NCBI GenBank assembly: GCA_000002445.1
Contig: CP000069.1
Location: 448,001 to 512,000 of the forward strand
Direction: 5' to 3'
DNA: 64,000 nucleotides
DNA from: Trypanosoma brucei
Lineage: Eukaryota
Shown here: one piece after another, positions 1 through 64,000 of the stretch
Layout: the number at the start of each line of letters is the position of its first letter
Position numbering within the stretch: position 1 is the stretch's first letter
Program-made: the position numbers and the translations under genes
The notes under the pieces: generated by a model
What the model was told of the DNA's origin: nothing
The model's input: the letters and a program-made list of their open reading frames with translations, nothing else
Database searches by the model: none

Positions 1-1678
1 CATTCACGCGTGGAGTCAACCATTTGGCCGACCGCTTACCGACGACGTCACCCGAGATAACATCACCGTCACCTTCACCTTCACCAACTTCGTCTGTTTC
101 CTCTTTTTGGCGGTACAACTTGGCCTCCAACACCTTTAACGAGGCCAATGAAGCAATGGTTAATTGAGTCACTCCGCTGCCCTTAGACACATCCATCGCT
201 CCGGTCCCAGTCACTAACTTGTAGTTATCGACGCCCCGTGCGGCCGTTACCCTCTTGTAATCTAAATCTCTGTTGAGTGCCTTAGATACGTCCAATTCCT
301 TGCGTTGTGTGCGGAACCGCATGCGAGCAATAATATCCTCGTCAATTGCATCCACGTGGCATCCCTCACTTTCGGTTTGTGCCTTCAATTTTTGGCGCCC
401 CTCACCAGATGCGGCAGCACGTTTGCTACGTTCCTTTCCATCACTTTTACCGGCAGCCATGCTGGTAGCAGTTCCATCGCGTTTATTTTTATTATCCTTA
501 ACTTTACTATTGCTGCAACCCTTGCATAAACCGTGTGACACTCCACGGCTACTGCTCGCGATGCTCGGTCGTTTGGTTTCCTCTTTCTCCATCTTCGCCT
601 TTCCATTTTCTTTTCCTTCCCCCTCCCTTTCTCGTCCCTTCTTCTTCATTTCCTTTTCCTCCTTCGCTGCTTCCCTTTCATTTTCCACTTTTTGTACCGC
701 CCCCTTTTTGATCTCGGTAGGGCATAACTGGCTTGTTCCACCACTGTCACCAATCTCACTGAACTGACTGGTTTCCTTTTCCGCTCCCGGCACACGCTGC
801 TCGCTCAGGTTCATTAACGTCAGGTGCGGTAATTCCCCCCGTAGCTCCATTCCACGGCGAACCTCAGGCTTCGAGAGAAAGTTCTTTTGAAGAGACACGT
901 AATGCAGACTTTTAGGAAGCGGCGGTACCTCGGTGATTCTGTTGTATAGGACACGCAACTTCTGTAAATTGGGGAACAGTGAGGAAACACTGTTGAGCTC
1001 CGTAAGGAAGTTACAAGAGAGATCGAGACTGCGCAATCCGAGGAGTTGAGGCTGCGGCTCCTCAACCGAGTCACAGTCGCTACCGACGTTCTGCCTGGGC
1101 AATATCGTGGTAATTGCATTAAAGCTTACGTCAAGTACCTGTAACGCATGGGGAGACCCCAGGAGTGAGTGGGGTGCAAAAAGCGGATGAAGATTTGTGA
1201 TCCTGTTATGAGATGCTTGCAGTTCACGCAATGATACCATACATTCCACTCCCTCGAGGCCCACCAACTCATTGTAGCTCACATCCAAAAGCACGACACG
1301 TCTAAACGCAGTGAGGCGTAATGGTTTTCCCACAACACCAGCAGCTCCATTTGCTTTTACGCCCTCTTCCCCTCCTCTTGCAACTGGCGTGGGCCTTGTG
1401 AGGAGTGAAATTTTGTTGCGGGACAGTTGCAAAACCTGCACGCATTCCATCGGGTTGACCCGCCCCTTTGCCAGAGAAACAATACCACTGCCGTGACAAG
1501 AATGTTTGCCCGGACCATGCGGACATGGTAATGTTCGTAACCGCTTCTCCGAGAAGTCCAGAAATGTTAAGCACGTCTCCTTCGGCAACCAGACACAAGT
1601 GCCGTTAACTGAGCGCTCTCCGTGCTTTGTTCCATTTCGATCCCGCTGCACACCCGCATGAGTGATGGGACGCGCCAT
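1..1678 (-). CDS. Leucine-rich-repeat protein, partial. The N-terminus and LRR domain are in the window; the Lys/Glu-rich C-terminal part runs off the window start
   Basis: Minus-strand ATG at 1678..1676 opens a frame with no stop down to position 1. It is absent from the ORF track because no stop falls in the window. My manual translation gives LRR-like repeats (..VQVLQLSRNKISLL.., ..VVLLDVSYNELVGLEG.., ..LRELQASHNRITNL.., ..LQVLDVSFNAITTI.., ..LRSLDLSCNFLTELNSV..) followed by a K/E/R-rich low-complexity tail. The frame was followed by eye only. Confidence 0.5.
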   Translation of the reverse strand, partial: MARPITHAGVQRDRNGTKHGERSVNGTCVWLPKETCLTFLDFSEKRLRTLPCPHGPGKHSCHGSGIVSLAKGRVNPMECVQVLQLSRNKISLLTRPTPVARGGEEGVKANGAAGVVGKPLRLTAFRRVVLLDVSYNELVGLEGVECMVSLRELQASHNRITNLHPLFAPHSLLGSPHALQVLDVSFNAITTILPRQNVGSDCDSVEEPQPQLLGLRSLDLSCNFLTELNSVSSLFPNLQKLRVLYNRITEVPPLPKSLHYVSLQKNFLSKPEVRRGMELRGELPHLTLMNLSEQRVPGAEKETSQFSEIGDSGGTSQLCPTEIKKGAVQKVENEREAAKEEKEMKKKGREREGEGKENGKAKMEKEETKRPSIASSSRGVSHGLCKGCSNSKVKDNKNKRDGTATSMAAGKSDGKERSKRAAASGEGRQKLKAQTESEGCHVDAIDEDIIARMRFRTQRKELDVSKALNRDLDYKRVTAARGVDNYKLVTGTGAMDVSKGSGVTQLTIASLASLKVLEAKLYRQKEETDEVGEGEGDGDVISGDVVGKRSAKWLTPRVN

Positions 1679-2521
1679 TGCAATATCTGGTTTTACGAAT
1701 TTTTGGCCTTTTTTATTATTAGTGTCGCTATGTTTCATAATAACAACACGCTTTCCGCTTAGGGTTCGGGGCTGTGAATGAGGCCTCTTGAAAGTACTGA
1801 AGTCAACGTGTGAGAATGCGGGGATTCTCGATGACCGCACGGACGTACGAACACTGCAAATTGATGCCCGGGATGAAGGAGGAGCCCTGCTGCAAAAACT
1901 TAAGGCCATGAGGATATGAGATTTGGAGTCACTCGCTGCTTCAGACGCCGTCTGGGATTGCTTTGTGCTGACCCTCTTTGGCTCTTCAGGGGGCGGCTTG
2001 CGAGCACTCAGTTCTTCACTGTACAATGCTGTGGGCACATCAACGGACGCAATACGAGACATCTTTTATGTTCGGTGTGAAATAATTCCTATCAGTACAG
2101 TAACGCAGCCCACACGCACTCTCTCAATGTGACGTGCTCATGTAAACGAAAACCAAAGCAATTAGGAAAAAAAGAAAGGCAAGAAGATGGAAGAAGGAGC
2201 ACTATTACGCAGTCATTTTCAAAATAACAGAAGATCACGTTTCGAGGGGGGAAAGGTGATGAGCAGCTTCGTGAAGTTCGTGCACTCAAACTTGCAACTA
2301 GCAGCTCCTTTCCCGGAAGTAAACCAGGAAAGAGGTGAAAAAGATTAACAGCTACTGCAACCCGTCAATGCCAGCGCGGAACGGTACGCACAAAGAAATA
2401 ATACCACATTACAGATCCCAATGTTGTGGTTTAGACCCTATGCGACACCACAGTGAAGGTGTTTAACCGATCAAACCCTTCAAGATTAAACAACATACAG
2501 TGCACGTCGATGGCACCAGCG

Positions 2522-3826
2522 TCAATTCTCCAATCCCGCTGCGTTGTTGCCAAACCCTTCCGCCCTCAGCAGACCAAACATGGCATTCAGGGAAGCAGCG
2601 GTGATTGCCGCTTGGGCAGGGAGTGTAACCATGCAGCCACGAAAAGGCACCTCTTCCATTGTTTTGTAGTTGTATGCCCCCGTGCTGAGAAGTGAGAACA
2701 GTGAAAATGAGAGTTGTAACGCGGCCGCAGAAACCAATGAAGCAACGGCGACGGTAGGAGCCCGGTGCAGTACGGTAGGTTCCTGGAGTGACTTGGATAA
2801 AAGTTGTGTGCTTTGCTGTGCCGAAGGTCCGTCCCCATCATCCTGGGTATCCACGCCCGTGTCTTGCTCTGATATTCTCTCTTCATCTCCCACTTCTTGG
2901 GTCTTTGGCCCTTTATCGCTAGAAGTAGTGAGTAGATTCGTCCCTTCCTCCTCCTCTCGCTGGGGTTGGTTAAGTTGGTAACCCCACGGTTCCTGCTCAG
3001 AGACAACGGCTGGAGCAGTGCCGCTACTCGTAAGCCCCTCTCCACCAGCGGCAGCAGGACTTTCTCCTTCGATAACGGCATTTCCCGCCGGTTGTGGGTT
3101 GTCCACAACATCGGGGTTATAATTTGTCACCAGTACATCTGCAGCCCTATTTGGGTAGTCACCACTATAATCATCAGTGCCCAAAAGGGTGTCAGAAAGG
3201 GGATCGAACAACGTCCTCCTCTTATCCCGCCGCACCAAAAGGGCAACCACTCCTTGTCCCGTCATCACAGCCCATGCAATGTGACAAAGCAATAGGAGAA
3301 ATGCCTGCAAAACAGCGTGCTGTAAAAGCGGCATTTGAGGGCAGATGTTGAAGTCGTACAGCGTTGTACCATCGGTGTAAAATTCAAGACGCCGTGTAGC
3401 ATCCAACAGCGTACCAGCACCGCGTAGGGATGAAACCATCCCCATGCCACAACCTACTGCAGCTGAAGTTAGGGCAAACCGCGAGGAACTCTTAGCGATT
3501 AATTGGCCATAGCCGCGGGCAAATCGTTCCAATCGGTAAAGAAATACGAAAAGCATGACCCGAAATAGTATGCTGGTACAAACTTGGATCAGAACGACAA
3601 CATACGAGATTGCATTCGTGTGGTCTTCCGTTCGCACGTTCTGCACGATCGTGTAAAGTATTCCAGTAAGTAAAAGTGAAACGTAAGCAGAAACGGCGCC
3701 AAAGAGGGTAATAATGAGGAGCTGAGGATATGCCCTTAGGGAAACTGCTGTTAATAAACACAGTGGCGAATAAAGAAGTAAAAAGCAGCCAACAATGCCA
3801 ATAAAGTGCATGGTTTGCAGAGTCAA
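2522..3826 (-). CDS. Polytopic membrane protein, possibly Aph-1 (gamma-secretase subunit) family, with an acidic low-complexity C-terminal extension
   Basis: 434-aa ORF with about 7 hydrophobic segments. Segments such as VVVLIQVCTSILFRVMLFVFLYRLERFARG and LLLLCHIAWAVMTGQGVVALLVRRDKRR resemble the Aph-1 motifs (LLQEVFRFAYYKLLKK ; LLHTFWGVVFFDACERRR), including the conserved TM histidine. Alignment is from memory. Confidence 0.45.
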   Translation of the reverse strand: MTLQTMHFIGIVGCFLLLYSPLCLLTAVSLRAYPQLLIITLFGAVSAYVSLLLTGILYTIVQNVRTEDHTNAISYVVVLIQVCTSILFRVMLFVFLYRLERFARGYGQLIAKSSSRFALTSAAVGCGMGMVSSLRGAGTLLDATRRLEFYTDGTTLYDFNICPQMPLLQHAVLQAFLLLLCHIAWAVMTGQGVVALLVRRDKRRTLFDPLSDTLLGTDDYSGDYPNRAADVLVTNYNPDVVDNPQPAGNAVIEGESPAAAGGEGLTSSGTAPAVVSEQEPWGYQLNQPQREEEEGTNLLTTSSDKGPKTQEVGDEERISEQDTGVDTQDDGDGPSAQQSTQLLSKSLQEPTVLHRAPTVAVASLVSAAALQLSFSLFSLLSTGAYNYKTMEEVPFRGCMVTLPAQAAITAASLNAMFGLLRAEGFGNNAAGLEN

Positions 3827-4527
3827 CTAAAGAAGCAACGCCTTTGGCTACTTTCCCTCGTGCCGCTCCCCTGCAGAACGTTTGCAGCAGCGGTCCACTG
3901 CCCACAGCCTCTTTGATTGCCTTTTCTACTCTTTTGCCCTTGGGAAATTAAAAAAAAACTTGAGGATGAACAAAAGTGAGATAACCGACAGAAATGTTAA
4001 CTAGAGAGAAAACACGGTCATTGGATTGTCAGCAGCGGCACGTATCGGCAAACTACGGGAACTTGCGGTACCTCGTTTAGGAATCTTCGAAAGCAACATT
4101 GCGCCCCGCAAAGAACGCAGAACCCACAAGTGGCGTTGCACGCCGCACAACGGCAAAAAGGAATACTGACTGGGAGGAGGGAGGATAATTTGGTACATAC
4201 GGTGTTCTCGCGTACTGTTATTAGAGACCTGTAAGCCTTTGCCCACTCAATTTTTCCCCCTCCCCTTCTCTCACTTCCATCCAATTCTAAAATAATATGT
4301 ATCTATAAGCAAACGTAGAATCATATACACATTCACACTTTTTGATTATGGGAAATTCTTTGCATCTATTTCAGCTCTATTCAACATGACGATTCTTCGA
4401 AGGGCTCTTTTAAATAAAACAACCGGTGTTTAAGGATGAGGGGGAATAACTGAAACAAAGAAAACAAACGAAAAATAGATAATGAGTAGCAGAACTCGGT
4501 CCACTGAATGATGGTAGAAGCGTTGCC

Positions 4528-7500
4528 TCATGCACCCTCCTCCTCCGACGACGAATCATCGAAACTAGTAAACTGCTTTACTGCAGGTGGCTTCTGTTTT
4601 TGAGCTTCTTTAGATTTTGTGGAGGAGTCACTGCTGGCAGTCGATACACCATGCCGCGGTACAGTGAAACTGATATCCTCACCAGGATCTTCAATCGGTT
4701 GAAATGTTCCTCTCCTTCCGATGTGGCTTCCAACTATGCTCCCCAGTCCCTCATCGGTGCCAGTTTCAGGGGGCACATTAGATGCCCTCCCTGTAGTGAC
4801 AACACTCAAATCGCTCTTTAGGCCATCACCTTCTGCTTTTTTACCCTCGGCCGTTTTCACCTCCTTCGTTTCCTCTTCCTTCTCATCAACCTTTGGAGCT
4901 TCCGTCCGTGTCGGCTCTGACATCGGTGCAGTGGGATGATCCTCTGAATCGTCGTCCCAGTCGTCGTACTGGCTGACCGTTACCTTTGTCTTCGGCGCTT
5001 CAGAGTCTCCTTTTTCCTCTTCCTCCCTCGTTGAATCCGCCTTGGAAACTGTGAGAATCGGCCCCATCACGGCTGTGTCCTTCGATGACGATGGTGGCGT
5101 TAGAGTTTTTTCCACAGAGGGTTTCATTCGCGTAATGGAATCGCTACTGCTATTGCTTTCACTAGGTTTGAGTGAGACAGGCAACGCAGTGGCGTCAACG
5201 TTCGCCCTGACCAGCTCATCGCCCCTTCGCTCTTGGGTTCGGTGTTGCTTCTGCTGCGGCTGGCGTGCCTCAGCCGAGGAGGCACTCGAAGACGACTCCC
5301 GTGGTGCAAACATAATGGGACCCCGTTTTTCAATAGGAACGGACATCTCCAATGTGTTAACTGTTGAATCTGAAGACGAACCCTCAACCTTCCTTGCTAC
5401 TGCTGATTGGGTTGGGCGGTCAATAATTGACTTGGTATTCGATGCAGACGGTGGTTTCTTGTCGTCAATACTGCCCTGAACTGTAGAACCAGTTTGAGCC
5501 AAGTTTCCCTCTTTGGCTGTTGATTCAACTTTTGTTGGTAGAGCCGGACTCAAGAGCCTTTTTCCTTGGGAGATCAGGCTGCTATCTGAGGACTGAGATA
5601 GTCGTGGGGGCTTTTGAGGCTCGGGTGAATCTGCAAGCTGCGATGGATCAGACTCCACCCTCCGCATTGAAGTGCCCGCCAACACGTTCGGAGCTAAACC
5701 AGCGACCAGCGACTCTCCTGCGGTGCTCCTCTTTATTACCGGTGTTGACGCTACGTTTCCTTGTCCTTCACTGGAAGAGGTCATACGGTGCGAGTCAAAA
5801 AGCGCTTTTTCAACACGCGGAACTTGAGAAGGCCACCCATCTCCCTTCTCAGTTGCTCTCACCTCCTTCGTGCACACCGACTGCGAAAGTGTTGTGGTAA
5901 AATGTTGTGTCTCCTTGAGCTCATCGTGCACCTCCCTTAGGGTCTCCCTCATTTCCCCTAGTAAATTTTGCTGGCGTCGGTGTTCGTCTTCCAGGCGTTT
6001 GATCCTCAAGCTACAGTCCTCCTGAGACCCTGCCCACTGTTTGTGCTGCGTAACATCAGCCCCAATGGTGTGAAGTTCTGTTTCGAGTGTTCTCACAGCC
6101 CTGCGAATTGCATTCAGATCCTGTTGCAGCACACAGTCCTTGAAACGCCGCTCAGATGCCTCGTCAATTTCCGTCAGGGTACCATTTAGGGCATCAATCT
6201 TCGCTCTACACGCCTGAAGGTCGCGGGCGAACTGTTGCTGTTGCTGTTGGACCGTCTCTCCAACTTGGGTTACCAGCGAGCTTGTGGACTGCCCTTTGTC
6301 TTCCAGCCGATCTAACCGGGAGCTTGCCTCATTTGCACGCGCTTCCAATTTATCTGTACGCTCCGCCATATTCGTCTCCACGCGCCGCATATGTTGGTTA
6401 AACTTTACTTCCAGCCGGCCTGCCATTTGTTCTGCTGCTATCTCGGCTTCATTTGTTGCAATTGCCGTCGCTTCCAGCTCACGGCGCGATTCCCTCTGTT
6501 CTTGCCACAAACGTTGATGTTGCTGAAGCTGCGCGGACAGCGTTTGGGTGTCCTTTGCATTGTCGTCAGCGGTGCTGCGCAGATTGGTGAGATCCGCGAC
6601 CAGCCGGGTTGACTGCACTTCAAGCTGTGCCACACGACGCTCCATGCGCTCCACTTCGCCTCGAGATGTCGAACTGCTCGTTTCGCACCTCAGTGCTGCG
6701 TCGTTCGCGGCTTCCACCCTCGTGGACAACGCTTGCGAGCTGACGTTCATGTCACGGCGAAGTTGCTCAAGCCGCTCATTAAGGGAGCGCACAGTACCCT
6801 CAATGTTCAGTGCGTGTTGCTGGTTTTGCATTATGGCATTCTCCCCGCGACTGGCCTCAGCAGCCAATGTCTCACGGGCTTCCTCCAACACAACGATCCG
6901 GTGTTGCAGCTGCGGTATGCGATTATCTGTGATGCTTTCCAGTGACGTTCGTAGGTGCTGCTGCTGTTTCTCATAAACACTTACTCTATCCATCAGGGCA
7001 TCGAGTTGCCGCTTTTCGTTTTGTTGTTCCTGGACGTCGCGTTCGTAAACGTGCCGTAAGGCGTCAACGCCACTCTCTGCTCTCTGCGCGGTGCGGCGTA
7101 CACCCTCCAAGTCCGCCCTCAGTTTTTCGGCCGTCGAAACGGCAGCCAGATGAGATTCCAGTTGAGCCACCCGCGCATCACGATCCTCGATGGCGTCCTC
7201 TGCACGTTGCGCAGTTGCCATCGCGCGCTGCGAAACAACTACCGCCCTCTCCGCCACATCGCGCACCACTGCAATGGTCGCATCAGCGCGGCTTGCGGCC
7301 TCTTGTGCGCCGTCAGCCTTGCGCTCTGCCCTGTCTATACGAGACAACATTACCGCCGCACTCGCCTCAGCAGCTGAAACACGTTCCTGAAGTGTTGTCG
7401 TTTGAAGCCGTAGCTCTGCTCGGCACGTTGTTGTGCAGTCATGCACTTTGGCGCTCAAATCAGTCATGCCCTCAGTATGCTGTGCCATCTGTTTAACTAA

Positions 7501-8349
7501 TGTGTCTATCGGCGCCTGTAGCTCTCGACGCGTTGTGGCAAGGTGAGACTTCCATGTTTTGTCAACAAGTTCCTGCACGTGCGTGCCAAACGCTTCCACA
7601 TCAGACTTTAACTGCTGCTTCAGCTGCTGTCGTTCCCGTTGCTCCTCCGCTCGCATATCGATGTACCGCATAAGTTCCGCATCAAGCCGCTGGGCAATGG
7701 CGCTATTCTCACGTTCTTGGTGTTGTACACACTCCACACGAAGCAAGGCGCACTCAGACACCGCTGACTCCAGTCGTTCGCGCATCGCATCTACCTGCTC
7801 TCGCAGTTGTTCCTGCATGTCAAATTGGGTGCGGTCTCGCACTTTACTGTCACGAAGCAAATCCTCCACACGATGCTGTAGCAAAGATCGTGCTGTTTCC
7901 TCATCTTTCCGCTGCTGTTGAATGGCGACAGAGAGCTCATCTATCGCCCGACGTGATTGATGTTCAGATGTGCGCACCTCAACTAGCACCTCCTCCTTCC
8001 AGCGGCGACCCAGAGCTGTCAGTGTAGAAGAGCGGGAATCGCGCTCAGCGGCTAATTCACTGCGCAGACCGGCTACCTCACTCATCACAACACGCAGTTG
8101 CCGCTGGAGTTCCGCGATATACGCTGCTGAATCACCGCACTTTTCCCCATCATTGTCTGTGCGCCATGCCGCTTCAAAAGGAAAGTTCGAATTCCCCCTC
8201 ATGTCTCCCGTCGCACTGCTGCTAGTCCTGAATTTCAGGTCCCGATCCGCCCATTCGCATGAACCTGCCGTCGACCTTCGATAATAAAGGGCATCTTCTG
8301 TTGCCCGTAGTAGTTTAGCCGCTTCGCGCCCGAAATCAGTCATATGCAC
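4528..8349 (-). CDS. Large coiled-coil protein (1273 aa). The N-terminal two thirds has heptad-like E/R/Q/L-rich sequence; the C-terminal third is S/T/P/E-rich and disordered
   Basis: Longest ORF in the window and co-oriented with its neighbours. Composition is typical of coiled-coil/cytoskeletal proteins. No specific family recognised. Confidence 0.8.
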   Translation of the reverse strand: MHMTDFGREAAKLLRATEDALYYRRSTAGSCEWADRDLKFRTSSSATGDMRGNSNFPFEAAWRTDNDGEKCGDSAAYIAELQRQLRVVMSEVAGLRSELAAERDSRSSTLTALGRRWKEEVLVEVRTSEHQSRRAIDELSVAIQQQRKDEETARSLLQHRVEDLLRDSKVRDRTQFDMQEQLREQVDAMRERLESAVSECALLRVECVQHQERENSAIAQRLDAELMRYIDMRAEEQRERQQLKQQLKSDVEAFGTHVQELVDKTWKSHLATTRRELQAPIDTLVKQMAQHTEGMTDLSAKVHDCTTTCRAELRLQTTTLQERVSAAEASAAVMLSRIDRAERKADGAQEAASRADATIAVVRDVAERAVVVSQRAMATAQRAEDAIEDRDARVAQLESHLAAVSTAEKLRADLEGVRRTAQRAESGVDALRHVYERDVQEQQNEKRQLDALMDRVSVYEKQQQHLRTSLESITDNRIPQLQHRIVVLEEARETLAAEASRGENAIMQNQQHALNIEGTVRSLNERLEQLRRDMNVSSQALSTRVEAANDAALRCETSSSTSRGEVERMERRVAQLEVQSTRLVADLTNLRSTADDNAKDTQTLSAQLQQHQRLWQEQRESRRELEATAIATNEAEIAAEQMAGRLEVKFNQHMRRVETNMAERTDKLEARANEASSRLDRLEDKGQSTSSLVTQVGETVQQQQQQFARDLQACRAKIDALNGTLTEIDEASERRFKDCVLQQDLNAIRRAVRTLETELHTIGADVTQHKQWAGSQEDCSLRIKRLEDEHRRQQNLLGEMRETLREVHDELKETQHFTTTLSQSVCTKEVRATEKGDGWPSQVPRVEKALFDSHRMTSSSEGQGNVASTPVIKRSTAGESLVAGLAPNVLAGTSMRRVESDPSQLADSPEPQKPPRLSQSSDSSLISQGKRLLSPALPTKVESTAKEGNLAQTGSTVQGSIDDKKPPSASNTKSIIDRPTQSAVARKVEGSSSDSTVNTLEMSVPIEKRGPIMFAPRESSSSASSAEARQPQQKQHRTQERRGDELVRANVDATALPVSLKPSESNSSSDSITRMKPSVEKTLTPPSSSKDTAVMGPILTVSKADSTREEEEKGDSEAPKTKVTVSQYDDWDDDSEDHPTAPMSEPTRTEAPKVDEKEEETKEVKTAEGKKAEGDGLKSDLSVVTTGRASNVPPETGTDEGLGSIVGSHIGRRGTFQPIEDPGEDISFTVPRHGVSTASSDSSTKSKEAQKQKPPAVKQFTSFDDSSSEEEGA

Positions 8350-8508
8350 GGGGCTACAGCTCTCCCTCTTTTTCTTTCCTCAATTTATCCGGCACAACGT
8401 AGTATTATGTATGATCCCCTTTTTCTTTTTTTTTTTGCAGTCCCGGTCAAGGCTTTGCAAGCAAATTATGTGACCCTTCCTTCACGAAACAAAATCAGAT
8501 CCAACGAG

Positions 8509-8545
8509 CCTCTCTCTCTCTCTTTTTAATAATAATAATAATAAC
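8509..8545. repeat. (CT)n followed by (AAT)n compound microsatellite
   Basis: Direct reading: tctctctctctctc tttttaataataataataataa. Confidence 0.9.
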
Positions 8546-9143
8546 TTCCGCCCCGCGACGCTATTTCCCCCTTCCTTCAGCCGCTGTTTACTCTAATGTC
8601 TTGCCCTTCAGCCTGGTGGAATGAGACAGTGAATCAATAACAGGATAGAAAGAGGTGTGAATGGGATCAGTCAGAGGAAAAACCGACTGCCTCTCCTTCT
8701 CACTGTACTAAATCTCAAAGTCACTTATTTTCCACCACACTTTGGCCTCTGCCTCGTTTTATTATTTTTTTTTTTGGCGAGGGAGAGGTGATTCAGGATT
8801 TCTAAATTTCCAATATTTGCAAGACAAAAAAAAACAGATATACCCGAGGGTAGACAAAAAGACGAAGAAAAGAAGAATGGAAAGGGGAATATTGCAGCAA
8901 TAACAAGATATAGATTTCAAACAAGTGAAAAAACAAAGCGACTGCCGACGAAAGAAAGAAGAGAAAAGGAAGTGCAAAAGTTTTATTATTAAAACTTTGA
9001 GAACGGGCAGAAAGTGCACATGAGAGGAACCCCAAAAAAGAAAAGGAAATATGGGACTTTTATTTTGCCCACTACCCGTTCCACATACGAGGTGAATGCT
9101 ACACAATGTGAGAAACAAAATTAGTGGGGTTGGAGGGGGGAAA

Positions 9144-9164
9144 ACAACAACAACAACAACAAAG
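9144..9164. repeat. (CAA)n microsatellite
   Basis: Direct reading of acaacaacaacaacaacaa. Confidence 0.9.
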
Positions 9165-9696
9165 AACAGTAACAACACTACATTACACGACTAATGCTGA
9201 GTGACGCCCGCCCCTTTAGTGGCGGTGTGATAATGACACAGATAATACCAAAAAAAAACATTCATAGTGAAAAGAAGCACCTCATTGTTTCCTCTCCATA
9301 CATGACACCACATGCACCCACGGGGCACCGCAGTGCATACTCAATTCCAACTCCTCACCTTCATAGAACGTATTGCACCGTCGCATATGAAAGGGAAGCT
9401 GAAAAAGAAAGAAAGAAAGGAAGCGAAAAGCATCTACTGGTTTACTGTTGGTTTCAACAGCAATAGAAACGAACTTTCGAGCACTCCTCGGGGTCCTACA
9501 GCATCACTAAACCTTCACCACCACCCCCCTCTTCCCCGTTCCACCTTATCACTAGTGAGCCAAAACAACCAAAACAAGGGAATAATGAAATGAACTTGCG
9601 CACAGAAAAAGCACAACACCGGTTATTTGGTTGTTTTGCTTCACATACTTTCGGCCTACCGGCAGAAAAAAAAACACGATTTCCCCTCACGATGTA

Positions 9697-9716
9697 TGTA
9701 TATATATATATATTTA
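9697..9716. repeat. (TA)n microsatellite adjacent to a GC-rich palindromic-looking stretch (cacccgcgcgtgtgggtgtg)
   Basis: Direct reading. Confidence 0.9.
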
Positions 9717-10392
9717 TATTTACTTATGCACACCCGCGCGTGTGGGTGTGTACAGCACAATACGACCGTATACCCCATCAGAACTTGAGCATTCACCAAA
9801 AGAGAGGGCATGTGCAAAAATTCAGACAGAATGACAGTTAGAATTGATTTAAAATATTTGAAATAAAAAGGTGAAAGAGTGAGCGGAGGAGCATAAAGAG
9901 AAATGTAGCCTAAGCAACGATTTAGGCAACTTTTTGCATGAAGATACATTGGGGCAGCTCTGAACATCAAAGACAACACATGACGCTCTAGACTCACAAC
10001 ACAATCTCAATACCTTCATTCTATGAGCCATTTGTTTTCTTCCAGCTTTCTATTTGTCCTCTCTGTTCCCACTGTTTTGTACAACTCTCCGTGCCTCTCC
10101 TTCCCTTGCGGTGACAAATAGGGATAAGAAAAAGAAAAACACGGATACGTCGCGAAATATTGCCTGCTCTGACAGAGGCATGTCCCAACACCATTCCTTC
10201 ATCATGCTGTAAACCTCTCCGTCTCCACTTGCCTCTAGTTTTTTTCTTCTTGCCTTTTCATTTAGAAACACATGTGATAATTAGATGTTCCTCTCTTCCC
10301 ACCCACCCTCCTTTTACTTTGAACTATATCCTTTTTCGTTTTCGGTGTTGAAGGAGAGACAGCAGCGTCGTTACAACACGCACCGTCCTCCT

Positions 10393-11286
10393 CTACAATG
10401 TATATGCCTCAAATGTCTCCATCACATGTTCACTGCAAGAAGGTACGGGACATTTGTTGCAAATGTACTGCGCACAGTCCTTGCACAACACCTGGTGTTT
10501 GCACGGATAACAGATTACAGTGCAGAGGCGCCGACGACATACCATACACTTTGACCGCTCATTGATAGTCATGCGCACGCGGCTAATCATTTCTAACATC
10601 TCACGCTCAATTTCCTGCAACTGTTCCAACGACCGGTGCTGCAGTTCCGCGATTACTGGCATTTGTACGTGGGTGCTAAAGACCTCAATTGTAATTTCCT
10701 CTCTTAGCGCTTTCAGTACCCGCTCCCTTCGCTCCGTAAGTGCTGAATCTTCACCGTAACGTTTCCTTCGCATCTCAGGCACCAATGCTCTTTGTTTATG
10801 CTCCTCCAGCATGTCTAAGCGGAACTGAATTTGTGAGGGGTTCAGGAAGGGCACACCAGCCTCACATGTCATTTCCACCCATTGCTGATACTCCGCTGGA
10901 CGGAATGGGGAATTCGAAATGGAGTTGAGTTGCACAACATTCCCGTTTTGCGTAGCTCGGAAACATGGGGGAAGCTCAATCACAATATGCCATTCAGTAC
11001 AGGCCATGTCGGCGGAAAACCCCGAGTACTTTGGACCCCTCCGCGCCCCTCTAACACAAGCGATGTAGTAGTGATCACTATTATCACGCCGCATGTCTTC
11101 ACTGCGCATTTCTAATAACACCCGCACGTAGCAACCGCGGACTACCTCCTCGAAGTTCTTCCACTCAATAAAGTTCACAAGTGTTGTGCGAAACAACTGA
11201 AGTTTCTTGAGCATGTCGTACGGTGGCGCCGGTATATGCTCATCTAACAAATAGTCGGTCTGAGGTGTAGCGGCCATATGTGGCAA
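10393..11286 (-). CDS. RING-finger (C3HC4-type) protein, putative E3 ubiquitin ligase
   Basis: The C-terminus CMVCRRRLCTVICYPCKHQVLCKDCAQYICNKCPVPSC has RING-type Cys/His spacing. 297-aa ORF in the minus gene run. Confidence 0.7.
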   Translation of the reverse strand: MPHMAATPQTDYLLDEHIPAPPYDMLKKLQLFRTTLVNFIEWKNFEEVVRGCYVRVLLEMRSEDMRRDNSDHYYIACVRGARRGPKYSGFSADMACTEWHIVIELPPCFRATQNGNVVQLNSISNSPFRPAEYQQWVEMTCEAGVPFLNPSQIQFRLDMLEEHKQRALVPEMRRKRYGEDSALTERRERVLKALREEITIEVFSTHVQMPVIAELQHRSLEQLQEIEREMLEMISRVRMTINERSKCMVCRRRLCTVICYPCKHQVLCKDCAQYICNKCPVPSCSEHVMETFEAYTL

Positions 11287-11886
11287 GGTACGACAGCCGT
11301 CTTACACAACCTATACTTCCTCCCTTGCCTCTGTGCTTATCAATTTTATCGTTTGAAAACTATTCCGTACCGCCTGTGTTCGGTTTTTCCTCCGTTTGGC
11401 TACCGTTGGTCTTTATTTATTTATTGGTGGCTGCCTTAACTTGGAGATGAGCCGGTGGTTCCCGCGTCTTGCACTAAATCCTTCGTTGCTGTTGTTGTTA
11501 TTTCCCGATCCTTGTCTTATCTTCCGGGTCCCGATTCCTTCGCCTCACTTCACAACTAACAATGACAGCCCGCAAAGAGGAGGAGAGAGCCAGCAAAGGA
11601 ATAAGGAAATAAAGTTTAAGAGGGCAAAACATGTAAATTAGCAAAATAAATAATAAATAAAACCGCGCAGGTCCTCCCTTTTTGGTGAAGATGCAGAAGG
11701 AGGAGACATTTGGAGACGTGAATGTCAATGCAACAACGTACGGAACGAGCACACCGTTACATCTCTCATCCTCAAACGTTTCGAAAGTTCAGCGGTGTGG
11801 GTCCATCACCTTCTTTACGTGGGTGCACATTCACGGCCCCGCGGCCCCTTTTCGGTCTTTACTGACCATTGTTCATCGGTCAGTTT

Positions 11887-13329
11887 TTACTTCTCACTTA
11901 ATAATTCCAACCAGTTAACCACACCCTTCGGCACCTCCATGGAAAAGACGTCTCCCATGCAGTTAACAAAATGCAGTGTGTCCTCTGCATTCCTGAAACA
12001 TTTGTCCTCAGCGATAAATGTTGAAGTCACCTCAAAGTTCTCGGGTGACATCTTTATATTGCGTATATCCTCCAGAAACTTCTCTTCCTCCTTCATGTGT
12101 CGCGCAAATGATGCCATCACCCCTAAAAGCAGCGGATAGTCGCCCAAGTCTTTCATCCGCATGCCACTGCGGTAAAAATTTTGCAGCCACGGCTCATCGG
12201 CGATATCAAGAGAAAAGTGCCGCAGAATGTAAGGCATACCAGTAATCCTGAGGATTTTGTGTCTCAACTCGTCTGTACTCTCCTTATTATCGGATCTCTC
12301 GGCCATCCTACCTGCTTCCTCAATGCTAGCATCCGCCACTTGTAGACATCCCTGCAAGTGTTCATAATTTTTCGCATGGTAGTGTGTATAGAGAAGCTCA
12401 ACTCCCACTAAACGAGCATCGGTCGTCCACAACTGCTGTGGTGTATGCCAATGTGTCACCAGTTGTTCCGCGTAAGCTGCCAATGGGGGAACGCGGTAAG
12501 CTAAGAAACGTATGAACCGTCTCTGAGCCTCCACCGTGGGGTCTAAGTTCGCTTCAGCGAGGCAATGAATTGCGTCGATAGCTGTATTCATCTTCCGTGT
12601 GAGAGAAGCTGATATAATTACCGCGGACGCAGCCGTCTGATCCCAGCGAGCAGAGGAATGACTCATCCACAACCATAATGTTAACACCTTCCTGTGGTCT
12701 CCACCCCGAGCGAGAAACAACAACACCGCGCCATAGTCCCTTGGACTGACAAATGACTTACGCAGAGCGATGTTAAACGCATCCACAACATTTTGCCTAT
12801 CCTCAGCCAAGGTGTGATCGCTCAGCAAGCATAATGAGTTAATAAGCGTACCTGAGAGATGTGGCACCTCCCGTATTTCACGCATTAACATCTGCTTCAC
12901 CTCCCGTGCGTAATCTGTTTTCGCCACCTTTTCCGCAAGGGCGCAAAGAAGCTCACAACACATGCCCACCGATACCGGGCGAAGCGCGTCGGCTAATTGT
13001 AACAGAGTCTTCGCCTCAATGCCATTTTTAGAAGATAATAATTGCATGAGCTGCGTCCCTACTTCCCGGGCAGAGGGATGGGAAGAAAGCAACGCCACCA
13101 CCCGCCGTGGTTCCCTCTGCAAAAGATAACTTCGACCCAAGCCAGCAGCTATGGGGACAGGAAGCGGTGCAACGGGATATTTCTCACGGAATGCTGACGC
13201 AACTTTCTGCACAGCTGCGGCATCATCGGGTACAAACTCGCTGCCGCACAGCAACTGCTGGAAACTAAGCAGCCGTGTAGCGCATCGCCGCATACCCAAA
13301 CACAATCGAGGGTTCTTTCTACATAACAA
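11887..13329 (-). CDS. Hypothetical helical-repeat protein with a basic N-terminal presequence (possible mitochondrial targeting)
   Basis: 480-aa ORF. N-terminus MLCRKNPRLCLGMRRCATRLLSF is Arg-rich and amphipathic. The remainder is Leu/Ala-rich and helical. No family recognised with confidence. Confidence 0.65.
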   Translation of the reverse strand: MLCRKNPRLCLGMRRCATRLLSFQQLLCGSEFVPDDAAAVQKVASAFREKYPVAPLPVPIAAGLGRSYLLQREPRRVVALLSSHPSAREVGTQLMQLLSSKNGIEAKTLLQLADALRPVSVGMCCELLCALAEKVAKTDYAREVKQMLMREIREVPHLSGTLINSLCLLSDHTLAEDRQNVVDAFNIALRKSFVSPRDYGAVLLFLARGGDHRKVLTLWLWMSHSSARWDQTAASAVIISASLTRKMNTAIDAIHCLAEANLDPTVEAQRRFIRFLAYRVPPLAAYAEQLVTHWHTPQQLWTTDARLVGVELLYTHYHAKNYEHLQGCLQVADASIEEAGRMAERSDNKESTDELRHKILRITGMPYILRHFSLDIADEPWLQNFYRSGMRMKDLGDYPLLLGVMASFARHMKEEEKFLEDIRNIKMSPENFEVTSTFIAEDKCFRNAEDTLHFVNCMGDVFSMEVPKGVVNWLELLSEK

Positions 13330-13775
13330 TGTGGGGAAATCATTGTACGTTTGAATAAGGGTGAAGCTGATATTGAAGAAAACAACAGCGCGACTTCCAG
13401 GAAAACATATCTATTACACTGTAAACGAAAAATAAACATGAACAAACAATAATCTTCCCGAGGTGATTGTGTGTGTATGCGCGTGCGGGAAGAGTGTTGA
13501 GAGAGCCAAACAGATGTGCCCCTGCCCACACGGGTGTACACGCAATAAAATGAATGAAATTGGTCCCACGGGCCTACGGGGGTGACAAAAGTAACCTGAT
13601 TTATTTAATCACGATTGCATCGGTCTAAAATAAAAGCTGTGAAGTTCTAAATCGTTTCCCTAGTTGGAGAAAATACCTTCCCACCTGCTTAATTTGGACA
13701 TGGCAACCCCATGTTGCACATTCCTCCGCCATTCAAGCAAAGGACGAGAGGAGGCGCGTGAGATACTAACAAAGA

Positions 13776-14402
13776 TTACCTAGCTCCCAAGACAGAAGCA
13801 ACTTTCCTTCTATCCTCATCATCCATCCTTTCCCAAAGGCAGCGTACAGTTTGGGGATCGCGAAGGTCGTACATCGAAAGTGTCTCTCCAACGGCTTCCT
13901 CAAGAAGCTCCACGACAGCGGAAATGCGTGCCAACATGGCTTGATGTTGCCTCCACTTAGCAGTGGATTGATTTGCATTGTCACCCTTCGAAAGCTCAAC
14001 GAACTTGTCGACCAACGCAGTGCAAAGTTTGCACACACGTGCCAGTGTTTCATCTACGTCACTACTTGTGTTGTACCCAAACCACTTCGCTGGGAGGAGG
14101 CCTTCAACCTCCTCAGGGGAAATACATTGTGCCACATTCTCTTCCCAGTGGCTCTCTCGTTCTGTCCATGAGAGGTCCCATGAGCGTATGTCTATTTCAG
14201 CTGCAGGATTGAAAAGAACTGTGCTTGTGGTGCGTCTGTCCCACTCTTGAAGGAGATGATTCCTGATGACGTCGAGGTCACGGGCGGATGACTCGGGGCC
14301 GGTGACAGATGCATCGTACGGGTTAATGGTATTCATTTTCCTGCAGCCAGTCATCCGCTCAGGATCTAATGTGTATGGTAGAATGGAATGCATTGTGCAC
14401 AA
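13776..14402 (-). CDS. Hypothetical protein (208 aa)
   Basis: Co-oriented ORF with balanced composition. A second ORF (13766..14053) in another frame overlaps it, but the longer frame is preferred. No motif recognised. Confidence 0.5.
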   Translation of the reverse strand: MCTMHSILPYTLDPERMTGCRKMNTINPYDASVTGPESSARDLDVIRNHLLQEWDRRTTSTVLFNPAAEIDIRSWDLSWTERESHWEENVAQCISPEEVEGLLPAKWFGYNTSSDVDETLARVCKLCTALVDKFVELSKGDNANQSTAKWRQHQAMLARISAVVELLEEAVGETLSMYDLRDPQTVRCLWERMDDEDRRKVASVLGAR

Positions 14403-14934
14403 TGATCTTTTTCTTTTTTTAAAAAAAAGACAAGGAACGGTTACAATAGAAACACCAACTATAGTAAACTACTTTTTCTCTAAAAACAATGAGTGAAAAA
14501 CTTTAACTTATTGCACCCTAAAGGGGGAAGGGAAAGTACGACACACCGTATGTGTCTTTTTTTTTCCTGCTATTTTAAGGGGTAAGAAGCACAAGGAAAA
14601 AAGAGGGCGAAGCATTAGAGTGGCGTAAGAACAGAAAATAAAGTGTAACGATGGTATTCCGGAGGCAGAAACGCTCTGAAAAACGGGGAGGAAGCGCGGA
14701 ATCAGAGATAAAACAAAATGTAAACGATGCACATCCGCACAGCAGGGGCCGTTACGCAGACCTACCCAAGTAGGCAAAAAACAATCGTGAAGACCATAAA
14801 AACAAGTGAAAAAATATATGTAGAAACAACGTGTGGTAAACGGAGTGCATCTGTAAGTATAATTCTGTGCGATGTATTTCCCAATAGATAGAAAAAAAAC
14901 AGTACGGAGAAAAGAGAAGAATATAAGTTGGTCA

Positions 14935-14936
<2 letters not shown>

Positions 14937-14966
<30 letters not shown>
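14937..14966. repeat. (AT)15 microsatellite
   Basis: Direct reading of atatat... over 30 nt. Confidence 0.95.
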
Positions 14967-14970
<4 letters not shown>

Positions 14971-15492
14971 GAAAATAAAGTTTCACCGAGAAGTCATGCA
15001 TGGACCCACCACAAAGTGACAAGGATGGCCACCATCATTTGAGTGGTAAGGCGCAGGGAGCTGGACATAATGGTCATTAGCGTCACACCCAGAGACTTAC
15101 GTGGCGCTTCAGCAACGCATTTAAGGCGGTAATGCAGCTCAACATATCTCTGCTCGAGGTTATCAAATTCCTCCTCCGTCACCTCCATGCAGCGAATGGA
15201 AAGCTGAATCGCAGAAGCTATTTTGCCTAAAAGAGAGAAACCACGCAACAAGAAAAAACAGAGACAACAATGGGTAATTTAGAAGGAACCTGTCACACAC
15301 CTACAGCCCAAAACTGCCGCAAAGCTGACTTCCTTTCAGTCCTCTTCAATTAAAAACAGTTTGAGACCACTCACTTGTGGTACTGTACCCTCTTCCATAT
15401 ATATATATATATACCCTATGGGTGCCAAAACCTATGAAAAAAAGAAAACTCCAAAGACTGAAGGATGAAAATGAATGGCAGCAACACTCCTT

Positions 15493-17202
15493 TTACCACA
15501 GTGTGGAGGTCCTGCGTAAGCTTGCCGCGGGAACAAATTCCTCTGGAGGCAGCAGATCCTTCGTAACGGGGCAACGATACAAAACGCGTACTTCAGGACC
15601 GCGATGTGGCATGGGTGATGAATGAGAGGCTTCATTCGATTTTTCCCTGATTTGTTTTTCTAAGGCTGCCTTGTAAGCTTCCCTTTTTTGCTTGGCTTTC
15701 CGGTTCTCTTCCTCTGTATACCGTTTAGTCTCCGAAATAGTTTCCTGAAGAAGGCGTTTCTCCTCTTCCAGAGCCCTATCCTTTGCTGCACGTTGTGCCT
15801 CCCGACTGGAGGCAATGTGTTTTTCTAAGTTGTCATAGAACTCTTGCTCTCTTTTCAGCCGGTTTTTCTCCTCCCTCTCATGAGCTGAGTAAAGCAAAAA
15901 TTTATCATGGCACTCATTTGCAGAGCTAACTTTCTTCAGGCCCTCTTTCTTCTTGCTTGCATCTCGCGTAACCATGGACATGGCTTTTTGTCTCTTCAGC
16001 TTTTCAGCTCTTCGACTTTGCTTTTCTTCCCGCTCGATTCGCTCTATGTATTGATTAAACTTCTTTTCACCCTCTATTCTTTCCAGCCTCTCTCCCTTGC
16101 GGATTCTCTCAGCTTGCTCAGCTAGTTGCTTGTTCACCTCAGCAAGCTTACGACATTCATTCCATCTAACTGAAGGGTTGTCACCCTCGAAGCGAAAAAA
16201 ACATTCAGTTGGTTGACCAAATGAGAGCGCTGCCGCGCCCTCCTCGACTGCACCATCGTCACTCCCGCGAGCCGCTTGTAAAGACGGATTTCTTCCCACA
16301 TCGTGGGCGTATCTTTTCCCACCGAAAGAAACACCCTTGCCTCCACCATAGTTCCATGCTGCCTCCATGGCACGCTGACGTTGGCGTTCATCCCTTTTTT
16401 TCTCAGCAAGTTCACGATTTGCATCCATTAGCGCTACACATCGATCCCGTTGAATACGCTTTCTCCTTGTATCATTATTCCACGGAAAAGGCTCGTAGTG
16501 CAGATCCCAGGCCGCTCCTTCAACTGGCTCCCCCTTTTTATGATTATCTAGTGATTCAAACGCTGCCTGCTGCAGTTGGTCTCGTAAGGCCTTCTTTCCT
16601 TCTATGGTTTTCTCGGGATCTAACGCATTACATGCCACGGTGTAACTTTCTATTCCGTTTGCTTCAGTCTCCATGCGCCGGCGTTGCTGAGCCTCACGTT
16701 CAGCTCTTGTGCGGTGCGCTTGCTCCATATTTACCTCTTGTAAACTCTTCAGTAGCCTTTGCTTGCACTTCGCGTCGTCCCTTTCACCCCAAGCATCAAC
16801 CTCATGACGGTGGCACCGGTGACGCACCTTCTCTCCCATTGCTCGTTGCTTTTTCACTTCTGCCAGCTGCATGTTGATCGCGTTTCTCGACGGTATCTTG
16901 GCATCGTATATGAGGTACTCTACATTAGGGCGATTATTTTTCCCAACTACTGTCATGACTTCACCACTGAACTCAGCCATGGGCGCGCGAGGGGCTTGCA
17001 GTTCCTTTTTTGTGTTTACCGCAGTTGCAATCCGCGCGACCTTTTGACTCACAGGCGGCCGTCTGCACGGGGACATGACGCGATGGGTGTTCCGCACCGC
17101 CTGCGCTTTTGGTTGAGGTGGTACGGGGTCATTGGGAATCGAAACCTTCAAGTGCTGAAGAAGTGCAAACTCCTGCGACGCGCATTCCATAGGGTTGTCC
17201 AA
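15493..17202 (-). CDS. Highly charged coiled-coil protein (569 aa), E/R/K-rich, possibly a TPH-like ciliary or flagellar protein
   Basis: Repetitive ER..RE..K segments such as ERIRKGERLERIEGEKKFNQYIERIEREEKQSRRAEKLKRQ. Co-oriented long ORF. Confidence 0.65.
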   Translation of the reverse strand: MDNPMECASQEFALLQHLKVSIPNDPVPPQPKAQAVRNTHRVMSPCRRPPVSQKVARIATAVNTKKELQAPRAPMAEFSGEVMTVVGKNNRPNVEYLIYDAKIPSRNAINMQLAEVKKQRAMGEKVRHRCHRHEVDAWGERDDAKCKQRLLKSLQEVNMEQAHRTRAEREAQQRRRMETEANGIESYTVACNALDPEKTIEGKKALRDQLQQAAFESLDNHKKGEPVEGAAWDLHYEPFPWNNDTRRKRIQRDRCVALMDANRELAEKKRDERQRQRAMEAAWNYGGGKGVSFGGKRYAHDVGRNPSLQAARGSDDGAVEEGAAALSFGQPTECFFRFEGDNPSVRWNECRKLAEVNKQLAEQAERIRKGERLERIEGEKKFNQYIERIEREEKQSRRAEKLKRQKAMSMVTRDASKKKEGLKKVSSANECHDKFLLYSAHEREEKNRLKREQEFYDNLEKHIASSREAQRAAKDRALEEEKRLLQETISETKRYTEEENRKAKQKREAYKAALEKQIREKSNEASHSSPMPHRGPEVRVLYRCPVTKDLLPPEEFVPAASLRRTSTLW

Positions 17203-17836
17203 TGAAGGAGTGGAGACAATTCGTACAGGTGCTTAAAAATCTTTCCTATTTTTTAAAGAAAAAGAAGAAAGGAAGGAAGGAAGAGAATTACAAAAATCGA
17301 AGTGTTTTTTTTTTAAAATTTCATGCATTCGTGGAGTAACGCAAGCGTCGCTACCTCAGGAACCAGTCAGTGGTGGAGGGGTTATGAAATTGTATACAAC
17401 ACGCAGAGGGGAAGAGCGGAGGATGTGAAAAATAAACACACAGTCGCTCAGCCTCGCATACGGACACCAGAAGCTGTGGCAAATGCATTGCAAATTGAGC
17501 AAAAAGGACCCATTTCTTCGACCCATGGAAGCTGCGGTCCTCCCAACTGCAATGCGTGCGCATACGTGTCTCTGGTATACGTGTGTGTGGGGAAGGGGTA
17601 GAGGGCTATGTTTTTTCTAAAAACAAAAAAAAAAGAAAAGAGAGAAAGGTGAAAACACACTTTAAAAGGGAAACGAGAACGCCTCGTTGCGTCGCGAGCA
17701 CCCAAAGTTTACGAAGGATTTTGGTATTCAGCAGGACACCAATATAACAAAGGTTAAGATCAAGTTCCCATCATCCGTTGTACGTAAGCATTGTCAACAA
17801 CGGCGCAACCAGCTTGCTCACAGAATGTTTTTTTTC

Positions 17837-19183
17837 CTATTTTTGCAGCAAGTGTTTTTTTACTAGTTCGCACATCCTACGATACTTCAACTTCATAACT
17901 TCCTCCTCTGAGGGAAGCTTGGCATTAGCGACGAGATGGCGCTCACCACACTCATTCGCGTTCACATCAACTTTATCGTACAATACACTGTAAAAAAAAT
18001 TTCTCAAAGTCTTCAAGAGAATACCCTGCGACCATGCAAATCCATGGCTCGCTTCACCGGGCATAATTAATGGTCGTGACACGTACATATCCAACTGCTG
18101 CAACTCCACGGTCCTGTTCCCGACAATAGTCAAGATGCAGCCGCTATTCTTGTTCACATCACAGAAATGCGGAGCTGAAAAGAGGAAAATGTAGCTGGGC
18201 ACGCGAAGGCCCTTACGTATCCTGCCAAACATCCAACCAGGAAGATACCTGGACTCTCTGTACCGGTCAAAACTCATAAAGTTTTCCGAGCGCTCACTCG
18301 ACGCGTGGAATTCGATACCAGCAATGTGGGTGAATAAGTCGTTGCGCAACAGAAAGTTACACAACGCGTTATGGGTGTACCTCAGACAATTTCCTGTTGC
18401 CGTGTGTGAGCCGACGAAGGCGCAACCGGCGTAAAGCTTGTCCTCCTCCTCGTTCATGGGTTGATTTTGAACAAACTCATTTAACCGCAGCCGTGAGCGC
18501 TCCCTGGAAATTTCTTCTGTGAAACGGTACGTAGAAGCAATCCCACTGGACGAACAGAAAAAACGCTTATTTATAATGCAGGCTACAGGGAGCGTGGAAA
18601 AGAAGCGTCGCACCGTTTCTTCAATGGAATCCAGTGGAACATCACAGTGTATTGAGCGCAGGCGGAGCTCTGCTCGCAACGATCCGAAATCTCCCGGGGG
18701 GAACGGGTAGAACATTTCGTGGCGTCCAACCAGCGGTGTAACAGAGGGAAGGTCCAGCATACAAAGGGCGAGCATGTACAAAACCTCAACGGAGTGATGG
18801 CCGCCGTCCACGTAGTTGCCGAGGAAAACAAGATTCAGCTTTCCTTGTATTGCCCTACTTAAGACGTGCGTATCTAAACAGTGAGCCAAGTCTGCGGCGT
18901 GCCCTCTGCATGGACCTATGACGACTGTGTCACCAGAAACTTCCTCGAGTGGGCGACCACCATCGCGACGTGAAGCGGCCGCCGAAAGCACCTTAAGGAA
19001 CTCCACCGTCGCAACACATTCGCCGCGCAGCACCGACTTCACTGCCTCTCCTATATGTAGATGTGCTTCTGTCGATACAGATGGCATCCGCACAATCCTA
19101 ATCCAATACTTATACCGTGGGCAAAGAGAGAAAAATATCAAGGAAGAAGGTAAAATGGACATAACAGGGAAAGAGTTCTCCAT
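17837..19183 (-). CDS. PPP-family Ser/Thr phosphatase-like protein with substituted metal-binding motifs (candidate pseudophosphatase)
   Basis: Calcineurin-like metallophosphatase fold motifs are recognisable but altered: IGPCRGH in place of GDxHG, GNYVDGG in place of GDYVDRG, and GRHE in place of GNHE. 448-aa ORF. Confidence 0.7.
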   Translation of the reverse strand: MENSFPVMSILPSSLIFFSLCPRYKYWIRIVRMPSVSTEAHLHIGEAVKSVLRGECVATVEFLKVLSAAASRRDGGRPLEEVSGDTVVIGPCRGHAADLAHCLDTHVLSRAIQGKLNLVFLGNYVDGGHHSVEVLYMLALCMLDLPSVTPLVGRHEMFYPFPPGDFGSLRAELRLRSIHCDVPLDSIEETVRRFFSTLPVACIINKRFFCSSSGIASTYRFTEEISRERSRLRLNEFVQNQPMNEEEDKLYAGCAFVGSHTATGNCLRYTHNALCNFLLRNDLFTHIAGIEFHASSERSENFMSFDRYRESRYLPGWMFGRIRKGLRVPSYIFLFSAPHFCDVNKNSGCILTIVGNRTVELQQLDMYVSRPLIMPGEASHGFAWSQGILLKTLRNFFYSVLYDKVDVNANECGERHLVANAKLPSEEEVMKLKYRRMCELVKKHLLQK

Positions 19184-19295
19184 ATACTGTTTTTAATGCG
19201 CAAAACTTGTATTTTAAAATTTGTTGCATATCCGAGTATGCACGTACACGGAGGAGGTGGTTGGTGTACTCCCTCAGCCGGCTTCCTAGCTGTCA

Positions 19296-19616
19296 TTATG
19301 CCTTTGGCGTCTGGTGCAAAGAATCAATAGTGTCGTAGTACACAGACAACAGTTCAGACACCTCCAAGTAGAGATTGCACACCCTTTGCGTTGGAGCCAC
19401 AACACTGTAAGTCTGCATGACGTCCAGCACCGGCTGATTCCGTGCGGCACCGATGATGCGAAACTCAGAAAGAGTTTTACGACGGGAGTATGGGGTGAGC
19501 CGCAGCGAATGCAAGGCGTGTCGTGTATGCCTTGGAAAGGGCGAGAACTTGTAGTAGCTCTTCAAACTGTCAAGATTCCGCCGCAAATCGCAACGCTGCT
19601 TTTGTTTTCGAGTCAT
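19296..19616 (-). CDS. Small hypothetical basic protein (106 aa)
   Basis: Co-oriented ORF between two confident genes. Basic N-terminus. Uncertain whether it is real. Confidence 0.3.
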   Translation of the reverse strand: MTRKQKQRCDLRRNLDSLKSYYKFSPFPRHTRHALHSLRLTPYSRRKTLSEFRIIGAARNQPVLDVMQTYSVVAPTQRVCNLYLEVSELLSVYYDTIDSLHQTPKA

Positions 19617-19932
19617 TCCTTTCGCTATGCTAGTTGATGTTGACTAGACATATTGGTGCAATCAATCAAAATAGTAAGGGGTAGTCTTCTCTTTCTTTCT
19701 TCAGTTGGGAAAAATTGAATAGGTGCACGCACGAGCCCCGCCCTGCTGTACAATGCTGCCCACCCCCTCCCCCCAGAACACGAAAGGTAAATGATAAACA
19801 GTGAAAAAGGTTCATATCATAACCTTCTCCTTCGCTAGTGAGTGAACAGGTCCCAGTGCGGAGTTATGAGTATACTTACCCGCGCACGTACCCTATTTTT
19901 TTTTCTCAACAGACCGACCGTACCGGGGATCG

Positions 19933-21429
19933 CTACATTACCCCCACGGCACCGCTAGACGCACCGCGTGACATTCCTTCCATCCTACGTTTCAGTAGAT
20001 ACTGTTTCTGGCGTGTCCTTTGGTAATCGTAGCGCCACACGAGCTCCTGATGGTAGTGATCCACCACACCCTGTGGGTTCCGTCCTGAGAGGAACCCAAT
20101 CTTGTATAATTTTCGCTCGAAGTCACTTGAGGCATGCCACAACGGTCCCCAGCCAAGACCGGCTAGCTCACCAGAATTAATAAGAAAACGAAGAAACGAT
20201 CGATACTCGTACTCGTCAAAGTTGCCGATTTGAATCGGATGAAAGTGTGAATCCTTCTCCGGGTCATACGGTGCGTACTCATCCAAACTATTAGCGAAAC
20301 GGTCCGTTTCAACGTTCGGAAACCCGCTAATTCCATCAAACGGCTTAAAGTCCCTTGTTGTGCACGTAATGAAGAATTTGTTAGGGTCGTCACCGGAGAG
20401 GATCATTTTATTTAACCCACGAACGAAACTGAGCCGCGAGGCGGGGATGCGCGGAAGCTCTTGCGGGTAAAGGTCAATATCAGTTGAACTTTCGTTAAAA
20501 GAAGCCAAACCACGAAGAAAGTCTGGGTGCGGATACCGGAAGTGCGTCTCGTGCGAAAAGAGGTTCCAGCCGTCCACAACAATAACAACTGGAAGCTTCT
20601 TTTCTTCACTCAATTCGTCCATGAGAAATTTAACACACACACTTTGGCGATCAATTGAGGCCGGGGCCACGGCTCGGTGTCCCCACTCGCACAACTCATA
20701 GAGGTTTTGTGGTTGCCGTTCCCCTTGTTCGGTAGGCAGGTCCTTCGGAGTGCATCTCAATTTCCATGAGGTTAGTGTTGCACGATTGGCGACGGCAAAG
20801 TACTTCAAGAAGGAGCGTGCAGCATCCGGAGCATCAAAAAATCCGGGTAAAATAGTGCTTGGCCAACACCACTCTCCGTGAGTCCAAGCTTTCGCATCTG
20901 GAACATACAGCGTCACGATATTTCTACTTCGAGCGAAGTGCACCACTTGACACATCAGTGCACTCTTTCCGCATCCGGTTGGTCCGTCGACGATAAACCC
21001 TGTTCTGCCGTTCGTCAAAGAACTAAGCACAGAACGTTTGGTATGCCAATGCTGTACTTTGTCAACAAACAAATTAAGCAGGTGCGTTTCCTTACGATAC
21101 AAGAACCCCCTCGGGTGCCCAGGGGGCATCGTCTGAAATACTCTTCCTCCTAAACCTTCTGGAAAAAATTGTATCAACTCGTCGTTACCTACACAGTACA
21201 TCGAGTTAATGTCGTTAAAGCTAAGCTGCGTTGGGGTGAGCTGCGGCGGATGCGAGTACGTCCGGCTAACGGTTCGGACGGGAACACCGTTCTTTAACTT
21301 ACGTGTTTCCTTCAGGGGAATTGCACCATCCCACATTGCTACCGGTGCTTCACAGGCGTCTGTGTAACATGTGACGGGGGGGCGCATGTACATTGCAGCC
21401 AAGCTCTTCTTTAGGGTCTTGGAGCGCAT
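19933..21429 (-). CDS. Mitochondrial ribosomal protein mS29 / DAP3-like P-loop protein
   Basis: FIVDGPTGCGKSALMCQVVHFARSRNIVTLYVPDAKAW closely parallels the DAP3 P-loop region ([38 protein letters not shown]). LPVVIVVDGWNLF parallels HLLVAVDGINALW. Confidence 0.7.
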   Translation of the reverse strand: MRSKTLKKSLAAMYMRPPVTCYTDACEAPVAMWDGAIPLKETRKLKNGVPVRTVSRTYSHPPQLTPTQLSFNDINSMYCVGNDELIQFFPEGLGGRVFQTMPPGHPRGFLYRKETHLLNLFVDKVQHWHTKRSVLSSLTNGRTGFIVDGPTGCGKSALMCQVVHFARSRNIVTLYVPDAKAWTHGEWCWPSTILPGFFDAPDAARSFLKYFAVANRATLTSWKLRCTPKDLPTEQGERQPQNLYELCEWGHRAVAPASIDRQSVCVKFLMDELSEEKKLPVVIVVDGWNLFSHETHFRYPHPDFLRGLASFNESSTDIDLYPQELPRIPASRLSFVRGLNKMILSGDDPNKFFITCTTRDFKPFDGISGFPNVETDRFANSLDEYAPYDPEKDSHFHPIQIGNFDEYEYRSFLRFLINSGELAGLGWGPLWHASSDFERKLYKIGFLSGRNPQGVVDHYHQELVWRYDYQRTRQKQYLLKRRMEGMSRGASSGAVGVM

Positions 21430-21737
21430 CCCTTAGTGATTTATTGGCTTGACCTAAGTTGTCCAGCAGAAAGTAATACGGGGGGAAGTGGGAAAAATAT
21501 TTACGCACGATGAACCTCATGTAGTTCGGAGACGGTGATAGTGCAAGGGGCGTCTTTGGCCCCCCACGCACAACGTGATGCAAAAAAGTCTGAAGTCAAA
21601 AGCGTAGCTTCCTCCCTTTTCTCATCAACAGACGGCGATACACACACGCACATTTCTTTATTACTAGGGGTTTGAGTAAAACGAGAGAAAGAGCTGTCAC
21701 CACGGAGCGTGATAACCAATATGCACCCTTGTTGTGA

Positions 21738-22586
21738 CTACTGAGAAGTCATTAGGTTCTGGCATACCTTTGCAGAGCTACTGTAGGGAGGGTTTTGCAC
21801 AGCCAACTCAGCATATTTGGGGTCCTTTTCCATGCAATACGGAGTCATCGTCCACGGCACAGTTACATCTTCCGGTTCGCCTTGATGAAGAGCAATAGTC
21901 CTGATTAACCCACCGCTGGAACCGTCTCGACTGTACGCGTGCGCGACGGCGCGCTGACAGAAACGGATGCATTCTTCTTTCGTCATCCCCGGTTTGTAAT
22001 TGGCGTCGAAGAATGAATACAGGAAAACAGAACCACTTCCCCCCAGAGCATAGTCCAGCTTCACGCACGCACCACCGGTAGGAATGCTATAAACAGATCC
22101 CCCGTTCAAAGGATCATAACCAGCCACAATAATACCAGCGGTTATATTCCACTTGTTCATATAGCACAGCTTTTTGAATATATTGGCTGCTGTTGCAACA
22201 TTCACCGGCTGCGAAATATCTGTCTCATAGCTCTCTAGATAATTTGCTGTCTGCTCGGCGAGTGCCTGAGTGTCGGCGGCAGACCCACTCCGGCAGCAGT
22301 ATATCCTTTTGGCCAACTTCGTCAGCTTGTTGCTCGCGCGATTTACCACATAAGCTCCCGTGGAAGTTCGCGAATCAGCGGCCAGAACGACTCCATCCTT
22401 ATAAGAAACAGCCATGATGGTTGTTCCGAGTGAAACCGCCTCACTCAGTTGCGGGTCGAGGACTGCAGCATCTGGTTGGAAATATTCCCTTGCAGTTTGG
22501 GCTGGTCCATTTGCTGTCGGTTCATGCGCCAGCGTCAGCGGGTACGAGGGTTCGTGCAAGAGTGTACCGGGGGGGCGTCTCAACAT
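21738..22586 (-). CDS. 20S proteasome beta subunit, beta-1 (PSMB6-like)
   Basis: The Thr-active-site motif TTIMAVSYKDGVVLAADSRTSTGAYVVNRASNKLTKL matches the proteasome beta-1 consensus ([34 protein letters not shown]). A short propeptide precedes it. Confidence 0.9.
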   Translation of the reverse strand: MLRRPPGTLLHEPSYPLTLAHEPTANGPAQTAREYFQPDAAVLDPQLSEAVSLGTTIMAVSYKDGVVLAADSRTSTGAYVVNRASNKLTKLAKRIYCCRSGSAADTQALAEQTANYLESYETDISQPVNVATAANIFKKLCYMNKWNITAGIIVAGYDPLNGGSVYSIPTGGACVKLDYALGGSGSVFLYSFFDANYKPGMTKEECIRFCQRAVAHAYSRDGSSGGLIRTIALHQGEPEDVTVPWTMTPYCMEKDPKYAELAVQNPPYSSSAKVCQNLMTSQ

Positions 22587-22830
22587 TCTTTCTTATTTCT
22601 GGATTTCTTTGTGGGAAACTTTGTTAAACTCCGAAAAAAAAAATAGATGTCATAAGTATCGGCTAGTGAGACCGGGGGAGCGGTGTGACACTGACAGGGT
22701 TAACTAAGTGATGTTCCCACCACGCAAAAATAGTTGACAAGTTAAGCTCCACTATCGGCATTGGACTCTCCCCCCTTTTGGTTCTTCTTTTTCTCCGTGT
22801 TAAGAACAACTGGAGGACAAGAGGTACTTA

Positions 22831-23478
22831 CTAGAATATAGTGAATGTTTTCTTGAGCTCCTCGCCCACATTATGGTCCGTTGGGTTTGCCATCGCCTCA
22901 TATACAACATTAGTCGCCGTCTGCTGGTAAACCGGTCTCCCCGTCGACTCGCCGAAAAGTTCTATCCGAAGTATGTGGGTTTCGTCGTCTCCGAAACTAT
23001 GCTCGAATAGCATTCCCATACACCCTGCTGAGGAAAATTTCGCCGGGTTCAAACGGTACGCTATGCGGTCGTCGGCAGACACCTGGGCGAGTTGAATCTC
23101 CTCCTGGTGTTGTAAACGTCGAACGGAATCAAATCCAACAACACCGGTGGGGTTGCAGAACAGCTTCACTTGGGAAGGGGCGAAATCGTCATTGGTTCCA
23201 AGGATCGATACGGATCTAATACGGCAAACCTCCTTGAGTGGAATGAGCAAAAGCAACTCCGGGTCAGCATCACTACATATTGGTTGATCGTTGTCACCTT
23301 TCGCCGGATCAAAGATACGCGCTGCCTCTGAAACACTATTTCGCGAATTCCACAGCTGCAAAAGATCAACGTCCACTTGTGCATTTAGTGGCGACCCCAC
23401 ACCAAACATACCGCCGCGCGCAAATCCGTCCTGAAGATGATCATGTGTCCCTGTGCCTTGACGGCAGTTGCAAGGCAT
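22831..23478 (-). CDS. PITH-domain protein (PITHD1-like, proteasome-interacting thioredoxin domain family)
   Basis: C-terminal region ...SQVKLFCNPTGVVGFDSV...KFSSAGCMGMLFEHSFGDDETHILRIELFGESTGRPVYQQTATNVVYEAMANPTDHNV aligns well with PITHD1 (..NFGADTTKVFYIGLRGEWTEL..ICNYEASANPADHRV). Start set at the internal Met (MPCNCRQGTG..) because the first 44 residues of the track ORF (MERCFLFCFFF...) look like translated pyrimidine-rich UTR. Confidence 0.75.
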   Translation of the reverse strand: MPCNCRQGTGTHDHLQDGFARGGMFGVGSPLNAQVDVDLLQLWNSRNSVSEAARIFDPAKGDNDQPICSDADPELLLLIPLKEVCRIRSVSILGTNDDFAPSQVKLFCNPTGVVGFDSVRRLQHQEEIQLAQVSADDRIAYRLNPAKFSSAGCMGMLFEHSFGDDETHILRIELFGESTGRPVYQQTATNVVYEAMANPTDHNVGEELKKTFTIF

Positions 23479-23787
23479 CAACTGTTTATTTATTTTTTTT
23501 AGCTCATCCAAAAACAATCCATCGCAACATGAGGTAAATGAGCGCAAAAAAAAAAAGGTCAACAACGAAAGGGCGGTAAAGAAAAAACAAAACAAAAAGC
23601 AGCGCTCCACTAAACATTATCAGAAATAATGGAGACTTTCAAGGAGGCACGCACATCATGATAACAAAAGCACGATGAAAGTACGGAGACGGCTTCACTC
23701 CGCTCACACAGCGAACACCGTCGTTAATGTGAATCTTACTTCTCATTAAATACCCCATGCACACACACGACGAAAGAAATCATCCCT

Positions 23788-24687
23788 CTACTGGCATTTC
23801 CCCGGCGCAAAGAGCGCGGTATGATATCTGAACATTTCGTAAGTGACAGCGGAGGGAGGCATTATACCTTGCTCAGAAAAAACAAGCGTGACCATCGATG
23901 GAGGAACAAATTCTACGAGGGGTACATCGCTACTCCCTTCGGGCTGCCTGAGATCTGCGGTGCTGAGGGGGAAAATGTGGGCAAACTTAAAGGTTTCACA
24001 GAGGACGTAGAAGGGAACATTCATAGCAGATGCCACTGTTGCTATTTGTAGGGATCCCGTTGAATGAACGAGCCCTCCATGCTCGGTAACACAGTAAGCA
24101 CCGGTGACGACAAAGTCTACTTTGCTCATAACAGCGCCTACACCGGCATCTGGTATGATGGTGCAGTATTGCTGAAGCTTTTCTTTAAGTTTCAACCCTT
24201 CATGAGTTGCAGATGCTTTTCTTAAAAGTGCCTCACCAGTACCCTGAGGGTACTTTGCTGTTGCCGGACGACCCTCACAAATGTAAAAATGAACACCCTC
24301 CCGCTCCTGAATGGCACAGGCAATCGCGAGAGCCAACAAATCACCACAACCGTGAACCAGTATTCGCGAGGTGCTTCGGATGAAAGGAAGCATGTCATTG
24401 ATTTGGTCTTTTTGGCTGCACTCAAAATCCCTGAGTCGTGACTCGCACCGTGCATTCATGTCAACTAAACTACTCCTTAAGTCTGGGCTGTTTGCCGCGT
24501 CTTTAGTTAGGTCTATGCGAAAGCGCTCAAAGCCGTCACCGATAGACTTGTAGCCCTTCAACATATTCGTTATTTCCTTATCGAGCTCTGAATATGTTGA
24601 AAACTGTTTAGATGTCAGCAGCTCTTGCACCTCCTTCACCACCCTGATCATGATGCTAATATCATAGTCATCATGGGGCACTTCCAT
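23788..24687 (-). CDS. Translation initiation factor eIF2B alpha-like subunit (IF-2B family)
   Basis: TGAYCVTEHGGLVHSTGSLQIATVASAMNVPFYVLCETFKFAHIFPL matches the eIF2B-alpha core ([47 protein letters not shown]). Start moved to the internal Met (MEVPHDDYD..) at 24687 because the first 70 codons of the track ORF translate a poly-pyrimidine region. It could instead be another IF-2B family member, for example methylthioribose-1-phosphate isomerase. Confidence 0.75.
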   Translation of the reverse strand: MEVPHDDYDISIMIRVVKEVQELLTSKQFSTYSELDKEITNMLKGYKSIGDGFERFRIDLTKDAANSPDLRSSLVDMNARCESRLRDFECSQKDQINDMLPFIRSTSRILVHGCGDLLALAIACAIQEREGVHFYICEGRPATAKYPQGTGEALLRKASATHEGLKLKEKLQQYCTIIPDAGVGAVMSKVDFVVTGAYCVTEHGGLVHSTGSLQIATVASAMNVPFYVLCETFKFAHIFPLSTADLRQPEGSSDVPLVEFVPPSMVTLVFSEQGIMPPSAVTYEMFRYHTALFAPGKCQ

Positions 24688-24928
24688 GTTTACTCCCCCC
24701 TTGATAGACACACTAGACCCAAAAGCAAACCGACATGAGTAGCAGCAATAACAGGAACATGAAAGCATCAATAGAAAGTGACGTTTTTTTTTTTTTTGAA
24801 GGTAGCGAGTAAAGAAGGGTAAACCAGCAGTTATCAGGCACTGAGATGGTAATACAGTCGATCTGGAGAAATGATTCACTTCTCTGTGTGGACACAAAAA
24901 TACGCATAGATAGGACCAACAATGGGTG

Positions 24929-27631
24929 TTAAAGTGACTCTATAAAGAGCAGAACTTCTTGGCAATAATCAGGAACCTGATGTTTCGCCATCGCGTCCAT
25001 GACCAAATCTTTTGTCACAGAGGGCGCCAAAATAGCAGTTTCCTTGAGCACACCCACAAGGATGGGCTTCAGTCCCACAGTCTCGTCATGATCATCTAGG
25101 TGTATCAACAGCTTCTTGAGTAATGGAGTGGCCTGTGATAATATCTCGTCTATAACAATCGGGCAGACTTCATTCTTATTTTCTAAAATGGCTAACAATC
25201 CCGACGCAGCTTTTGCACGTATCATGTCATTGGAATCATCGAACCGCAGGATAATTGACTGCAATATGTCGCTAGCGGACCCCGCATTAATCGGTAAATA
25301 AGAAAGGTTCGGTACATTGACCATGCACATCAGCCTCATTTCGGGGTCATCCGCATCCGATGCATTGCACCAGTTGGTCACAACCTTTGAAGAGAGAGCA
25401 AAGGCATTGTCACACAACGAAGGCTCCAGCAATTTGCGGTGCCACTCCTGCAGCAGAGCACACTGGGAGCTTACGGCAACCTTTCGAAACAGATGTGCCT
25501 GACCACCAGGACGGAAGGCCCCTAGAGGTAAAATAACGACTCGAAGCACCTCCTCCAACTGACGCCCTGAAAACACTGGCACTTTCCGCCAGAGAAGTTC
25601 CTCCAGCATACGCATATACTGCAAACAGTCAGTGACGCGTTGTGTGAAGTCAATGTCACTTAGTTTCAGTAAAAATATATTAGACAGCTGCTCGCCGTAC
25701 ATACCGATATTGCTCGAACTCAGCACAAGGTCGGAGAACGCACTAACAGGCATTCGAGTTCCGTAGCGGGATAAAATTCTTTTAAAGTGTAAGTCATAAA
25801 TAGCTCCCGGCTGCCCCGTAACGACAGTGGATAGGTGCGCAGTGCATTTCGAGACACGTTCCTGCACGGAAGGAAAACTGGAAGATCGTAGGCAAAGGAA
25901 AGCATACAGCAACACTGAGTCAAGCGTCCGTTGATTTACATCGTCGCGAACTTCCTGGGGTAGTGGGTTATCTGGTGTGGCGACAAAATCACGCTCCCCC
26001 AGAACCTTTATAACCACATCGAGAGTATCCAAGAGAGAACACAGTAGAGCTTCAGAATCGCTTTCCAATACGTCACTTTTCGTCATTGCACTTACGATAT
26101 GTGTGGCATTCGTCGCTGACAGCAGCGATTTCGAACCTTCTATAAGATACCGAAATGCAACCAAAATGCTGCACTTAACCGACGCAGCAGCGGTCGAAAA
26201 AAGCGTGGGGGAGTTGGTTGCCTCACCGTTTGCTGATGAAATGACAACAGTCTTCGAGCGTGACTGAATGACAGTAGGCTGTGATGCCTCAGATTCTTTC
26301 GGTGCTTCCTTCGAAGTCAAAAACGGTAAATACTGATCCGGTGTGAGGAACTTCCCCAAAATTTCCAAGCAGATAAGAGATTCTTGGACAACGTCCTGAC
26401 TGTCCCTTAGAGACTTGTACAACACACCCAAAATTTGCTCCACGAACTGTACGACAGATTTCTCAGTGTGGTAAATAGACATCCACAATATGCGTAACGC
26501 AACAACGCGTCTGTTGTTGGAAGAAAATGGAACGACCCAATCTATCGCGCAGACATCTGCAAAAACAGTCTCTATAAAACCACGTAACGACTCAGCAACC
26601 ACATAACGGGCGCCCAAAGATGGTCGGCGTCGAAGAACAGGATAAAGACTTGTATCAACTGTAGTTAGTGACATGTCAGGATACTCCTCATCTCCATACC
26701 ATTCAATATCCTTCATGGTAACCCTTCTCTTCGTTATATCGATGGTGTTGTCTTCGTTATCGAGAAGGTACTGTTTTCCCATATTTTCTAGTACCTGGAG
26801 TGCTTTCTCTGAGACAGCAGGAAAGTGATCAGTCACAAGAAGTAACAGATGGGGAAGTAGCCTTCGGTGCTGATCTTGACGTTCCTGTATGTCCAAAAGC
26901 GACATGGAAAGAAGGTCTACGAGGGCCGACCGCACAACCTCAGCATGATCATTCGCCAAAACAAACAATGTGTACGCAGTTGTCCGGTTTGCGGGTTCAT
27001 CCTTGCCGTCGGCAAGGATCTCCACGGCTCCTCGTTGTATGAGTGACGCCAGTGTCCGCGCAGCCTCTGCCCGAACCACACTGTGTTTGTGTAGTAGACA
27101 GTTTTTTACGACTTTTGCCAAGGGAAGGGACACGTGCTTCACTTGTACAGGCTCAATTTCGCAGAGCCGTACACAGGCGCGACAAGCCTCCTTCTTTAGA
27201 TCAGGGTAGGCGTCTCGCAGACAATTTTCAAGCAGTACCTGCAAAAAATCGATATAGTTCCGAGGCCCGATTTCATGGGGGAAAGTTTCCATGCAAAGCA
27301 CCGCAAGCCTCAATAATAGAAGTCGCAGTTCCTCACTTTCCTCCGCAACGGGCGAAACACCTATTCGCGTTACCACTGCCGGCAAAACCCAGTCGAGGAC
27401 AGACGGCGGCTGCCTCACAAGAATAGACGATACAATTTGAATGGCGTACTCACGACACCTCTCAGCACTGTCCTCAAACCCCCGAAGGCAACTACGGAGC
27501 AAATCGAACTCTTTTCCTTCTGTTAGCTTGCCGTCTGAACACAGATCAAGGAGTTTGGTGTACGCCTGCAACCGCTTTGGCCGAGCAACATCGGAAAGTT
27601 CATTCAAATGCTTGGGGAAGAGATCCATCAA
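24929..27631 (-). CDS. Large HEAT/ARM-repeat protein (900 aa), possibly a DNAAF5/HEATR2-like assembly factor
   Basis: Long Leu-rich helical-repeat ORF with regular ~40-aa periodicity of LL..A/V..L motifs. The family assignment is speculative. Confidence 0.75.
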   Translation of the reverse strand: MMDLFPKHLNELSDVARPKRLQAYTKLLDLCSDGKLTEGKEFDLLRSCLRGFEDSAERCREYAIQIVSSILVRQPPSVLDWVLPAVVTRIGVSPVAEESEELRLLLLRLAVLCMETFPHEIGPRNYIDFLQVLLENCLRDAYPDLKKEACRACVRLCEIEPVQVKHVSLPLAKVVKNCLLHKHSVVRAEAARTLASLIQRGAVEILADGKDEPANRTTAYTLFVLANDHAEVVRSALVDLLSMSLLDIQERQDQHRRLLPHLLLLVTDHFPAVSEKALQVLENMGKQYLLDNEDNTIDITKRRVTMKDIEWYGDEEYPDMSLTTVDTSLYPVLRRRPSLGARYVVAESLRGFIETVFADVCAIDWVVPFSSNNRRVVALRILWMSIYHTEKSVVQFVEQILGVLYKSLRDSQDVVQESLICLEILGKFLTPDQYLPFLTSKEAPKESEASQPTVIQSRSKTVVISSANGEATNSPTLFSTAAASVKCSILVAFRYLIEGSKSLLSATNATHIVSAMTKSDVLESDSEALLCSLLDTLDVVIKVLGERDFVATPDNPLPQEVRDDVNQRTLDSVLLYAFLCLRSSSFPSVQERVSKCTAHLSTVVTGQPGAIYDLHFKRILSRYGTRMPVSAFSDLVLSSSNIGMYGEQLSNIFLLKLSDIDFTQRVTDCLQYMRMLEELLWRKVPVFSGRQLEEVLRVVILPLGAFRPGGQAHLFRKVAVSSQCALLQEWHRKLLEPSLCDNAFALSSKVVTNWCNASDADDPEMRLMCMVNVPNLSYLPINAGSASDILQSIILRFDDSNDMIRAKAASGLLAILENKNEVCPIVIDEILSQATPLLKKLLIHLDDHDETVGLKPILVGVLKETAILAPSVTKDLVMDAMAKHQVPDYCQEVLLFIESL

Positions 27632-30600
27632 GTACCAAACAAGGGCTATATCAACACTATGAACGTTGGAAAACTGATGTGAGTAATAAAATTATAGAGG
27701 AAAGCAGTGTAGATATAAACAAATTGTCCGTGGTTAACAATCAGTGGTCGCTCCTACTTCCCTCATAATAGGCTAACAAAGTGAACCTTCGTTTTTTTTC
27801 AACACGCAATAGTAAAGTTATGGCGAGCGCCCGAAGGTGGACCAAGTACCTACGGCGATAGTTACGTCATATCAGAAATATGAATACGTTTGACATAGTT
27901 TCAAATTGCAACGGGAACCGTCCTGGTGTTTTCTGCACTGTACAGCAGGGCCTGAGGTTGTCAAGCCCCACACGCCAAAGATTATCTACCATCAACGTTT
28001 GCTTCTTTCGTGGTAGAAACGCGGCAGACCATCAACACGTTGACTCCACATCCCCCCCCAAAAAAAAAACCGTATGGCTACCATTTAATGTGTAGCACCG
28101 CAGAGCAGGGCATCTCAGAGCGACAAACACATTAAATGGTAACCATACTTGATACTGTAAAGTAATACAACACCCCTATCTGTTGTCTTTCCGCGATTCA
28201 CCAGTAAATGCTCACTTAGAAAGGTATATAGTTTCACGTGAACGTAGAATGATTAAGCGAATAAAAATCAGATTAACAACAACGAATAAGCGTTTTACCT
28301 CACGGTGTGCAACAATATTTTCTGCTGTATGACGGTCATCTACCTTCGACGATGCCTCTGCAAACATACGGAACAAGCCACAAGATCCAGGCTATCACGG
28401 CGTGCATCACCAAAGGGACCGATCAACCACCCTGAAGGAGAGAATTAATGCCCCAGTGATGTGTAAGAAAAATCTCATTCGAGATATGTTTATTTCGCCT
28501 TGTCGCTGAATAGTTGCCTTGTCCTCCGTGTCTGAAACACAAGCACAATAATCAGCTTGGTTTCCTCTTCCGAGAGTGAGCCTAACTTTGTAGCTGTGCA
28601 TGCACTTCCAACAAGCATCTTCCAATTTACAAATGCTATGGGTTGCCACACTTAGTTGTACGTCAATTCCTTGCCTCACATTATGATCATCCTAAAAGGC
28701 GCGAAATTTTCGTGTCTTATATGTGCCACCCCAGTTGTAGTCGCCCTTTATGTGCCTTATGTTGTCATGCATATCGAAAACAGGCAAGATACATTTAAAA
28801 AAACGATACCGATTATCCTCAATGGTATTTATTAAGCAAGGGCTGATTTCTTTCACGAATAGAGAACGAACAAAGTGAGGAGCCTGCGTTCTTCATCGCT
28901 AAAGTGTGCGTAAAACACGACCCCACCATTTTTCAAACGATCGTCGAACCGAAACTTGAAAAGCAACTGAGAATAAACCGCGGTTCCGCTGAGAGGTACC
29001 TAATGATGCTTCCATTTCATTTTATACAGTGCTCTCCAACCAGGCAGAAATAACTCTGTGAACAGTAAAACGTCGACGATATTTATCGATAGATACGTCA
29101 ATGTAGGAACAGTTTCCACACGGATCCTATATTATGTGCTGCCTCGTCAATGGCAGACAAAAAATACAACGGTTACACTTTCTACAGCAAACTAAAGCAC
29201 CTACCAAAATAATTTCTGTCCATGCGGCGCGGCCACTCGGATCCTAAGCCCCCCCTCAAGCACAAAAAACTGCAATCACAGCCACATTCCATGCCGCCAG
29301 TTGGTGTGCACACGCCACTCACAACGGCAACAGACACCGTGGTAAACGCGCCGAAGTACTTTGTGCTGTTTTTTTTTTCCAAATTCTCCAGAACAAGAAA
29401 GACCTCACCAAGAAGGAACAGATAGAGGCGGACCACGCCCATCCAAAATTTCAACGTACGCTACGGCCATCACGAACGAGTTCACAGATGACGCAAGAAT
29501 ACCAATGCAGCCACAAACACAGGCGCGCGGCTGCAAATGAAAGACTCTCCGTCTCAACCTCCCGAGCCCTCAGAAACTGAACAACACTCAGTTGGCAGCG
29601 GTTACCGGTTGTCGGAAAAGTCTTCGTCACACAGGGGCAACGTATCAGCAAATACGAAGTTGTCCCGATTCCGTCGGGAAACCATAGCCTTACCGGCTGC
29701 AGTCTCCGGCCACATGTCAGAATTGACCCACGCAAGCCGCGTCAACAACGTACCAGAAGCGAGCGGACAGCAGTGCAGGAAGGTAGGCATGGATGACCTC
29801 AAGTGGAGAGCACAAGGGGAAGCGTCCCCTTCCAATTCTCTCCAGAGAAAAGGTAGTGAAAAGGATTTGGGAACCGCTGCTGGTTCTCTTTTTTTCTTTC
29901 TCTTGATTCCCTCTGAGCCGCTGTGGCACGCTGAACGAAAATTTCACCACATGGGGCGAACGGGCCGCGCAGGCAGAACGTAATACAAACGAGAAAGGGT
30001 CATACCACCTCGACCCGCCAACGCCAGGCAGTCATGCGGCGATGCAACGAAAGAAACATGAATACCTCGGAGCAGGACAGCGGCTTTTGCCACGTCCCCG
30101 GCAAACTATCGTTAGGGTAACCCGTTTCCAGGGGAGGGGGCTTATCATTAAGGGGTCGGGCAGTATCACCGACAGCAGATTCCCTAATTTTTAATTATTG
30201 GGGATAAACAACCCGGTGCCCCGGGTCGAATCATAAACCCTCTTCATCTCGGCGTTTCACACCCCTTTATGCGTGGGAACAGATCCACTCCTTCCCCCAC
30301 ACACAAATTTTTTGAAAGTGTCTAAGAGTGCACACCATTTCCCTTATTTTTTATTTTGTTCTGGGATTCCCATTTCTACACATCGGAAACTATGACCTTC
30401 GGCCCCCAATCTTTTCTTACTTCCCTTTTGGAGAATTGTGCCTCTCCCTCCCCGTCGACACCCAATCGGCGTTACCAGACAACATTGACGGGTCGGGGCC
30501 ACCTCAGCAGGAAGCTCTCCGACTCCAAGGAGATGCCTGGTGAAGCGGTGAAGAACCTTACGAACAAGTGGACAACATTTTCCCTGAGTCGTGTGACCCA

Positions 30601-33600
30601 ACCCTGCCGGAGCGGGGCCACTGCCCTTCAGTGACAGCGTGAGGTCACAGCACCGATATCGAAGCAAGTAAAGAAGCCTGATGACCTAAGGGCACGTCGT
30701 TCAACAAAATTTAAACCGGGTGCGTGCAATATGCAGTATCAGGTTTTTTTCTTTTTTGCGTCGCATGTCGTGTGTACGGCCAGCCCACTTGCAGCAGTAT
30801 GCCCACAGAAGCACACGCGCAAACTGAAAAAGCAACAGCCGGTTTTAGCAGACAGCATCCAGCAAAGATTAGCTAAGTATTTTATTTACGCCCTTTAAAG
30901 AAGAAAACAGGCGTTCTAAGACTCGGGGTCATCAAAGGCCAAAAGTACACTTTCCCGGCTGCGAATGCCTTCTTTCAGACGTCGGATGCCCCTGGCCGCT
31001 TCATGCGTGGTAAAAAGCTTCCGCGCGTACTCACGGCCAAGTACAAGAAAAGGAAAAGAAACCGATTACGTGGTCGTTCTACAAAACTTATAGTCGGGAA
31101 CATCAACGGCAGGCAATGGCAACCACTGATGGGGCCGGTGAGGGAATCGGCAGTTGAACCGTGACTATTGTTTTCTCACGTACTCACACTTCCTCTTTCG
31201 TAGAATAACGGTACCGAAGTGTCATAAGATATGCTTGAACACACTCCATCGACTACTCTCAAGGAAGAAATCGTGTGGAGATGTGATCCTAAAGGCAAAT
31301 AACGGCAAACCGGGTGCTGTAACAGCTGTACAGCCGGAGAAATCAAAGCGAACCGACGTTGAGCCAAAAAAAAATTTGAAGCAGCATGGCCGAGAGGATC
31401 AACACATGCCGACGACGACTCTTATTCCAAAAAGAAGCTCCCTCTTTACTGCAGTTACGGATTGCCAACTTCGGTGGAGGCACCATTGCAACGGGTCAAA
31501 ACTGATTGGGAGACCAACGAACACTTGGTTGGGACTTCATCCTGAAGTTGTTGCACAGTTTCCCGCTGCAACCACTTGATTATCGCAGCAAGAAACTATG
31601 CTGTACGGAATGGCGGATCCGGAGCGGCGCGACATACATGCCTTCGCCATCGGCTATCACTGATATGCGGGAACAACCCGACGTGGCACTCTGACGGCAA
31701 TGATTCCGAGGACGCACAAATGGCGGTATGCTCCAACACAGCGGGGTAATTGAGGGCCCTTTTCCACCGACGACCCCAGGCTCTGATATGGGAGTCAAAT
31801 GTGAGGTCATGGTGAAACACTTGAAGTGTGCTTTTCCTTTTCACTGTTTGAAGATATTCACAGTCACCGGGAAAGACAGCAGAGAAATCTTTTTTCATTT
31901 TTTTTTTTTAGAATTTTCTTCGTGCCTTCGTGAGAGTTTCCCCCCACTGGCGCGGCCATCAGCCATCACCGTAGAGCCCTGAGATGCTATCGGTCTGGCG
32001 ACTGTGGCAGAGTCTCCCTTTTTCATTCATCCTAACACACCCTCTATAATTTTTGTTGTATTTCCGCATATGAACGGAATACAGCAGATGGGGCGAGAAG
32101 CCTCCCACCCTGGACTCTCCCAAAGATGCCAATTGGCAATCCTTTTTTGGAGGTCCACATCACCGGACAGCAGCATCTTAGCGCGGATGATACTGCTGAT
32201 GGCACGCTGGCACGTGCCCAGGGACCGACAAATGAAAAACGGTGTCCCAGCAAGACGCTGCTGATCCCTGTGCTGTATGATGCCGTAGCCGGAGCACAGC
32301 AGTGTTCCCCATGAAAGGAACTCTGCTGGCTCTTGGCTTCCCCCGATGATACGGGGTACTGGACCCTGGCACCACGTTGAGGTGGCCGACATCGCCAGGG
32401 AATCTTTTTTCAGACATCCTACCCGAAAGCACCTTCGCGCATCGCTACTTCTACTCAAAGGGCCGTAATATCTGGTGGCCGAGGTGACTTTCAACATCAC
32501 TGTTTCCACGCGCATAAGGGGGGGGGGAAGAAACGAGACGAAGCAGGGTGTTTCACGGATTGATTTCACTGTGTTCGGCATTTCATGCAGACAGTGTCGA
32601 CTCGGGACCCACTACTGCTTATGGGCAGTCTCCCCCGAATGGGAAGGTGGTTCCTCTCGCAAAATGTTGAGGTAGCATGAAGTAGATGGAGGCAGGAGTG
32701 CGTTAGTTGCCAACGGGTGTCCGCGGGGGATGGAGTCGCTTCCCCATCGGTACCGGTTGTTGTGGCGGTGTCTTCCATGGCTTTGGACTTTCCTGTTCTT
32801 TTTGGGAAGTGTTAGCATGAAGTGTGGCACCGGCACGGGCGGTTACAGGGCGAGGGTGCCGAGAAACATGCTTTTGGTTGGCCAGTTGATTATTCCAAAG
32901 ATGGTCGTTAGAGGTGTCCCGTGGATAGTCACGATGGATGTTTAATGACTGCGGACTGCGCTAAACAGGGACCCAGTAGGTCACAGCGAATAGGCGGAGT
33001 AAAAGATATGGGTTATAGTGAATGGGATCCCTAAACTGCTGGTCAATTTACCCTTCAATGATACTGTGGCTGCTGCGGGCATTCGTAAATAGGTTTACCA
33101 ACGAGTATTCAAGGGATCGCGTAGCACAGTGGAAACGATGCTAAAACCACCGCCGTAAAGTGGCGCGGAAACGCTCGTGTTCCGGAAAACTCGAGAGGTA
33201 GCGGTCCCCCTCATTAAGGCGCAACGGTCGTCGGTATCAGTTGCGTTGTACAAAACCAATAGATATTGGTTTGTGTGTGTATATTCTAATGCTGGAAGAA
33301 AATTTGTTCAACTGTAAACGCTTCGGCTCGCTGGGGTGCACTGAGGAGATAGGAATGTATATATTTAATTGCTTTCGATGATGAAGGAGCGTTCAACGAC
33401 GCGCAAATCGTGCACTTGTCAGTCAGTGGGATCCGTTTTGTTGTTTGTTGTCACTCCCCATGATCCGAGCTTCGTGAGCATGACACCGCCATGAAACTAA
33501 GGATGGATGAGGCGAATGTCAGCTGTATGTCAACGAAAATCGTGTTTCCACTACAGCAGTTCGGTGGTTACAAGGTTTTCAAACCTTAGGGTCTAGCATA

Positions 33601-36319
33601 CGTGTATATAAATGTGACCGTCTAGCGGTCGCTACGACGTTTAAATGTGATGTCTGCGATGAGGTATGTGTTACCAGAAGAAGTACTCAGAGGTAGCGGA
33701 GTCAGCGCAATTTAAATCAAGTTTCTAACGGCGTGTATAGCCGGAAGTTAATGAAACCGACTCCACCCATGCCATACCCGACCCATGCAGACATTAATGC
33801 TGCAGAGAGAAAGGGAGTAATCACATCATACTCTTCATGAGTGGGTGGAGGGGCTCAAAATTGTTGTGAAATTGCAGAAACGGTGAAATAGTTTGACGGA
33901 GAAAAATACCTAGTTTTAATTACTCACGCGTAACTCAAAAATTGCTGACGCCGCCGAATATTTTTACTTGGCTTAACTTGTCGACAGATGACGATACGCG
34001 TACATAAGGGAACAACATTTTAGTGATTGGAAAATTGCATTTCCGTACTGCTGTGGTGTAGAACCAGCATTGGCGTCAACAAAATTAACAAAAGTTCTGC
34101 TTGCACTACCCTGACTTGGCTATTTCAGTTGTGAAAAGTTGATGGAGACAATTAAAGAGTTTCCGGAGAGGAGAACTGTTGCAGATCATGTTTTCTTCTA
34201 GTTAACACACTGACTGTGTTGCCTTATGGCAATTACACTGGGTGAAGGGCAGTTCGTGTGTGCATTGGAGATCTTTCGGTTAGTTTATTACTAAATCTTT
34301 TTGACAGTTTGGTGCTCCCCGTAACCGACATGTTTGCTTTAGAGCATGTTTACTCTGGATCATGTCCATGTAAATTACCTGTTAAAGGCTATGTTATTGT
34401 TTAAGTAAGGCCCTCTATTTGCATTCTATGCAACACTTCATTTGCGATGCGGGCGCACTTTCGCTACTGTTTGTCGTTCCGCCTATCCTGAATTTTAAAT
34501 GCTAGCGCTCGGTGTCCAAGCGTTTTTAGCGTGGCATTCAGAGCATCTACCGCTGTCGTTTTCAACAAGATGAGGTAAATTTTCTGCCGACCGTCGCATG
34601 GATCCTTTACACAATGATTCTGTGGTTGCCTCATCTATGTTTAAACTTTGCGAATGTGTTTATGCTTGGCGTCCTGTTGTATTCATTCCACTTTTCATGC
34701 TTTCCTATGAGAAAAAAAATACACAAATTTCGTTGCCTTTTAGTCTGCACAGCGTTGACGGTGAAGTGGTGACTGTGGTGCTGGTTGTTTAGCATTTACA
34801 TAGTTCTATCCTGTTGTGCAATCACCGGAGCAGTTACTGCACAACGTTTTGTTTGTGTGTTCGCGAGTTTTTTTTAATTACTTGGGAAGAGTTGGATAAA
34901 TAACCTTTTTTCATCCGTAAAGTGAACGAAATGACAAATGCCGATGGTGTAGCAAAGAAGCACCGTTTCACTCTCCGTTTACATTTACCAACTTCTGACA
35001 ATATCTGATTGTACATCTTTTATTGGAATGCTAAAAATATAAGAGGTGTGAAGCCCGTGAACCCATATGAAAGCGCTGAGAAGTTATCGGAATCATCATG
35101 TAGAATATGTTGGGGGACTCCCCCCTTTTCAGTTTTGCTGATGCACCTAACTAATAATCACATTTAAGTAGGGTGGTACATTTCACACGGCGTATAATAC
35201 ACCTGGTAAATTAACTTGCTTACCTAGTGTTGGCTGTAGCATTTCCAGGGGAAAGTGGGTTGGACGTGACATCTTCGCTTACAGGACTTGAAAAAGCTGC
35301 ATCTTTGAGTAACTGTTTGTCGGTAATCAATTTTTTTATTATTAAAAAGGACCTTAGTGGTCACTGCTGTTTTCATACCCCAGGGATGTATTTTTTGATT
35401 GCATAAACTCACCTTGTGGGGCCAAGTCTACTGAAAAGGAATGATACATCTTGGGAAGTGCATGTATGCGGTCTCATGGGTCAGGAGAGTGAGTAAGGTG
35501 AACTGCTGAAATTCATGTCGTTTATGTTGGGGCTTCCGCCAACAGCATGCTGCCAAGACGCACCAGTAATGTTCCACACTGTGCGGAAACATCCCCCCTC
35601 CCCGTACATACCGCCAGGGCATGGCAATACTTTCTTCTGGAATGTGCATTACTTTTGATCAACAGGAAATGCTTAACCACCGCTTGAGGATTAAATTGTT
35701 GCCACTGACTGTTTCGAACGTGAGGTTATCTCGATGTGTTTTTGAGTATTTTTTTTTTTTTTGCGGAATGTTTTCCCCACCCCTCTCATTTTATGCTTGA
35801 TTCTTACCACGTGGCGCGGATTCTGTCTGAATTTGACGCAACTCGTTCAGGGTTAATGGGAGGAAGTGGTGTTGGAAACATTGACCTATTATTGAAGGGA
35901 TAATGATATGACATGGAGGTACAGGAGGTACCGGTGGCGCTGCCTCAAATGAGGCCTAATCCGTAAAACCAGGCAATTGTTAACCCAAGCGATGGTTCAT
36001 TTCCCCAATGAACCTTCGCTACCTTAATATATATGGGTTCTGCGGTTTTCGTTTTGATGTCGCAGTTTTTTGGAGCGGGCTTTTGGGTGTTTCATAACAG
36101 AGCCGAGTCATACTCAATAGTTGCTGTAGTGTCAATGTTTATTTATGTGGGCTTCTTTGTGTTCCTTTGCTTTTTCTGTGCTTGTTGCGTGTTGTATGTG
36201 GAATGCTTTATTATTTTTTTTCCTGTGTGTGTGTGTATTTATGGGGTTTCTGTTGATGTGGGGTAAGTTGTACTTCTGAGGGCTACAGGAAGTAAGACAT
36301 AGAAATACGGAAAATAGCA
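27632..36319. promoter_or_regulatory. Divergent strand-switch region, ORF-poor (~8.7 kb), between the minus-strand gene run and the plus-strand gene. Putative RNA Pol II transcription start region with GT-rich tracts at 33.2-36.3 kb
   Basis: No ORF above ~190 aa on either strand. Flanking genes diverge. GT-rich runs on the top strand (e.g. 36150-36260, 33250-33300, 34840-34870) as reported for trypanosome transcription start regions. Confidence 0.45.
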
Positions 36320-37252
36320 ATGGCGACATTCACTTGCGGAGTGACGCTACTGCTTTTTTCTTTCCATTTCTTGGCAATTCAGTCAGAGGCAATTCCGCAC
36401 ATATGTGTTAATGCAGCTAATTATAGCCATACCCAGTTTGAAGAGTGTCTTACTCACATGTGTGACCTAAGCGAGGAGTTAAGTGCTTTTAAACGTACCG
36501 CGGTTTCCCTTAAGCGGCAAGCTACGGGAGACGCCGAAACTTCGAAATTGGCGCTGCAGTATATGGAAGAGGCACTTGAAAAGGTCCTCCACGTGACGCA
36601 GGGTGTGAAGGAAGGTAACAAAACGATCGGAACGGCCGCTGCAGTCAAGAAGTCCGTGATTGAGGCAAAAATTGCGTCAGACATAGCGGATGAAGAAGCT
36701 TCCAAAGTGGAGAGGAAATTAGATAAGGCTACGAGGGACGCAGGAAATGCAGAGAAAAACCTTCAGCGCATATTGATATACACCGCTAGAAAAGCTTGTT
36801 CGTCTGAGGGTATATCCTCTCAAGATGAGGAAGTAAAGGAGGCTCAGTGCAACGTAAGTACGGAGATCGTCTACAGCTGCACCCGCAGGCCGTTAAAGAT
36901 AAAGTCTGATACGTTACGTAAGACGTATGAAAGGCTTAAAAGTTTCACTCGGACGCCGAACAAGACAATAAACGAGCATTTACCGAAATGCCATATGTGG
37001 ACGGAATTACTCGAGCCGGCAGTGGCGAGCCTGACTGATATGGAAAAATCGGCGTCTGTTGCTCGTGCGTATAGAAACCAGGTAATCAAAGCGAGAGGGG
37101 AAGCGCAGCAAGCGGCATGGACAGTCGGCGTTACTGTTCAGGATGTGGATGGTTTGGATGAAGTGTCGGAGGAGGACGACTTTGCCCTTGCACCCGTGGT
37201 GCTCGTCGCGGTGCTTATTGTTGGCGCTGTGTTAATTGACCAGCACCCATAG
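36320..37252 (+). CDS. Predicted secreted or membrane-anchored protein (310 aa) with an N-terminal signal peptide and a C-terminal hydrophobic segment. The only plus-strand gene in the window
   Basis: Signal peptide MATFTCGVTLLLFSFHFLAIQSEA; helical A/K/E-rich ectodomain with N-glyc sequons; C-terminal LAPVVLVAVLIVGAVLIDQHP. The only long plus-strand ORF; no conflicting minus ORF. Confidence 0.6.
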   Translation: MATFTCGVTLLLFSFHFLAIQSEAIPHICVNAANYSHTQFEECLTHMCDLSEELSAFKRTAVSLKRQATGDAETSKLALQYMEEALEKVLHVTQGVKEGNKTIGTAAAVKKSVIEAKIASDIADEEASKVERKLDKATRDAGNAEKNLQRILIYTARKACSSEGISSQDEEVKEAQCNVSTEIVYSCTRRPLKIKSDTLRKTYERLKSFTRTPNKTINEHLPKCHMWTELLEPAVASLTDMEKSASVARAYRNQVIKARGEAQQAAWTVGVTVQDVDGLDEVSEEDDFALAPVVLVAVLIVGAVLIDQHP

Positions 37253-38545
37253 TAAAAAATGCAAACAACGATATTATATGTAAAGATATGCTGCTTGTAG
37301 GAGCAGTTGAGCCAATAGGTATAGACTTGCGATCTTTGCTTCTGTCCTTTCACCTTCTTCCGGCGGATGTGGCACGGTAATTTGTTAACGTGAATAATCC
37401 CGCTAGTAGTGTTTTACGTGACCCCATATAGTTTATTTTTGAATGCTTTAATTAGATAATTTCTTTTTTTTTTTTCAGGGAATCGACTTTGCGTGTCTAA
37501 CTCACGTTCATGGTCATCTGACCTTCCTTGGTTTGGCCGAATTCCATTACTGGACGACGTGATCACCCCACCATTTGGATAAGAGTGTGCATCTCTACCT
37601 TTTCCCTTCCGTGTCGTTTACATTTCCTCTTCATGTTGTTCGTCAGGGCCTCTACTGATGGTTGGAAATAGGGGCAACATGATCGGGCTGCGGCGTAAGG
37701 GAGAGCAAAGAAGCAAGGGAGAGTGCAAACCTTACATTGCCACGGCATATTTTTCTGTACTCGTCCCCGAGTTGTATTTGTATTGTAGAGTGTTGAGATA
37801 TCCTCGGCAGGGGAGACCGGCGGTTGCGGCTCCAGTTTCCCATAAAAACAGCGTAAAAGAAAAAGAGGTGATTGGGACCCATTTCATTGTGATGAGCACA
37901 TCAAACTTTGACGTTTCAGTGGTGGACCGCTGTTGAACCAGTTTGGGGGCAACATTTTGCCTGAGGTTGTCCAAACATGAACGGGCAAAGAATGGCTTCA
38001 CAAGCTCAAGGTTCCTAGTTGTGCCACTTTAACGCCCTGCTTCCTGATTTGAATGTTGTTATGAACCACACGCGGGGTGTTATGCATGGGAGCTCTGACC
38101 ACGAGGTGACAGGGCCGAGCTGCGTGTTCTCGCCGAGGTGCCGCATCCACGGGTGTCAACACACGAAACTAACGTTTGAACAACGGAAAGACGGAGTAGA
38201 CGCTGTAAATGCGGTGAGCACATCAAACAAATACGCTCCCGTTGTGGGACTTATTCCAGCAGTAGGAATAAGCACCAGGATAAAGGTACAATGAAAAGTA
38301 TGGATGATGGGACTCTCCTGGTATCAATGTTGGGTCCAAAGACCATCCAATGCCCAACCAAACACACTGAACAACTTGCACTCACGAAACACGCGCGGCA
38401 ACAAGGACGGACACTAGGAAAGCGACGCAACAATATGAAGATAGAGCGCGAGATTTTTTTTAGTGGATTTACCGCTTTGCTCATTCGTCAAGGTCCTTGG
38501 AGAATAGTGTGAGGTGGAAGGCCTCGTGCAGACATGATTGCCACT
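37253..38545. terminator. Convergent strand-switch region (putative Pol II termination zone) between the plus-strand gene and the array-containing minus-strand gene run
   Basis: Gene orientation converges here. No long ORFs. Confidence 0.35.
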
Positions 38546-39112
38546 TCACAGAAACATGGAAAAATTCATTTGAGAGGTGTTTGTTCTAAAGGATGTAGAA
38601 TCGGAGGCGCTGTCTCCCTTTCCCTTGCCGTGCAGATACCCAAACAACAAGGGGTGAAAGTTCCCGTCGACCGAAGCCACGACACTCAAGATGGCACACC
38701 AAAAGATGGCGAGATGCTGTTTCTGGGAGTGCAAATGGGCATGTCGAACCGCTGCGCCCAGTGCCAAAATAAAACAATCGACTAGGGTTAAAGCGGCGGC
38801 AAATGGAAAATGTAACGCACCGGGCCGTAGGTCACTAACCAACTGAAGTAAAGGCTCGAAGGGGATCCTGCCGCGCCGCGAACTGTCAAAAAAACGGAGA
38901 CCAAAAACATTCCACAAACAGCAGAATCCCGGAAACCTCAATACTATCAGCACGAAGTACCTCGCACTCTCCATATTAAGTCGTGCCCATACCAACCGAG
39001 CCCCAAAGACAACAGCATCGCAGCCGCTACACAAGTTTCCATTTTCAATCTTCCTCCTTCCTCTGACAAATGCGGTCGCCAACGAGACACGTAGCGCCAC
39101 GTTCCACATCAT
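38546..39112 (-). CDS. Hydrophobic hypothetical protein (188 aa) directly abutting the left edge of the tandem array
   Basis: Co-oriented ORF with several hydrophobic segments. Its start codon lies within ~20 nt of the array boundary sequence (catcatctcatagcttcctaatttgcac versus repeat ctcacataatctcataatttcctagtttgcac). No family recognised. Confidence 0.35.
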   Translation of the reverse strand: MMWNVALRVSLATAFVRGRRKIENGNLCSGCDAVVFGARLVWARLNMESARYFVLIVLRFPGFCCLWNVFGLRFFDSSRRGRIPFEPLLQLVSDLRPGALHFPFAAALTLVDCFILALGAAVRHAHLHSQKQHLAIFWCAILSVVASVDGNFHPLLFGYLHGKGKGDSASDSTSFRTNTSQMNFSMFL

Positions 39113-39652
39113 CTCATAGCTTCCTAATTTGCACTATACAAAAGGACAAAAAAAAGAGGAAAGATATTCACACAACAAAGCGCACTCAGTACCCATCCTC
39201 CCTCTAATGTTAGTTTCCCAACCAATATACTGCACATCATATGCGCAGTAAACGTGAGCTAATATATATGGATATCTGGTGACCGCAACTGGCGGTTGCA
39301 ACAATAGCCAATACGGTGCACATAAATTTTATGAGTTCTTACGAACAAAGTTATTCCATCAACAATATGAAACACAAGATGATATATAAACACACAAGAC
39401 AAACAAACCCCATCTCTGCCAAATGCACTTTTACATTTCTGCGGGTGAGCCATTATTGGAGTCCCGTGGCAGTAAACACTATTACAAACATTATTCGGGA
39501 AAGCTTTGAAATAAGATATATAAAATAAGGAAATCAGTAACACAACACATTTGAATGCTTACATTAGTTTATAGAATATTGATGCGTATGATAGCGTTGC
39601 GGCAAACAGTTTACATTGCAATATGCTTTTGAATCGTTCCTTATTATGATAG

Positions 39653-40708
39653 TCAGATAAAACAGAGGGATACTGATAGTAACGTAATTTTGAGTGAGGG
39701 AAATGATGCAATATTCTGTTTTTGTGTTTGTGTGGGTTGAGCATCGGAATCCTTTCGTGCTGCAGTTTGGGGTGCTGTTCTCGAGGGTTGCGCGCCTTCA
39801 GCTCCAGCTCCAGATTCCTTTAATGCTTTTACTTCCTCTTCATTTTTCGCTTTACCGTAAGTTCCCTTTAACTTTTTAACTTTCTCTCTCAACTTTTGAA
39901 GAGCTGCATCTCTTTTATTCATGTGACCCATCGCCTGATTCAACTGCTCAACCCACGGCTTTGAAGCAAGTGGATCAGGTTCCTCCTCAACTCTTGGCGG
40001 TGGGGGAACGCCGTGTGGTGGGAACGGAGGTTGTGGTGGTGCTGGTGGCGGCTGTGGAGATCCGTTGTTTTGGCCATCTGAATACCAATTTCGCAAATCC
40101 TCCAAGTCCTGTTTTATAGCCTTAACAGTAACCTCAACGCTACCAGATCCTACTGTACACCTACCTTTAAGTTCCTTCCATAACTGCAGACGGTCTTCCG
40201 GTGTTTGATGCTCCCTCTGATTTTGAGCAGTTCCCGCAACAAAGCAGCTTTCAGTGGCTCCACTTGCAGAGCTGCAAAGGCATACAATTTCTTTCGGTAT
40301 TGTTGTTGAACGGCTTGTTTCATTGCAGGGTTGGTTTTCCCCACGGGATCCAAAAGTTTTGTCCGCATTCTCGGTTTCGATGTCATCCCCATACGCTGCT
40401 TTCCGAAACGCTGTCCTGGCGCTATTTTCATGACTCTGCACTTCGTCTTCTAACTCTTTAACTTTATCCACCTCTGTTTTCAAAGCCGCTGAATCCCTGG
40501 CACCTTTATTAAACCACTGATAATTACTATCATCTTTTAACTTATCAATGTAATTTTCTTTCGCTCCCTTTTCCGCCTTCGTGAAGAGTCCACACAAAAG
40601 ATCAAATCCCTTCCCGTGCTTCCTGTAGTCTATCACGTTATCGTCTCCAGCCGTTACCAACGTTACCGACACTCCCACAACGACCACTTGTACAATTGCT
40701 TGCCACAT
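39653..40708 (-). CDS. Array unit 1: predicted GPI-anchored surface protein (351 aa)
   Basis: N-terminal signal peptide (MWQAIVQVVVVGVSVTLVTAG), a Cys-containing central domain, a proline-rich hinge (PQPPPAPPQPPFPPHGVPPPP), and a C-terminal tail identical to the other copies ending in the hydrophobic SLKITLLSVSLCFI. Confidence 0.8.
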   Translation of the reverse strand: MWQAIVQVVVVGVSVTLVTAGDDNVIDYRKHGKGFDLLCGLFTKAEKGAKENYIDKLKDDSNYQWFNKGARDSAALKTEVDKVKELEDEVQSHENSARTAFRKAAYGDDIETENADKTFGSRGENQPCNETSRSTTIPKEIVCLCSSASGATESCFVAGTAQNQREHQTPEDRLQLWKELKGRCTVGSGSVEVTVKAIKQDLEDLRNWYSDGQNNGSPQPPPAPPQPPFPPHGVPPPPRVEEEPDPLASKPWVEQLNQAMGHMNKRDAALQKLREKVKKLKGTYGKAKNEEEVKALKESGAGAEGAQPSRTAPQTAARKDSDAQPTQTQKQNIASFPSLKITLLSVSLCFI

Positions 40709-42368
40709 TCCTGTGATTCTTCATTATGCACGACAAAGCAAGAAACAAAAAACAGAATTCACATTAAACACAACAGTAATATCAAATAAATGTTGTCTAT
40801 CATGACATGCGCATGTATTATCCCACAGAGCAGTTATTGACTTTCAACCATCGGCGCAAAATGATATATCTTCAAAGGCAGAGCAAACAAACTAACATAA
40901 CATCCAACAGGCCATCTCAACAAGCTCACTATACACGAGGATAGTAAATTCGTCAAATCACTTTACAGATGCCATCGTCGTGATTTCCATTAAACTTTCT
41001 GAATTCCATGTCCCTCTCTCTCTCTCTGAAAGGAATTTGCTTAAAGCATAACATCTAATTCCCCAAAAATGAGTTACACATCCCACATCAAGTCTTTCAC
41101 CCGCCTTACCCTGGTGTATTTCAATCACTCAACTTCTGACAATTCCTATATTCATATTCTTTTCGTTACACTTCCTTAAAATCCTTCCAGACAACCAAGC
41201 ACATCACATTGTTTTATCTTTACATCACTATTAAATGAACAGCAAAAAAAAAATGTACACATCTCCAACACACATGCCGAGTAAACTTCTTGACACCTGA
41301 GGCCGCTCCCACTCCAATCTCGATGGCCTTAACATCAATAACACTCTTGACTAACACTAATATTATTGTGTGATAAAAGAATTGGAAGGATACATTCCCT
41401 AACATGATACCGAAAATTACTGAAACACAAATGTGTAAAGAGTCTAGGAATGGATATACAAAAGGTGGTGTTTAGTAAGAGAAGGGCAATTAACTGCCAC
41501 CCGGAGTGTCTATTTCGTTTAACCTCATCCCGTATATTGTCAACAATACAAAGTCTTATAAAACACACCACCAGTTGTTCTCCAATAAATATACGTTATA
41601 CATGCCAATATCACAAACACTGCAACATCCTCTTTCTTCAACACTTCAAATACGTAACTCATATATCACTTGCTAAAGGTCTTAGTACCATATCCATGCC
41701 TCACTGAAGGGTTTGTGCCGTAACCCAATTAAATGTTGCTTCCTCTCCTCCTTCCATTTCCTCACAATAGGATACGCAGAGCTGCAACTTTGTAATATGT
41801 GCGCAGTTGATGGGGACTTCAGCCGTTATCACTTTAAATTGCAAATGGAAATTCTGAAACAATTCCAATACTCCCTCATGAATACCAACTGTTGCGTGTG
41901 TGTCTCCCATATACCGGCAGTTGCCATTACTGCAATGTTATGCTCAATGAGGATCTTTTTAATATCAAGTGTTAACGGCAACTATTTTATTGTTCATGTC
42001 AGGCTCATATTCATGTAAGTGAAATGGGTGAAACTGTTCTTTTCCTTACTTTGCATTATATAAATAAGAGGAAATAAGGGATGCTTGTTAGAGGCACGCA
42101 ACAGACACATACACATATGAGAGTTTCCATCCAACAATACATACATACCCTTTAAATAGTCCACCAACTGGAGGATGACACCAGCATGTCAGTGAGGGAA
42201 GCAGTATGTCTAGGAATAACATAAAAGACACGCGTGAAGGAATTTACATATTTGTTGCCTTGCTTTGCCTGCTGCGAATACCATATCACCTCCATCAGTA
42301 AAGTTACGGAATTCGGTAAACTTCCATGAATGCACATAAGCAACTGATACACACACACTTTTCCCTTC

Positions 42369-43034
42369 CTATTCCTCTCCTGCACAACTCACATGTTCAC
42401 TTGACGCACTGTCATCCGCTGCAGCAAGTAACTGTTGTCTTCCAGGTGGTTTCTCTCCAGTCAATGCACCACAGAAGCTTACAGTTACTGGCAAAACGGG
42501 TCTGCCCACATCATCAAGAGGAACTGCCTCAAGTTTCTCTAGCAGTGAGAGATCATCAATGGCACGTCCAAACACAACTTGCTTGAAATCAAGAGATGGA
42601 GAAGGACCAAGTGTAATGCCAAATACGGAGCCACTTGTGTGAGGACCCTCAGAGATCATTGTGAGGAGCCCACGTTCCGTGTGTCGGTGACGGTATCCTT
42701 CATCCGCTATTGGTGTGCCAGTGGAGGAGAGGTTAAAGGAATCCAATTCACCCAACACAATGATATTATTGTTGTGATCCACATGATGCACTTGTGTGCC
42801 AAGGTAATCCAATTTCACACCCGTGTTGGTGTCAATCCCACATGACCCAGTGATTAATGCCCTGAAGTTTTCTACGGTTTGTGGCACTACATCGTCAAAG
42901 AGCTCAAATACCAGTCGTCCGCTGAGAACGTCATCAATAGACATATCCAGGAAGGCACGGCAGGAGTTCTGTTCCTCCTTCATGCGATGACTCCGCTGGT
43001 AATTTTCCCATTCCTTTAAGCGGTGCTGTCTCAC
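42369..43034 (-). CDS. Array unit 1: divergent cyclophilin-like protein (PPIase-fold, probably non-catalytic)
   Basis: Matches the cyclophilin core: VFELFDDVVPQTVENFRALITG versus CypA [23 protein letters not shown], and TMISEGPHTSGSVFGITLG versus SMANAGPNTNGSQFFICTA. The functional start is probably the internal Met at 42983 (MKEEQNSC..). Confidence 0.8.
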   Translation of the reverse strand: MRQHRLKEWENYQRSHRMKEEQNSCRAFLDMSIDDVLSGRLVFELFDDVVPQTVENFRALITGSCGIDTNTGVKLDYLGTQVHHVDHNNNIIVLGELDSFNLSSTGTPIADEGYRHRHTERGLLTMISEGPHTSGSVFGITLGPSPSLDFKQVVFGRAIDDLSLLEKLEAVPLDDVGRPVLPVTVSFCGALTGEKPPGRQQLLAAADDSASSEHVSCAGEE

Positions 43035-43581
43035 ATAATCTCATAATTTCCTAGTTTGCACTTTACAAAAGGACAAAAAAAAAAGTAAATATATTGACAC
43101 AACGAAGCACACTCCGTACCCATCCTCCCTCTATTGTTAGTTTCCCAACCAATATACTGCACATTATATGCACAGTAAACGTAAGCTAAAATATATAGAT
43201 ATCTGGTAACCGCAACTGGCGGTTGTAACACTAGTCAATACGGTGCACATAAATTTTATACGAGTTCTTACGAACAAAGTTATTCCATCAACAATATGAA
43301 ACACAAAATGATATATAAACACACAAGACAAACAAACCCCATCTCTGCCAAATGCACTTTTACATTTCTACGGGTGAGCCATTATTGGAGTCCCGTGGCA
43401 GTAAACACTATTACAAACATTATTGGGGGAAGCTTTGGAATAGGATATATAAGACAAGGAAATCAGTAACACAACACATTTGAATGCTTACATTAATTTA
43501 TAGAATATTGATGCGTATGATAACGTTGCGGCAAACAGTTTACATTGCAATATGCTTTTGAATCGTATTTCATTATGATAG

Positions 43582-44607
43582 TCAGATAAAACAGAGGGAT
43601 ACTGACAGTAACGTAATTTTGAGTGAGGGGGATGATGCAATATTCTGTTTTTGTGTTTGTGTGGGTTGAGCATCGGAATCCTTTCGTGCTGCAGTTTGGG
43701 GTGCTGTTCTCGAGGGTTGCGCACCTTCAGCTCCAGCTCCAGATTCCTTTAATGCCTTTACTTCCTCTTCATTTTTCGCTTTACCGTAAGTTCCCCTCAA
43801 CTTTTCGACTTGCTCTCTCAACTTTTGAAGAGCCTCATCTCTTCCCTTCATGTGGTCTGTTGCCTCATTCAAGTTCTTAACCCACGGCTTAGAAGTAAAT
43901 ATATCAGGCTCCTCCTCAGGCATTGGTGGACCGCCGGGCGGCGGGGGTGGTGGACCGTCATGTATTGGTTTTTCAGGATACAATCCTCGCAAACCCTCCA
44001 AGTCCTTTCTTATGGCATCAACAGTAACCTCAACTCTATTGATACCCTTTGTACATTTTCCCTTAAGTTCAACCCATGCCTGAAGACCGTCTTCGGCGTT
44101 TCCGTTCTGGCCATACTCTCGGGCTTTCCCGCTCCCAAGGCAGTAGTCGGTGGCCTCACCAACAGAGCTGCAAGTGCAGACAATTTCTTTTGGTAATGCT
44201 GGCCACTCGCTAGCTGGGTTACAGGGCTGGTTGCCCCCATGGGACCCAAACGTTTTGTCCGCATCCTCTTTTTCAATGTTTTCCCCATACGCTGCTTTTT
44301 GAAACGATGACCTGGCGCCATTTTCATGACTCTTTACTTCGTCTTCTAACTCTTTAACTTTATCCACCTCCGCTTTTAAAGCTGGTGAATCCCTGGCATC
44401 TTTATTAAACCACTGATAATCTTCGGTTTCTTTTAACTTATCGAGGTGACTTTTTTCTTTCGCTCCCTTTTCTGCCTTCGTGAAGAGTGAGCACAAGAGA
44501 TCAAATCCCTTTTTGTTTTTTTCATGGTCAACTGCGTTATCGTCTTGAGCTGTTATCCGCGTTACCAACACTCCCACCATGACCACTTTCATAATTACTC
44601 TCCACAT
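43582..44607 (-). CDS. Array unit 2: predicted GPI-anchored surface protein (341 aa)
   Basis: Same architecture and invariant C-terminus. The central domain and a shorter Pro hinge (GPPPPPPGGPPMPEEEP) differ from the other copies. Confidence 0.8.
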   Translation of the reverse strand: MWRVIMKVVMVGVLVTRITAQDDNAVDHEKNKKGFDLLCSLFTKAEKGAKEKSHLDKLKETEDYQWFNKDARDSPALKAEVDKVKELEDEVKSHENGARSSFQKAAYGENIEKEDADKTFGSHGGNQPCNPASEWPALPKEIVCTCSSVGEATDYCLGSGKAREYGQNGNAEDGLQAWVELKGKCTKGINRVEVTVDAIRKDLEGLRGLYPEKPIHDGPPPPPPGGPPMPEEEPDIFTSKPWVKNLNEATDHMKGRDEALQKLREQVEKLRGTYGKAKNEEEVKALKESGAGAEGAQPSRTAPQTAARKDSDAQPTQTQKQNIASSPSLKITLLSVSLCFI

Positions 44608-46251
44608 AGATGTATACCTTTATTATTCGTAATAACAACACAGTAAAAAATAATAGAACATTCATAATAAACACTACAATAATATCAAATCAATGTTGTC
44701 TATCATAACATTGCGTATATTATCCCACAGAGCAAGTGTTAATTTTAAACTCTCGGCAGAAAGTGATATATCTTGCACAGGCAGAGCAAACAGGCTGAAA
44801 TAAAATAGCACCCAACAGGCCATCTCCACAAGTTCACTATACACACAAGAATGATAAATTCACTCAGTTACTCAACAGATGCCAGATATTTGATTTCCCA
44901 TAAACTTTTTTTATTCCTTACTGCTCTAACTCTCTGAAAGGAATTTCCCTCATACAGTAGATTCAGCTGGGTCAAGAAGAGGCACACATCCCACCTCAAC
45001 TTTTTCACCTGCCCAATTTCGGTTTATTTCGGCCAGATACCTTATGATAATTCCCATACTCATATCATTATAGTCACACTTTCTCCATGTCCTCTCAGAC
45101 ACACAAACAAATCATGTTCCTCAATCTTCACATCGCTGTTAAAAACAACAACAGCAAAAAGAAAATACCCACGGTATATTCATTGCTATCTTGTTCCAAA
45201 GCTAGTTCCGTGACCGTAACGTCAGCGACATTCCCTACGAACACAAATATTATCATGTGATAAAAGAATTGGAAGGACACATTTCCTAATATGAAACCGC
45301 AAATCACTGAAACACAAATGTGTAAAGTGTCTAGGAATGGATATACAAAAGGTGGTGTTTAGTGAGGGAAGGATTATTAACTGCCACCCAGTGTGTCTAT
45401 TTCTTTACACCTCATTTCGTATATTGTCAACAATACAAAGTCTTATAAAACATACCATCAGTTGTTCTCCAATAAATATACGTTATACATGCCAATATCA
45501 CAGACACTGCAACATCCTCTTTCTTCAACACTTCAAATACGTAACTCATATACTACTTGCTAAATGTCTTAGTACCATATCCATGCCTCACTGAAGGGTT
45601 TGTGCCGTAACCCAATTAAATGTTGCTTCCTCTCCTCCTTCCATTTCCTCACAATATGATACGCAGAGCTGCAACTTTGTAATATGTGCGCAGTTGATGG
45701 GGACTTCAGTGGTTATCACTTTAAATTGCAAATGGAAATTCTGAAACAGTTCCAATACTCCCTCATGAATACCAACTAGTGTGTGTCTCCCATATACTAG
45801 CAGTTGTCATTACTGCAATGTTATGCTCAATGAGGATCTTTTTATTATCAAGTGTTAGCGCCAACTATTTTATTGTTCATGTCAGGCTCATATTCATGTA
45901 AGTGAAATGGGTGAAACTGTTCTTTTCCTTACTTTGCATTATATAAATAAGAGGAAATAAGGAATGCTTGTTAGAGGCACTCAACAGACACATACACATA
46001 TGAGAGTTTCCATCCAACAATACATACATATCCTTTAAATAGTCCACCAACTGGAGGATGACACCAGCAGGTCAGTGAGGGAAGCAGTATGTCTAGGAAT
46101 AATATAAAAGACACGTGTGACAAAATTTACATATTTGTTGCCTTGCTTTGCCTGCTGCGAATACCATATCACCTCCATCAGTAAAGTTACGGAATTCGGT
46201 AAACTTCCATGAATGCACATAAGCAACTGATACACACACTCTCTTCCCTTT

Positions 46252-46866
46252 CTATTCCTCTCCTGCACAACTCACATGTTCACTTGACGCACTGTCATCC
46301 GCTGCAGCAGGTACCTGTTGTCTTCCAGGTGGTTTCTCTCCAGTCAATGCACCACAGAAGCTTACAGTTACTGGCAAAACGGGTCTGTCCACATCATCAA
46401 GAGGAACTGCCTCAAGTTTCTCTAGCAGTGAGAGATCATCAATGGCACGTCCAAACACAACTTGCTTGAAATCAAGAGATGGAGAAGGACCAAGTGTAAT
46501 GCCAAATACGGAGCCACTTGTGTGAGGACCCTCAGAGATCATTGTGAGAAGCCCACGTTCCGTGTGTCGGTGACGGTATCCTTCATCCGCTATTGGTGTG
46601 CCAGTGGAGGAGAGGTTAAAGGAATCCAATTCACCCAACACAATGATATTATTGTTGTGATCCACATGATGCACTTGTGTGCCAAGGTAATCCAATTTCA
46701 CACCCGTGTTGGTGTCAATCCCACATGACCCAGTGATTAATGCCCTGAAGTTTTCTACGGTTTGTGGCACTACATCGTCAAAGAGCTCAAATACCAGTCG
46801 TCCGCTGAGAACGTCATCGATGGACATGTCCAGGAAGGCACGGCAGGAGTTCTGTTCCTCCTTCAT
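46252..46866 (-). CDS. Array unit 2: cyclophilin-like protein (204 aa; an in-frame TAA removes the N-terminal extension seen in the other copies)
   Basis: Starts at the Met that is internal in the other copies. Plus-strand 46888-46890 reads tta (minus TAA), where the other units have ttc (GAA). Confidence 0.8.
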   Translation of the reverse strand: MKEEQNSCRAFLDMSIDDVLSGRLVFELFDDVVPQTVENFRALITGSCGIDTNTGVKLDYLGTQVHHVDHNNNIIVLGELDSFNLSSTGTPIADEGYRHRHTERGLLTMISEGPHTSGSVFGITLGPSPSLDFKQVVFGRAIDDLSLLEKLEAVPLDDVDRPVLPVTVSFCGALTGEKPPGRQQVPAAADDSASSEHVSCAGEE

Positions 46867-47466
46867 GCGATGACTCCGCTGGTAATTTTACCATTCCTTT
46901 AAGCGGTGCTGTCTCACATTATTTCATAATTTCCTAATTTGCACTCTACAGCAGGACAAAAAAAAAAAAGAGGAAATATATTGACACAGCAAAGCACACT
47001 CAGTACCCATCCTCCCTCTATTGTTAGTCTCCACACCAATATATTGCCCATTATATGCACAGGAAACGTAAGCTAAAATATATATAGATATCCGGTAACC
47101 GCAACTGGCGGTTGCAACAGTAGCCAACACGGTACACATAAATGTTTTAAGTTCTTACGAACAAAGTTATTCCATCAATAATATGAAACACAAAATGGCA
47201 TAAACACACAAGACAAACAAACCCCATCTCTGCCAAATGCACTTTTACATTTCTGTGGGTGAGCCATTATTGGAGTCCCGTGGCAGTAAACACTATTACA
47301 AACATTATTCGGAGAAGCTTTGAAATAAGATATATAAGACAAGGAAATCAGTAACACAACACATTTGAATGCTTACATTAGTTTATAGAATATTGATGCG
47401 TATGATAGCGTTGCGGCAAACAGTTTACATTGCAATATGCTTTTGAATCGTTCCTTATTATGATAG

Positions 47467-48504
47467 TCAGATAAAACAGAGGGATACTGATAGTAACGTA
47501 ATTTTGAGTGAGGGAAATGATGCAATATTCTGTTTTTGTGTTTGTGTTTGTGTGGGTTGAGGATCGGAATCCTTTCGTGCTGCAGTTTGGGGTGCTGTTC
47601 TCGAGGGTTGCACACCTTCAGCTCCAGCTCCAGATTCCTTTAATGCCTTTACTTCCTCTTCATTTTTCGCTCTACCGTAAGTTCCCTTCAGCCTTTTAAC
47701 TTTCTCCTTCAAGTTTTCCAGCGCTGCATCTCTCTTATTCATATGGCTCATCGCCTCATCTAACCGCTTAACCCATGGCTTAGAAGCAAGAGGATCAGGC
47801 CTTTCAGGTATTTGTAGTGGTGAACTGTCTGGTGGTGGTGGTGATGGTGGTGGTGGGGGTGGTGGGGGTGGTGGGGAATCAACTTCCTGGTCTTCTGAAT
47901 ACAATCCTCGCAAATTCTCCAAGTCTTTTCTTATGGCTTCAATAGTAACCTCAACTCTTTCGCTATCCTTTGTACACCTGCTCTTAACTCCATACCATGC
48001 CTGTAGACCGTCTTCCGCTGTCCCGCTTTGGTCATGGCCATAACTTCGAGCCTTCCCGCTCCCAAGGCAGTAGTCGGTGGCCTCGCCAACAGAGCTGCAA
48101 ATGCAGACAATTTCTTTTGGTATTGTTGGCCACTCACTAGCTGGGTTACAGGGCTGGTTGCCCCCATGGGATCCAAAAGTTTTGTCCGCATCCTCTTTTT
48201 CAATGTTTTCCCCATACGCTGCTTTCCGAAACGCTGTCCTGGCATTATTTTCATGACTCTGCACTTCGCTTTCTAACTCTTTCACCTTTTCCGTCTCCGT
48301 TTTCAGAGTCGATGAATCTCTAGCATGTTTCAACTTACCGATGTAGTTTTCTCCTTTTGCTCCCTCTGCCGCCTTCGTGAAGAGCGAGCACAAAATATCA
48401 AACATCTTCTCGTTTTTGCCATGGTTCCTCCAGCTGTCCTCGCCGACAGTAACCTGCGATACCAACACTCCCACCATGACCACTTGCATAAATGATCGCC
48501 ACAT
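47467..48504 (-). CDS. Array unit 3: predicted GPI-anchored surface protein (345 aa)
   Basis: Longest Pro hinge (SPPPPPPPPPPSPPPPDSSP). The central domain resembles unit 2; the post-hinge segment resembles unit 1. Confidence 0.8.
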   Translation of the reverse strand: MWRSFMQVVMVGVLVSQVTVGEDSWRNHGKNEKMFDILCSLFTKAAEGAKGENYIGKLKHARDSSTLKTETEKVKELESEVQSHENNARTAFRKAAYGENIEKEDADKTFGSHGGNQPCNPASEWPTIPKEIVCICSSVGEATDYCLGSGKARSYGHDQSGTAEDGLQAWYGVKSRCTKDSERVEVTIEAIRKDLENLRGLYSEDQEVDSPPPPPPPPPPSPPPPDSSPLQIPERPDPLASKPWVKRLDEAMSHMNKRDAALENLKEKVKRLKGTYGRAKNEEEVKALKESGAGAEGVQPSRTAPQTAARKDSDPQPTQTQTQKQNIASFPSLKITLLSVSLCFI

Positions 48505-50097
48505 TGTTGTCTTTCTTCACTGTAAACAACAGCACAGAGAAAAACAGCATTCATATTAAACACTACCGTAAAATCAAATAAATGCTGTCTACCTTAAAAC
48601 ATGCACATGTATTATCCCACAGATCAAATATTAATTTTCAACCATCGGCATAAAAAGATATGCCTTTCGTAGGCAGAGCAAACAAACTAACATAACATCC
48701 AACAAGCCACCTCAACAAGCTCACTATACACGAGGATAGTAAATTCGTCAAATCACTATACAGATGCCATCGTCGTCATTTCCCTCATACAGTAGATTCA
48801 GCTGGGTCAAAAAGAGACACACATCCCACATCAAGTCTTTCACCTGCCTTATCCTGGTGTATTTCAATCACTCAACCTCTGACAATTGCTATATTCATAT
48901 TCTTTTGGTTACACTTTCTTAATATCCTCTCAGATACACGAGCACATCACATTGCTTATCTTTACATGGCAATCCAAAATAACAACAGAACCAAAATGCA
49001 CACAGTAAACTTCTTGACACCTGAGGCCGCTCCCACTCCAATCTCGAGGGCCTTAACATCAGAGACACTCTTGACTAACACTAATACTATTGTGTGATAA
49101 AAGAATTGGAAGGATACATTTCCTAACATGACACCGAAAATTACTGAAACACAAATGTGTAAAGTGTCTATGGATGGAAATGCAAAATATGTGGTGTTTA
49201 GTAAGGGAAGGATTATTAACTGCCACCCGGAGTGTATATTTCGTTTAACCTCACTCTGCATATTCTGAACAATACCAAATCTTATAAAACACACCACCAG
49301 TTGTTCTCCAATAAATATACGTTATACATGCCAATATCACAAACACTGCAACATCCTCTTTCTTCAACACTTCAAATACGTAACTCATATATCACTTGCT
49401 AAAGGTCTTAGTACCATATCCATGCCTCACTGAAGGGTTCGTGCCCCTACCCAATTAAATGTTGCTTCCTCTCCTCCTTCCATTTCCTCACAATATGATA
49501 CGCAGAGCTGCAACTTTGTAATATGTGCGCAGTTGATGGGGACTTCAGCCGTTATCACTTTAAATTGCAAATGGAAATTCTGAAACAATTCCAATACTCC
49601 CTCATGAATACCAACTGTTGCGTGTGTGTCTCCCATATACCGGCAGTTGCCATTACTGCAATGTTATGCTCAATGAGGATCTTTTTAATATCAAGTGTTA
49701 ACGGCAACTATTTTATTGTTCATGTCAGGCTCATATTCATGTAAGTGAAATGGGTGAAACTGTTCTTTTCCTTACTTTGCATTATATAAATAAGAGGAAA
49801 TAAGGGATGCTTGTTAGAGGCACGCAACAGACACATACACATATGAGAGTTTCCATCCAACAATACATACATACCCTTTAAATAGTCCACCAACTGGAGG
49901 ATGACACCAGCATGTCAGTGAGGGAAGCAGTATGTCTAGGAATAACATAAAAGACACGCGTGAAGGAATTTACATATTTGTTGCCTTGCTTTGCCTGCTG
50001 CTACGAATACCATATCACCTCCATCAGTAAAGTTACGGAATTCGGTAAACTTCCATGAATGCACATAAGCAACTGATACACACACACTTTTCCCTTC

Positions 50098-50763
50098 CTA
50101 TTCCTCTCCTGCACAACTCACATGTTCACTTGACGCACTGTCATCCGCTGCAGCAAGTAACTGTTGTCTTCCAGGTGGTTTCTCTCCAGTCAATGCACCA
50201 CAGAAGCTTACAGTTACTGGCAAAACGGGTCTGCCCACATCATCAAGAGGAACTGCCTCAAGTTTCTCTAGCAGTGAGAGATCATCAATGGCACGTCCAA
50301 ACACAACTTGCTTGAAATCAAGAGATGGAGAAGGACCAAGTGTAATGCCAAATACGGAGCCACTTGTGTGAGGACCCTCAGAGATCATTGTGAGGAGCCC
50401 ACGTTCCGTGTGTCGGTGACGGTATCCTTCATCCGCTATTGGTGTGCCAGTGGAGGAGAGGTTAAAGGAATCCAATTCACCCAACACAATGATATTATTG
50501 TTGTGATCCACATGATGCACTTGTGTGCCAAGGTAATCCAATTTCACACCCGTGTTGGTGTCAATCCCACATGACCCAGTGATTAATGCCCTGAAGTTTT
50601 CTACGGTTTGTGGCACTACATCGTCAAAGAGCTCAAATACCAGTCGTCCGCTGAGAACGTCATCAATAGACATATCCAGGAAGGCACGGCAGGAGTTCTG
50701 TTCCTCCTTCATGCGATGACTCCGCTGGTAATTTTCCCATTCCTTTAAGCGGTGCTGTCTCAC
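50098..50763 (-). CDS. Array unit 3: cyclophilin-like protein
   Basis: Same 221-aa ORF translation as units 1 and 4. Confidence 0.8.
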   Translation of the reverse strand: MRQHRLKEWENYQRSHRMKEEQNSCRAFLDMSIDDVLSGRLVFELFDDVVPQTVENFRALITGSCGIDTNTGVKLDYLGTQVHHVDHNNNIIVLGELDSFNLSSTGTPIADEGYRHRHTERGLLTMISEGPHTSGSVFGITLGPSPSLDFKQVVFGRAIDDLSLLEKLEAVPLDDVGRPVLPVTVSFCGALTGEKPPGRQQLLAAADDSASSEHVSCAGEE

Positions 50764-51316
50764 ATTATTTCATAATTTCCTAATTTGCACTCTACAGCAG
50801 GACAAAAAAAAAAAAGAGGAAATATATTGACACAGCAAAGCACACTCAGTACCCATCCTCCCTCTATTGTTAGTCTCCACACCAATATATTGCCCATTAT
50901 ATGCACAGGAAACGTAAGCTAAAATATATATAGATATCCGGTAACCGCAACTGGCGGTTGTAACACTAGTCAATACGGTGCACATAAATTTTATACGAGT
51001 TCTTACGAACAAAGTTATTCCATCAACAATATGAAACACAAAATGATATATAAACACACAAGACAAACAAACCCCATCTCTGCCAAATGCACTTTTACAT
51101 TTCTACGGGTGAGCCATTATTGGAGTCCCGTGGCAGTAAACACTATTACAAACATTATTGGGGGAAGCTTTGGAATAGGATATATAAGACAAGGAAATCA
51201 GTAACACAACACATTTGAATGCTTACATTAATTTATAGAATATTGATGCGTATGATAACGTTGCGGCAAACAGTTTACATTGCAATATGCTTTTGAATCG
51301 TTCCTTATTATGATAG

Positions 51317-52360
51317 TCAGATAAAACAGAGGGATACTGATAGTAACGTAATTTTGAGTGAGGGGGATGATGCAATATTCTGTTTTTGTGTTTGTGTGGG
51401 TTGAGCATCGGAATCCTTTCGTGCTGCAGTTTGGGGTGCTGTTCTCGAGGGTTGCGCACCTTCAGCTCCAGCTCCAGATTCCTTTAATGCCTTTACTTCC
51501 TCTTCATTTTTCGCTTTACCGTAAGTTCCCCTCAACTTTTCGACTTGCTCTCTCAACTTTTGAAGAGCCTCATCTCTTCCCTTCATGTGGTCTGTTGCCT
51601 CATTCAAGTTCTTAACCCACGGCTTAGAAGTAAATATATCAGGCTCCTCCTCAGGCATTGGTGGACTGCCAGGTGGGAACGGAGGTGGCGGTGGTGGCGG
51701 TGGAGGTTCTTGGCCTTTTGAGTCGTCTGAATACAAACCCCTCAAACCCTCCAAGTCCTTTTCTATAGCTTCGACAGTAACCTCGGCACTGCTGCTGGCA
51801 CTCGTACATTTTCCCTTAACTCCATTCCATGCCTGTAGACGCTGTTCAGCCGTGGTATCGTCGTGATTTCGGGCATTCTCGCTCCCACCGAAGCAGCTTT
51901 CAGTGGCACCTTGTGTGGGGCTGCAACTACAGATGATACTGTTAGGTATCGTTGACCATCGGTTTGTTTCGTCGCATGGATTGCCTACTGTATGGTGTCC
52001 AAAAGTTTTGTCCGCGTCCTCTTCTTCAATGTTATCCCCATAGGCTGCTTTCCGAAACGCTGTCTTGGCGCCACTTTCATGGCTCTGCACTTTGTTTTCT
52101 AACTCTTTAACTTTATCCACCTCCGCTTTTAAAGCTGGTGAATCCCTGGCATCTTTATTAAACCACTGATAATCTTCGGTTTCTTTTAGCTTATCGAGGT
52201 GACTTTTTTCTTTCGCTCCCTTTTCTGCCTTCGTGAAGAGTGAGCACAAGAGATCAAATCCCTTCTTGTCTTTCTCGTGGTCAATCCAGTCATTCTTTCC
52301 CATTGCAACTCCCGTTACCAACACTCCCACCATGACCACTTTCATAATTACTCTCCACAT
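51317..52360 (-). CDS. Array unit 4: predicted GPI-anchored surface protein (347 aa)
   Basis: Near-identical to unit 5, with about 6 amino-acid differences. Confidence 0.8.
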   Translation of the reverse strand: MWRVIMKVVMVGVLVTGVAMGKNDWIDHEKDKKGFDLLCSLFTKAEKGAKEKSHLDKLKETEDYQWFNKDARDSPALKAEVDKVKELENKVQSHESGAKTAFRKAAYGDNIEEEDADKTFGHHTVGNPCDETNRWSTIPNSIICSCSPTQGATESCFGGSENARNHDDTTAEQRLQAWNGVKGKCTSASSSAEVTVEAIEKDLEGLRGLYSDDSKGQEPPPPPPPPPFPPGSPPMPEEEPDIFTSKPWVKNLNEATDHMKGRDEALQKLREQVEKLRGTYGKAKNEEEVKALKESGAGAEGAQPSRTAPQTAARKDSDAQPTQTQKQNIASSPSLKITLLSVSLCFI

Positions 52361-53987
52361 AGATGTATACCTTTATTATTCGTAATAACAACACAGTAAA
52401 AAATAATAGAACATTAATATTAAACACTACAGTAATATCAAATCAATGTTGTCTATCATAACATTGCGTATATTATCCCACAGAGCAGTTATTACTGTTT
52501 AACTCTCAGCAGAAAGTGATATGCCATTCATAGGCAGAGCATGCAAACTAACATAACATCCAACAAGCCATCTCCACAAGCTCACTATACACGAGGATAG
52601 TAAATTCACGAAGTCACTTTACAGATGCCATCGTCGTGATTTCCCTCAATCTTTTTTTATTCCTTACTGCTCTAACTCTCTGAAAGGAATTTCCCTCATA
52701 CAGTAGATTCAGCTGGGTCAAAAAGAGGCACACATCCCACATCAAGTCTTTCACCTGCCTTATCCTGGTGTATTTCAACCACACACCTTCTAGGAATATT
52801 CATATATAATTATAGTCACACTTTCTCCATGTCCTCTCAGACACAAGAACAAATCATGATCCTCTACTTTTACATCACTATTAAATGAACAGCAAAAAGA
52901 AAATACACACAATATATTCATTGATATATGGTTCCCACTGCTGGTTCCGTGACCGTAATGTCAGTGACACATTTTACGAACACAAATACTATGATAAAAG
53001 AATTGGAAGGACACATTTCCTAACATGACACCGAAAATTACTGAAACACAAATGTGTAAAGTGTCTATGGATGGAAATGCAAAATATGTGGTGTTTAGTA
53101 AGGGAAGGATTATTAGCTGCCACCCGGAGTGTATATTTCTTTACACCTCATTTCGTATCTTGTCAACAATACAAAGTCTTATAAAACACACCACCAGTTG
53201 TTCTCCAATAAATATACGTTATACATGCCAATATCACAGACACTGCAACATCCTCTTTCTTCAACACTTCAAATACGTAACTCATATATCACTTGCTAAA
53301 GGTCTTAGTACCATATCCATGCCTCACTGAAGGGTTTGTGCCGTAACCCAATTAAATGTTGCTTCCTCTCCTCCTTCCATTTCCTCACAATATGATACGC
53401 AGAGCTGCAACTTTGTAATATGTGCGCAGTTGATGGGGACTTCAGTGGTTATCACTTTAAATTGCAAATGGAAATTCTGAAACAGTTCCAATACTCCCTC
53501 ATGAATACCAACTAGTGTGTGTCTCCCATATACTAGCAGTTGTCATTACTGCAATGTTATGCTCAATGAGGATCTTTTTATTATCAAGTGTTAGCGCCAA
53601 CTATTTTATTGTTCATGTCAGGCTCATATTCATGTAAGTGAAATGGGTGAAACTGTTCTTTTCCTTACTTTGCATTATATAAATAAGAGGAAATAAGGAA
53701 TGCTTGTTAGAGGCACTCAACAGACACATACACATATGAGAGTTTCCATCCAACAATACATACATATCCTTTAAATAGTCCACCAACTGGAGGATGACAC
53801 CAGCAGGTCAGTGAGGGAAGCAGTATGTCTAGGAATAATATAAAAGACACGTGTGACAAAATTTACATATTTGTTGCCTTGCTTTGCCTGCTGCGAATAC
53901 CATATCACCTCCATCAGTAAAGTTACGGAATTCGGTAAACTTCCATGAATGCACATAAGCAACTGATACACACACACTTTTCCCTTC

Positions 53988-54653
53988 CTATTCCTCTCCT
54001 GCACAACTCACATGTTCACTTGACGCACTGTCATCCGCTGCAGCAAGTAACTGTTGTCTTCCAGGTGGTTTCTCTCCAGTCAATGCACCACAGAAGCTTA
54101 CAGTTACTGGCAAAACGGGTCTGCCCACATCATCAAGAGGAACTGCCTCAAGTTTCTCTAGCAGTGAGAGATCATCAATGGCACGTCCAAACACAACTTG
54201 CTTGAAATCAAGAGATGGAGAAGGACCAAGTGTAATGCCAAATACGGAGCCACTTGTGTGAGGACCCTCAGAGATCATTGTGAGGAGCCCACGTTCCGTG
54301 TGTCGGTGACGGTATCCTTCATCCGCTATTGGTGTGCCAGTGGAGGAGAGGTTAAAGGAATCCAATTCACCCAACACAATGATATTATTGTTGTGATCCA
54401 CATGATGCACTTGTGTGCCAAGGTAATCCAATTTCACACCCGTGTTGGTGTCAATCCCACATGACCCAGTGATTAATGCCCTGAAGTTTTCTACGGTTTG
54501 TGGCACTACATCGTCAAAGAGCTCAAATACCAGTCGTCCGCTGAGAACGTCATCAATAGACATATCCAGGAAGGCACGGCAGGAGTTCTGTTCCTCCTTC
54601 ATGCGATGACTCCGCTGGTAATTTTCCCATTCCTTTAAGCGGTGCTGTCTCAC
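53988..54653 (-). CDS. Array unit 4: cyclophilin-like protein
   Basis: Same 221-aa ORF translation as units 1 and 3. Confidence 0.8.
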   Translation of the reverse strand: MRQHRLKEWENYQRSHRMKEEQNSCRAFLDMSIDDVLSGRLVFELFDDVVPQTVENFRALITGSCGIDTNTGVKLDYLGTQVHHVDHNNNIIVLGELDSFNLSSTGTPIADEGYRHRHTERGLLTMISEGPHTSGSVFGITLGPSPSLDFKQVVFGRAIDDLSLLEKLEAVPLDDVGRPVLPVTVSFCGALTGEKPPGRQQLLAAADDSASSEHVSCAGEE

Positions 54654-55202
54654 ATAATCTCATAATTTCCTAGTTTGCACTTTACAAAAGGACAAAAAAA
54701 AAAGTAAATATATTGACACAACGAAGCACACTCCGTACCCATCCTCCCTCTATTGTTAGTTTCCCAACCAATATACTGCACATTATATGCACAGTAAACG
54801 TAAGCTAAAATATATATAGATATCTGGTAACCGCAACTGGCGGTTGTAACACTAGTCAATACGGTGCACATAAATTTTATACGAGTTCTTACGAACAAAG
54901 TTATTCCATCAACAATATGAAACACAAAATGATATATAAACACACAAGACAAACAAACCCCATCTCTGCCAAATGCACTTTTACATTTCTACGGGTGAGC
55001 CATTATTGGAGTCCCGTGGCAGTAAACACTATTACAAACATTATTGGGGGAAGCTTTGGAATAGGATATATAAGACAAGGAAATCAGTAACACAACACAT
55101 TTGAATGCTTACATTAATTTATAGAATATTGATGCGTATGATAACGTTGCGGCAAACAGTTTACATTGCAATATGCTTTTGAATCGTATTTCATTATGAT
55201 AG

Positions 55203-56246
55203 TCAGATAAAACAGAGGGATACTGACAGTAACGTAATTTTGAGTGAGGGGGATGATGCAATATTCTGTTTTTGTGTTTGTGTGGGTTGAGCATCGGAAT
55301 CCTTTCGTGCTGCAGTTTGGGGTGCTGTTCTCGAGGGTTGCGCACCTTCAGCTCCAGCTCCAGATTCCTTTAATGCCTTTACTTCCTCTTCATTTTTCGC
55401 TTTACCGTAAGTTCCCTTTAACTTTTTGACTTGCTCTCTCAACTTTTGAAGAGCCTCATCTCTTCCCTTCATGTGGTCTGTTGCCTCATTCAAGTTCTTA
55501 ACCCATGGCTTAGAAGCAAATTGATCAGGCTTCTCCTCAGGCATTGGTGGACTGCCAGGTGGGAACGGAGGTGGCGGTGGTGGCGGTGGAGGTTCTTGGC
55601 CTTTTGAGTCGTCTGAATACAAAGCCCTCAAACCCTCCAAGTCCTTTTCTATAGCTTCGACAGTAACCTCGGCACTGCTGCTGGCACTCGTACATTTTCC
55701 CTTAACTCCATTCCATGCCTGTAGACGCTGTTCAGCCGTGGTATCGTCGTGATTTCGGGCATTCTCGCTCCCACCGAAGCAGCTTTCAGTGGCACCTTGT
55801 GTGGGGCTGCAACTACAGATGATACTGTTAGGTATCGTTGACCATCGGTTTGTTTCGTCGCATGGATTGCCTACTGTATGGTGTCCAAAAGTTTTGTCCG
55901 CGTCCTCTTCTTCAATGTTATCCCCATAGGCTGCTTTCCGAAACGCTGTCTTGGCGCCACTTTCATGGCTCTGCACTTTGTTTTCTAACTCTTTAACTTT
56001 ATCCACCTCCGCTTTTAAAGCTGGTGAATCCCTGGCATCTTTATTAAACCACTGATAATCTTCGGTTTCTTTTAGCTTATCGAGGTGACTTTTTTCTTTC
56101 GCTCCCTTTTCTGCCTTCGTGAAGAGTGAGCACAAGAGATCAAATCCCTTCTTGTCTTTCTCGTGGTCAATCCAGTCATTCTTTCCCATTGCAACTCCCG
56201 TTACCAACACTCCCACCATGACCACTTTCATAATTACTCTCCACAT
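55203..56246 (-). CDS. Array unit 5: predicted GPI-anchored surface protein (347 aa)
   Basis: See unit 4. Confidence 0.8.
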   Translation of the reverse strand: MWRVIMKVVMVGVLVTGVAMGKNDWIDHEKDKKGFDLLCSLFTKAEKGAKEKSHLDKLKETEDYQWFNKDARDSPALKAEVDKVKELENKVQSHESGAKTAFRKAAYGDNIEEEDADKTFGHHTVGNPCDETNRWSTIPNSIICSCSPTQGATESCFGGSENARNHDDTTAEQRLQAWNGVKGKCTSASSSAEVTVEAIEKDLEGLRALYSDDSKGQEPPPPPPPPPFPPGSPPMPEEKPDQFASKPWVKNLNEATDHMKGRDEALQKLREQVKKLKGTYGKAKNEEEVKALKESGAGAEGAQPSRTAPQTAARKDSDAQPTQTQKQNIASSPSLKITLLSVSLCFI

Positions 56247-57873
56247 AGATGTATACCTTTATTATTCGTAATAACAACACAGTAAAAAATAATAGAACAT
56301 TAATATTAAACACTACAGTAATATCAAATCAATGTTGTCTATCATAACATTGCGTATATTATCCCACAGAGCAGTTATTACTGTTTAACTCTCAGCAGAA
56401 AGTGATATGCCATTCATAGGCAGAGCATGCAAACTAACATAACATCCAACAAGCCATCTCCACAAGCTCACTATACACGAGGATAGTAAATTCACGAAGT
56501 CACTTTACAGATGCCATCGTCGTGATTTCCCTCAATCTTTTTTTATTCCTTACTGCTCTAACTCTCTGAAAGGAATTTCCCTCATACAGTAGATTCAGCT
56601 GGGTCAAAAAGAGGCACACATCCCACATCAAGTCTTTCACCTGCCTTATCCTGGTGTATTTCAACCACACACCTTCTAGGAATATTCATATATAATTATA
56701 GTCACACTTTCTCCATGTCCTCTCAGACACAAGAACAAATCATGATCCTCTACTTTTACATCACTATTAAATGAACAGCAAAAAGAAAATACACACAATA
56801 TATTCATTGATATATGGTTCCCACTGCTGGTTCCGTGACCGTAATGTCAGTGACACATTTTACGAACACAAATACTATGATAAAAGAATTGGAAGGACAC
56901 ATTTCCTAACATGACACCGAAAATTACTGAAACACAAATGTGTAAAGTGTCTATGGATGGAAATGCAAAATATGTGGTGTTTAGTAAGGGAAGGATTATT
57001 AGCTGCCACCCGGAGTGTATATTTCTTTACACCTCATTTCGTATCTTGTCAACAATACAAAGTCTTATAAAACACACCACCAGTTGTTCTCCAATAAATA
57101 TACGTTATACATGCCAATATCACAGACACTGCAACATCCTCTTTCTTCAACACTTCAAATACGTAACTCATATATCACTTGCTAAAGGTCTTAGTACCAT
57201 ATCCATGCCTCACTGAAGGGTTTGTGCCGTAACCCAATTAAATGTTGCTTCCTCTCCTCCTTCCATTTCCTCACAATATGATACGCAGAGCTGCAACTTT
57301 GTAATATGTGCGCAGTTGATGGGGACTTCAGTGGTTATCACTTTAAATTGCAAATGGAAATTCTGAAACAGTTCCAATACTCCCTCATGAATACCAACTA
57401 GTGTGTGTCTCCCATATACCGGCAGTTGCCATTACTGCAATGTTATGCTCAATGAGGATCTTTTTATTATCAAGTGTTAGCGCCAACTATTTTATTGTTC
57501 ATGTCAGGCTCATATTCATGTAAGTGAAATGGGTGAAACTGTTCTTTTCCTTACTTTGCATTATATAAATAAGAGGAAATAAGGGATGCTTGTTAGAGGC
57601 ACGCAACAGACACATACACATATGAGAGTTTCCATCCAACAATACATACATATCCTTTAAATAGTCCACCAACTGGAGGATGACACCAGCAGGTCAGTGA
57701 GGGAAGCAGTATGTCTAGGAATAATATAAAAGACACGTGTGACAAAATTTACATATTTGTTGCCTTGCTTTGCCTGCTGCGAATACCATATCACCTCCAT
57801 CAGTAAAGTTACGGAATTCGGTAAACTTCCATGAATGCACATAAGCAACTGATACACACACACTTTTCCCTTC

Positions 57874-58692
57874 CTATTCCTCTCCTGCACAACTCACATG
57901 TTCACTTGACGCACTGTCATCCGCTGCAGCAGGTACCTGTTGTCTTCCAGGTGGTTTCTCTCCAGTCAATGCACCACAGAAGCTTACAGTTACTGGCAAA
58001 ACGGGTCTGCCCACATCATCAAGAGGAACTGCCTCAAGTTTCTCTAGCAGTGAGAGATCATCAATAGCACGTCCAAACACAACTTGCTTGAAATCAAGAG
58101 ATGGAGAAGGACCAAGTGTAATGCCAAATACGGAGCCACTTGTGTGAGGACCCTCAGAGATCATTGTGAGAAGCCCACGTTCCGTGTGTCGGTGACGGTA
58201 TCCTTCATCCGCTATTGGTGTGCCAGTGGAGGAGAGGTTAAAGGAATCCAATTCACCCAACACAATGATATTATTGTTGTGATCCACATGATGCACTTGT
58301 GTGCCAAGGTAATCCAATTTCACACCCGTGTTGGTGTCAATCCCACATGACCCAGTGATTAATGCCCTGAAGTTTTCTACGGTTCGCGGCACTACATCGT
58401 CAAAGAGTTCAAATACCAGTCGTCCGCTGAGAACGTCATCAATGGACATATCCAGGAAGGCACGGCAGGAGTTCTGTTCCTCCTTCATGCGATGACTCCG
58501 CTGGTAATTTTCCCATTCTTTTAAACGGCGCTCCTCCACATCGTCGTAACGACTCTGAAGTGTCGCAGAGTCTTCATCATTTTCTGGTCGTTGTAACCTC
58601 GAATCTCCCTTTTTCCTGCGGGAGTGCCGTACACCTTCTAGTTTTGTCGTTGACATCAAAACAATCACTAGGCCTATTCCGCGCTGAAGCAA
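57874..58692 (-). CDS. Array unit 5 (first in transcription order): cyclophilin-like protein with a unique 68-aa N-terminal extension (272-aa ORF)
   Basis: Same core as the other copies with two substitutions (Q to R in VVPRTVENF; QQVPAAADD). The upstream part lies outside the repeat and so carries unique sequence. The true start may still be the internal Met at 58488. Confidence 0.75.
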   Translation of the reverse strand: MLQRGIGLVIVLMSTTKLEGVRHSRRKKGDSRLQRPENDEDSATLQSRYDDVEERRLKEWENYQRSHRMKEEQNSCRAFLDMSIDDVLSGRLVFELFDDVVPRTVENFRALITGSCGIDTNTGVKLDYLGTQVHHVDHNNNIIVLGELDSFNLSSTGTPIADEGYRHRHTERGLLTMISEGPHTSGSVFGITLGPSPSLDFKQVVFGRAIDDLSLLEKLEAVPLDDVGRPVLPVTVSFCGALTGEKPPGRQQVPAAADDSASSEHVSCAGEE

Positions 58693-58898
58693 GATGTCGA
58701 ATAAGTGAATGCTATCTCAATCCTCTGAAGTTTTAAAATGAAAGCCGAAGAAAGAGGAGAAATAAAGGATGGAAGAGTGAGGGATGCTGGGCGTATTGGT
58801 AGTGTAACCATAAACACTATAGGTGATGTGAAAACAATGATTCCCTGAAGCCTCTTGGGTGGGGGTAAGGGAAGATAAAGGAGGAGAAAGAAGATCAG

Positions 58899-59588
58899 TC
58901 ATCCCTTGCCGATGGACTGCAGCCACGCGGAGTATGCCTCATTCACGTGTTGCTTACCTCCATAGGATTCCTTGAATTGCCGATCAAACTCCAGGAACTT
59001 CCGCCGAGTGATTTGCCCATATTGAGGTAAACCTTTTGTATGTTTGTTAAGATCCTCGCGCTGGATGTATTTCGCCGCTTCCTCTGAAAATCTGTCATTC
59101 ATCCAGTTGTCCTCCATATGCCGCTTCCGCAGATGAGCATAAGGATCGCCCCTAAGTGAAGGGGGAATGAGTGCTTCCTCAAGTAACTTCACCACCTCGT
59201 ATGAAATGTATTTCGCCACACACGTGTCTGTTGGTTTATAGCGTCGGTACCACGGCGTACGCTGGAATTCCTCGACAGTAGTCCACGTGTTTAGCGATGA
59301 GCGGCAGCCTTGTGTTTTCCTCTCAAAGATTTCACTCATCTCCCGCTGCACCTCCGCCTCACACCATCCTTCTTTTTTGAGGATGTCCATAACGACGTCT
59401 TCCATACGGTCTGTTAGTTTATAGCGACAAGACCATTCCTCCTCCCGCGCAACGGGACGTGGGTTTCCTGTAAGCACGGGGATATCGCGCATTTTGTGAC
59501 TAAATCCTAGCTCCTTTCCGAACCGTGTGGTGCTGTCGAATGATCTACCGAACTTCACTAACACGGCAGCGGATCTCACGCATCGCAT
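58899..59588 (-). CDS. Hypothetical protein (229 aa) with a basic N-terminal presequence (possible mitochondrial protein)
   Basis: MRCVRSAAVLVKFGRSFDSTTRFGK.. N-terminus. Trp/Tyr-rich conserved-looking body. Co-oriented. Confidence 0.55.
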   Translation of the reverse strand: MRCVRSAAVLVKFGRSFDSTTRFGKELGFSHKMRDIPVLTGNPRPVAREEEWSCRYKLTDRMEDVVMDILKKEGWCEAEVQREMSEIFERKTQGCRSSLNTWTTVEEFQRTPWYRRYKPTDTCVAKYISYEVVKLLEEALIPPSLRGDPYAHLRKRHMEDNWMNDRFSEEAAKYIQREDLNKHTKGLPQYGQITRRKFLEFDRQFKESYGGKQHVNEAYSAWLQSIGKG

Positions 59589-60168
59589 CTTCCCCCCTTA
59601 GTTTGGGAACGTTTGTCACGATAAATGTTTCCCTCGCCACTTGCTTTGTGTATATTTGGTGGCACCGTTGCCTCTGTCCTCAATCAGTTCGCTATTTCAC
59701 TCCCTTGGTCCCACAACTGTACCTCAAATACTGCTGCTGTGTATGTATTCCCCTTTTCTTCTTGTGCTACTGCCCCCCTGCACGTGTATGCGCACCTTTG
59801 TTCGGTATGGTCAATGGCAAGAGAAGAGAATGGTATCCCAAACAAAAACAAATGTATGTGCGAATACATATGCGTCCATACACTCGTGTAAGGTGCGCAG
59901 CGTGGCGTAGGCTCAAAGAAACCCCTCCGTTCACATGTGTGGGCGCACAAATGCCCCTGCATGGAAAAGTTGAGAGTTCACAACCGGTCACAACTGATCG
60001 TCTTCACCTTCTTCATTCCCTCCTTTCTCCACTCCAATGGAGCAGCTACGCAACAGCAACAATATGAGCGGGGAAAACATCCTTCCGCTTGTCAATACCT
60101 CCACACCCAATCCACAAACACTAACTAGCACCCGAGGTCACTTGATGTTTTCAACAGTTGTGTCACTT

Positions 60169-60915
60169 TTACAAACCAGTAACAGCAAACTGTTTTGCCC
60201 ACAAAAAAGTGCAGCCGGCGAGCGACACCAAATTCGTAAAAATCACGAGTGCAACGCCCGGGGCAGCCCTCGTTCGCCCCTGCAAGCCGCTGAAGCTCTT
60301 ATGGCACACAACAAGTGCGCTAGTGGCAGAAGTAACGCACAATATCCAACCAAGTAAGACGACTCCCTTTGCACTGTTAACGTTGTTCCTGATATCCGTA
60401 GGAGAGGCACGAGTAAGCAACACGAAACCCACCACGGAGATGAGAGCGGGAAGCAATAACACCAACGATACGCGGTATTGTGCATTTGGTTCCCCCCGAG
60501 CGACAATGATTAGGTCGAGCAGCAACATAAGCGCTGAACCGAACATGAAACCAGCTACCCCGAAGGGTGTCAGCAACGAGCGCGGTGTTAGTTTGCTCAT
60601 TGTTCCACCCGCAGTTACGGTGTATCCTTCGGTGACCTTGAATATTTTAGGCATGAATAGCAAGCAACAAACAAGGTGGGGGGAGAGAAGAAAGAGCAAA
60701 GGAAAAGAAAAGAAGAGCGTGACCTGGAAGTGCACAACGGAGAGGAGCAAATACTTCATGGGGTGTATCAGGGTCGCATGCTCCACGCGGAAGTGGGACA
60801 ACCCAATAGGCCGCTGACTTCCACACTGGTTCAGTTGCTGCACTGCCGACTCCGGTTTGAGGGTTGCAGCGTGAAGCAAGGCGTTTCTCTCCCTCTCTTT
60901 CCTCCTTCTCAACAT
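60169..60915 (-). CDS. Hypothetical multi-pass membrane protein; true start probably an internal Met
   Basis: Several hydrophobic segments (FGVAGFMFGSALMLLLDLIIV ; VSLVLLLPALISVVGFVLL ; VVLLGWILCVTSATSALVV). The N-terminal ~90 residues look like translated UTR. A plus-strand ORF (60158..60817) overlaps it, but the minus frame fits the run orientation and is hydrophobic. Confidence 0.4.
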   Translation of the reverse strand: MLRRRKERERNALLHAATLKPESAVQQLNQCGSQRPIGLSHFRVEHATLIHPMKYLLLSVVHFQVTLFFSFPLLFLLSPHLVCCLLFMPKIFKVTEGYTVTAGGTMSKLTPRSLLTPFGVAGFMFGSALMLLLDLIIVARGEPNAQYRVSLVLLLPALISVVGFVLLTRASPTDIRNNVNSAKGVVLLGWILCVTSATSALVVCHKSFSGLQGRTRAAPGVALVIFTNLVSLAGCTFLWAKQFAVTGL

Positions 60916-61158
60916 CCAAAAGGGGGGGGGGAATGTACGTTTCCTTTCTCCCCTTTATTTCTCCTTCGGGTGCTAGTTGCCTTCCTTCCCTTTTTGTCCC
61001 AATTACGGAGTTCAGTATCTCGGGCAGCAACAATGCAAACTGCAGACACATTAACTAATCACTTACACGCTAGATGAAAGCGACCTTAGACAACAATTAA
61101 GTCGGTTTAACTGCTTTGCCTTCCCCCTTACCTCTCGGCACCCACAACTTTGGAGGTC

Positions 61159-63486
61159 TCACGACAATCTCTCGAGGATGTCCTGAAGTTGTGCCGACAC
61201 GATTTCGTCAATTCCATCGCTTTCGCCACCTACCGGAAATGAAAGCACTGGGTCCTGTTGCAACTCTTCCAGATGATGCTGACCCTCCGAAATCTTGGTT
61301 TCATACGATCTTATTTTCTTCAACAGCGTGGCCTTCCGTTCAGCAATGACATTGAGTTCGTTAGCGAGTTTCTCACCGGCTTTCTTGAGCTCCTTAATGT
61401 CGTGGGTGAGTTCCTTCTTTTCGCGAGCAAGATTGGTGATGGTGCGCTTCATTTCTTCAATGCCCCTTGCCATCTCCGCATTTTGCTCTTGGGCTTGTTT
61501 GATAATCTCTTGTTCCCTCTGGCGTTCTAACTGCTCCCGGCGCTCGCGTTCGGCCAATTCCCTTACGATGCGTTGCTTTTCGCTCTTAAAGCGCTCCAAA
61601 ATATCGTGAAAGCCCTTAGTTGCCCGCTGTACCGTATCCTTTCGTGTCTTCTCCTCGTCTTTCAGCGTCTTCGATATCTCCTGCTTAACTCTTTTTTTCA
61701 ATTGCGCAATCTTTTCATCCTCGATGAGTTGGCGCACCGCCCTTTCGTCTACTTTTGGTCCGGCGGGTTTATCTTTGTTGGATACATTCTTCGAAGAAAC
61801 GGTCGTCTTGGGAGCCTCTACGATAACAATGCCAACCTCAATGGTGATGCTGTCATTTTCCTTGTGCCAGAAGCCTTTGCGCGGGTTCAGCAACTCATCG
61901 AATCGGGCAACGTTGTTGAATCCCCAATCATTTTCCTGCGACCTCGCGAAGAAACGCTGTGTGCCCTCGTTGCAGATAGAATCGTCCTTACTTAGGTGGT
62001 TGATAACCGATATTAGAAACTTGCAGTACACTGTCTCCGTTTGGCAGAGGTAGAGTGCTAAATTACTCTTGTTTGCCATACAAAGAAGGCTCCACTTCAT
62101 CTGACCGAACTCAAACTCGGGTGAGTAACGACGCTCACTGTCTTTGGGTAAGAGGGATATATTTTCCACCTGAAAGGTGATAAACCCCATGTCACCCTTA
62201 CACCGCATCAGGGAAGGCGGAACCGTGAAGGCGAGTGTCTTTTGCCTCTTGGAGCGGGATTTCCTAGCACGAACGCGCTCCCGTGGGAAAGCAGCGAAGA
62301 CGATGGCCTCGCAGAATTTCTCCGTGGAATTCGTGTCTGGGACCGAGACTCCCAACTCGGAGGTGATTCTTTTCAGTGGTTTGAGTCGGAGATTGGTTAA
62401 GACTGCAAGAAAACCCATTGCTACCATGCGCTCCCACATTTCTTCCACCTGCGGGCTTTCTTCCCACAGACCCAACATGTGGCTCAGCGCATGCTTCAAC
62501 TGCTCTGGAAGGGACTGAAGAAAATCAATGCTTGCTGCGGTCTGAAGGGGTCCCGTCTGCACGCGGTTGGTCATATCCTCAATGAACTTGTGCTTGTCTA
62601 TGAGAGCGCAAGCCTTTTCGCACCCAAGCCGAACGGCCGTTTTGACTATTTGAACAATGTACTCACGGTTAGAAGAGGATGGTTTCACCTTAACCTTCGC
62701 GCTCTCGCTCATCTTTTTTAGCGAGTCGTTGGAAAGTGGCTCCATAAAGCTTGTTAGGTGCGACACTGCCTCTCCACTTCCCGATGAGCAAAGAGAGGTA
62801 ACATCCACGTTTGCGGCTTCCTCATCACCTGCTTCATCTTCCCCAGACGACGATTCGGCAGGTGGAGGCACGGTACGCTGCTCCAGTGACCTACGACTCG
62901 GAAAGGTGTACGTGGTGGCCCTAACGGTGAGACGCGGAGGGGCGAATGGGCCGACGGTATTGAGAACGGTTCCCTTATCATCCACAACCTTCTTTTGTTC
63001 GATCAACATCGTTTCGTCATCCTCACGTTTCTTGCGGAGTTCTTCCTTCTTCCTTAAGCTTTGTTCTTGTTCCCTTAACATAGGCTTTGAACCGCCGTCA
63101 AAGTCGTCATCACCCCCGCGTTCTTCGTCCGAGTCAAAAATGCTATCCGTCTTGAAGTACTCTTCCTCGTCTCTAGTAACTGGGTACTCACGTGGAGCCA
63201 CATTGTCAAAATAAGTGTATGGCGCAGCACGGTGAGCTGCCGACATGAGCGAGTCCACCAGGGGTTTCAGCATGCCCCAAATAACATTCTTATACTCTTC
63301 CGAATCATTGTTTTCCTGTGCACGGATCAGCTCCTTTTCCAGAGCTAGCGTCATATCCAGCCCCGTCGACCCTCTGATTGGGGACTCGTGCGCGAGCCGG
63401 TGGAGGATACTCCTATAAAAGTCCTGGTCCTCAGGTGCTAACAGCGGTTGCGAATACTGGGGATCCATGGCCTTCTTAACCTTCAA
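61159..63486 (-). CDS. MATH (TRAF-like) domain protein with long acidic and coiled-coil regions (775 aa)
   Basis: Central segment FTVPPSLMRCKGDMGFITFQVENISLL...SPEFEFGQMKWSLLCMANKSNLALYLCQ...DWGFNNVARFDELLNPRKGFWHKENDSITIEVGIVIV matches the MATH domain consensus. C-terminal KELxxxL heptads. Confidence 0.75.
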   Translation of the reverse strand: MKVKKAMDPQYSQPLLAPEDQDFYRSILHRLAHESPIRGSTGLDMTLALEKELIRAQENNDSEEYKNVIWGMLKPLVDSLMSAAHRAAPYTYFDNVAPREYPVTRDEEEYFKTDSIFDSDEERGGDDDFDGGSKPMLREQEQSLRKKEELRKKREDDETMLIEQKKVVDDKGTVLNTVGPFAPPRLTVRATTYTFPSRRSLEQRTVPPPAESSSGEDEAGDEEAANVDVTSLCSSGSGEAVSHLTSFMEPLSNDSLKKMSESAKVKVKPSSSNREYIVQIVKTAVRLGCEKACALIDKHKFIEDMTNRVQTGPLQTAASIDFLQSLPEQLKHALSHMLGLWEESPQVEEMWERMVAMGFLAVLTNLRLKPLKRITSELGVSVPDTNSTEKFCEAIVFAAFPRERVRARKSRSKRQKTLAFTVPPSLMRCKGDMGFITFQVENISLLPKDSERRYSPEFEFGQMKWSLLCMANKSNLALYLCQTETVYCKFLISVINHLSKDDSICNEGTQRFFARSQENDWGFNNVARFDELLNPRKGFWHKENDSITIEVGIVIVEAPKTTVSSKNVSNKDKPAGPKVDERAVRQLIEDEKIAQLKKRVKQEISKTLKDEEKTRKDTVQRATKGFHDILERFKSEKQRIVRELAERERREQLERQREQEIIKQAQEQNAEMARGIEEMKRTITNLAREKKELTHDIKELKKAGEKLANELNVIAERKATLLKKIRSYETKISEGQHHLEELQQDPVLSFPVGGESDGIDEIVSAQLQDILERLS

Positions 63487-63791
63487 CGCTTCTTTAACTT
63501 ACTTTTCAGCCAACTTTTTCCTACTGTATGATCCGTCAACGCGATCGAATACAAGTGTCGGCACAGGCACACGTGTTTTCATATATGCGGGTACCGGTGC
63601 ACAATGAAGGGAAGTCACAAAGTAATTGAAGAAAGCGCAAGAGTGAGGGGGAAACCATACATGTCGTAAATATTGTGGGAAAGAACGAGACTCAAAGGGG
63701 TTACTTAATAAAAGGGTCGATATTATGACGTATGACTGTGCATTTACACACACATACAAGAGGCAAACAACGAGAGACACTTCAGTATTCG

Positions 63792-64000
63792 TCAAGACGT
63801 CGACGCTGTTGTCGCCTCGAGCTGTGAGCCAGCCTTATGTTCCTCTTCACCAGCAAGGGCTTTACTGCTCGAGGAGTCGGTAAGGACCTCGTCGGCCCGC
63901 TGCTGAACGTCGCGCGTTTCATACCACCACATGAAGTTGACCTTCCCGTTCAGGTCAGTATACGGCAAATAGTCTATTTCCCGCTGTTGGAATCGGCGCA
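63792..64000 (-). CDS. 3' end of a gene whose N-terminal part lies beyond the window end; acidic C-terminus (...GEEEHKAGSQLEATTASTS*)
   Basis: Manual translation of the minus strand gives an uninterrupted frame from the window edge to TGA (plus 63792-63794). No family recognised. Confidence 0.35.
   Translation of the reverse strand, partial: RRFQQREIDYLPYTDLNGKVNFMWWYETRDVQQRADEVLTDSSSSKALAGEEEHKAGSQLEATTASTS

Follow-up and report, generated by a model that had tools for sequence, protein, structure and literature searches.

Positions 27.6-39.7 kb of the window, that is, of the whole 64,000-nucleotide stretch of Trypanosoma brucei DNA analyzed here, form with a probability of about 0.8 two neighboring strand-switch regions around a one-gene Pol II unit, with a divergent region where transcription starts and a convergent region where it stops. 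The window corresponds to chromosome 6 of strain TREU927 (Tb927_06_v4, 448,001-512,000), and a window position plus 448000 gives the chromosome coordinate, the offset being derived from the tables of Kolev 2010. Such a pair of strand switches is of an ordinary, previously catalogued kind, and both the one-gene unit and the position of the tandem gene array beside it are already published. The features considered are as follows.

24929-27631, minus strand: Tb927.6.1290, a DNAAF5-like HEAT-repeat protein (Pfam TPR_DNAAF5/HEAT_DAAF5), which opens the unit Tb927.6.1290 to Tb927.6.820.
27632-36319: divergent strand-switch region, from GC skew and G+T profiles, gene orientation, and the label "Divergent" in Kolev 2010, Table S14.
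27800-29055, minus strand: Tb6.NT.36, a trans-spliced and polyadenylated "novel transcript" (Kolev 2010, Table S7, 477055-475800).
31886-32412, minus strand: RIME non-LTR retroposon with its target-site duplication; the element runs from 32400 down to 31898 (503 bp including an A12 tail).
36152-36267, plus strand: pyrimidine-rich runs, (TG)6 at 36224-36235, and the first downstream AG at 36266, from sequence inspection; likely trans-splicing signal.
36320-37252, plus strand: Tb06.3A7.960, the sole ORF of its unit (310 aa; signal peptide, predicted three-helix bundle, C-terminal hydrophobic tail).
37253-39652: convergent strand-switch region, from gene orientation, a G+T flip at about 38 kb, and the location of Tb427.06.1300 within 10 kb of H3.V and base J.
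37460-37478, plus strand: polypyrimidine tract (TTTCT12C) followed by AG, about 210 nt past the stop codon; candidate processing signal.
38546-39112, minus strand: Tb927.6.1300, a 188-aa hypothetical ORF (exact match to XP_845252), nominally the last of the right-hand unit and doubtful as a protein gene.
39259-58692, minus strand: tandem array of five units of about 3.9 kb, Tb927.6.1310-1390, from a repeat search and Pfam.
39653-40708, 43582-44607, 47467-48504, 51317-52360, and 55203-56246, minus strand: Fam1 VSG-like ORFs.
42369-43034, 46252-46866, 50098-50763, 53988-54653, and 57874-58692, minus strand: cyclophilin ORFs.

In the intervals 1-27631 and 38546-64000, all ORFs of at least 150 aa that have a Pfam domain or a published Tb927 identifier are encoded on the minus strand; the plus strand has a few long ORFs there, which overlap minus-strand genes. 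Between these intervals, 36320-37252 is the sole plus-strand ORF of at least 150 aa. The layout claimed in the original prediction, with minus-strand genes up to 27.6 kb, 8.7 kb without a recognizable protein gene, a single plus-strand gene, a convergent switch, and a further minus-strand run, is real. The prediction correctly placed the convergent switch but did not recognize the 8.7 kb gap as a second, divergent one. Its description of this gap as ORF-poor holds for protein genes, but the RIME retroposon and the published transcript Tb6.NT.36 lie inside. Stop-free segments of at least 40 aa from all six frames of 27632-36319 match no Pfam family even at E-values up to 1, which rules out a long frameshifted gene and, likewise, a DIRE (a degenerate ingi element of full length) whose reverse transcriptase could be recognized. 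Scans of the whole window for tRNA genes and Rfam families gave no matches, which sets these strand switches apart from those associated with tRNA or snRNA genes. Scans with bacterial models, which are inapplicable to T. brucei, found no more promoter-like sites than in shuffled controls, and 21 terminator-like sites against 13.7 (sd 3.7) in shuffled sequence, a marginal excess.

The published map classes the divergent region as a Pol II transcription start region common to both flanking units. Table S14 of Kolev 2010, which is headed "putative" and may rest partly on annotation, lists Tb927.6.1290-Tb927.6.820 on the minus strand, Tb06.3A7.960 alone on the plus strand, and Tb927.6.2150-Tb927.6.1300 on the minus strand, all labeled "Divergent"; in the same study, reads with 5'-triphosphates were enriched bidirectionally at every divergent unit and in one direction at a Pol I unit. 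The flanking genes head apart, with Tb927.6.1290 bounding the region at 27631 and Tb06.3A7.960 starting at 36320. In GC skew and G+T profiles, the sense-strand G+T bias is leftward up to about 31.5 kb and rightward from about 32.2 kb, and it flips back at about 38 kb. The plus-strand G+T fraction is 0.38-0.48 over 27-31.5 kb and 0.53-0.64 over 32.2-36.2 kb, and the peak of the right arm (0.636) exceeds the maximum of the sense strand in the minus-strand runs (0.622; mean 0.518, sd 0.042). A G+T-rich sense strand on each arm matches the Pol II start regions described by Wedel 2017. The start region is also old: the DNAAF5 orthologs of T. vivax, T. theileri, and T. cruzi likewise lead their runs, the sequence upstream being empty or coding on the opposite strand, and the position of the unit start is conserved across Trypanosoma.

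Within the gap, Pol II would initiate in both directions, leftward into the Tb927.6.1290-Tb927.6.820 unit and rightward into the unit that contains Tb06.3A7.960 only; we infer both the exact initiation zone and the type of polymerase. Sequence-specific Pol II promoters were reportedly described by Cordon-Obras in 2022. On the leftward arm, Tb6.NT.36 lies upstream of Tb927.6.1290 and is present in procyclic forms at 0.54 RNAs per cell (1255 nt; Kolev 2010, Table S7), and its 5' end at 29055 is directly preceded by an AG dinucleotide on the minus strand.

The RIME element coincides with the flip in strand bias. It is bounded by a 12-bp target-site duplication (TGAAAAAAGATT at 32412-32401 and 31897-31886), and a copy is also found in T. 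b. gambiense. Its 5' end, CCCTGGCGATGTCGG, resembles the Pr77 primer of T. cruzi, CCCTGGCTCAGCCGG, and Pr77-type 5' ends have promoter activity in T. cruzi elements; by analogy, this end could contribute to leftward initiation. RIME/ingi retroposons have accumulated in strand-switch regions, and the copy in this start region is a textbook one, with no differences. In T. theileri and T. cruzi, the element can be aligned to elements of the ingi/L1Tc type. A 184-aa ORF (32027-32581) seemed similar at the protein level to sequence from these two species, but this ORF overlaps RIME and its matches occur in several frames and on both strands; the similarity is retroposon conservation at the nucleotide level. 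As a separate observation, and possibly by coincidence, the DNAAF5 orthologs of T. theileri and T. cruzi also have elements related to RIME upstream, oriented as in T. brucei.

In Table S14, the plus-strand gene forms a unit by itself and has a start region of its own, as had been proposed from the gene order, and one-ORF units are recurrent there: they make up 16 of the 186 units counted in the accessible part of the table, Tb06.3A7.960 included (about 9%). The region upstream of the gene was described in the original prediction as GT-rich, and its 300 nt have a G+T fraction of 0.69, the highest gene-upstream value in the window, compared with 0.45-0.62 for 18 other genes. This richness is the sense bias of a Pol II start region, to which a polypyrimidine/(TG)6 tract of the usual trans-splicing kind adds. 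Judging from its sequence, 36152-36267, the core of the GT-rich region, is likely the trans-splicing signal of the gene, and the rightward transcript is probably trans-spliced at the AG just past this tract. The polypyrimidine-AG at 37460-37478 is a candidate processing signal that probably sets the poly(A) site, and thereby the 3' end, of the lone mRNA. Rightward transcription would then stop in the convergent region, at 37.3-39.6 kb, where it would meet the opposing unit that ends with the Fam1/cyclophilin array.

Facing genes converge on this region, the plus-strand gene ending at 37252 and minus-strand ORFs at 38546 and 39653, and genes converge likewise in T. congolense. The interval 37253-39652 is the probable termination zone of both the one-gene unit and the Tb927.6.2150-Tb927.6.1300 unit. 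Tb427.06.1300 is reported to be located within 10 kb of both base J and H3.V, and upon loss of the two marks its expression increases 2.4-fold, from 2.7 to 6.4 RPKM (Reynolds et al. 2016). The gene itself is frameshifted in T. b. gambiense, lacks a counterpart in T. congolense L005, and has no Pfam match; hence the last robust gene of the right-hand run is the Fam1 copy at 39653-40708.

The array that closes this run beside the termination zone, as both Table S14 and the response of Tb427.06.1300 support, consists of five copies spaced by 3.84-3.93 kb between about 39.26 and 58.7 kb, each with a VSG_B-domain ORF and a cyclophilin ORF. Tandem Repeats Finder missed it because the period of 3.9 kb exceeds the 500-nt limit of the program, and a separate repeat search recovered it. 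The Fam1 array has been located at a strand-switch region before (Jackson 2013). T. b. gambiense and T. evansi each have one copy instead of an array. In a probable history of the locus, T. brucei acquired a VSG-like Fam1 gene downstream of its cyclophilin gene, and strain TREU927 then amplified the pair five-fold.

The product of Tb06.3A7.960 begins with a hydrophobic N-terminus, MATFTCGVTLLLFSFHFLAIQSEA, for which SignalP gives D 0.8 and an HMM probability of 1 (Savage 2016). A hydrophobic C-terminal tail is present in all three homologs (T. brucei, T. congolense, and T. vivax); in T. brucei it is followed by DQHP, which is atypical for a GPI signal. The signal peptide and the hydrophobic C-terminus noted earlier are thus borne out. 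A single-sequence AlphaFold model was poor (pLDDT 54) and was superseded by a confident alignment-based model, in which the protein is an elongated three-helix bundle of the type seen in GARP, MISP, the factor H receptor, and HpHbR. This prediction suggests that Tb06.3A7.960 folds like the GARP/MISP/factor-H-receptor surface receptors of trypanosomes, and it agrees with the claim that the gene encodes a surface-type protein; from the signal peptide, fold, and hydrophobic tail we infer a location at the cell surface. A search of 1.84 billion representative sequences returned only the T. congolense and T. vivax homologs and a weak match (E = 2e-4) to an unrelated repeat protein. A profile built from the three homologs detected no further relatives; raising the E-value limit to 10 brought up none of the solved sequences of GARP, MISP, or FHR. 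Membership in Fam50 (BARP/GARP-like; Jackson 2013) was considered through the motif following C177, NVSTEIVYSC, and rejected, as there was neither a Pfam nor a profile match.

Six cysteines are invariant among the three homologs. Of the 13 substitutions relative to T. b. gambiense, 11 are at codon position 3 (p = 2e-4), and divergence is 2-6 times higher in the flanks; this substitution pattern indicates a real gene under purifying selection. The T. congolense homolog occupies the same convergent position, facing a cyclophilin gene and a 229-aa gene; the contig ends 2.4 kb upstream of it, and the upstream sequence is GT-rich (0.58-0.62). The one-gene arrangement would be older than the split between T. 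brucei and T. congolense. A 238-aa ORF upstream of the T. vivax homolog is unrelated to genes of the window and is probably spurious.

The mRNA of Tb06.3A7.960 is moderately abundant and reaches its highest level in salivary-gland stages, with reported values of 69 RPKM in the midgut, 77 in the proventriculus, and 195 in the salivary gland, a 2.6-2.8-fold rise within one data set. In cultured procyclic forms, the gene is among the ORFs without a detectable transcript (Kolev 2010, Table S2), so the plus arm may be weak or regulated rather than constitutive. One explanation is that initiation at the one-gene Pol II unit is switched by chromatin state, which would place developmental control at the level of transcription. 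Besides the contrast between cultured and fly-derived parasites, it is favored by the retention of the isolated arrangement in T. congolense and by published epigenetic, allele-specific silencing of Pol II initiation at another T. brucei unit. However, the two expression data sets differ in strains and methods, and the stage difference within a single data set is within the range of post-transcriptional control; we consider switched initiation unlikely. The wider proposal that Tb06.3A7.960 is a single-copy surface protein with a receptor fold, whose isolated Pol II unit has been kept since before the T. brucei/T. congolense split for chromatin switching in tsetse, is likewise rather unlikely.

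It is improbable that the transcript comes from a dedicated, stage-regulated Pol I promoter like those of procyclins or metacyclic VSGs, acting independently of the divergent Pol II start. The original prediction envisaged an autonomous promoter of this sort; its interpretation of a unit-end array, a one-gene unit, and a surface-type protein holds, but the promoter is not supported. As at procyclin loci, a one-gene unit for a surface-type protein adjoins the end of another unit, and the transcript that escapes detection in procyclic culture appears in fly-derived parasites with a maximum in the salivary glands. The published map, however, places this unit on the plus side of a conventional divergent Pol II start region whose other arm is the Tb927.6.1290 unit, and divergent units carry bidirectional 5'-triphosphate reads. 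Expression is also modest: in the same data set, midgut levels of the EP1-3 procyclins are 20,534-49,682 RPKM, which is 100-700 times higher. One-ORF units recur in the counted part of Table S14, and a Pfam search of the ORFs of the window and the gap segments found no procyclin-like or procyclin-associated-gene (PAG)-like gene.

Finally, it is highly improbable that there is no independent unit, with minus-strand transcription running through from 39 to 27 kb and the plus-strand ORF being a chance or decaying frame seen via antisense or read-through RNA, since the missing transcript in cultured procyclic forms and the annotation as merely hypothetical or "T. brucei spp.-specific" are outweighed by the homologs with their invariant cysteines, the codon-position bias relative to the flanks, the confident model that matches a specific trypanosome fold, the differential expression at 69-195 RPKM in fly stages, the conserved start of the DNAAF5 unit, and the double flip in strand composition.

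For genome organization, a one-gene Pol II unit between two strand switches brings little gain, as the array position and the unit are in the literature and such units account for about 9% of the 186 counted in the accessible table. The additions made here are that the arrangement is common to T. congolense and that the protein has a predicted surface-receptor fold. In the accessible portions of their supplements, Kieft 2020 and Jackson 2013 do not mention the locus, and the main texts, as far as available, do not name Tb06.3A7.960. The label "T. brucei spp.-specific" is wrong, given the T. congolense and T. vivax homologs. The predicted fold is shared with receptors of host ligands (factor H receptor, HpHbR, and ISG65) and with fly-stage coat proteins (MISP and GARP), and Tb06.3A7.960 is a reasonable candidate for surveys of transmission-stage surface proteins. 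Further, the one-gene unit is a convenient small system for asking whether Pol II initiation is ever regulated; if it were chromatin-switched, it would be a natural case of transcriptional control of a single gene in an organism believed to lack such control.

Four further known systems can be compared with this locus. Among the divergent one-ORF Pol II units of Kolev 2010, for instance Tb927.1.2040, Tb927.4.3750, and Tb927.7.4680, the unit in which Tb06.3A7.960 is both the first and the last ORF is structurally no different. In the list of unit-end genes repressed by J and H3.V (Reynolds et al. 2016), Tb427.06.1300 is up-regulated beside many VSG-related and ESAG genes, although its effect is small and confined to the double condition, and the Fam1 copies are absent from the list. 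The named three-helix-bundle proteins, MISP (5vtl), the factor H receptor (6xz6), GARP (2y44), HpHbR, and ISG65, share the predicted fold with Tb06.3A7.960, whereas sequence searches link the latter neither to these proteins nor to any Pfam family, and its family is represented by one gene per species rather than by tandem arrays. Finally, the procyclin (EP/GPEET-PAG) loci of chromosomes 6 and 10 are likewise short surface-protein units situated by Pol II unit ends or strand switches, according to PMC2731899, but they are transcribed by Pol I from focused, one-directional start sites and reach 20,000-50,000 RPKM in the midgut, whereas Tb06.3A7.960 is listed as a divergent Pol II unit and is expressed at 69-195 RPKM.

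Among ORFs of 150 aa or more, all those that carry a Pfam domain or have been published under a gene identifier lie on the minus strand, both in 1-27631 and from 38546 onward. Between 27631 and 38546, the ORF at 36320-37252 is the sole plus-strand ORF of this size, in agreement with the layout described in the original prediction. The product of this lone gene is identical to a T. equiperdum protein and 99% identical to the T. b. gambiense "T. brucei spp.-specific protein". The ORF has the length of Tb06.3A7.960 (933 nt), which is placed on the plus strand at Tb927_06_v4 484320-485252 (Kolev et al. 2010). Together with the end of Tb927.6.1280 at 471788 in the same source, equal to window 23788, these coordinates fix the window as Tb927_06_v4 448,001-512,000. 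The offset is independently supported by an AG acceptor at the expected base, directly before window 29055 on the minus strand, the 5' end of Tb6.NT.36 (477055). ORF 38546-39112 exactly matches Tb927.6.1300 of T. b. brucei TREU927, and ORF 39653-40708 is XP_845253.

Features of the divergent region (window coordinates)
27800-29055, minus strand: Tb6.NT.36, published spliced and polyadenylated transcript (Kolev 2010)
32400 down to 31898, minus strand: RIME retroposon, 503 bp, with a Pr77-type 5' end and an A12 tail

With a minus-strand run up to 27.6 kb and a plus-strand gene from 36.3 kb on, the gap between them (27632-36319) is itself a divergent strand switch, missed by the original prediction, which correctly named the convergent switch only. 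Four lines of evidence indicate that the gap is a genuine and old transcription start. GC skew and G+T content switch at about 31.5-32.2 kb and back again at about 38 kb, the sense strand being G+T-rich on either arm; sense-strand G+T-richness over a span of about 10 kb is described for Pol II start regions (Wedel et al. 2017). The orthologue of the DNAAF5-like gene (Pfam) Tb927.6.1290 heads its run in T. vivax, T. theileri, and T. cruzi, with eIF-2B alpha, PITH, proteasome subunit, and DAP3 genes in common downstream, and with only opposite-strand genes or empty sequence upstream. Every divergent unit is enriched in 5'-triphosphate reads, bidirectionally and unlike a Pol I unit (Kolev et al. 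2010). The gap is indeed ORF-poor, no long ORF being hidden there: when its stop-free segments of 40 aa or longer, from all six frames, were scanned against Pfam at E up to 1, no family matched. Tb6.NT.36, also negative in the Pfam scan, lies just upstream of the first minus-unit gene.

The RIME, which with its perfect 12-bp target-site duplication occupies 31886-32412, sits at the exact point where the strand bias flips and is oriented as the DNAAF5 unit. Strand-switch regions gather retroposons, and Pr77 has promoter activity. Upstream of the orthologous DNAAF5 gene, ingi/L1Tc-type 5' ends in the same orientation occur in T. theileri (L003:~830-1115) and T. cruzi, the latter having two copies, one of them inverted (L004:~9389-9540 and ~3172-3385). 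The entire window has three G or C runs of 8 nt or more. Two of them, G10 at 32518-32527 and C8A10 at 28052-28069 (plus strand), also fall in the divergent region, and in both cases the sense strand of the facing unit carries the G; the third (60922-60931) breaks the pattern, and significance is not claimed.

The lone gene probably forms the short arm of this conventional divergent Pol II start region. The original interpretation holds as to position, whereas its procyclin-like mechanism is unsupported. The GT-rich upstream region is confirmed, G+T in the 300 nt before the gene being 0.69, the top value among the window's 19 gene-upstream regions. With its pyrimidine runs and (TG)6 tract, followed by AG dinucleotides from 36266, this stretch looks like a trans-splicing signal. 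Tb06.3A7.960, for which a signal peptide is predicted, has RPKM values of 69 in midgut, 77 in proventriculus, and 195 in salivary gland, and is differentially expressed (salivary gland/proventriculus 2.55, p = 0.049) (Savage et al. 2016). In cultured procyclic forms it is among the ORFs without detectable transcript (Kolev 2010 Table S2). Chromatin-level switching of Pol II initiation at the lone unit, for which there is a published precedent at another T. brucei unit, is unlikely. A dedicated promoter would be very improbable, given that the Pol I-driven EP genes are expressed two to three orders of magnitude above the lone gene in the same data set, and that one-ORF units are recurrent (16 of 186, counted by eye in a part of Kolev 2010 Table S14).

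On the convergent side, the lone gene ends at 37252, and the final ORF of the opposing unit is nominally Tb927.6.1300. This ORF is frameshifted in T. b. gambiense (L001:12231-12795), where no gene is called; no counterpart was found in the T. congolense contig, and the ORF has no Pfam domain. By these sequence comparisons, Tb927.6.1300 is perhaps not a protein gene but non-coding sequence on the downstream side of Fam1, and the last gene of the unit is more safely the Fam1 copy Tb927.6.1310, with its stop at 39653. For Tb427.06.1300, H3.V and base J are both flagged as present within 10 kb, and its expression rises from 2.7 to 6.4 RPKM upon H3.V deletion plus inhibition of J synthesis (Reynolds et al. 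2016, S4 Table), which fits a marked termination zone.

The adjoining array has five units, each of one VSG_B-domain ORF (Fam1) and one cyclophilin ORF, spaced at 3.84-3.93 kb from ~39.26 to 58.7 kb. Its placement at the unit end beside a one-gene unit, rightly reasoned in the original prediction, is an organisation already in print. Fam1 is single copy in T. b. gambiense, and tagged Tb927.6.1310 localises to the flagellar pocket and endosomes (Jackson et al.); T. evansi lacks the duplication Tb927.6.1310-.1390 (Carnes et al. 2015). In the cyclophilin copy most distant from the strand switch (57874-58692), the open frame is longer and starts from TTG, giving 272 aa; the remaining four ORFs have 221 aa, and T. 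b. gambiense has one copy only, with an annotated length of 260 aa. The real start codon might not be that of the 221-aa ORFs.

In T. congolense, the homologue of the lone gene lies on the plus strand, convergent with a cyclophilin, a 229-aa gene, and a UPF0220-like gene, the same genes that lie beyond the array in T. brucei; its upstream sense strand is also G+T-rich (0.58-0.62). The isolated convergent position is thus older than the T. brucei/T. congolense split, and the Fam1 gene and Tb927.6.1300 are additions in T. brucei. The T. congolense cyclophilin ends its unit directly opposite the lone gene (L005:2377-5902, against window 36320-43034), which indicates that the T. brucei lineage acquired Fam1 by insertion on the downstream side of cyclophilin. 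The insertion came before the amplification of the Fam1/cyclophilin pair in TREU927.

When 1.84 billion representatives were searched exhaustively with phmmer, the lone protein had only three relatives with E under 1e-9, namely its orthologue in T. b. gambiense, one protein of T. congolense (34% identity, E 6e-45), and one of T. vivax (19%, E 3e-10). A further weak match (E 2e-4) is an unrelated repeat protein, and a profile search for relatives added none. The label "T. brucei spp.-specific" is thus wrong; judging by these searches, the gene belongs to a family that African trypanosomes have in single copy. Besides six cysteines, about 25 positions are invariant among the homologues. The coding sequence differs from that of T. 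b. gambiense at 13 positions, 11 of them third codon positions (binomial p = 2e-4), with only two amino-acid changes; the flanking non-coding DNA is 3-9% divergent. The locus looks unusually diverged between the two subspecies. Identity to T. b. gambiense (L001) is only 91-96% for the non-coding DNA to the left and right of the lone gene (33500-36000 and 37500-38500), 98.6% for the lone coding sequence, and 99-100% for the left-hand housekeeping genes, and falls to 74-79% in the divergent Fam1 copy (40-40.9 kb).

An AlphaFold2 model of the lone protein from a three-sequence alignment (pLDDT 73, pTM 0.69) was compared against solved structures.

Structural matches of the lone-protein model (score; rmsd)
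MISP, Tb427.07.360: 18.4; 2.1 Å over 200 residues
T. brucei factor H receptor: 18.2; 2.8 Å over 211 residues
T. congolense GARP: 17.3; 1.9 Å over 180 residues
HpHbR of T. congolense and T. brucei: 16.3 and 16.1; 2.4 and 2.7 Å
ISG65: 16.2; 3.5 Å
ISG75 (rank 9): 11.5; 3.4 Å
Top match outside trypanosomes, acyl-CoA dehydrogenase helical domain: 11.3

Foldseek is in agreement (E 1e-5 to 1e-4), and no sequence-level similarity to MISP/FHR/GARP-type proteins or to Pfam was found. The new points are small: the lone gene has homologues and synteny across species, it is under purifying selection, and a receptor-type fold is predicted for its product. Elsewhere in the genome, Tb927.6.440 is HpHbR and Tb927.5.4010 is a neighbour of the factor H receptor gene. 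Both are the final ORFs of their transcription units, as is Tb11.02.2370 (Kolev 2010 Table S14), a single-copy Fam50 locus (Jackson 2013). There are hints here that genes with this fold may favour unit ends. The lone protein is filed by its predicted fold, and not as part of the Fam50 sequence family.

What the first reader, a model, noticed from the sequence alone, without database searches (positions are those of the whole stretch)
39113..58530. Five-unit tandem array pairing a diversifying GPI-anchored surface protein gene with a cyclophilin-like gene
About 19.4 kb of the window is a head-to-tail array of five ~3.9 kb units. Each unit has two co-oriented genes: a signal-peptide/GPI-signal protein of 341-351 aa and a divergent cyclophilin-like protein. 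The two genes are amplified together as one cassette but evolve differently within it, variable surface gene versus invariant cyclophilin-like gene. This suggests a functional pairing, for example a dedicated folding or proline-isomerisation partner or a co-expressed pseudoenzyme for a proline-hinged surface protein, rather than chance adjacency. The copy number (5) and the architecture of N-terminal helical domain, hinge, invariant tail and GPI signal recall trypanosome triple-helical-bundle surface families of the BARP/GARP/MISP type. I cannot confirm that identity from sequence alone.
Basis: partly seen in the sequence, partly recalled or inferred. Interest (0 to 1): 0.85.

Follow-up and report, generated by a model that had tools for sequence, protein, structure and literature searches.

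The report
Known trypanosome surface-gene array with passenger cyclophilin
This is the already described five-copy "Fam1" array of VSG-derived surface protein genes on Trypanosoma brucei chromosome 6; the cyclophilin-like gene is interleaved only because the duplicated block happens to include most of that neighbouring housekeeping gene, so the two are probably not functional partners.

Summary
Positions 39105-58532 (minus strand) hold five head-to-tail units of 3.85-3.93 kb. Each carries one signal-peptide/GPI-signal gene (341-351 aa) and one cyclophilin-type ORF.

The window is T. brucei brucei TREU927 chromosome 6. The surface genes are "Fam1" (Jackson 2013), a T. brucei-specific family derived from b-type VSG, not BARP/GARP/MISP.

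The cyclophilin is a conserved single-copy kinetoplastid gene (Leishmania "CYP9") and the last gene of a conserved synteny block. It has no signal peptide and a degenerate active site.

The repeat edge lies inside its coding sequence. Only the promoter-proximal copy is full length (260 aa). The other four lack 41 codons, including a near-invariant N-terminal motif. The cyclophilin copies are therefore best read as hitch-hikers, so functional pairing is not supported.

Extra result: the variable block is 1.6 kb and includes about 800 nt of non-coding DNA. Divergence there is ancient (dS 0.35-0.85, against 0.02-0.05 between subspecies), mosaic, and shows no window with dN/dS above 1. Its flanks are homogenised.

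Verdict: already known, and of low interest.

The parts
39105..58532 (-). Whole tandem array. Five units: U1 39105-43031, U2 43032-46914, U3 46915-50760, U4 50761-54650, U5 54651-58532.
   Evidence: Self-BLAST offsets of 3835-3927 nt and their multiples; five-copy direct-repeat families; MAFFT alignment of the units.
39653..40708 (-). Fam1 copy 1, 351 aa (AAZ11694/XP_845253). It is the last gene of the transcription unit and the most divergent type.
   Evidence: ORF; Pfam VSG_B E 3.7e-11, 43.3 bits against a cutoff of 25; exact database match.
43582..44607 (-). Fam1 copy 2, 341 aa (AAZ11696).
47467..48504 (-). Fam1 copy 3, 345 aa (AAZ11698).
51317..52360 (-). Fam1 copy 4, 347 aa (AAZ11700).
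55203..56246 (-). Fam1 copy 5, 347 aa (AAZ11702), 98% identical to copy 4.
57874..58656 (-). The only full-length cyclophilin-like gene, 260 aa (AAZ11703/XP_845262). It is the orthologue of kinetoplastid 'CYP9'.
   Evidence: Pfam PF00160 E 2e-24; orthologues at 46-76% identity from T. vivax to Leishmania; AF2 model pLDDT 86 with a cyclophilin barrel plus an N-terminal helix at residues 26-54.
58533..58656 (-). The 5' 41 codons of the cyclophilin, which lie outside the repeat. They encode the first part of the conserved N-terminal helix/motif (..YDDVEE|RRLKEW..).
   Evidence: Repeat edge at 58532; junction comparison; conservation of DVEERRLKEWENYQRSHR.
53988..54602 (-). 5'-truncated cyclophilin copy in U4 (204 aa from the first ATG, M57). 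Identical copies lie at 50098-50712 (U3) and 42369-42983 (U1).
   Evidence: Three out-of-frame upstream ATGs lie between the poly-pyrimidine tract and this ATG.
46252..46866 (-). 5'-truncated cyclophilin copy in U2 (204 aa, AAZ11697). It has an in-frame TAA in the remnant of the N-terminal motif, upstream of the ATG.
54645..54655 (-). Unit junction motif ATGTGAGACAG, where the Fam1 3' flank joins cyclophilin codon ~42. The same motif occurs at 50755-50765, 46909-46919 and 43026-43036.
   Evidence: All four junctions carry the same derived sequence, which points to a single founding event.
58535..58542 (-). Parental microhomology GATGTGGA at the upstream edge of the array. Its partner is at 39103-39110, at the downstream edge.
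   Evidence: sequence comparison.
55420..57050 (-). Variable block of unit 5; the equivalent register applies in the other units. It comprises about 800 nt of non-coding DNA upstream of Fam1, the N-terminal domain and the Pro hinge.
   Evidence: Mean pairwise identity is 60-88% here, against 93-100% elsewhere. Non-coding K2P is 0.17-0.39, similar to coding K2P of 0.24-0.36. Conversion tracts are mosaic.
36320..37252 (+). Convergent 310-aa SP/TM gene that marks the end of the transcription unit (strand-switch region). It has an orthologue in T. congolense, where it directly faces the cyclophilin.
   Evidence: BLASTP 34% identity, E 9e-56.

Best explanation
The array is the T. brucei-specific 'Fam1' locus.

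Origin of the pair (inferred from synteny). A gene derived from a b-type VSG N-terminal domain lost the VSG C-terminal domain. It gained a poly-proline spacer, a short helical/disordered tail and a GPI signal. It settled at the very end of a Pol II polycistronic unit, between the last gene of a conserved synteny block (a degenerate cyclophilin) and a convergent gene.

Formation of the array (shown for the junction, inferred for the mechanism). One illegitimate recombination at an 8-nt microhomology (GATGTGGA) joined the Fam1 3' flank to codon ~42 of the cyclophilin. This created a 3.9 kb unit. Unequal crossing-over then changed the copy number.

The cyclophilin pieces. They are passengers defined by where the breakpoint fell. 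Only the promoter-proximal copy is complete. The four internal copies lack the conserved N-terminal helix/motif and their native 5' region. They are kept near-identical to the intact copy by gene conversion, not by selection for a partnership.

The mosaic pattern. Concerted evolution homogenises the cyclophilin, most of the spacer, the Fam1 tail and the 3' flank. A 1.6 kb core (upstream non-coding DNA, N-domain and hinge) persists as at least six ancient sequence types that are shuffled in patches.

Function (inferred, with literature support). The array lets one cell co-express several isoforms of a VSG-like GPI-anchored protein. Published work places it in the flagellar pocket and endosomes, with transcripts in metacyclic and bloodstream forms. 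It is probably a receptor-like or immune-exposed invariant-expression protein.
For: Identity:
- The proteins match T. b. brucei TREU927 AAZ11694-AAZ11703 at 100%, on a 1,618,915-bp contig.
- Salivary-gland and metacyclic transcripts are reported (PMC3378594).
- The duplication Tb927.6.1310-.1390 is noted as absent from DAL972 and STIB805 (PMC4288722).

VSG-B relationship:
- Pfam VSG_B scores 34-47 bits against a cutoff of 25.
- In the exhaustive profile search, the only non-self hits other than one proline-repeat protein are T. brucei b-type VSGs, E 6.5e-8 to 7e-4.
- The best fold matches are VSG615, ISG65, FHR and HpHbR, but the model is of low confidence.

Passenger status of the cyclophilin:
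- The repeat edge at 58532 lies inside the coding sequence.
- The truncated copies start at M57 and lose DVEERRLKEWENYQRSHR, which is invariant or nearly so across kinetoplastids, together with the confidently modelled helix 26-54.
- U2 has an in-frame stop in the motif remnant.
- Three out-of-frame upstream ATGs precede the main ATG.
- Orthologues are single genes within the conserved block Cyclin-280aa-250aa-MATH-UPF0220-229aa-cyclophilin in T. vivax, T. congolense, T. cruzi, T. melophagium and Leptomonas. Unrelated genes lie downstream in each.
- There is no Fam1 remnant in T. congolense.
- Relative to human CypA the active site carries R55H, F60/M61 deleted, N102S, Q111V, F113G, W121S and H126Q.
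- The N-terminus is highly charged, so there is no signal peptide.

Ancient mosaic core:
- dS is 0.35-0.85 in the core, against 0.02-0.054 for neighbouring genes between subspecies and about 0.03 between cyclophilin copies.
- Non-coding K2P is 0.17-0.39.
- Similarity is patchwise.
- The single T. b. gambiense and T. equiperdum copies are each a distinct type, about 70% identical to every TREU927 copy.
Against: - No expression data could be examined, so I cannot show that the truncated cyclophilin copies are untranslated or functionless. All four keep open reading frames over the whole cyclophilin domain, and a poly-pyrimidine tract with AG lies just upstream. They may be trans-spliced and could raise the dosage of a truncated protein.
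- In T. vivax the same cyclophilin is also followed by a helical-bundle surface protein gene of the HpHbR family. That could be read as recurrent pairing rather than a shared insertion hot spot.
- The age argument relies on NG86 estimates across recombining sequences and on single-copy assemblies that might be collapsed.
- Jackson 2013 quotes 0.1-3.2% nucleotide divergence for the array. This disagrees with my 15-23% between types over the coding sequence.
Confidence: 0.85

Rival explanations
1. Functional cassette. The cyclophilin-like protein is a dedicated folding or proline-isomerisation partner, or a co-expressed pseudoenzyme, for the proline-hinged surface protein. The two are amplified together for that reason.
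For: The two genes alternate strictly in all five units. Fam1 has a long poly-Pro hinge. T. vivax also has a GPI-type helical surface gene directly downstream of the orthologous cyclophilin.
Against: The cyclophilin is conserved at 46-76% identity in species without Fam1. It is adjacent to unrelated genes in T. cruzi, T. melophagium, Leptomonas and T. congolense. It has no signal peptide, whereas the Fam1 hinge is lumenal or extracellular. Its catalytic residues are replaced. Four of the five copies are breakpoint-truncated and lose the family's most conserved motif. From established knowledge, trypanosome polycistronic units do not group genes by function.
Confidence: 0.04
2. Recent strain-specific duplication. 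A single cyclophilin-Fam1 pair was amplified in the TREU927 lineage, as the literature implies, and the Fam1 N-domains then diversified very fast under positive selection.
For: DAL972, STIB805 and T. equiperdum OVI show one copy. Flanks and cyclophilin copies are 95-100% identical. U4 and U5 are indeed a very recent duplicate.
Against: Synonymous divergence (0.35-0.85) and non-coding divergence (K2P 0.17-0.39) in the core are 10-40 times the between-subspecies background. dN/dS is below 1 in every window. The T. b. gambiense and T. equiperdum copies are distinct types that share patches with different TREU927 copies. Divergence rises towards both unit edges, and 7 of 23 nt differ next to the junction, as expected for an old array with concerted evolution.
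Confidence: 0.08
3. The surface genes are members of the BARP/GARP/MISP (Fam50) triple-helical-bundle family.
For: They share five copies, a GPI anchor, a helical N-domain and salivary-gland-stage transcripts. The Foldseek list includes other trypanosome three-helix-bundle receptors.
Against: Pfam assigns VSG_B above threshold and nothing else. The exhaustive profile search finds only b-type VSGs and no Fam50 protein. The literature places MISP (Tb927.7.360-440) on chromosome 7 and names this family Fam1.
Confidence: 0.02
4. The array is selected for cyclophilin dosage. The truncated 204-aa cyclophilin-domain proteins are functional products, and Fam1 is the passenger.
For: All four truncated ORFs are intact across the whole PF00160 domain. 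A poly-pyrimidine tract with AG sits upstream of each.
Against: The invariant N-terminal motif and helix are lost. Upstream out-of-frame ATGs and one in-frame stop are present. Sequence identity is explained by gene conversion. Other subspecies manage with one copy.
Confidence: 0.08

Closest known systems
Fam1 of the African-trypanosome cell-surface phylome (Jackson et al. 2013, PMC3605285; Tb927.6.1310 and paralogues)
   Same: [quoted passage not shown]
   Different: Nothing differs in kind. The main text of that paper does not mention the interleaved cyclophilin (0 occurrences of the word). It quotes 0.1-3.2% divergence, whereas I measure 15-23% between coding-sequence types.
b-type variant surface glycoproteins (Pfam VSG_B, PF13206)
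   Same: The N-terminal domain is homologous, and the protein has a GPI anchor and a signal peptide. Variation is mosaic and segmental, reminiscent of VSG mosaics.
   Different: There is no VSG C-terminal domain (no PF10659 hit). Only about 150 residues align to the 352-position profile. The genes are chromosome-internal, at the end of a housekeeping Pol II unit, rather than subtelomeric or in an expression site. All copies are potentially co-expressed, so this is not a monoallelic switching system.
ESAG6/7 transferrin receptor and other VSG-derived or helical-bundle receptors (HpHbR, FHR, ISG65)
   Same: These are VSG-like folds re-used as GPI-anchored proteins of the flagellar pocket or surface. 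Multiple sequence variants are maintained by recombination.
   Different: No ligand is known for Fam1. The relationship is an analogy in likely mode of action, not tested membership.
MISP/BARP/GARP (Fam50)
   Same: A five-copy tandem array, a GPI anchor and tsetse salivary-gland-stage transcripts.
   Different: A different chromosome (7) and no detectable sequence relationship. Fam1 matches VSG_B instead.
Kinetoplastid cyclophilin 'CYP9' and degenerate cyclophilins such as PPIL6
   Same: It has the PF00160 fold (TM about 0.9 to solved cyclophilins) with its canonical catalytic residues replaced, as in 'probable inactive' PPIL6. PPIL6 is the top PDB sequence hit.
   Different: PPIL6 scores only 1.4 bits above PPIH, so orthology is not established. 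The kinetoplastid proteins have their own conserved N-terminal helix motif, EERRLKEWENYQRSHR.

Membership tests
Fam1 (T. brucei VSG-like hypothetical GPI proteins, Jackson 2013) | [quoted passage not shown] | tested here: met
   Five units. The genes lie at the end of a minus-strand unit facing a plus-strand gene. The contig is TREU927, 1,618,915 bp. The description matches.
Fam1 (T. brucei VSG-like hypothetical GPI proteins, Jackson 2013) | About 347 aa with a signal peptide and GPI signal, restricted to T. brucei | tested here: met
   Lengths are 341-351 aa, with a hydrophobic N-terminus and a C-terminal ...ASS/PSLKITLLSVSLCFI. GPI prediction is published. Only T. brucei subspecies appear among the hits in 5.8 billion proteins. 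There is no remnant at the syntenic sites of T. congolense, T. vivax or T. cruzi.
VSG b-type N-terminal domain (PF13206) | Score above the Pfam gathering threshold | tested here: met
   Scores are 34.3-46.7 bits against a cutoff of 25 for the four distinct copies scanned. Copy 5, which is 98% identical to copy 4, was not scanned separately.
Canonical VSG | VSG C-terminal domain (PF10659) and a subtelomeric or expression-site location | tested here: not met
   There is no PF10659 hit, although the related VSGs have one. The neighbours are core housekeeping genes.
BARP/GARP/MISP (Fam50) | Detectable sequence homology to Fam50 members | tested here: not met
   The exhaustive profile search returns only b-type VSGs and one proline-repeat protein. 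No other Pfam family is matched.
BARP/GARP/MISP (Fam50) | Triple-helical-bundle ectodomain | tested here: inconclusive
   The AF2 model has mean pLDDT 54.7. It has confident long helices at 28-107 and 247-294, but the region 111-177 is unresolved. The best Foldseek hits are VSG615, ISG65, FHR and HpHbR, at E of 0.12 or weaker.
Cyclophilin-type PPIase (PF00160) | Cyclophilin beta-barrel domain | tested here: met
   Pfam E 2e-24. AF2 pLDDT 86. Foldseek TM about 0.9 to many solved cyclophilins.
Cyclophilin-type PPIase (PF00160) | Catalytic and CsA-binding residues of human CypA (R55, F60, Q63, N102, Q111, F113, W121, H126) | tested here: not met
   The alignment shows R55H, a 5-residue deletion covering F60/M61, N102S, Q111V, F113G, W121S and H126Q. 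The human CypA sequence and residue list are from memory. Enzymatic activity was not tested.
PPIL6/RSP12 radial-spoke cyclophilin | Specific orthology (reciprocal best hit, axonemal location) | tested here: inconclusive
   PPIL6 is the top PDB sequence hit, but at 101.6 bits against 100.2 for other cyclophilins. It ranks 11th by fold. Localisation cannot be tested here.

The most novel reading that the evidence does not exclude
The Fam1 core types are old alleles or paralogues. They predate the T. brucei subspecies by an order of magnitude in synonymous divergence and are kept apart by balancing selection while their flanks are homogenised. On this reading the 'TREU927-specific duplication' is really an ancient array. 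It expands and contracts, with different lineages retaining different types. Fam1 would then be a polymorphic VSG-derived receptor or immune target of metacyclic and bloodstream forms, analogous to ESAG6/7. The truncated cyclophilin segments would at most serve as spacer and RNA-processing sequence.
Probability: 0.3. Interest if true: 0.45.

Novelty: already known. Interest (0 to 1): 0.2.

Why it matters
The locus has little value as a discovery. It is annotated in the reference genome, and the family and its array are published.

Its value here is corrective. A striking alternation of two gene types in a trypanosome array need not mean they work together. It can simply reflect where a duplication breakpoint fell at the end of a polycistronic unit.

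Two smaller points may interest trypanosome specialists:
- The variable cores of this non-VSG surface family are far older than the subspecies and are mosaic. This argues for array contraction, not recent expansion, in the single-copy strains, and for long-term maintenance of variants.
- The position just after this cyclophilin is a synteny break that hosts a different lineage-specific surface gene in each trypanosome examined.

Tried and rejected
- MISP/BARP identity. phmmer of a Fam1 copy against all PDB sequences found nothing. The family profile gave only a weak VSG615 hit plus poly-Pro artefacts. Rejected in favour of VSG_B.
- Homology between Fam1 and the T. vivax HpHbR-family gene at the same position. 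BLASTP gave E 0.68 and hhalign a probability of 0.9%. No relationship was detected.
- PPIL6/RSP12 orthology of the cyclophilin. It is not distinguishable from other cyclophilins by sequence or fold.
- Positive selection. Pairwise and sliding-window NG86 gave no dN/dS above 1. This is a crude test that ignores recombination.
- tRNA, Rfam and tandem-repeat scans of the window, to characterise the strand-switch region. All were empty.
- Literature searches for the cyclophilin gene IDs (Tb927.6.1320-.1400) and for Leishmania CYP9 function. They returned nothing usable. The exact TriTrypDB numbering of each copy is therefore inferred, so I cite GenBank accessions instead.
- Fam10/SGM1 (Vigneron 2020). 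This is a different family.
- AlphaFold of Fam1 from 7 sequences. The model is too poor in the putative top lobe to settle the fold.


Full report
**1. The observation**

A self-comparison of 37-61 kb shows one repeated block, 39105-58532, with offsets of 3835-3927 nt and their multiples. The repeat finder gives five-copy families spaced 3826-3929 nt.

All the genes are on the minus strand. Five ORFs of 351, 341, 345, 347 and 347 aa have a hydrophobic N-terminus, a poly-proline stretch, a near-identical C-terminal ~100 residues and a hydrophobic C-terminal end. They alternate with five cyclophilin-type ORFs. None is disrupted.

**2. Where the window comes from**

Every ORF of the array matches at 100% a protein of Trypanosoma brucei brucei TREU927 on a 1,618,915-bp contig. 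The proteins are AAZ11694-AAZ11703 (XP_845253-XP_845262). The surface proteins are annotated 'hypothetical protein, conserved / VSG B-type N-terminal domain-containing', and the others 'cyclophilin-type peptidyl-prolyl cis-trans isomerase, putative'.

The rest of the window encodes ordinary core genes on the same strand: proteasome subunit, mitoribosomal DAP3, eIF2B-like, DNAAF5-like, a MATH protein and UPF0220. A single plus-strand gene at 36320-37252 faces the array. The array therefore sits at the end of a polycistronic unit, at a convergent strand switch.

**3. What the surface genes are**

The four distinct copies scanned pass the Pfam gathering score for VSG_B (PF13206; 34-47 bits against a cutoff of 25) and hit nothing else. 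Copy 5, which is 98% identical to copy 4, was not scanned separately.

A profile of the seven known family members was searched without a word filter against 1.84 billion representative proteins. It returned the family itself, one proline-repeat artefact and five T. brucei b-type VSGs (E 6.5e-8 to 7e-4). These VSGs carry full VSG_B domains and mostly VSG C-terminal domains.

The word-indexed search of 5.8 billion proteins found only six clusters, all from T. brucei subspecies. PDB sequence searches gave nothing significant.

An AlphaFold model from this shallow alignment is poor, with mean pLDDT 54.7. It shows confident long helices at 28-107 and 247-294 and an unresolved cysteine-rich middle. 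Its best Foldseek matches, all non-significant, are VSG615, ISG65, the factor H receptor and HpHbR.

The literature settles the identity. Jackson et al. 2013 describe 'Fam1' as follows (PMC3605285):
- 347 aa, with a signal peptide and GPI anchor;
- unique to T. brucei;
- with tagged Tb927.6.1310 found in the flagellar pocket and endosomes of bloodstream forms.

Savage et al. 2012 found its transcripts enriched in salivary-gland parasites and present in metacyclics (PMC3378594). MISP/BARP (Fam50) is a different five-copy array on chromosome 7.

**4. What the cyclophilin is**

It has a bona fide cyclophilin fold: Pfam PF00160 E 2e-24, an AlphaFold model with pLDDT 86, and TM about 0.9 to many solved cyclophilins.

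It has orthologues throughout Kinetoplastida, with these identities to the T. brucei protein:

| Species | Identity |
|---|---|
| T. vivax | 71% |
| T. congolense | 76% |
| T. cruzi | 61% |
| Phytomonas | 51% |
| Leptomonas / Leishmania 'CYP9' | 46-47% |

Aligned with human CypA (sequence and key residues recalled from memory), the canonical active-site and cyclosporin-binding residues are replaced: R55H, a 5-residue deletion over F60/M61, N102S, Q111V, F113G, W121S and H126Q. 'Cyclophilin-like, probably inactive' is a fair description. The top PDB sequence hit is 'probable inactive' PPIL6, but only 1.4 bits ahead of ordinary cyclophilins.

The kinetoplastid proteins share an N-terminal motif, DVEERRLKEWENYQRSHR, that is invariant or nearly so. 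In the model it forms a confident long helix at residues 26-54. The N-terminus is highly charged with no hydrophobic core, so I infer there is no signal peptide.

**5. Anatomy of the repeat unit: the key point for the 'pairing' idea**

The upstream edge of the array (58532) lies inside the cyclophilin coding sequence, at about codon 42 of 260. So only the promoter-proximal copy (57874-58656) is complete.

The four internal copies begin at '..RLKEWENYQRSHR', but that remnant is preceded by an in-frame stop. Their first ATG is M57, giving the 204-aa products annotated in GenBank. In U2 the remnant itself contains a TAA. Three out-of-frame ATGs lie between the upstream poly-pyrimidine tract and M57.

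The two parental edges share the octamer GATGTGGA, at 58535-58542 and 39103-39110. All four internal junctions carry the same derived sequence, ATGTGAGACAG. This indicates one founding microhomology-mediated event followed by unequal crossing-over.

The cyclophilin is thus in the unit because of where a breakpoint fell. What is amplified is a fragment lacking the family's most conserved element.

**6. Synteny**

The block Cyclin-280aa-250aa-MATH-UPF0220-229aa-cyclophilin is conserved in T. b. gambiense, T. vivax, T. congolense, T. cruzi, T. melophagium and Leptomonas. Synteny ends immediately after the cyclophilin:

| Species | What lies downstream of the cyclophilin |
|---|---|
| T. vivax | an HpHbR-family gene |
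| T. cruzi | two unknown genes, then a trans-sialidase |
| T. melophagium | a methyltransferase, then GP63 |
| Leptomonas | a hydrolase |
| T. congolense | directly the convergent orthologue of window 36320-37252 (34% identity, E 9e-56), with no Fam1 remnant |

So the cyclophilin is the last core gene before a break point that collects lineage-specific, often surface, genes. Such breaks are a known general feature of trypanosomatid genomes (my background knowledge). Fam1 was inserted there in the T. brucei lineage.

T. b. gambiense has exactly one full-length cyclophilin and one Fam1 gene.

**7. Why the pairing hypothesis fails**

- The cyclophilin long predates Fam1 and is conserved where Fam1 is absent.
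- Its neighbours differ in every lineage.
- It lacks a signal peptide, whereas the Fam1 hinge and ectodomain are lumenal or extracellular.
- Its catalytic residues are gone.
- Four of the five copies are truncated by the duplication breakpoint.
- Gene order in trypanosome polycistronic units is not organised by function (established knowledge).

The one observation that could be read the other way is the helical surface gene at the same position in T. vivax. It shows no sequence relationship to Fam1, and a shared insertion hot spot explains it more simply.

**8. The pattern of variation**

Across the five units, mean pairwise identity varies by region:

| Region | Identity |
|---|---|
| Cyclophilin and the ~900 nt after it | 95-100% |
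| 1.6 kb variable block | 60-88% |
| Fam1 tail and 3' flank | 93-98% |
| Last 100 nt of the unit | 87% |

The variable block is not only coding. It includes about 800 nt upstream of the Fam1 ATG, whose K2P distance (0.17-0.39) equals that of the N-domain coding sequence (0.24-0.36).

In the mature N-domain, dS is 0.35-0.85 and dN is 0.17-0.31, so dN/dS is 0.3-0.6. No 30-codon window exceeds about 0.5. For scale, neighbouring genes differ between T. b. brucei and T. b. gambiense by dS 0.02-0.054. The cyclophilin copies within the array differ by dS of about 0.03. T. brucei against T. congolense is saturated.

Similarity is mosaic:
- Copies 2 and 4 are 96-100% identical over the 5' UTR and first ~250 nt, and again over the tail, but only 57-66% identical in between.
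- Copies 2 and 3 are 91-94% identical only in a central patch.
- Copy 1 and the T. b. gambiense gene are 97% identical in one 160-nt patch and 55-61% a little further on.

The single T. b. gambiense and T. equiperdum genes are each about 70% identical to every TREU927 copy. Next to the junction, 7 of 23 nt differ from the parental cyclophilin sequence, while the following several hundred nt are virtually identical.

Together this fits an old array under concerted evolution. The core types are far older than the subspecies and are exchanged in patches. It fits less well the 'duplication in TREU927 only' reading implied in PMC4288722. U4 and U5 are a genuinely recent duplicate, with 100% identity over the core.

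I note a discrepancy with the '0.1-3.2% nucleotide divergence' quoted in PMC3605285. Between types I measure 15-23% over the coding sequence, and only copies 4 and 5 differ by as little as 1.0%.

**9. How it most likely works**

Shown:
- the anatomy of the unit;
- the truncation of four cyclophilin copies;
- the VSG-B relationship;
- the synteny break;
- the mosaic, ancient core.

From the literature:
- pocket and endosome localisation;
- the stage profile of the transcripts.

Inferred:
- The array lets one cell transcribe several Fam1 isoforms from the tail of a Pol II unit.
- Stage regulation presumably acts through the homogenised 3' flank.
- The N-domain variants are maintained either by selection (host antibody or ligand polymorphism, as argued for ESAG6/7) or by recombination suppression due to their own divergence.
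- The cyclophilin fragments are passengers that may at most provide spacer and RNA-processing signals.

**10. Verdict**

The feature is already known. The incremental points (breakpoint inside the cyclophilin, ancient mosaic cores, insertion hot spot) are of modest specialist interest.

Noticed in passing
L001 (T. equiperdum OVI, CM010677.1) 9569-9785, compared with L002 2057-9780: In this assembly about 7.7 kb present in T. b. gambiense is missing. The missing part covers the rest of a 302-aa gene, MATH, UPF0220, the 229-aa gene, the cyclophilin and the spacer. Fam1 therefore abuts a truncated gene and has no adjacent cyclophilin. No T. equiperdum protein is in the cyclophilin's 90% cluster. 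I could not tell whether this is a real deletion of five core genes or a misassembly.
   Followed up: partly
L003 11706-12977 (T. vivax); also L004, L005: Directly downstream of the orthologous cyclophilin, T. vivax has a 423-aa gene of the haptoglobin-haemoglobin-receptor family (PF20933), at the position occupied by Fam1 in T. brucei. It shows no sequence similarity to Fam1 (BLASTP E 0.68; hhalign probability 0.9%).
   Followed up: partly
window 27632-36319: About 8.7 kb lies between two minus-strand gene runs with no ORF of 200 aa or more and no tRNA, Rfam family or tandem repeat. It is presumably the divergent strand-switch or transcription-start region. The stretch 29660-40923 is only about 94% identical to T. 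b. gambiense, against 98.7% for 57150-64000.
   Followed up: partly
window 36320-37252 (+): A 310-aa protein with a signal peptide and a C-terminal transmembrane helix, and no Pfam match, lies convergent to the array. It has a fast-evolving orthologue in T. congolense (34% identity, dN 0.65) but is nearly identical among T. brucei subspecies.
   Followed up: partly
window 38546-39112 (-): A 188-aa ORF starts exactly at the downstream edge of the array. Its ATGATGTGGA overlaps the microhomology used for the founding duplication, and it lies just after a poly-pyrimidine tract. No gene is called at the equivalent place in T. b. gambiense, so it is probably not coding.
   Followed up: no
window 57874-58656 (-): The cyclophilin's best PDB sequence match is PPIL6, the 'probable inactive' radial-spoke cyclophilin seen in axoneme structures (9fqr, 8j07). 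The margin over other cyclophilins is negligible, so a flagellar role is only a lead.
   Followed up: partly
PMC3605285, compared with window 39653-56246: The published figure of 0.1-3.2% nucleotide divergence for the Fam1 array does not match the 15-23% divergence I measure between the four coding-sequence types. The published Figure 6 legend also says chromosome 5 where the text says chromosome 6.
   Followed up: partly

What the first reader, a model, noticed from the sequence alone, without database searches (positions are those of the whole stretch)
42369..58692. Cyclophilin-like paralogs appear to have lost canonical PPIase catalytic residues yet are kept more than 98% identical
Aligning by eye to cyclophilin A gives several substitutions. 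The region equivalent to FHRIIPGFMCQGGD reads VHHVDHNNNIIVLGELD, so Arg55 and probably Gln63 are not conserved. SMANAGPNTNG becomes TMISEGPHTSG, so Asn102 is replaced by Glu. WLDGKHVVFG becomes SLDFKQVVFG, so Trp121 and His126 are not conserved. The cyclophilin fold signature is otherwise clear. This suggests a pseudo-PPIase, perhaps a binding or chaperone module. All five copies are nearly identical, which points to concerted evolution or purifying selection, in sharp contrast to the neighbouring surface genes.
Basis: partly seen in the sequence, partly recalled or inferred. Interest (0 to 1): 0.65.

Follow-up and report, generated by a model that had tools for sequence, protein, structure and literature searches.

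The report
Degenerate cyclophilin copies in Fam1 array
This is a known Trypanosoma brucei chromosome 6 tandem repeat in which one full-length and four 5'-truncated copies of an ancient, probably non-catalytic cyclophilin (CYP9 type) were co-amplified with a variable surface gene, so it is real but largely already described.

Summary
The window is T. brucei TREU927 chromosome 6. The five cyclophilin-like ORFs are real (Pfam PF00160, E about 1e-24). They are at least 98.7% identical over their shared 615 nt.

A profile alignment to human CypA confirms loss of the active site: R55H, F60N, M61I, Q63V, A101I, N102S, A103E, Q111V, F113G, W121S, H126Q. Only L122 is kept.

The degeneracy is old. It is shared by the whole kinetoplastid CYP9 orthogroup, and Yau et al. 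2010 already tabulated it for Leishmania LmaCyP9.

The near-identity is mainly concerted evolution:
- dS between copies is 0-0.035.
- That equals the divergence of the non-coding flanks (2-2.4%).
- The adjacent Fam1 N-domains in the same repeat units have dS 0.4-0.77.
- Purifying selection is a modest overlay (7 synonymous to 4 non-synonymous changes, dN/dS about 0.2).

Only the first copy is complete (260 aa). The repeat junction lies inside the CDS, so the other four (204 aa from Met57) lack the family's invariant N-terminal RRLKEW helix.

Jackson et al. 2010 and 2013 described the array, which T. b. gambiense and T. evansi do not have. Verdict: ordinary and already known, with a few new details.

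The parts
57874..58656 (-). Full-length CYP9-type cyclophilin-like gene (260 aa; NCBI XP_845262). It is the first gene of the array in the direction of transcription and the only copy with the N-terminal helix.
   Evidence: 100% identical to P0001; accessions. ATG at 58656. AF2 model with helix 27-54 and cyclophilin domain 64-229.
53988..54602 (-). 5'-truncated cyclophilin copy (204 aa from Met57). Its CDS is identical to the copies at 50098 and 42369.
   Evidence: (XP_845254, three identical entries).
50098..50712 (-). 5'-truncated cyclophilin copy (204 aa).
46252..46866 (-). 5'-truncated cyclophilin copy (204 aa; XP_845256). It carries G216D at a Gly that is at least 90% conserved, and a TAA at remnant codon 49 upstream of Met57.
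42369..42983 (-). 5'-truncated cyclophilin copy (204 aa).
54603..54703 (-). Repeat junction; equivalents are at 50713-50813, 46867-46967 and 42984-43084. It holds a T-rich (polypyrimidine) tract followed by AG dinucleotides, the junction ATGTGAGACAGCACCGC, and remnant codons 40-56 with no in-frame ATG. Three out-of-frame ATGs lie within 61 nt of Met57.
58526..58541 (-). Site in the intact gene (codons about 39-44, ATGTGGAGGAGCGCCG) that corresponds to the duplication breakpoint.
39097..39112 (-). Distal end of the array. ATGATGTGGAACGTGG is the start of ORF 38546-39112 and shares the microhomology ATGTG(G)A with the breakpoint in the cyclophilin CDS.
53188..53987 (-). Non-coding flank downstream of the cyclophilin copy (one example of five). 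It is homogenised like the CDS, with mean pairwise divergence 2.0-2.4%.
55203..56246 (-). Fam1 gene: a type-b VSG-like, GPI-anchored surface protein (347 aa).
   Evidence: PF13206.. PMC3605285.
51317..52360 (-). Fam1 gene (347 aa). Its N-domain has no synonymous difference from the copy at 55203.
47467..48504 (-). Fam1 gene (345 aa) with a divergent N-domain.
43582..44607 (-). Fam1 gene (341 aa) with a divergent N-domain.
39653..40708 (-). Fam1 gene (351 aa). It is the last in the transcription direction and belongs to the most divergent repeat unit.
58899..59588 (-). Conserved upstream neighbour (229 aa, no Pfam family). It serves as the synteny anchor with T. vivax and T. congolense.
36320..37252 (+). 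Convergent membrane-protein gene (310 aa). Its T. congolense homologue lies directly after CYP9, which marks the ancestral convergent strand-switch.

Best explanation
The window holds the T. brucei TREU927 chromosome 6 Fam1/cyclophilin tandem array. Five repeat units of about 3.85-3.89 kb span roughly 58541 to 39110 on the minus strand.

The ancestral gene is a single-copy kinetoplastid cyclophilin of the CYP9 type (LmaCyP9 / TbgCyP29). It is the last conserved gene of a polycistron before a convergent strand-switch. A lineage-specific VSG-like surface gene (Fam1) lies just downstream.

A tandem duplication then took place. One breakpoint fell inside the cyclophilin CDS (codons about 39-46). 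The other fell at the start of the ORF just beyond Fam1, with ATGTG(G)A microhomology between the two. This amplified a unit made of the 3' three-quarters of the cyclophilin gene, its 3' flank, Fam1 and the Fam1 3' flank.

So only the first cyclophilin is complete (260 aa). The four downstream copies are 5'-truncated and can only start at Met57. They lack the orthogroup's invariant N-terminal helix motif.

Gene conversion or recent duplication keeps one part of the unit homogeneous. That part is about 2.3 kb and runs from the Fam1 C-terminal end through the junction and the cyclophilin CDS into about 800 bp of its 3' flank. The Fam1 5' flank and N-domain keep deep divergence.

The protein itself has an intact cyclophilin fold of the divergent-loop type but a dismantled active site. 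It is most likely a non-catalytic binding or scaffold protein. Its family-specific conserved parts are the N-terminal helix (ERRLKEWENYQRSHR) and the C-terminal FCGALTGxKPPG segment, not the old proline-binding groove.

Shown: anatomy, junction, divergence pattern, residue mapping, orthology, synteny. Inferred: lack of PPIase activity, scaffold function, and passenger status of the truncated copies.
For: - Identity and annotation: (XP_845262 of 260 aa; XP_845254 and XP_845256 of 204 aa).
- Repeat structure.
- Junction inside the CDS, in-frame stops upstream, no ATG before Met57, E41R/E42Q/R43H in the remnant codons, and a TAA at codon 49 in one copy.
- N-terminal R43, R44, E47 and W48 are invariant in 37 orthologs.
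- Active-site mapping. Family-wide loss.
- Fold.
- Divergence: cyclophilin CDS 0.85%, 3' flanks 2.0-2.4%, Fam1 5' flank 16.6%, Fam1 CDS nt 1-600 22%.
- Substitution rates: cyclophilin dS 0-0.035 and dN/dS 0.12-0.23. Fam1 N-domain dS 0.40-0.77 and dN/dS 0.39-0.48.
- Between species, synonymous sites are saturated while dN is 0.16-0.23. The orthogroup is therefore under strong constraint.
- Single copy with a conserved upstream neighbour in T. vivax and T. congolense. A different gene follows: an HpHbR-family gene in T. vivax, and a convergent homologue of the 36320-37252 ORF in T. congolense.
- Literature: PMC2854126 Table 1 (3865-bp unit, 2 genes, 5 copies; PPIase distance 0.0068 against 0.1564 for the hypothetical protein). 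PMC3605285 (Fam1). PMC4288722 (Tb927.6.1310-.1390 duplication absent from T. evansi and T. b. gambiense). PMC2894131 Table 2 (LmaCyP9 substitutions).
- From established knowledge (Zydowsky et al. 1992, recalled, not read here): single CypA mutants R55A, F60A, F113A and H126Q each retain 3% or less of activity.
Against: - No enzymatic, expression or localisation data were obtainable here, so 'non-catalytic' is a sequence inference.
- The four truncated ORFs are all intact. A T-rich (polypyrimidine) tract and AG dinucleotides lie upstream. The 11 substitutions among copies are biased towards synonymous changes (p=0.006). This fits some selection on the truncated copies rather than pure passenger status.
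- Fam1 N-domain dS of 0.4-0.77 is hard to reconcile with a duplication younger than the T. b. brucei / T. b. gambiense split. The history of the array (old and lost elsewhere, or imported segments) is unresolved.
- The exact breakpoint is blurred: 7 differences fall within the 20 nt after the microhomology.
Confidence: 0.8

Rival explanations
1. All five copies are functional. They are retained by selection for a higher dose of a non-catalytic cyclophilin domain. The 204-aa products translated from Met57 are active in their own right.
For: - All four truncated ORFs are open, and three are identical.
- Among the copies there are 7 synonymous and 4 non-synonymous changes. dN/dS is about 0.2, and non-synonymous sites are less diverged than the flanks (Fisher p=0.0005).
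- A T-rich (polypyrimidine) tract and AG dinucleotides lie upstream of each junction.
- They are annotated as genes.
Against: - They lack R43, R44, E47 and W48, which are invariant in the orthogroup.
- The remnant codons upstream of Met57 have decayed, and one copy has a stop there.
- Three out-of-frame ATGs precede Met57. One opens an ORF that overlaps the Met57 start.
- Synonymous and non-coding divergence are equal, so identity mainly reflects recent homogenisation.
- The gene is single-copy in T. b. gambiense, T. evansi, T. vivax and T. congolense (PMC4288722).
- Only 11 changes underlie the dN/dS estimate, and several are shared between copies.
Confidence: 0.2
2. CYP9 is the kinetoplastid counterpart of PPIL6/RSP12, the 'probably inactive' cyclophilin of axonemal radial spokes. 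On this view it works as a structural axonemal subunit.
For: - PPIL6 is the top single-sequence PDB hit (101.6 bits) and ranks second in Foldseek (8j07_S).
- UniProt localisation for LmaCyP9 is 'Axoneme and cytoplasm', as relayed in a table of PMC11357558.
- Both proteins have degenerate active sites and the divergent-loop insertion.
Against: - The margin over PPIH is 1.4 bits. With the family profile PPIH ranks first and PPIL6 seventh.
- CYP9 has a helix of about 30 residues where PPIL6 has an N-terminal domain of about 140 aa.
- LmaCyP12 (335 aa, cyclophilin domain at 150-330, also 'axoneme') fits the PPIL6 architecture better (PMC2894131 Table 1; recalled PPIL6 architecture).
- No solved structure contains this protein.
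- No paper links it to radial spokes.
Confidence: 0.1
3. The protein is still a working PPIase that uses a non-canonical set of active-site residues.
For: - The fold and many core residues are intact.
- His54 and Leu122 are kept.
- Some orthologs keep Arg55.
Against: - Eleven of the twelve alignable functional positions are changed at once. These include R55, F60, F113 and H126, each individually near-essential in CypA (Zydowsky 1992, recalled).
- These positions vary freely among orthologs, while other positions are invariant. That is the opposite of what a conserved catalytic site would show.
Confidence: 0.05
4. The near-identical copies are an assembly artefact of a collapsed or over-expanded repeat.
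For: Three CDS copies are identical. Jackson 2010 cautions that the copy number of assembled repeats can be arbitrary (PMC2854126).
Against: Each unit carries a distinct Fam1 sequence, unit-specific indels and unit lengths of 3846-3890 bp. Four distinct Fam1 isoforms were reported independently (PMC2854126 Table 1).
Confidence: 0.02

Closest known systems
Kinetoplastid cyclophilin CYP9 orthogroup (Leishmania major LmaCyP9 / LmjF.30.0020; T. b. gambiense TbgCyP29 / Tbg972.6.1040)
   Same: - The 260-aa copy is 258/260 identical to Tbg972.6.1040.
- It is 46-76% identical (alignment A1; up to 79% in local BLASTP) to proteins named cyclophilin 9 or cyclophilin in Leptomonas, Lotmaria, Novymonas, T. 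cruzi, T. vivax and T. congolense.
- It shares the same N-terminal RRLKEWENYQ helix, divergent-loop KLDY, C-terminal CGALTGxxPPG and degenerate active site.
- The LmaCyP9 substitutions were published in PMC2894131 Table 2.
   Different: TREU927 alone, among the genomes seen here, has four extra copies, and these are truncated at Met57. African trypanosomes have His at position 55, where the T. cruzi clade and many deep members keep Arg.
T. brucei TREU927 chromosome 6 Fam1 / PPIase segmental duplication (Jackson et al. 2010 Table 1 and Fig. S3; Jackson et al. 2013 Fam1; array Tb927.6.1310-.1390)
   Same: It is the same locus: a unit of about 3865 bp, two genes, five copies, a near-identical PPIase and a divergent GPI-anchored hypothetical protein (PMC2854126, PMC3605285, PMC4288722).
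   Different: Several points are not stated in the text I could read:
- the breakpoint inside the cyclophilin CDS;
- the loss of the invariant N-terminal motif in four copies;
- the equality of cyclophilin dS and flank divergence, against Fam1 dS of 0.4-0.77.

The individual gene numbers of the cyclophilins (presumably .1320-.1400) are my inference.
Catalytically degenerate human cyclophilins (PPIL6, and from memory CWC27/SDCCAG10, PPIL2, RANBP2 cyclophilin domain; Davis et al. 2010)
   Same: All have a cyclophilin fold with substituted catalytic or cyclosporin-contact residues and a presumed binding or scaffold role. PPIL6 is among the best sequence and structure matches.
   Different: There is no evidence of orthology. 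The N-terminal architecture differs. CYP9 has lost more of the site than PPIL6, which keeps Arg55 and Gln63 in the aligned sequence.
Divergent-loop cyclophilins (Cyp40, PPIH/SnuCyp-20, C. elegans Cyp3)
   Same: It has an 8-residue insertion (IDTNTGVK) where CypA has none, between helix 1 and strand 3. These proteins are the top profile and Foldseek matches.
   Different: Those proteins keep the full catalytic set and are active PPIases. CYP9 does not keep it.

Membership tests
Cyclophilin-type PPIase domain (Pfam PF00160) | Profile match above the curated threshold over the whole domain | tested here: met
   86.9-88.6 bits against a cutoff of 21.7, profile positions 1-158 of 159.
Cyclophilin-type PPIase domain (Pfam PF00160) | Eight-stranded beta-barrel with two helices, superposable on solved cyclophilins | tested here: met
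   AF2 pLDDT 85, and above 90 across the domain. Foldseek target-normalised TM 0.86-0.93, rmsd 1.3-1.9 A, E about 1e-18.
Active cyclophilin PPIase (CypA-like enzyme) | Catalytic residues Arg55, Phe60, Gln63, Asn102, Phe113, His126 | tested here: not met
   the six positions carry H, N, V, S, G and Q; the same loss is seen across the orthogroup.
Active cyclophilin PPIase (CypA-like enzyme) | Cyclosporin-binding Trp121 and contact residues Met61, Ala101, Ala103, Gln111 | tested here: not met
   W121S, M61I, A101I, A103E, Q111V.
Active cyclophilin PPIase (CypA-like enzyme) | Measured prolyl isomerase activity | not testable with these tools
   This needs a recombinant protein assay.
Kinetoplastid CYP9 orthogroup | Closest relatives are CYP9-labelled proteins, with conserved synteny | tested here: met
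   E 1e-64 to 1e-115; the upstream 229-aa gene is 81-86% identical and adjacent in T. vivax and T. congolense.
Kinetoplastid CYP9 orthogroup | Invariant N-terminal helix motif (R43, R44, E47, W48 in RRLKEWENYQ) | tested here: inconclusive
   The 260-aa copy meets it. The four 204-aa copies do not, because they begin at Met57.
PPIL6 / RSP12 axonemal inactive cyclophilin | Specific (reciprocal-best) similarity to PPIL6 over other cyclophilins | tested here: not met
   PPIL6 leads by only 1.4 bits. PPIH ranks first and PPIL6 seventh with the family profile.
PPIL6 / RSP12 axonemal inactive cyclophilin | N-terminal domain of about 140 aa preceding the cyclophilin domain | tested here: not met
   the CYP9 domain starts at residue about 64, after a single helix (27-54). 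In PPIL6 chains the domain starts at about 139.
PPIL6 / RSP12 axonemal inactive cyclophilin | Stable radial-spoke or axoneme location | not testable with these tools
   The only evidence is a database annotation for LmaCyP9 relayed in PMC11357558.
Divergent-loop cyclophilins | Insertion of 7-8 residues between helix 1 and strand 3, relative to CypA | tested here: met
   an 8-residue insertion opposite the CypA gap between Phe46 and Gly47.

The most novel reading that the evidence does not exclude
CYP9 may define a kinetoplastid-wide, possibly broader, class of non-catalytic cyclophilins. About 40 clusters at 50% identity carry the N-terminal helix. In this class the working surface would have moved from the proline groove to the invariant N-terminal ERRLKEWENYQRSHR helix and the C-terminal LTGxKPPG tail, perhaps as an axoneme-docking module. 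In strain TREU927, the four helix-less copies would then be expressed as free cyclophilin domains that modulate or compete with the full-length protein.
Probability: 0.12. Interest if true: 0.45.

Novelty: already known. Interest (0 to 1): 0.2.

Why it matters
It matters little beyond housekeeping. The locus is a textbook-style example of a mosaic tandem repeat in a trypanosome. One part is homogenised: the cyclophilin, its flanks and the Fam1 C-terminal end. Another part, the exposed Fam1 N-domain, stays deeply divergent. This shows that near-identity of a hitch-hiking gene need not mean selection on that gene.

For cyclophilin biology, it adds a clean residue map and a family-wide view of one more dead-enzyme cyclophilin lineage. 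It shows that the conserved parts lie outside the old active site, which tells an experimenter where to look.

It also corrects two points for annotators. Four of the five 'cyclophilin-type PPIase, putative' genes of TREU927 are 5'-truncated. The five-copy expansion credited to LmaCyP5 in Yau et al. 2010 appears to be this CYP9 array.

Tried and rejected
1. My first guess was that the surface genes were MISP (Fam50, chromosome 7). I rejected it. The MISP paper gives different gene IDs and a different signal peptide, and says the intervening genes are hypothetical. The genes here are Fam1.
2. PPIL6/RSP12 orthology was suggested by the top PDB hit. The profile search and the domain architecture do not support it. 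Literature searches found no link.
3. The exact-sequence contig look-up for the T. brucei protein returned nothing. Context came from the window itself and from the T. vivax and T. congolense loci instead.
4. Searches for the presumed cyclophilin gene IDs (Tb927.6.1320-.1400.1230-.1290) found no paper discussing these genes. I therefore did not confirm the cyclophilin gene numbers.
5. The bacterial promoter/terminator scan does not apply to a trypanosome, and I ignored it.
6. The Rfam scan of the window found nothing.
7. The AFDB50 fold library was unavailable.
8. Between-species dS could not be estimated because synonymous sites are saturated.
9. A MAFFT --add alignment shifted the 58-63 loop by one residue relative to hhalign. 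I report the hhalign register and note that the conclusion does not depend on it.
10. I could not analyse where the N-terminal helix packs on the domain, because model coordinates are not returned.

Full report
**Source and anatomy**

The longest cyclophilin-like ORF, read from its first ATG (57874-58656, minus strand, 260 aa), is 100% identical to the NCBI protein 'cyclophilin-type peptidyl-prolyl cis-trans isomerase, putative' of Trypanosoma brucei brucei TREU927. That protein sits on a 1,618,915-bp contig. A bacterial-style ORF list gave GTG/TTG starts. With eukaryotic ATG starts, the five copies are:

- 57874-58656, 260 aa (XP_845262);
- 53988-54602, 50098-50712 and 42369-42983, 204 aa each and identical (XP_845254);
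- 46252-46866, 204 aa (XP_845256).

They alternate with five genes of 341-351 aa. Those genes have a signal peptide, a proline tract, a GPI-type C-terminus and a Pfam VSG_B hit. Self-comparison shows five tandem units of 3846-3890 bp.

**Checking the observation**

Each copy matches PF00160 over profile positions 1-158 of 159, at 87-89 bits against a threshold of 21.7. An AlphaFold2 model built on 37 orthologs has mean pLDDT 85, and above 90 through the domain. It shows a long helix (residues 27-54) followed by the cyclophilin barrel (64-229). Foldseek superposes the model on solved cyclophilins with target-normalised TM 0.86-0.93 and rmsd 1.3-1.9 A. The fold is therefore not in doubt.

It gives:

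| CypA position | Residue here |
|---|---|
| H54 | H (kept) |
| R55 | H |
| F60 | N |
| M61 | I |
| Q63 | V |
| G72 | falls in a deleted turn |
| A101 | I |
| N102 | S |
| A103 | E |
| Q111 | V |
| F113 | G |
| W121 | S |
| L122 | L (kept) |
| H126 | Q |

phmmer alignments to PDB cyclophilins agree. The call at N102 is off by one: it is Ser, and the Glu is at position 103. The 58-63 loop has a one-residue insertion, and MAFFT shifts its register by one. The segment HNNNIIVLGE contains no Phe, Met or Gln, so the conclusion holds in any register.

From established knowledge (Zydowsky et al. 1992, recalled, not read here), single CypA mutants R55A, F60A, F113A and H126Q each retain 3% or less of activity. 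Combining all of them makes PPIase activity very unlikely. That remains an inference.

**The degeneracy is old and already tabulated**

A database search returned 58 relatives across Trypanosoma, Leishmania, Leptomonas, Phytomonas, Angomonas and unnamed metagenomic or transcriptomic sources. Several of them are named 'cyclophilin 9 (CYP9)'. In a 37-sequence alignment the former active-site positions are substituted everywhere and vary freely. H126Q and N102S are nearly universal.

Arg55 survives in the T. cruzi clade and in many deep members. It is lost in the T. brucei, T. congolense, T. vivax and T. grayi sequences (His) and in the sequences from Leishmania and its relatives (mostly Leu).

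An exhaustive profile search found about 40 clusters (at 50% identity) that also match the N-terminal helix, with scores of 200-370 bits. Generic cyclophilins start matching only at the domain, at or below about 187 bits. Some of the helix-bearing relatives keep more of the site. P0070, for example, has H54, R55, A101, N102 and F113. This points to stepwise decay.

What is invariant in the family falls into three groups:

- the N-terminal motif (R43, R44, E47, W48, within ERRLKEWENYQRSHR);
- the divergent-loop D115-Y116;
- fold-core glycines and aromatics, plus the C-terminal CGALTGxxP segment.

Yau et al. 2010 list LmaCyP9 (LmjF30.0020) with 11 of 13 CypA functional residues changed. They conclude that such members 'may carry different enzymatic activities' (PMC2894131, Table 2). 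The pseudo-enzyme idea is thus supported by my analysis, but it is not new.

**Why the copies are so alike**

I aligned the five units and scored each segment.

| Segment | Variable sites | Mean pairwise divergence |
|---|---|---|
| Cyclophilin CDS | 11 of 615 | 0.85% |
| Next 800 bp, non-coding | 33 | 2.0-2.4% |
| Fam1 3' flank | not tallied here | 5.4% |
| Fam1 CDS nt 601-end | not tallied here | 12.5% |
| Fam1 5' flank | not tallied here | 16.6% |
| Fam1 CDS nt 1-600 | not tallied here | 22% |

Nei-Gojobori estimates give cyclophilin dS of 0-0.035, dN of 0-0.0065 and dN/dS of 0.12-0.23. The Fam1 N-domains have dS of 0.40-0.77 and dN/dS of 0.39-0.48, apart from one pair with no synonymous difference.

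Synonymous divergence of the cyclophilin copies equals that of the adjacent non-coding DNA (Fisher p=0.66). It is 10-25 times lower than the synonymous divergence of the gene next door in the same repeat unit. So the difference between neighbours is mostly a difference in coalescence time. A block of about 2.3 kb has been homogenised recently. It runs from the Fam1 C-terminal end through the junction and the cyclophilin into its 3' flank. The Fam1 5' flank and N-domain have not been homogenised. This is concerted evolution by partial gene conversion or unequal exchange.

Purifying selection is a visible but small overlay. Seven of the 11 changes are synonymous, where 24% would be expected (binomial p=0.006). 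Non-synonymous sites are less diverged than the flanks (p=0.0005). Two of the four replacements fall in the disordered C-terminal tail. One is R/Q at a position that varies among orthologs. One is G216D, at a conserved Gly, in a single copy.

At the orthogroup level constraint is strong. Synonymous sites are saturated between T. brucei, T. congolense and T. vivax, while dN is 0.16-0.23.

**The copies are not equivalent**

The unit boundary lies inside the cyclophilin CDS. Upstream of codon about 40, the four downstream copies are no longer homologous to the intact gene. They match instead the sequence that follows the last Fam1 gene. The switch occurs at a shared ATGTG(G)A, which at the array's end is the start of ORF 38546-39112.

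In these copies:

- the remnant codons 40-56 carry E41R, E42Q and R43H;
- there are in-frame stops just upstream, and in one copy a TAA at codon 49;
- there is no in-frame ATG before Met57;
- three out-of-frame ATGs lie within 61 nt upstream of Met57;
- the nearest of these, and in two copies also the farthest, opens a 25-36-codon ORF that overlaps the Met57 start.

The junction does bring a T-rich (polypyrimidine) tract and AG dinucleotides, so trans-splicing is plausible. Any product would still lack the motif that is invariant in every ortholog.

T. b. gambiense has a single 260-aa gene that is 258/260 identical. The tandem duplication Tb927.6.1310-.1390 is reported absent from T. b. gambiense and T. 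evansi (PMC4288722). T. vivax and T. congolense each show one copy. I therefore read the four short copies as passengers of the Fam1 amplification. A minority possibility is that they are expressed.

**Genomic logic**

In T. vivax and T. congolense the gene upstream of CYP9 is the ortholog of the window's 229-aa gene, at 81-86% identity.

The genes downstream differ by species:

- T. congolense has a convergent gene that is 34% identical to the window's plus-strand ORF 36320-37252.
- T. vivax has an HpHbR-family gene.
- T. brucei has Fam1.

CYP9 is thus the last conserved gene before a convergent strand-switch, a place where lineage-specific surface genes have settled. This explains why its 3' part was caught in the repeat.

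**What is already published**

- Jackson et al. 2010 list this locus: Tbg972.6.1030, unit 3865 bp, 2 genes, 5 copies, PPIase distance 0.0068 with no unique isoform, and hypothetical protein distance 0.1564 with 4 unique isoforms. They discuss it as segmental duplication with divergence of a GPI-anchored protein (PMC2854126).
- Jackson et al. 2013 name the surface family Fam1, derive it from b-type VSG and localise Tb927.6.1310 to the flagellar pocket (PMC3605285).
- Savage et al. 2012 detect its transcript in salivary-gland and metacyclic forms (PMC3378594).
- A 2024 review lists Tbg972.6.1040 as TbgCyP29. It lists LmjF.30.0020 (CYP9) with the database localisation 'Axoneme and cytoplasm' (PMC11357558).

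**Function**

The best-supported reading is a non-catalytic cyclophilin-fold protein that acts by binding. Its conserved N-terminal helix and C-terminal tail are the family-specific surfaces.

A link to the axonemal 'inactive' cyclophilin PPIL6/RSP12 was suggested by the top PDB hit. The evidence is weak:

- the margin over PPIH is 1.4 bits;
- the family profile ranks PPIH first and PPIL6 seventh;
- the N-terminal architecture differs;
- no solved structure contains this protein.

I give that reading about 10%.

**Verdict**

Both halves of the story, the degenerate CYP9 site and the Fam1/PPIase array with its contrasting divergence, are in the literature.

The new details here are the breakpoint inside the CDS, the loss of the invariant helix in four copies, the equality of dS and flank divergence, and the family-wide residue map.

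Interest is low (0.2). Novelty: already known.

Noticed in passing
window 42369-58656 (the five cyclophilin copies): Yau et al. [quoted passage not shown] The five-copy array here matches CYP9-labelled orthologs and the LmaCyP9 substitution pattern, not the fully canonical LmaCyP5. That sentence is probably a mislabel.
   Followed up: partly
window 55203-56246 and 51317-52360: These two Fam1 genes have 0 synonymous and 1 non-synonymous difference in the N-domain. All other Fam1 pairs have dS 0.40-0.77. The array therefore mixes one very recent duplication with deep lineages. This is hard to square with an origin after the split from T. b. gambiense.
   Followed up: partly
window 36320-37252 (+); L003 5914-6939: A 310-aa plus-strand ORF with a signal peptide and a C-terminal transmembrane segment has no Pfam family. 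It is 34% identical to the T. congolense gene that converges on CYP9. This marks an ancestral convergent strand-switch into which Fam1 was inserted. T. vivax has an HpHbR-family gene at the same place.
   Followed up: partly
window 54603-54663, 50713-50773, 46867-46927, 42984-43044: Each truncated copy has three out-of-frame ATGs within 61 nt upstream of Met57. The nearest of them, and in two copies also the farthest, opens a 25-36-codon ORF that overlaps the Met57 start codon. This would be expected to depress translation of the 204-aa ORF.
   Followed up: no
window 46252-46925: This copy alone carries G216D, at a Gly conserved in at least 90% of orthologs. It also has a TAA at remnant codon 49. 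Both are possible signs of decay.
   Followed up: no
window 27632-36319: About 8.7 kb has no ORF of 150 aa or more except 32027-32581. GC skew changes sign near 32 kb. No Rfam family matches anywhere in the window. This may be a strand-switch region or degenerate repeat DNA. I did not examine it.
   Followed up: no
window 58899-59588 (-): This 229-aa protein is 81-86% identical in T. vivax and T. congolense but matches no Pfam family. It is a strongly conserved trypanosome protein of unknown function.
   Followed up: no
window 38546-39112 (-): This 188-aa ORF (MMWNVALRV...) has a start codon region that supplies the microhomology at the distal breakpoint of the array. It has no Pfam match. I did not check whether it is a real gene.
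   Followed up: no
Fam1 genes, e.g. window 55203-56246: The proline tract and the Thr-Gln repeat near the C-terminus vary in length between Fam1 copies. The last 100 or so residues, including the GPI signal, are almost invariant (alignment).
   Followed up: no

What the first reader, a model, noticed from the sequence alone, without database searches (positions are those of the whole stretch)
46867..46900. Repeat-unit junction lies inside the cyclophilin-like 5' coding region; one copy carries an in-frame stop there
The transcriptionally first copy (57874..58692) has a unique 68-aa N-terminal extension, MLQRGIGLV...VEERRLKEWENY. Internal copies begin MRQHRLKEWENY, where MRQHR is encoded by spacer sequence. 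In unit 2 the extension has GAA changed to TAA (plus-strand tta at 46888-46890 against ttc in the other units). The duplication breakpoint therefore cuts the ancestral ORF. The functional protein in all copies probably starts at the conserved internal Met (MKEEQNSCRAFL...), which is the normal cyclophilin N-terminus.
Basis: seen in the sequence. Interest (0 to 1): 0.5.

Follow-up and report, generated by a model that had tools for sequence, protein, structure and literature searches.

The report
Tandem duplication truncates a trypanosome cyclophilin
In a known five-unit gene array on Trypanosoma brucei chromosome 6, the duplication breakpoint cut a conserved cyclophilin gene, so only the first copy is full length; the flagged stop codon sits in the untranslated leader of a shortened copy and is harmless.

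Summary
The sequence facts hold. There are five cyclophilin copies on the minus strand, and unit 2 alone has TAA at 46890-46888 where the others have GAA. The window is T. brucei TREU927 chromosome 6 (window + 448000). It holds the published Fam1 (VSG-like) array, Tb927.6.1310-.1400.

'MLQRG' is TTG and 'MRQHR' is GTG. The first copy (Tb927.6.1400) starts at ATG 58656 and is 260 aa. Internal copies have no in-frame ATG before MKEEQ and are annotated as 204 aa. So the TAA lies in the 79-nt 5'UTR of Tb927.6.1340.

In orthologues from Trypanosoma to Leishmania CYP9 the N-terminal extension carries a near-invariant motif, DVEERRLKEWENYQRSHR. AlphaFold predicts it as a confident helix. The 'conserved' Met57 is found only in T. 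brucei.

The breakpoint is a 7-nt microhomology, ATGTGGA. It is shared by cyclophilin codons 39-41 and the start codon of the downstream gene Tb927.6.1300. The truncated copies therefore use that gene's splice acceptor and leader.

Published ribosome profiling indicates Tb927.6.1340 is translated. This is an ordinary partial-gene tandem duplication and of low interest.

The parts
57874..58656 (-). Tb927.6.1400, the full-length CYP9-type cyclophilin-like gene (260 aa, starts ATG at 58656). It is the first-transcribed copy and the only one that encodes the conserved N-terminal helix.
   Evidence: Exact match to XP_845262.1/AAZ11703.1. Gene model Tb927_06_v4:505874-506724 in Vasquez 2014 suppl. 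5. Pfam Pro_isomerase covers residues 67-228.
58657..58724 (-). The 68-nt 5'UTR of Tb927.6.1400. It begins 1 nt after AG 58726-58725, which follows polypyrimidine tract 58762-58747. It contains no upstream ATG.
58535..58541 (-). Upstream parental breakpoint: ATGTGGA inside codons D39-V40-E41 (GAT GTG GAG) of the full-length gene.
   Evidence: Three-way comparison of the first copy, the internal copies and the downstream flank.
39103..39109 (-). Downstream parental breakpoint: ATGTGGA at the annotated start (ATG ATG TGG) of Tb927.6.1300, 541 nt downstream of the last Fam1 stop codon. Homology of the flank to the internal spacers ends here.
   Evidence: T. b. gambiense has ATGTGGAG here.
38546..39112 (-). 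Tb927.6.1300, a hypothetical 188-aa ORF. Its 5' leader and splice acceptor were copied onto the truncated cyclophilins.
   Evidence: Exact match to XP_845252.1. The ORF is interrupted after 74 codons in T. b. gambiense. It has no detectable homology to the cyclophilin gene.
46913..46919 (-). Duplication junction in unit 2 (ATGTGAG). The same junction occurs at 43030-43036, 50759-50765 and 54649-54655.
46867..46945 (-). The 79-nt 5'UTR of Tb927.6.1340. It holds the Tb927.6.1300-derived leader (46945-46920), the junction, and the vestigial codons V40-R56 of the ancestral extension (46917-46867).
   Evidence: Gene model 494252-494945. It starts 1 nt after AG 46947-46946, downstream of polypyrimidine tract 46976-46958. 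Upstream ORFs in this leader are listed by Jensen 2014.
46888..46890 (-). TAA in place of GAA (vestigial codon E49). It is private to unit 2 and lies in the non-coding leader.
46252..46866 (-). Tb927.6.1340, a truncated cyclophilin-like ORF (204 aa, starts at ancestral codon 57). It carries a private G216D change at 46388.
   Evidence: Exact match to XP_845256.1. Translational efficiency 2.08 in bloodstream forms and 2.18 in procyclic forms. G216 is at least 90% conserved.
42369..42983 (-). Tb927.6.1320, a truncated 204-aa copy. Identical proteins are encoded at 50098-50712 (Tb927.6.1360) and 53988-54602 (Tb927.6.1380).
   Evidence: Exact match to XP_845254.1 = AAZ11695/11699/11701. Upstream-ORF table coordinates.
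46814..46894 (-). Out-of-frame upstream ORF (ATG at -28) that overlaps the main start codon. Two further upstream ATGs lie at 46927 (ATG AAA TAA) and 46919 (ATG TGA; this ATG lies within the microhomology shared by both parental sequences and is the positional counterpart of the Tb927.6.1300 start codon).
   Evidence: Jensen 2014 suppl. 5 lists 494927-494919 and 494894-494814.
39653..56246 (-). The five Fam1 (VSG b-type-like, GPI-anchored) genes that alternate with the cyclophilins: 39653-40708, 43582-44607, 47467-48504, 51317-52360 and 55203-56246.
   Evidence: Jackson 2013.

Best explanation
The ancestral order on T. brucei chromosome 6 was: full-length CYP9-type cyclophilin, one Fam1 surface-protein gene, then Tb927.6.1300. 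A tandem duplication joined two copies of the sequence ATGTGGA. One lies at the start codon of Tb927.6.1300. The other lies in codons 39-41 of the cyclophilin.

As a result, every unit after the first carries a cyclophilin that has lost its own start codon and its first ~40 codons. In their place it has the polypyrimidine tract, AG splice acceptor and leader that served Tb927.6.1300. This lets the truncated copies be trans-spliced into mRNAs within the polycistron.

The surviving codons 40-56 of the ancestral extension have no in-frame ATG. They are now 5'UTR and are no longer constrained as protein. All internal copies have replaced the conserved E41, E42 and R43, and unit 2 has turned E49 into TAA without consequence.

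Translation of the internal copies can begin only at ATG codon 57, after leaky scanning past three out-of-frame upstream ATGs. The product is a 204-aa protein with the whole cyclophilin-like domain but without the family's conserved N-terminal helix. Only the first copy makes the ancestral 260-aa protein.

Shown: the anatomy, the conservation, the gene models and the ribosome footprints. Inferred: the recombination mechanism, actual use of the splice site in every unit, and whether the short protein has any function.
For: Locus identity: Tb927.6.1420.1280.1400 and .1340 coordinates equal window + 448000. All five cyclophilin proteins and Tb927.6.1300 match TREU927 entries exactly.

Breakpoints: homology of the first copy to the internal copies begins at ATGTG. 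Homology of the terminal flank to the internal spacers ends at the same ATGTGGA. The flank beyond that point is unrelated to the cyclophilin (z < 1 against shuffles; BLASTP E = 3.4).

Single-unit state: T. b. gambiense has cyclophilin(260 aa)-Fam1-flank. The duplication Tb927.6.1310-.1390 is reported absent from T. b. gambiense DAL972 and T. evansi STIB805 (PMC4288722; PMC3605285). T. vivax and T. congolense each have one cyclophilin in conserved synteny.

Extension is ancestral and structured.

Leader: internal gene-model 5' ends fall 1 nt after the first AG downstream of the polypyrimidine tract. The upstream ORFs at -61 and -28 are catalogued in these leaders.

Relaxed constraint: 7 fixed changes in the 18 nt after ATGTG. 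Three are non-synonymous at residues that are invariant or at least 90% conserved. T. b. gambiense agrees with the first copy at all 7.

Translation: Tb927.6.1340 has TE 2.08 (bloodstream) and 2.18 (procyclic). Tb927.6.1400 has 3.98 and 2.22. Both rank in the top ~20% of 7782 genes.
Against: - I could not read primary spliced-leader data for these repeated genes. The Kolev and Nilsson tables held here have no entry for them. The 5' ends are therefore gene-model coordinates, not reads I inspected.
- Ribosome-profiling values for near-identical paralogues depend on how few reads map uniquely.
- The single-unit state in T. b. gambiense and T. evansi could be a secondary collapse rather than the ancestral state.
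- The junction-proximal mutation cluster is not explained by relaxed selection alone.
- Tb927.6.1300 may not be a real protein-coding gene, although its splice acceptor can still be real.
Confidence: 0.8

Rival explanations
1. The N-terminal extension of the first copy is not part of the functional protein. All five copies make the same protein from the internal Met, which is the normal N-terminus.
For: The Pfam cyclophilin domain starts at residue 67, so a Met57 start keeps the entire generic domain. All five copies share an intact ORF from Met57. Tb927.6.1340 shows ribosome footprints.
Against: Met57 is specific to T. brucei. The motif upstream of it is near-invariant in 56 orthologues and is predicted as a confident helix. 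The first copy's leader begins 68 nt upstream of the long ATG and has no upstream ATG, so scanning ribosomes reach that ATG first. Public annotation gives 260 aa.
Confidence: 0.05
2. The truncated copies are non-functional passengers, in effect pseudogenes. They were amplified only because they lie next to Fam1 and are kept similar by gene conversion, not by selection. This is compatible with the structural account above and differs only on function.
For: - The truncated copies lack the family's most conserved segment.
- Three out-of-frame upstream ATGs precede the start, and one of them overlaps it.
- Unit 2 carries G216D at a residue that is at least 90% conserved.
- The duplication is absent from T. 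b. gambiense and T. evansi, so the extra copies are dispensable.
Against: All four ORFs are intact. Three encode identical proteins. The translational efficiency of Tb927.6.1340 is about 2 in both life stages. With so few substitutions, no dN/dS test has power.
Confidence: 0.45
3. The sequence downstream of the array is a decayed sixth cyclophilin copy. The shared ATGTGGA is then inherited homology, and the true distal breakpoint lies elsewhere.
For: MAFFT placed GAAGGAGGAA of the flank at a nearly collinear offset with the cyclophilin (49 against 55 nt from ATGTGG). BLASTP gave a collinear 23%-identity alignment.
Against: The local alignment score equals the shuffle mean (20 against 20.7 ± 2.0). 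Global collinear alignments of 30-400 nt give z between -1.7 and +0.9 for both the T. b. brucei and T. b. gambiense flanks. BLASTP E = 3.4.
Confidence: 0.05
4. Internal copies initiate at a non-AUG codon (the GTG) and so keep part of the conserved motif. On this view the TAA inactivates that isoform in unit 2.
For: The frame is open from the GTG to Met57 in three of the four internal copies. The last 30 nt before ATG57 are identical to the first copy.
Against: An in-frame TGA lies two codons upstream of the GTG. E41, E42 and R43 are replaced by R, Q and H in all internal copies. Identity of the last 30 nt is expected from gene conversion. Public annotation and the upstream-ORF catalogue treat the region as 5'UTR. 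From general knowledge, non-AUG initiation is not an established route in trypanosomes.
Confidence: 0.03
5. The TAA, or the copy number, is an error of the reference assembly.
For: The TAA is a single-base difference in a repeat. Copy number differs between strains.
Against: Unit 2 carries several other private or T. b. gambiense-like variants across the unit, so it is a distinct copy rather than a misassembled read. Two independent ribosome-profiling studies report values for Tb927.6.1340 separately.
Confidence: 0.05

Closest known systems
Fam1 tandem array of T. brucei TREU927 chromosome 6 (Tb927.6.1310-.1390; Jackson et al. 2013, PMC3605285; Carnes et al. 2015, PMC4288722)
   Same: It is this locus. 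There are five VSG b-type-like genes at a strand-switch region. Copy number is polymorphic, with a single copy in T. b. gambiense DAL972 and T. evansi STIB805.
   Different: The word 'cyclophilin' does not occur in the main text of the Fam1 (Jackson 2013) or tandem-array (Jackson 2007) papers, and the Fam1-locus passages retrieved from Carnes 2015 do not mention the co-duplicated gene. They do not describe its truncation, the position of the junction or the captured leader.
Kinetoplastid CYP9-type cyclophilins (named 'cyclophilin 9' in Leptomonas, Lotmaria and Novymonas; 'putative cyclophilin' of 260-284 aa in T. cruzi, T. rangeli and T. conorhini)
   Same: Tb927.6.1400 is the T. brucei orthologue. 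It shows 45-76% identity, conserved synteny in T. vivax, and the same N-terminal DVEERRLKEWENYQRSHR motif followed by a cyclophilin-like domain.
   Different: The four internal copies cannot encode the motif. No orthologue in the alignment begins at the position of Met57.
Partial-gene tandem duplications with short-homology breakpoints, and the structurally heterogeneous array ends described for T. brucei tandem arrays (Jackson 2007, PMC1855330)
   Same: Units lie head to tail. The first copy keeps a unique 5' end. There is concerted evolution inside the array and divergence at its edges.
   Different: The truncated gene acquires a neighbouring gene's trans-splice acceptor and leader. That is the trypanosome equivalent of promoter capture.
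Non-catalytic cyclophilin-like domains (for example human PPIL6, 'probable inactive', among the best PDB sequence matches)
   Same: The fold is cyclophilin (TM 0.9 to cyclophilin G and H). Key catalytic and cyclosporin-binding residues are replaced.
   Different: No orthology to PPIL6 was shown. The N-terminal helix has no counterpart in solved structures (about 174 aligned columns only).

Membership tests
Cyclophilin-type PPIase / cyclophilin-like domain (Pfam PF00160) | Significant match to the Pro_isomerase profile over the whole domain | tested here: met
   E = 2e-24, residues 67-228 of 260, profile positions 1-158 of 159. Foldseek TM 0.9 to cyclophilins G and H. All five copies contain this segment.
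Catalytically active cyclophilin | Conservation of human CypA R55, Q63, N102, F113, W121 and H126 | tested here: not met
   R55 is H or L, N102 is S, F113 is G, W121 is S and H126 is Q across 17 orthologues. Activity itself was not tested.
Kinetoplastid CYP9-type cyclophilin | N-terminal extension with the near-invariant motif EERRLKEWENYQ(R/K)SHR ahead of the domain | tested here: met
   Met for Tb927.6.1400. Not met for the ORFs of Tb927.6.1320.1340.1360 and .1380, which start after the motif.
Kinetoplastid CYP9-type cyclophilin | Conserved synteny (cyclin ... MATH-domain gene, 228/229-aa gene, then cyclophilin) | tested here: met
   Same gene order in T. b. gambiense and T. vivax. The 229-aa gene is adjacent to the cyclophilin in T. 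congolense.
Fam1 array (Jackson 2013) | Five tandem VSG b-type-like GPI-anchored genes at Tb927.6.1310-.1390 on chromosome 6 | tested here: met
   Coordinates map to chromosome 6. Pfam VSG_B hit. Exact TREU927 proteins. Description in PMC3605285.
Microhomology- or short-homology-mediated tandem duplication | The same short sequence is present at both parental breakpoints and once at each junction, with unrelated sequence on the far sides | tested here: met
   ATGTGGA occurs at 58541-58535 and at 39109-39103. ATGTG is retained at all four junctions. The far sides are unrelated. By my own calculation, at least 7 nt of chance identity at a breakpoint has probability of about 3e-4.
Pseudogene (for the internal copies) | A disabling mutation inside the translated ORF, or no expression | tested here: not met
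   ORFs from ATG57 are intact in all four copies. The TAA is upstream of the ORF. Ribosome footprints are reported for Tb927.6.1340. Loss of the conserved helix may still abolish the ancestral function, which was not testable here.
Trans-spliced mRNA with mapped 5' end | Spliced-leader addition at an AG downstream of a polypyrimidine tract | tested here: inconclusive
   Sequence signals and gene-model 5' ends agree exactly. The primary SL-read tables held here contain no entry for the array genes.

The most novel reading that the evidence does not exclude
The 204-aa proteins are real, translated products specific to strains that carry the array. They would be a 'headless' cyclophilin-like domain without the family's invariant N-terminal helix. 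The T. brucei-specific Ser/Leu-to-Met change at codon 57 and the captured Tb927.6.1300 leader would have made this possible. The short form might compete with, or act differently from, the full-length CYP9-type protein.
Probability: 0.25. Interest if true: 0.35.

Novelty: new member of a known kind. Interest (0 to 1): 0.2.

Why it matters
The main value is for annotation and for interpreting this locus.
- The flagged stop codon is not a pseudogenising lesion.
- The five 'cyclophilin' genes of this array are not equivalent. Only Tb927.6.1400 is the orthologue of CYP9 in other kinetoplastids. RNAi, tagging or proteomics that treat them as one gene will mix two different proteins.
- The locus is a clean example of how a gene fragment stays expressible in a polycistronic genome, by inheriting a neighbour's trans-splice acceptor.
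- The N-terminal helix motif is the defining and so far unstudied feature of this cyclophilin family.

None of this changes current understanding of trypanosome biology.

Tried and rejected
1. I first took the array for the chromosome 7 MISP array. The MISP paper's gene list and signal-peptide sequence do not fit. Chromosome 6 coordinates then settled the matter.

2. I tested whether the downstream flank (Tb927.6.1300) is a decayed cyclophilin copy. Local and global alignments against dinucleotide shuffles, and BLASTP, gave no signal.

3. I searched for primary spliced-leader site data. The Nilsson 2010 and Kolev 2010 supplements have no rows for the array genes, and no Siegel 2010 supplement is held.

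4. I looked for proteomic evidence. The supplement of the proteome-turnover paper is not held. No main text in the library mentions Tb927.6.1320 to .1400.

5. I tried T. equiperdum loci as a second genome carrying the array. One contig breaks inside the repeated spacer. The other assembly lacks the cyclophilin region.

6. A dN/dS test on the internal copies was not attempted, because there are too few substitutions.

7. Foldseek against the PDB found no counterpart for the N-terminal helix.

Full report
**What the window is.** The proteins encoded here match Trypanosoma brucei brucei TREU927 entries exactly. Published coordinates place the window on chromosome 6. Tb927.6.1420 at 508169-508915 equals window 60169-60915. 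Tb927.6.1280 at 471788 equals window 23788. Tb927.6.1400 at 505874-506724 and Tb927.6.1340 at 494252-494945 fit the same offset. So chromosome 6 (v4) = window + 448000.

The repeat has five units of about 3.88 kb on the minus strand. Each unit holds a cyclophilin-like gene and a GPI-anchored gene with a VSG_B domain. This is the published 'Fam1' array. It is described as a polymorphic five-copy tandem array at a strand-switch region, with a single copy in T. b. gambiense (PMC3605285). The duplication Tb927.6.1310-.1390 is reported absent from T. b. gambiense DAL972 and T. evansi STIB805 (PMC4288722). The main texts of the Fam1 paper and the 2007 tandem-array paper do not contain the word 'cyclophilin', and the passages retrieved from PMC4288722 do not mention the co-duplicated gene. 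My first guess, the chromosome 7 MISP array, was wrong.

**Checking the observation.** On the minus strand, unit 2 reads GTG AGA CAG CAC CGC TTA AAG GAA TGG TAA AAT TAC CAG CGG AGT CAT CGC ATG AAG. The TAA is at 46890-46888. The other four copies and the T. b. gambiense orthologue have GAA there. That part of the finding is correct.

- 'MLQRG...' begins at TTG 58692 and 'MRQHR...' at GTG 46917. These starts appear only under the bacterial code.
- The first ATG of the first copy is at 58656. It gives MSTTKLEG..., 260 aa, which is the annotated XP_845262.1.
- The internal copies have no in-frame ATG before MKEEQ, and an in-frame TGA lies two codons ahead of the GTG. They are annotated as 204 aa (XP_845254.1 and XP_845256.1).

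The TAA therefore does not interrupt an ORF.

**Where the junction is.** I compared three sequences: the first copy, the internal copies, and the sequence downstream of the last unit. The first copy becomes homologous to the internal copies at ATGTG (58541 in the first copy). The corresponding positions in the internal copies are 54655, 50765, 46919 and 43036. The terminal flank stops being homologous to the internal spacers at the same string, ATGTGGA, at 39109-39103.

In the first copy this string lies in codons D39-V40-E41 (GAT GTG GAG). In the flank it is the annotated start, ATG ATG TGG, of the hypothetical gene Tb927.6.1300 (XP_845252.1). T. b. gambiense has ATGTGGAG there.

The flank beyond this point shows no similarity to the cyclophilin gene. 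The local alignment score equals that of shuffles. Global collinear alignments give z between -1.7 and +0.9. BLASTP gives E = 3.4. I therefore rejected the idea that the flank is a decayed sixth copy. I read ATGTGGA as 7 nt of microhomology at the two parental breakpoints. By my own calculation, chance identity of that length at a breakpoint has probability of roughly 3e-4.

The T. b. gambiense assembly shows the single-unit arrangement: cyclophilin(260 aa)-Fam1-flank. T. vivax and T. congolense each have one cyclophilin, preceded by the same neighbouring genes.

**The extension is ancestral and conserved.** A search with the 260-aa protein found orthologues throughout Trypanosomatidae. In Leptomonas, Lotmaria and Novymonas they are named cyclophilin 9.

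In an alignment of 17 named orthologues, E41, R43, R44, K46, E47, W48, E49, Y51, H55 and R56 are invariant. In 56 sequences, R43, R44, E47 and W48 remain invariant. E41, E42, L45, K46, E49, N50, Q52 and R56 are at least 90% conserved. Position 57 is Met only in T. brucei. It is Ser in most species, Leu in T. congolense and Phe in some Leishmania.

AlphaFold, run with the 56-sequence alignment, gave mean pLDDT 85.7. It predicts a helix over residues 24-54, with pLDDT 87 and 95 for residues 31-40 and 41-50. The Pfam domain covers residues 67-228. Solved cyclophilins align only over about 174 columns, so the helix has no structural precedent in the PDB.

The first copy keeps the ancestral protein, and the internal copies are truncated.

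**What the flagged segment is now.** In the internal copies a polypyrimidine tract (46976-46958 in unit 2) is followed by AG at 46947-46946. The gene model used by Vasquez et al. 2014 for Tb927.6.1340 starts at 494945, which is window 46945. That is exactly 1 nt after this AG. The model for Tb927.6.1400 starts at window 58724, 1 nt after AG 58726-58725, which follows its own polypyrimidine tract.

The leader of Tb927.6.1340 is thus 79 nt (46945-46867). It consists of the Tb927.6.1300-derived leader, the junction, and the vestigial codons 40-56, which include the TAA. It holds three out-of-frame upstream ATGs at -61, -53 and -28. The ATG at -53 lies within the microhomology shared by both parental sequences and is the positional counterpart of the Tb927.6.1300 start codon. 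It now reads ATG TGA. The ATG at -28 opens an ORF that overlaps the main start. Jensen et al. 2014 list the upstream ORFs at -61 and -28 for Tb927.6.1320.1340.1360 and .1380 at matching coordinates. The 68-nt leader of Tb927.6.1400 has no upstream ATG.

I could not inspect primary spliced-leader reads. The tables held here omit these repeated genes.

**Constraint.** Over about 730 aligned nucleotides from the junction, the first copy and the internal copies differ at 7 of the 18 positions just after ATGTG. They differ at only 8 positions in the following ~710 nt. At all 7 positions T. b. gambiense agrees with the first copy, so the internal copies are the derived ones.

The changes turn E41, E42 and R43 into R, Q and H. 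These are residues that are invariant or nearly so in the family. There are also two synonymous changes. Together with the TAA at E49 in unit 2, this shows that the vestigial codons are not maintained as protein.

The density of changes, 39% against about 1%, is more than relaxed selection explains. Two readings remain open. One is an edge effect of gene conversion, in which the boundary keeps the true age of the duplication. This fits the 66-76% identity among Fam1 proteins. The other is error-prone synthesis at the original breakpoint. I could not decide between them.

**Are the truncated copies used?** Vasquez et al. report translational efficiencies of 2.08 (bloodstream forms, rank 1513 of 7782) and 2.18 (procyclic forms, rank 1600) for Tb927.6.1340. 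For Tb927.6.1400 they report 3.98 (rank 296) and 2.22 (rank 1567). So the truncated ORF appears to be translated, with the caveat that few reads map uniquely in near-identical paralogues.

Several facts argue against a needed function.
- The conserved helix is lost.
- Upstream ATGs precede the start.
- Unit 2 carries a private G216D change at 46388, in a residue that is at least 90% conserved.
- The extra units are absent from other Trypanozoon genomes.

I put the 'passenger' reading at about 0.45 and a real, distinct function lower.

**Comparison and verdict.** This is a partial-gene tandem duplication at a short homology, inside a known and annotated array. One detail is typical of trypanosomes: the fragment remains expressible because it inherited the neighbouring gene's trans-splice acceptor and leader.

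The stop codon has no consequence. Interest is low. The useful outcomes are a warning that the five 'cyclophilins' are two different proteins, and the identification of the conserved N-terminal helix as the family's hallmark.

Noticed in passing
window 57874-58656 and orthologues P0002-P0049: The CYP9-type family lacks the canonical catalytic and cyclosporin-binding residues of human cyclophilin A. R55 is H or L, N102 is S, F113 is G, W121 is S and H126 is Q in all 17 aligned orthologues.
   Followed up: partly
L002 9706-10977 (T. vivax): In T. vivax the gene just downstream of the single cyclophilin belongs to the haptoglobin-haemoglobin receptor family (PF20933). T. brucei has the VSG_B-type Fam1 gene at that position. 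This slot appears to be a changeable site for surface-protein genes.
   Followed up: no
window 39653-56246 (five Fam1 genes): Divergence within the repeat unit is very uneven. Spacers, cyclophilins and the Fam1 C-terminal ~100 aa are 94-100% identical. Whole Fam1 proteins are only 66-76% identical between copies, and the nucleotide identity of their N-terminal-domain region falls as low as 64-75% between units. This suggests diversifying change or segmental exchange on a homogenised background.
   Followed up: no
window 43030-43036, 46913-46919, 50759-50765, 54649-54655 and about 20 nt on either side: There is a cluster of fixed substitutions around every internal junction: 7 in the 18 nt downstream and 2 at 11-12 nt upstream. 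This is far denser than anywhere else in the homogenised part of the unit. The cause is unresolved.
   Followed up: partly
window 38546-39112; L001 about 13945-14170: The annotated hypothetical gene Tb927.6.1300 is interrupted by a stop after 74 codons in T. b. gambiense. It may not encode a protein, although its 5' processing signals are what the truncated cyclophilins use.
   Followed up: partly
window 46381-46400: The private G-to-A change of unit 2 (G216D, 46388) creates GATGATGTGGA. This is an 11-nt match to the Tb927.6.1300 start region, which served as the duplication breakpoint. It is probably coincidence.
   Followed up: no
L005 1-454 (T. equiperdum OVI, CZPT02001303.1): The contig begins inside the repeated spacer, 454 nt upstream of the Tb927.6.1300 orthologue. 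Its flank is identical to that of TREU927. An assembly break at this point hints that T. equiperdum OVI also carries more than one unit.
   Followed up: partly
window 36320-37252 (+): A lone plus-strand 310-aa gene (Tb06.3A7.960 in Kolev's transcription-unit table) sits between two minus-strand polycistrons, just downstream of the array. It has no Pfam match.
   Followed up: no
window 47830-47874: A (TGG)15 repeat on the plus strand encodes the poly-proline tract of one Fam1 copy. The length of this tract differs between copies.
   Followed up: no
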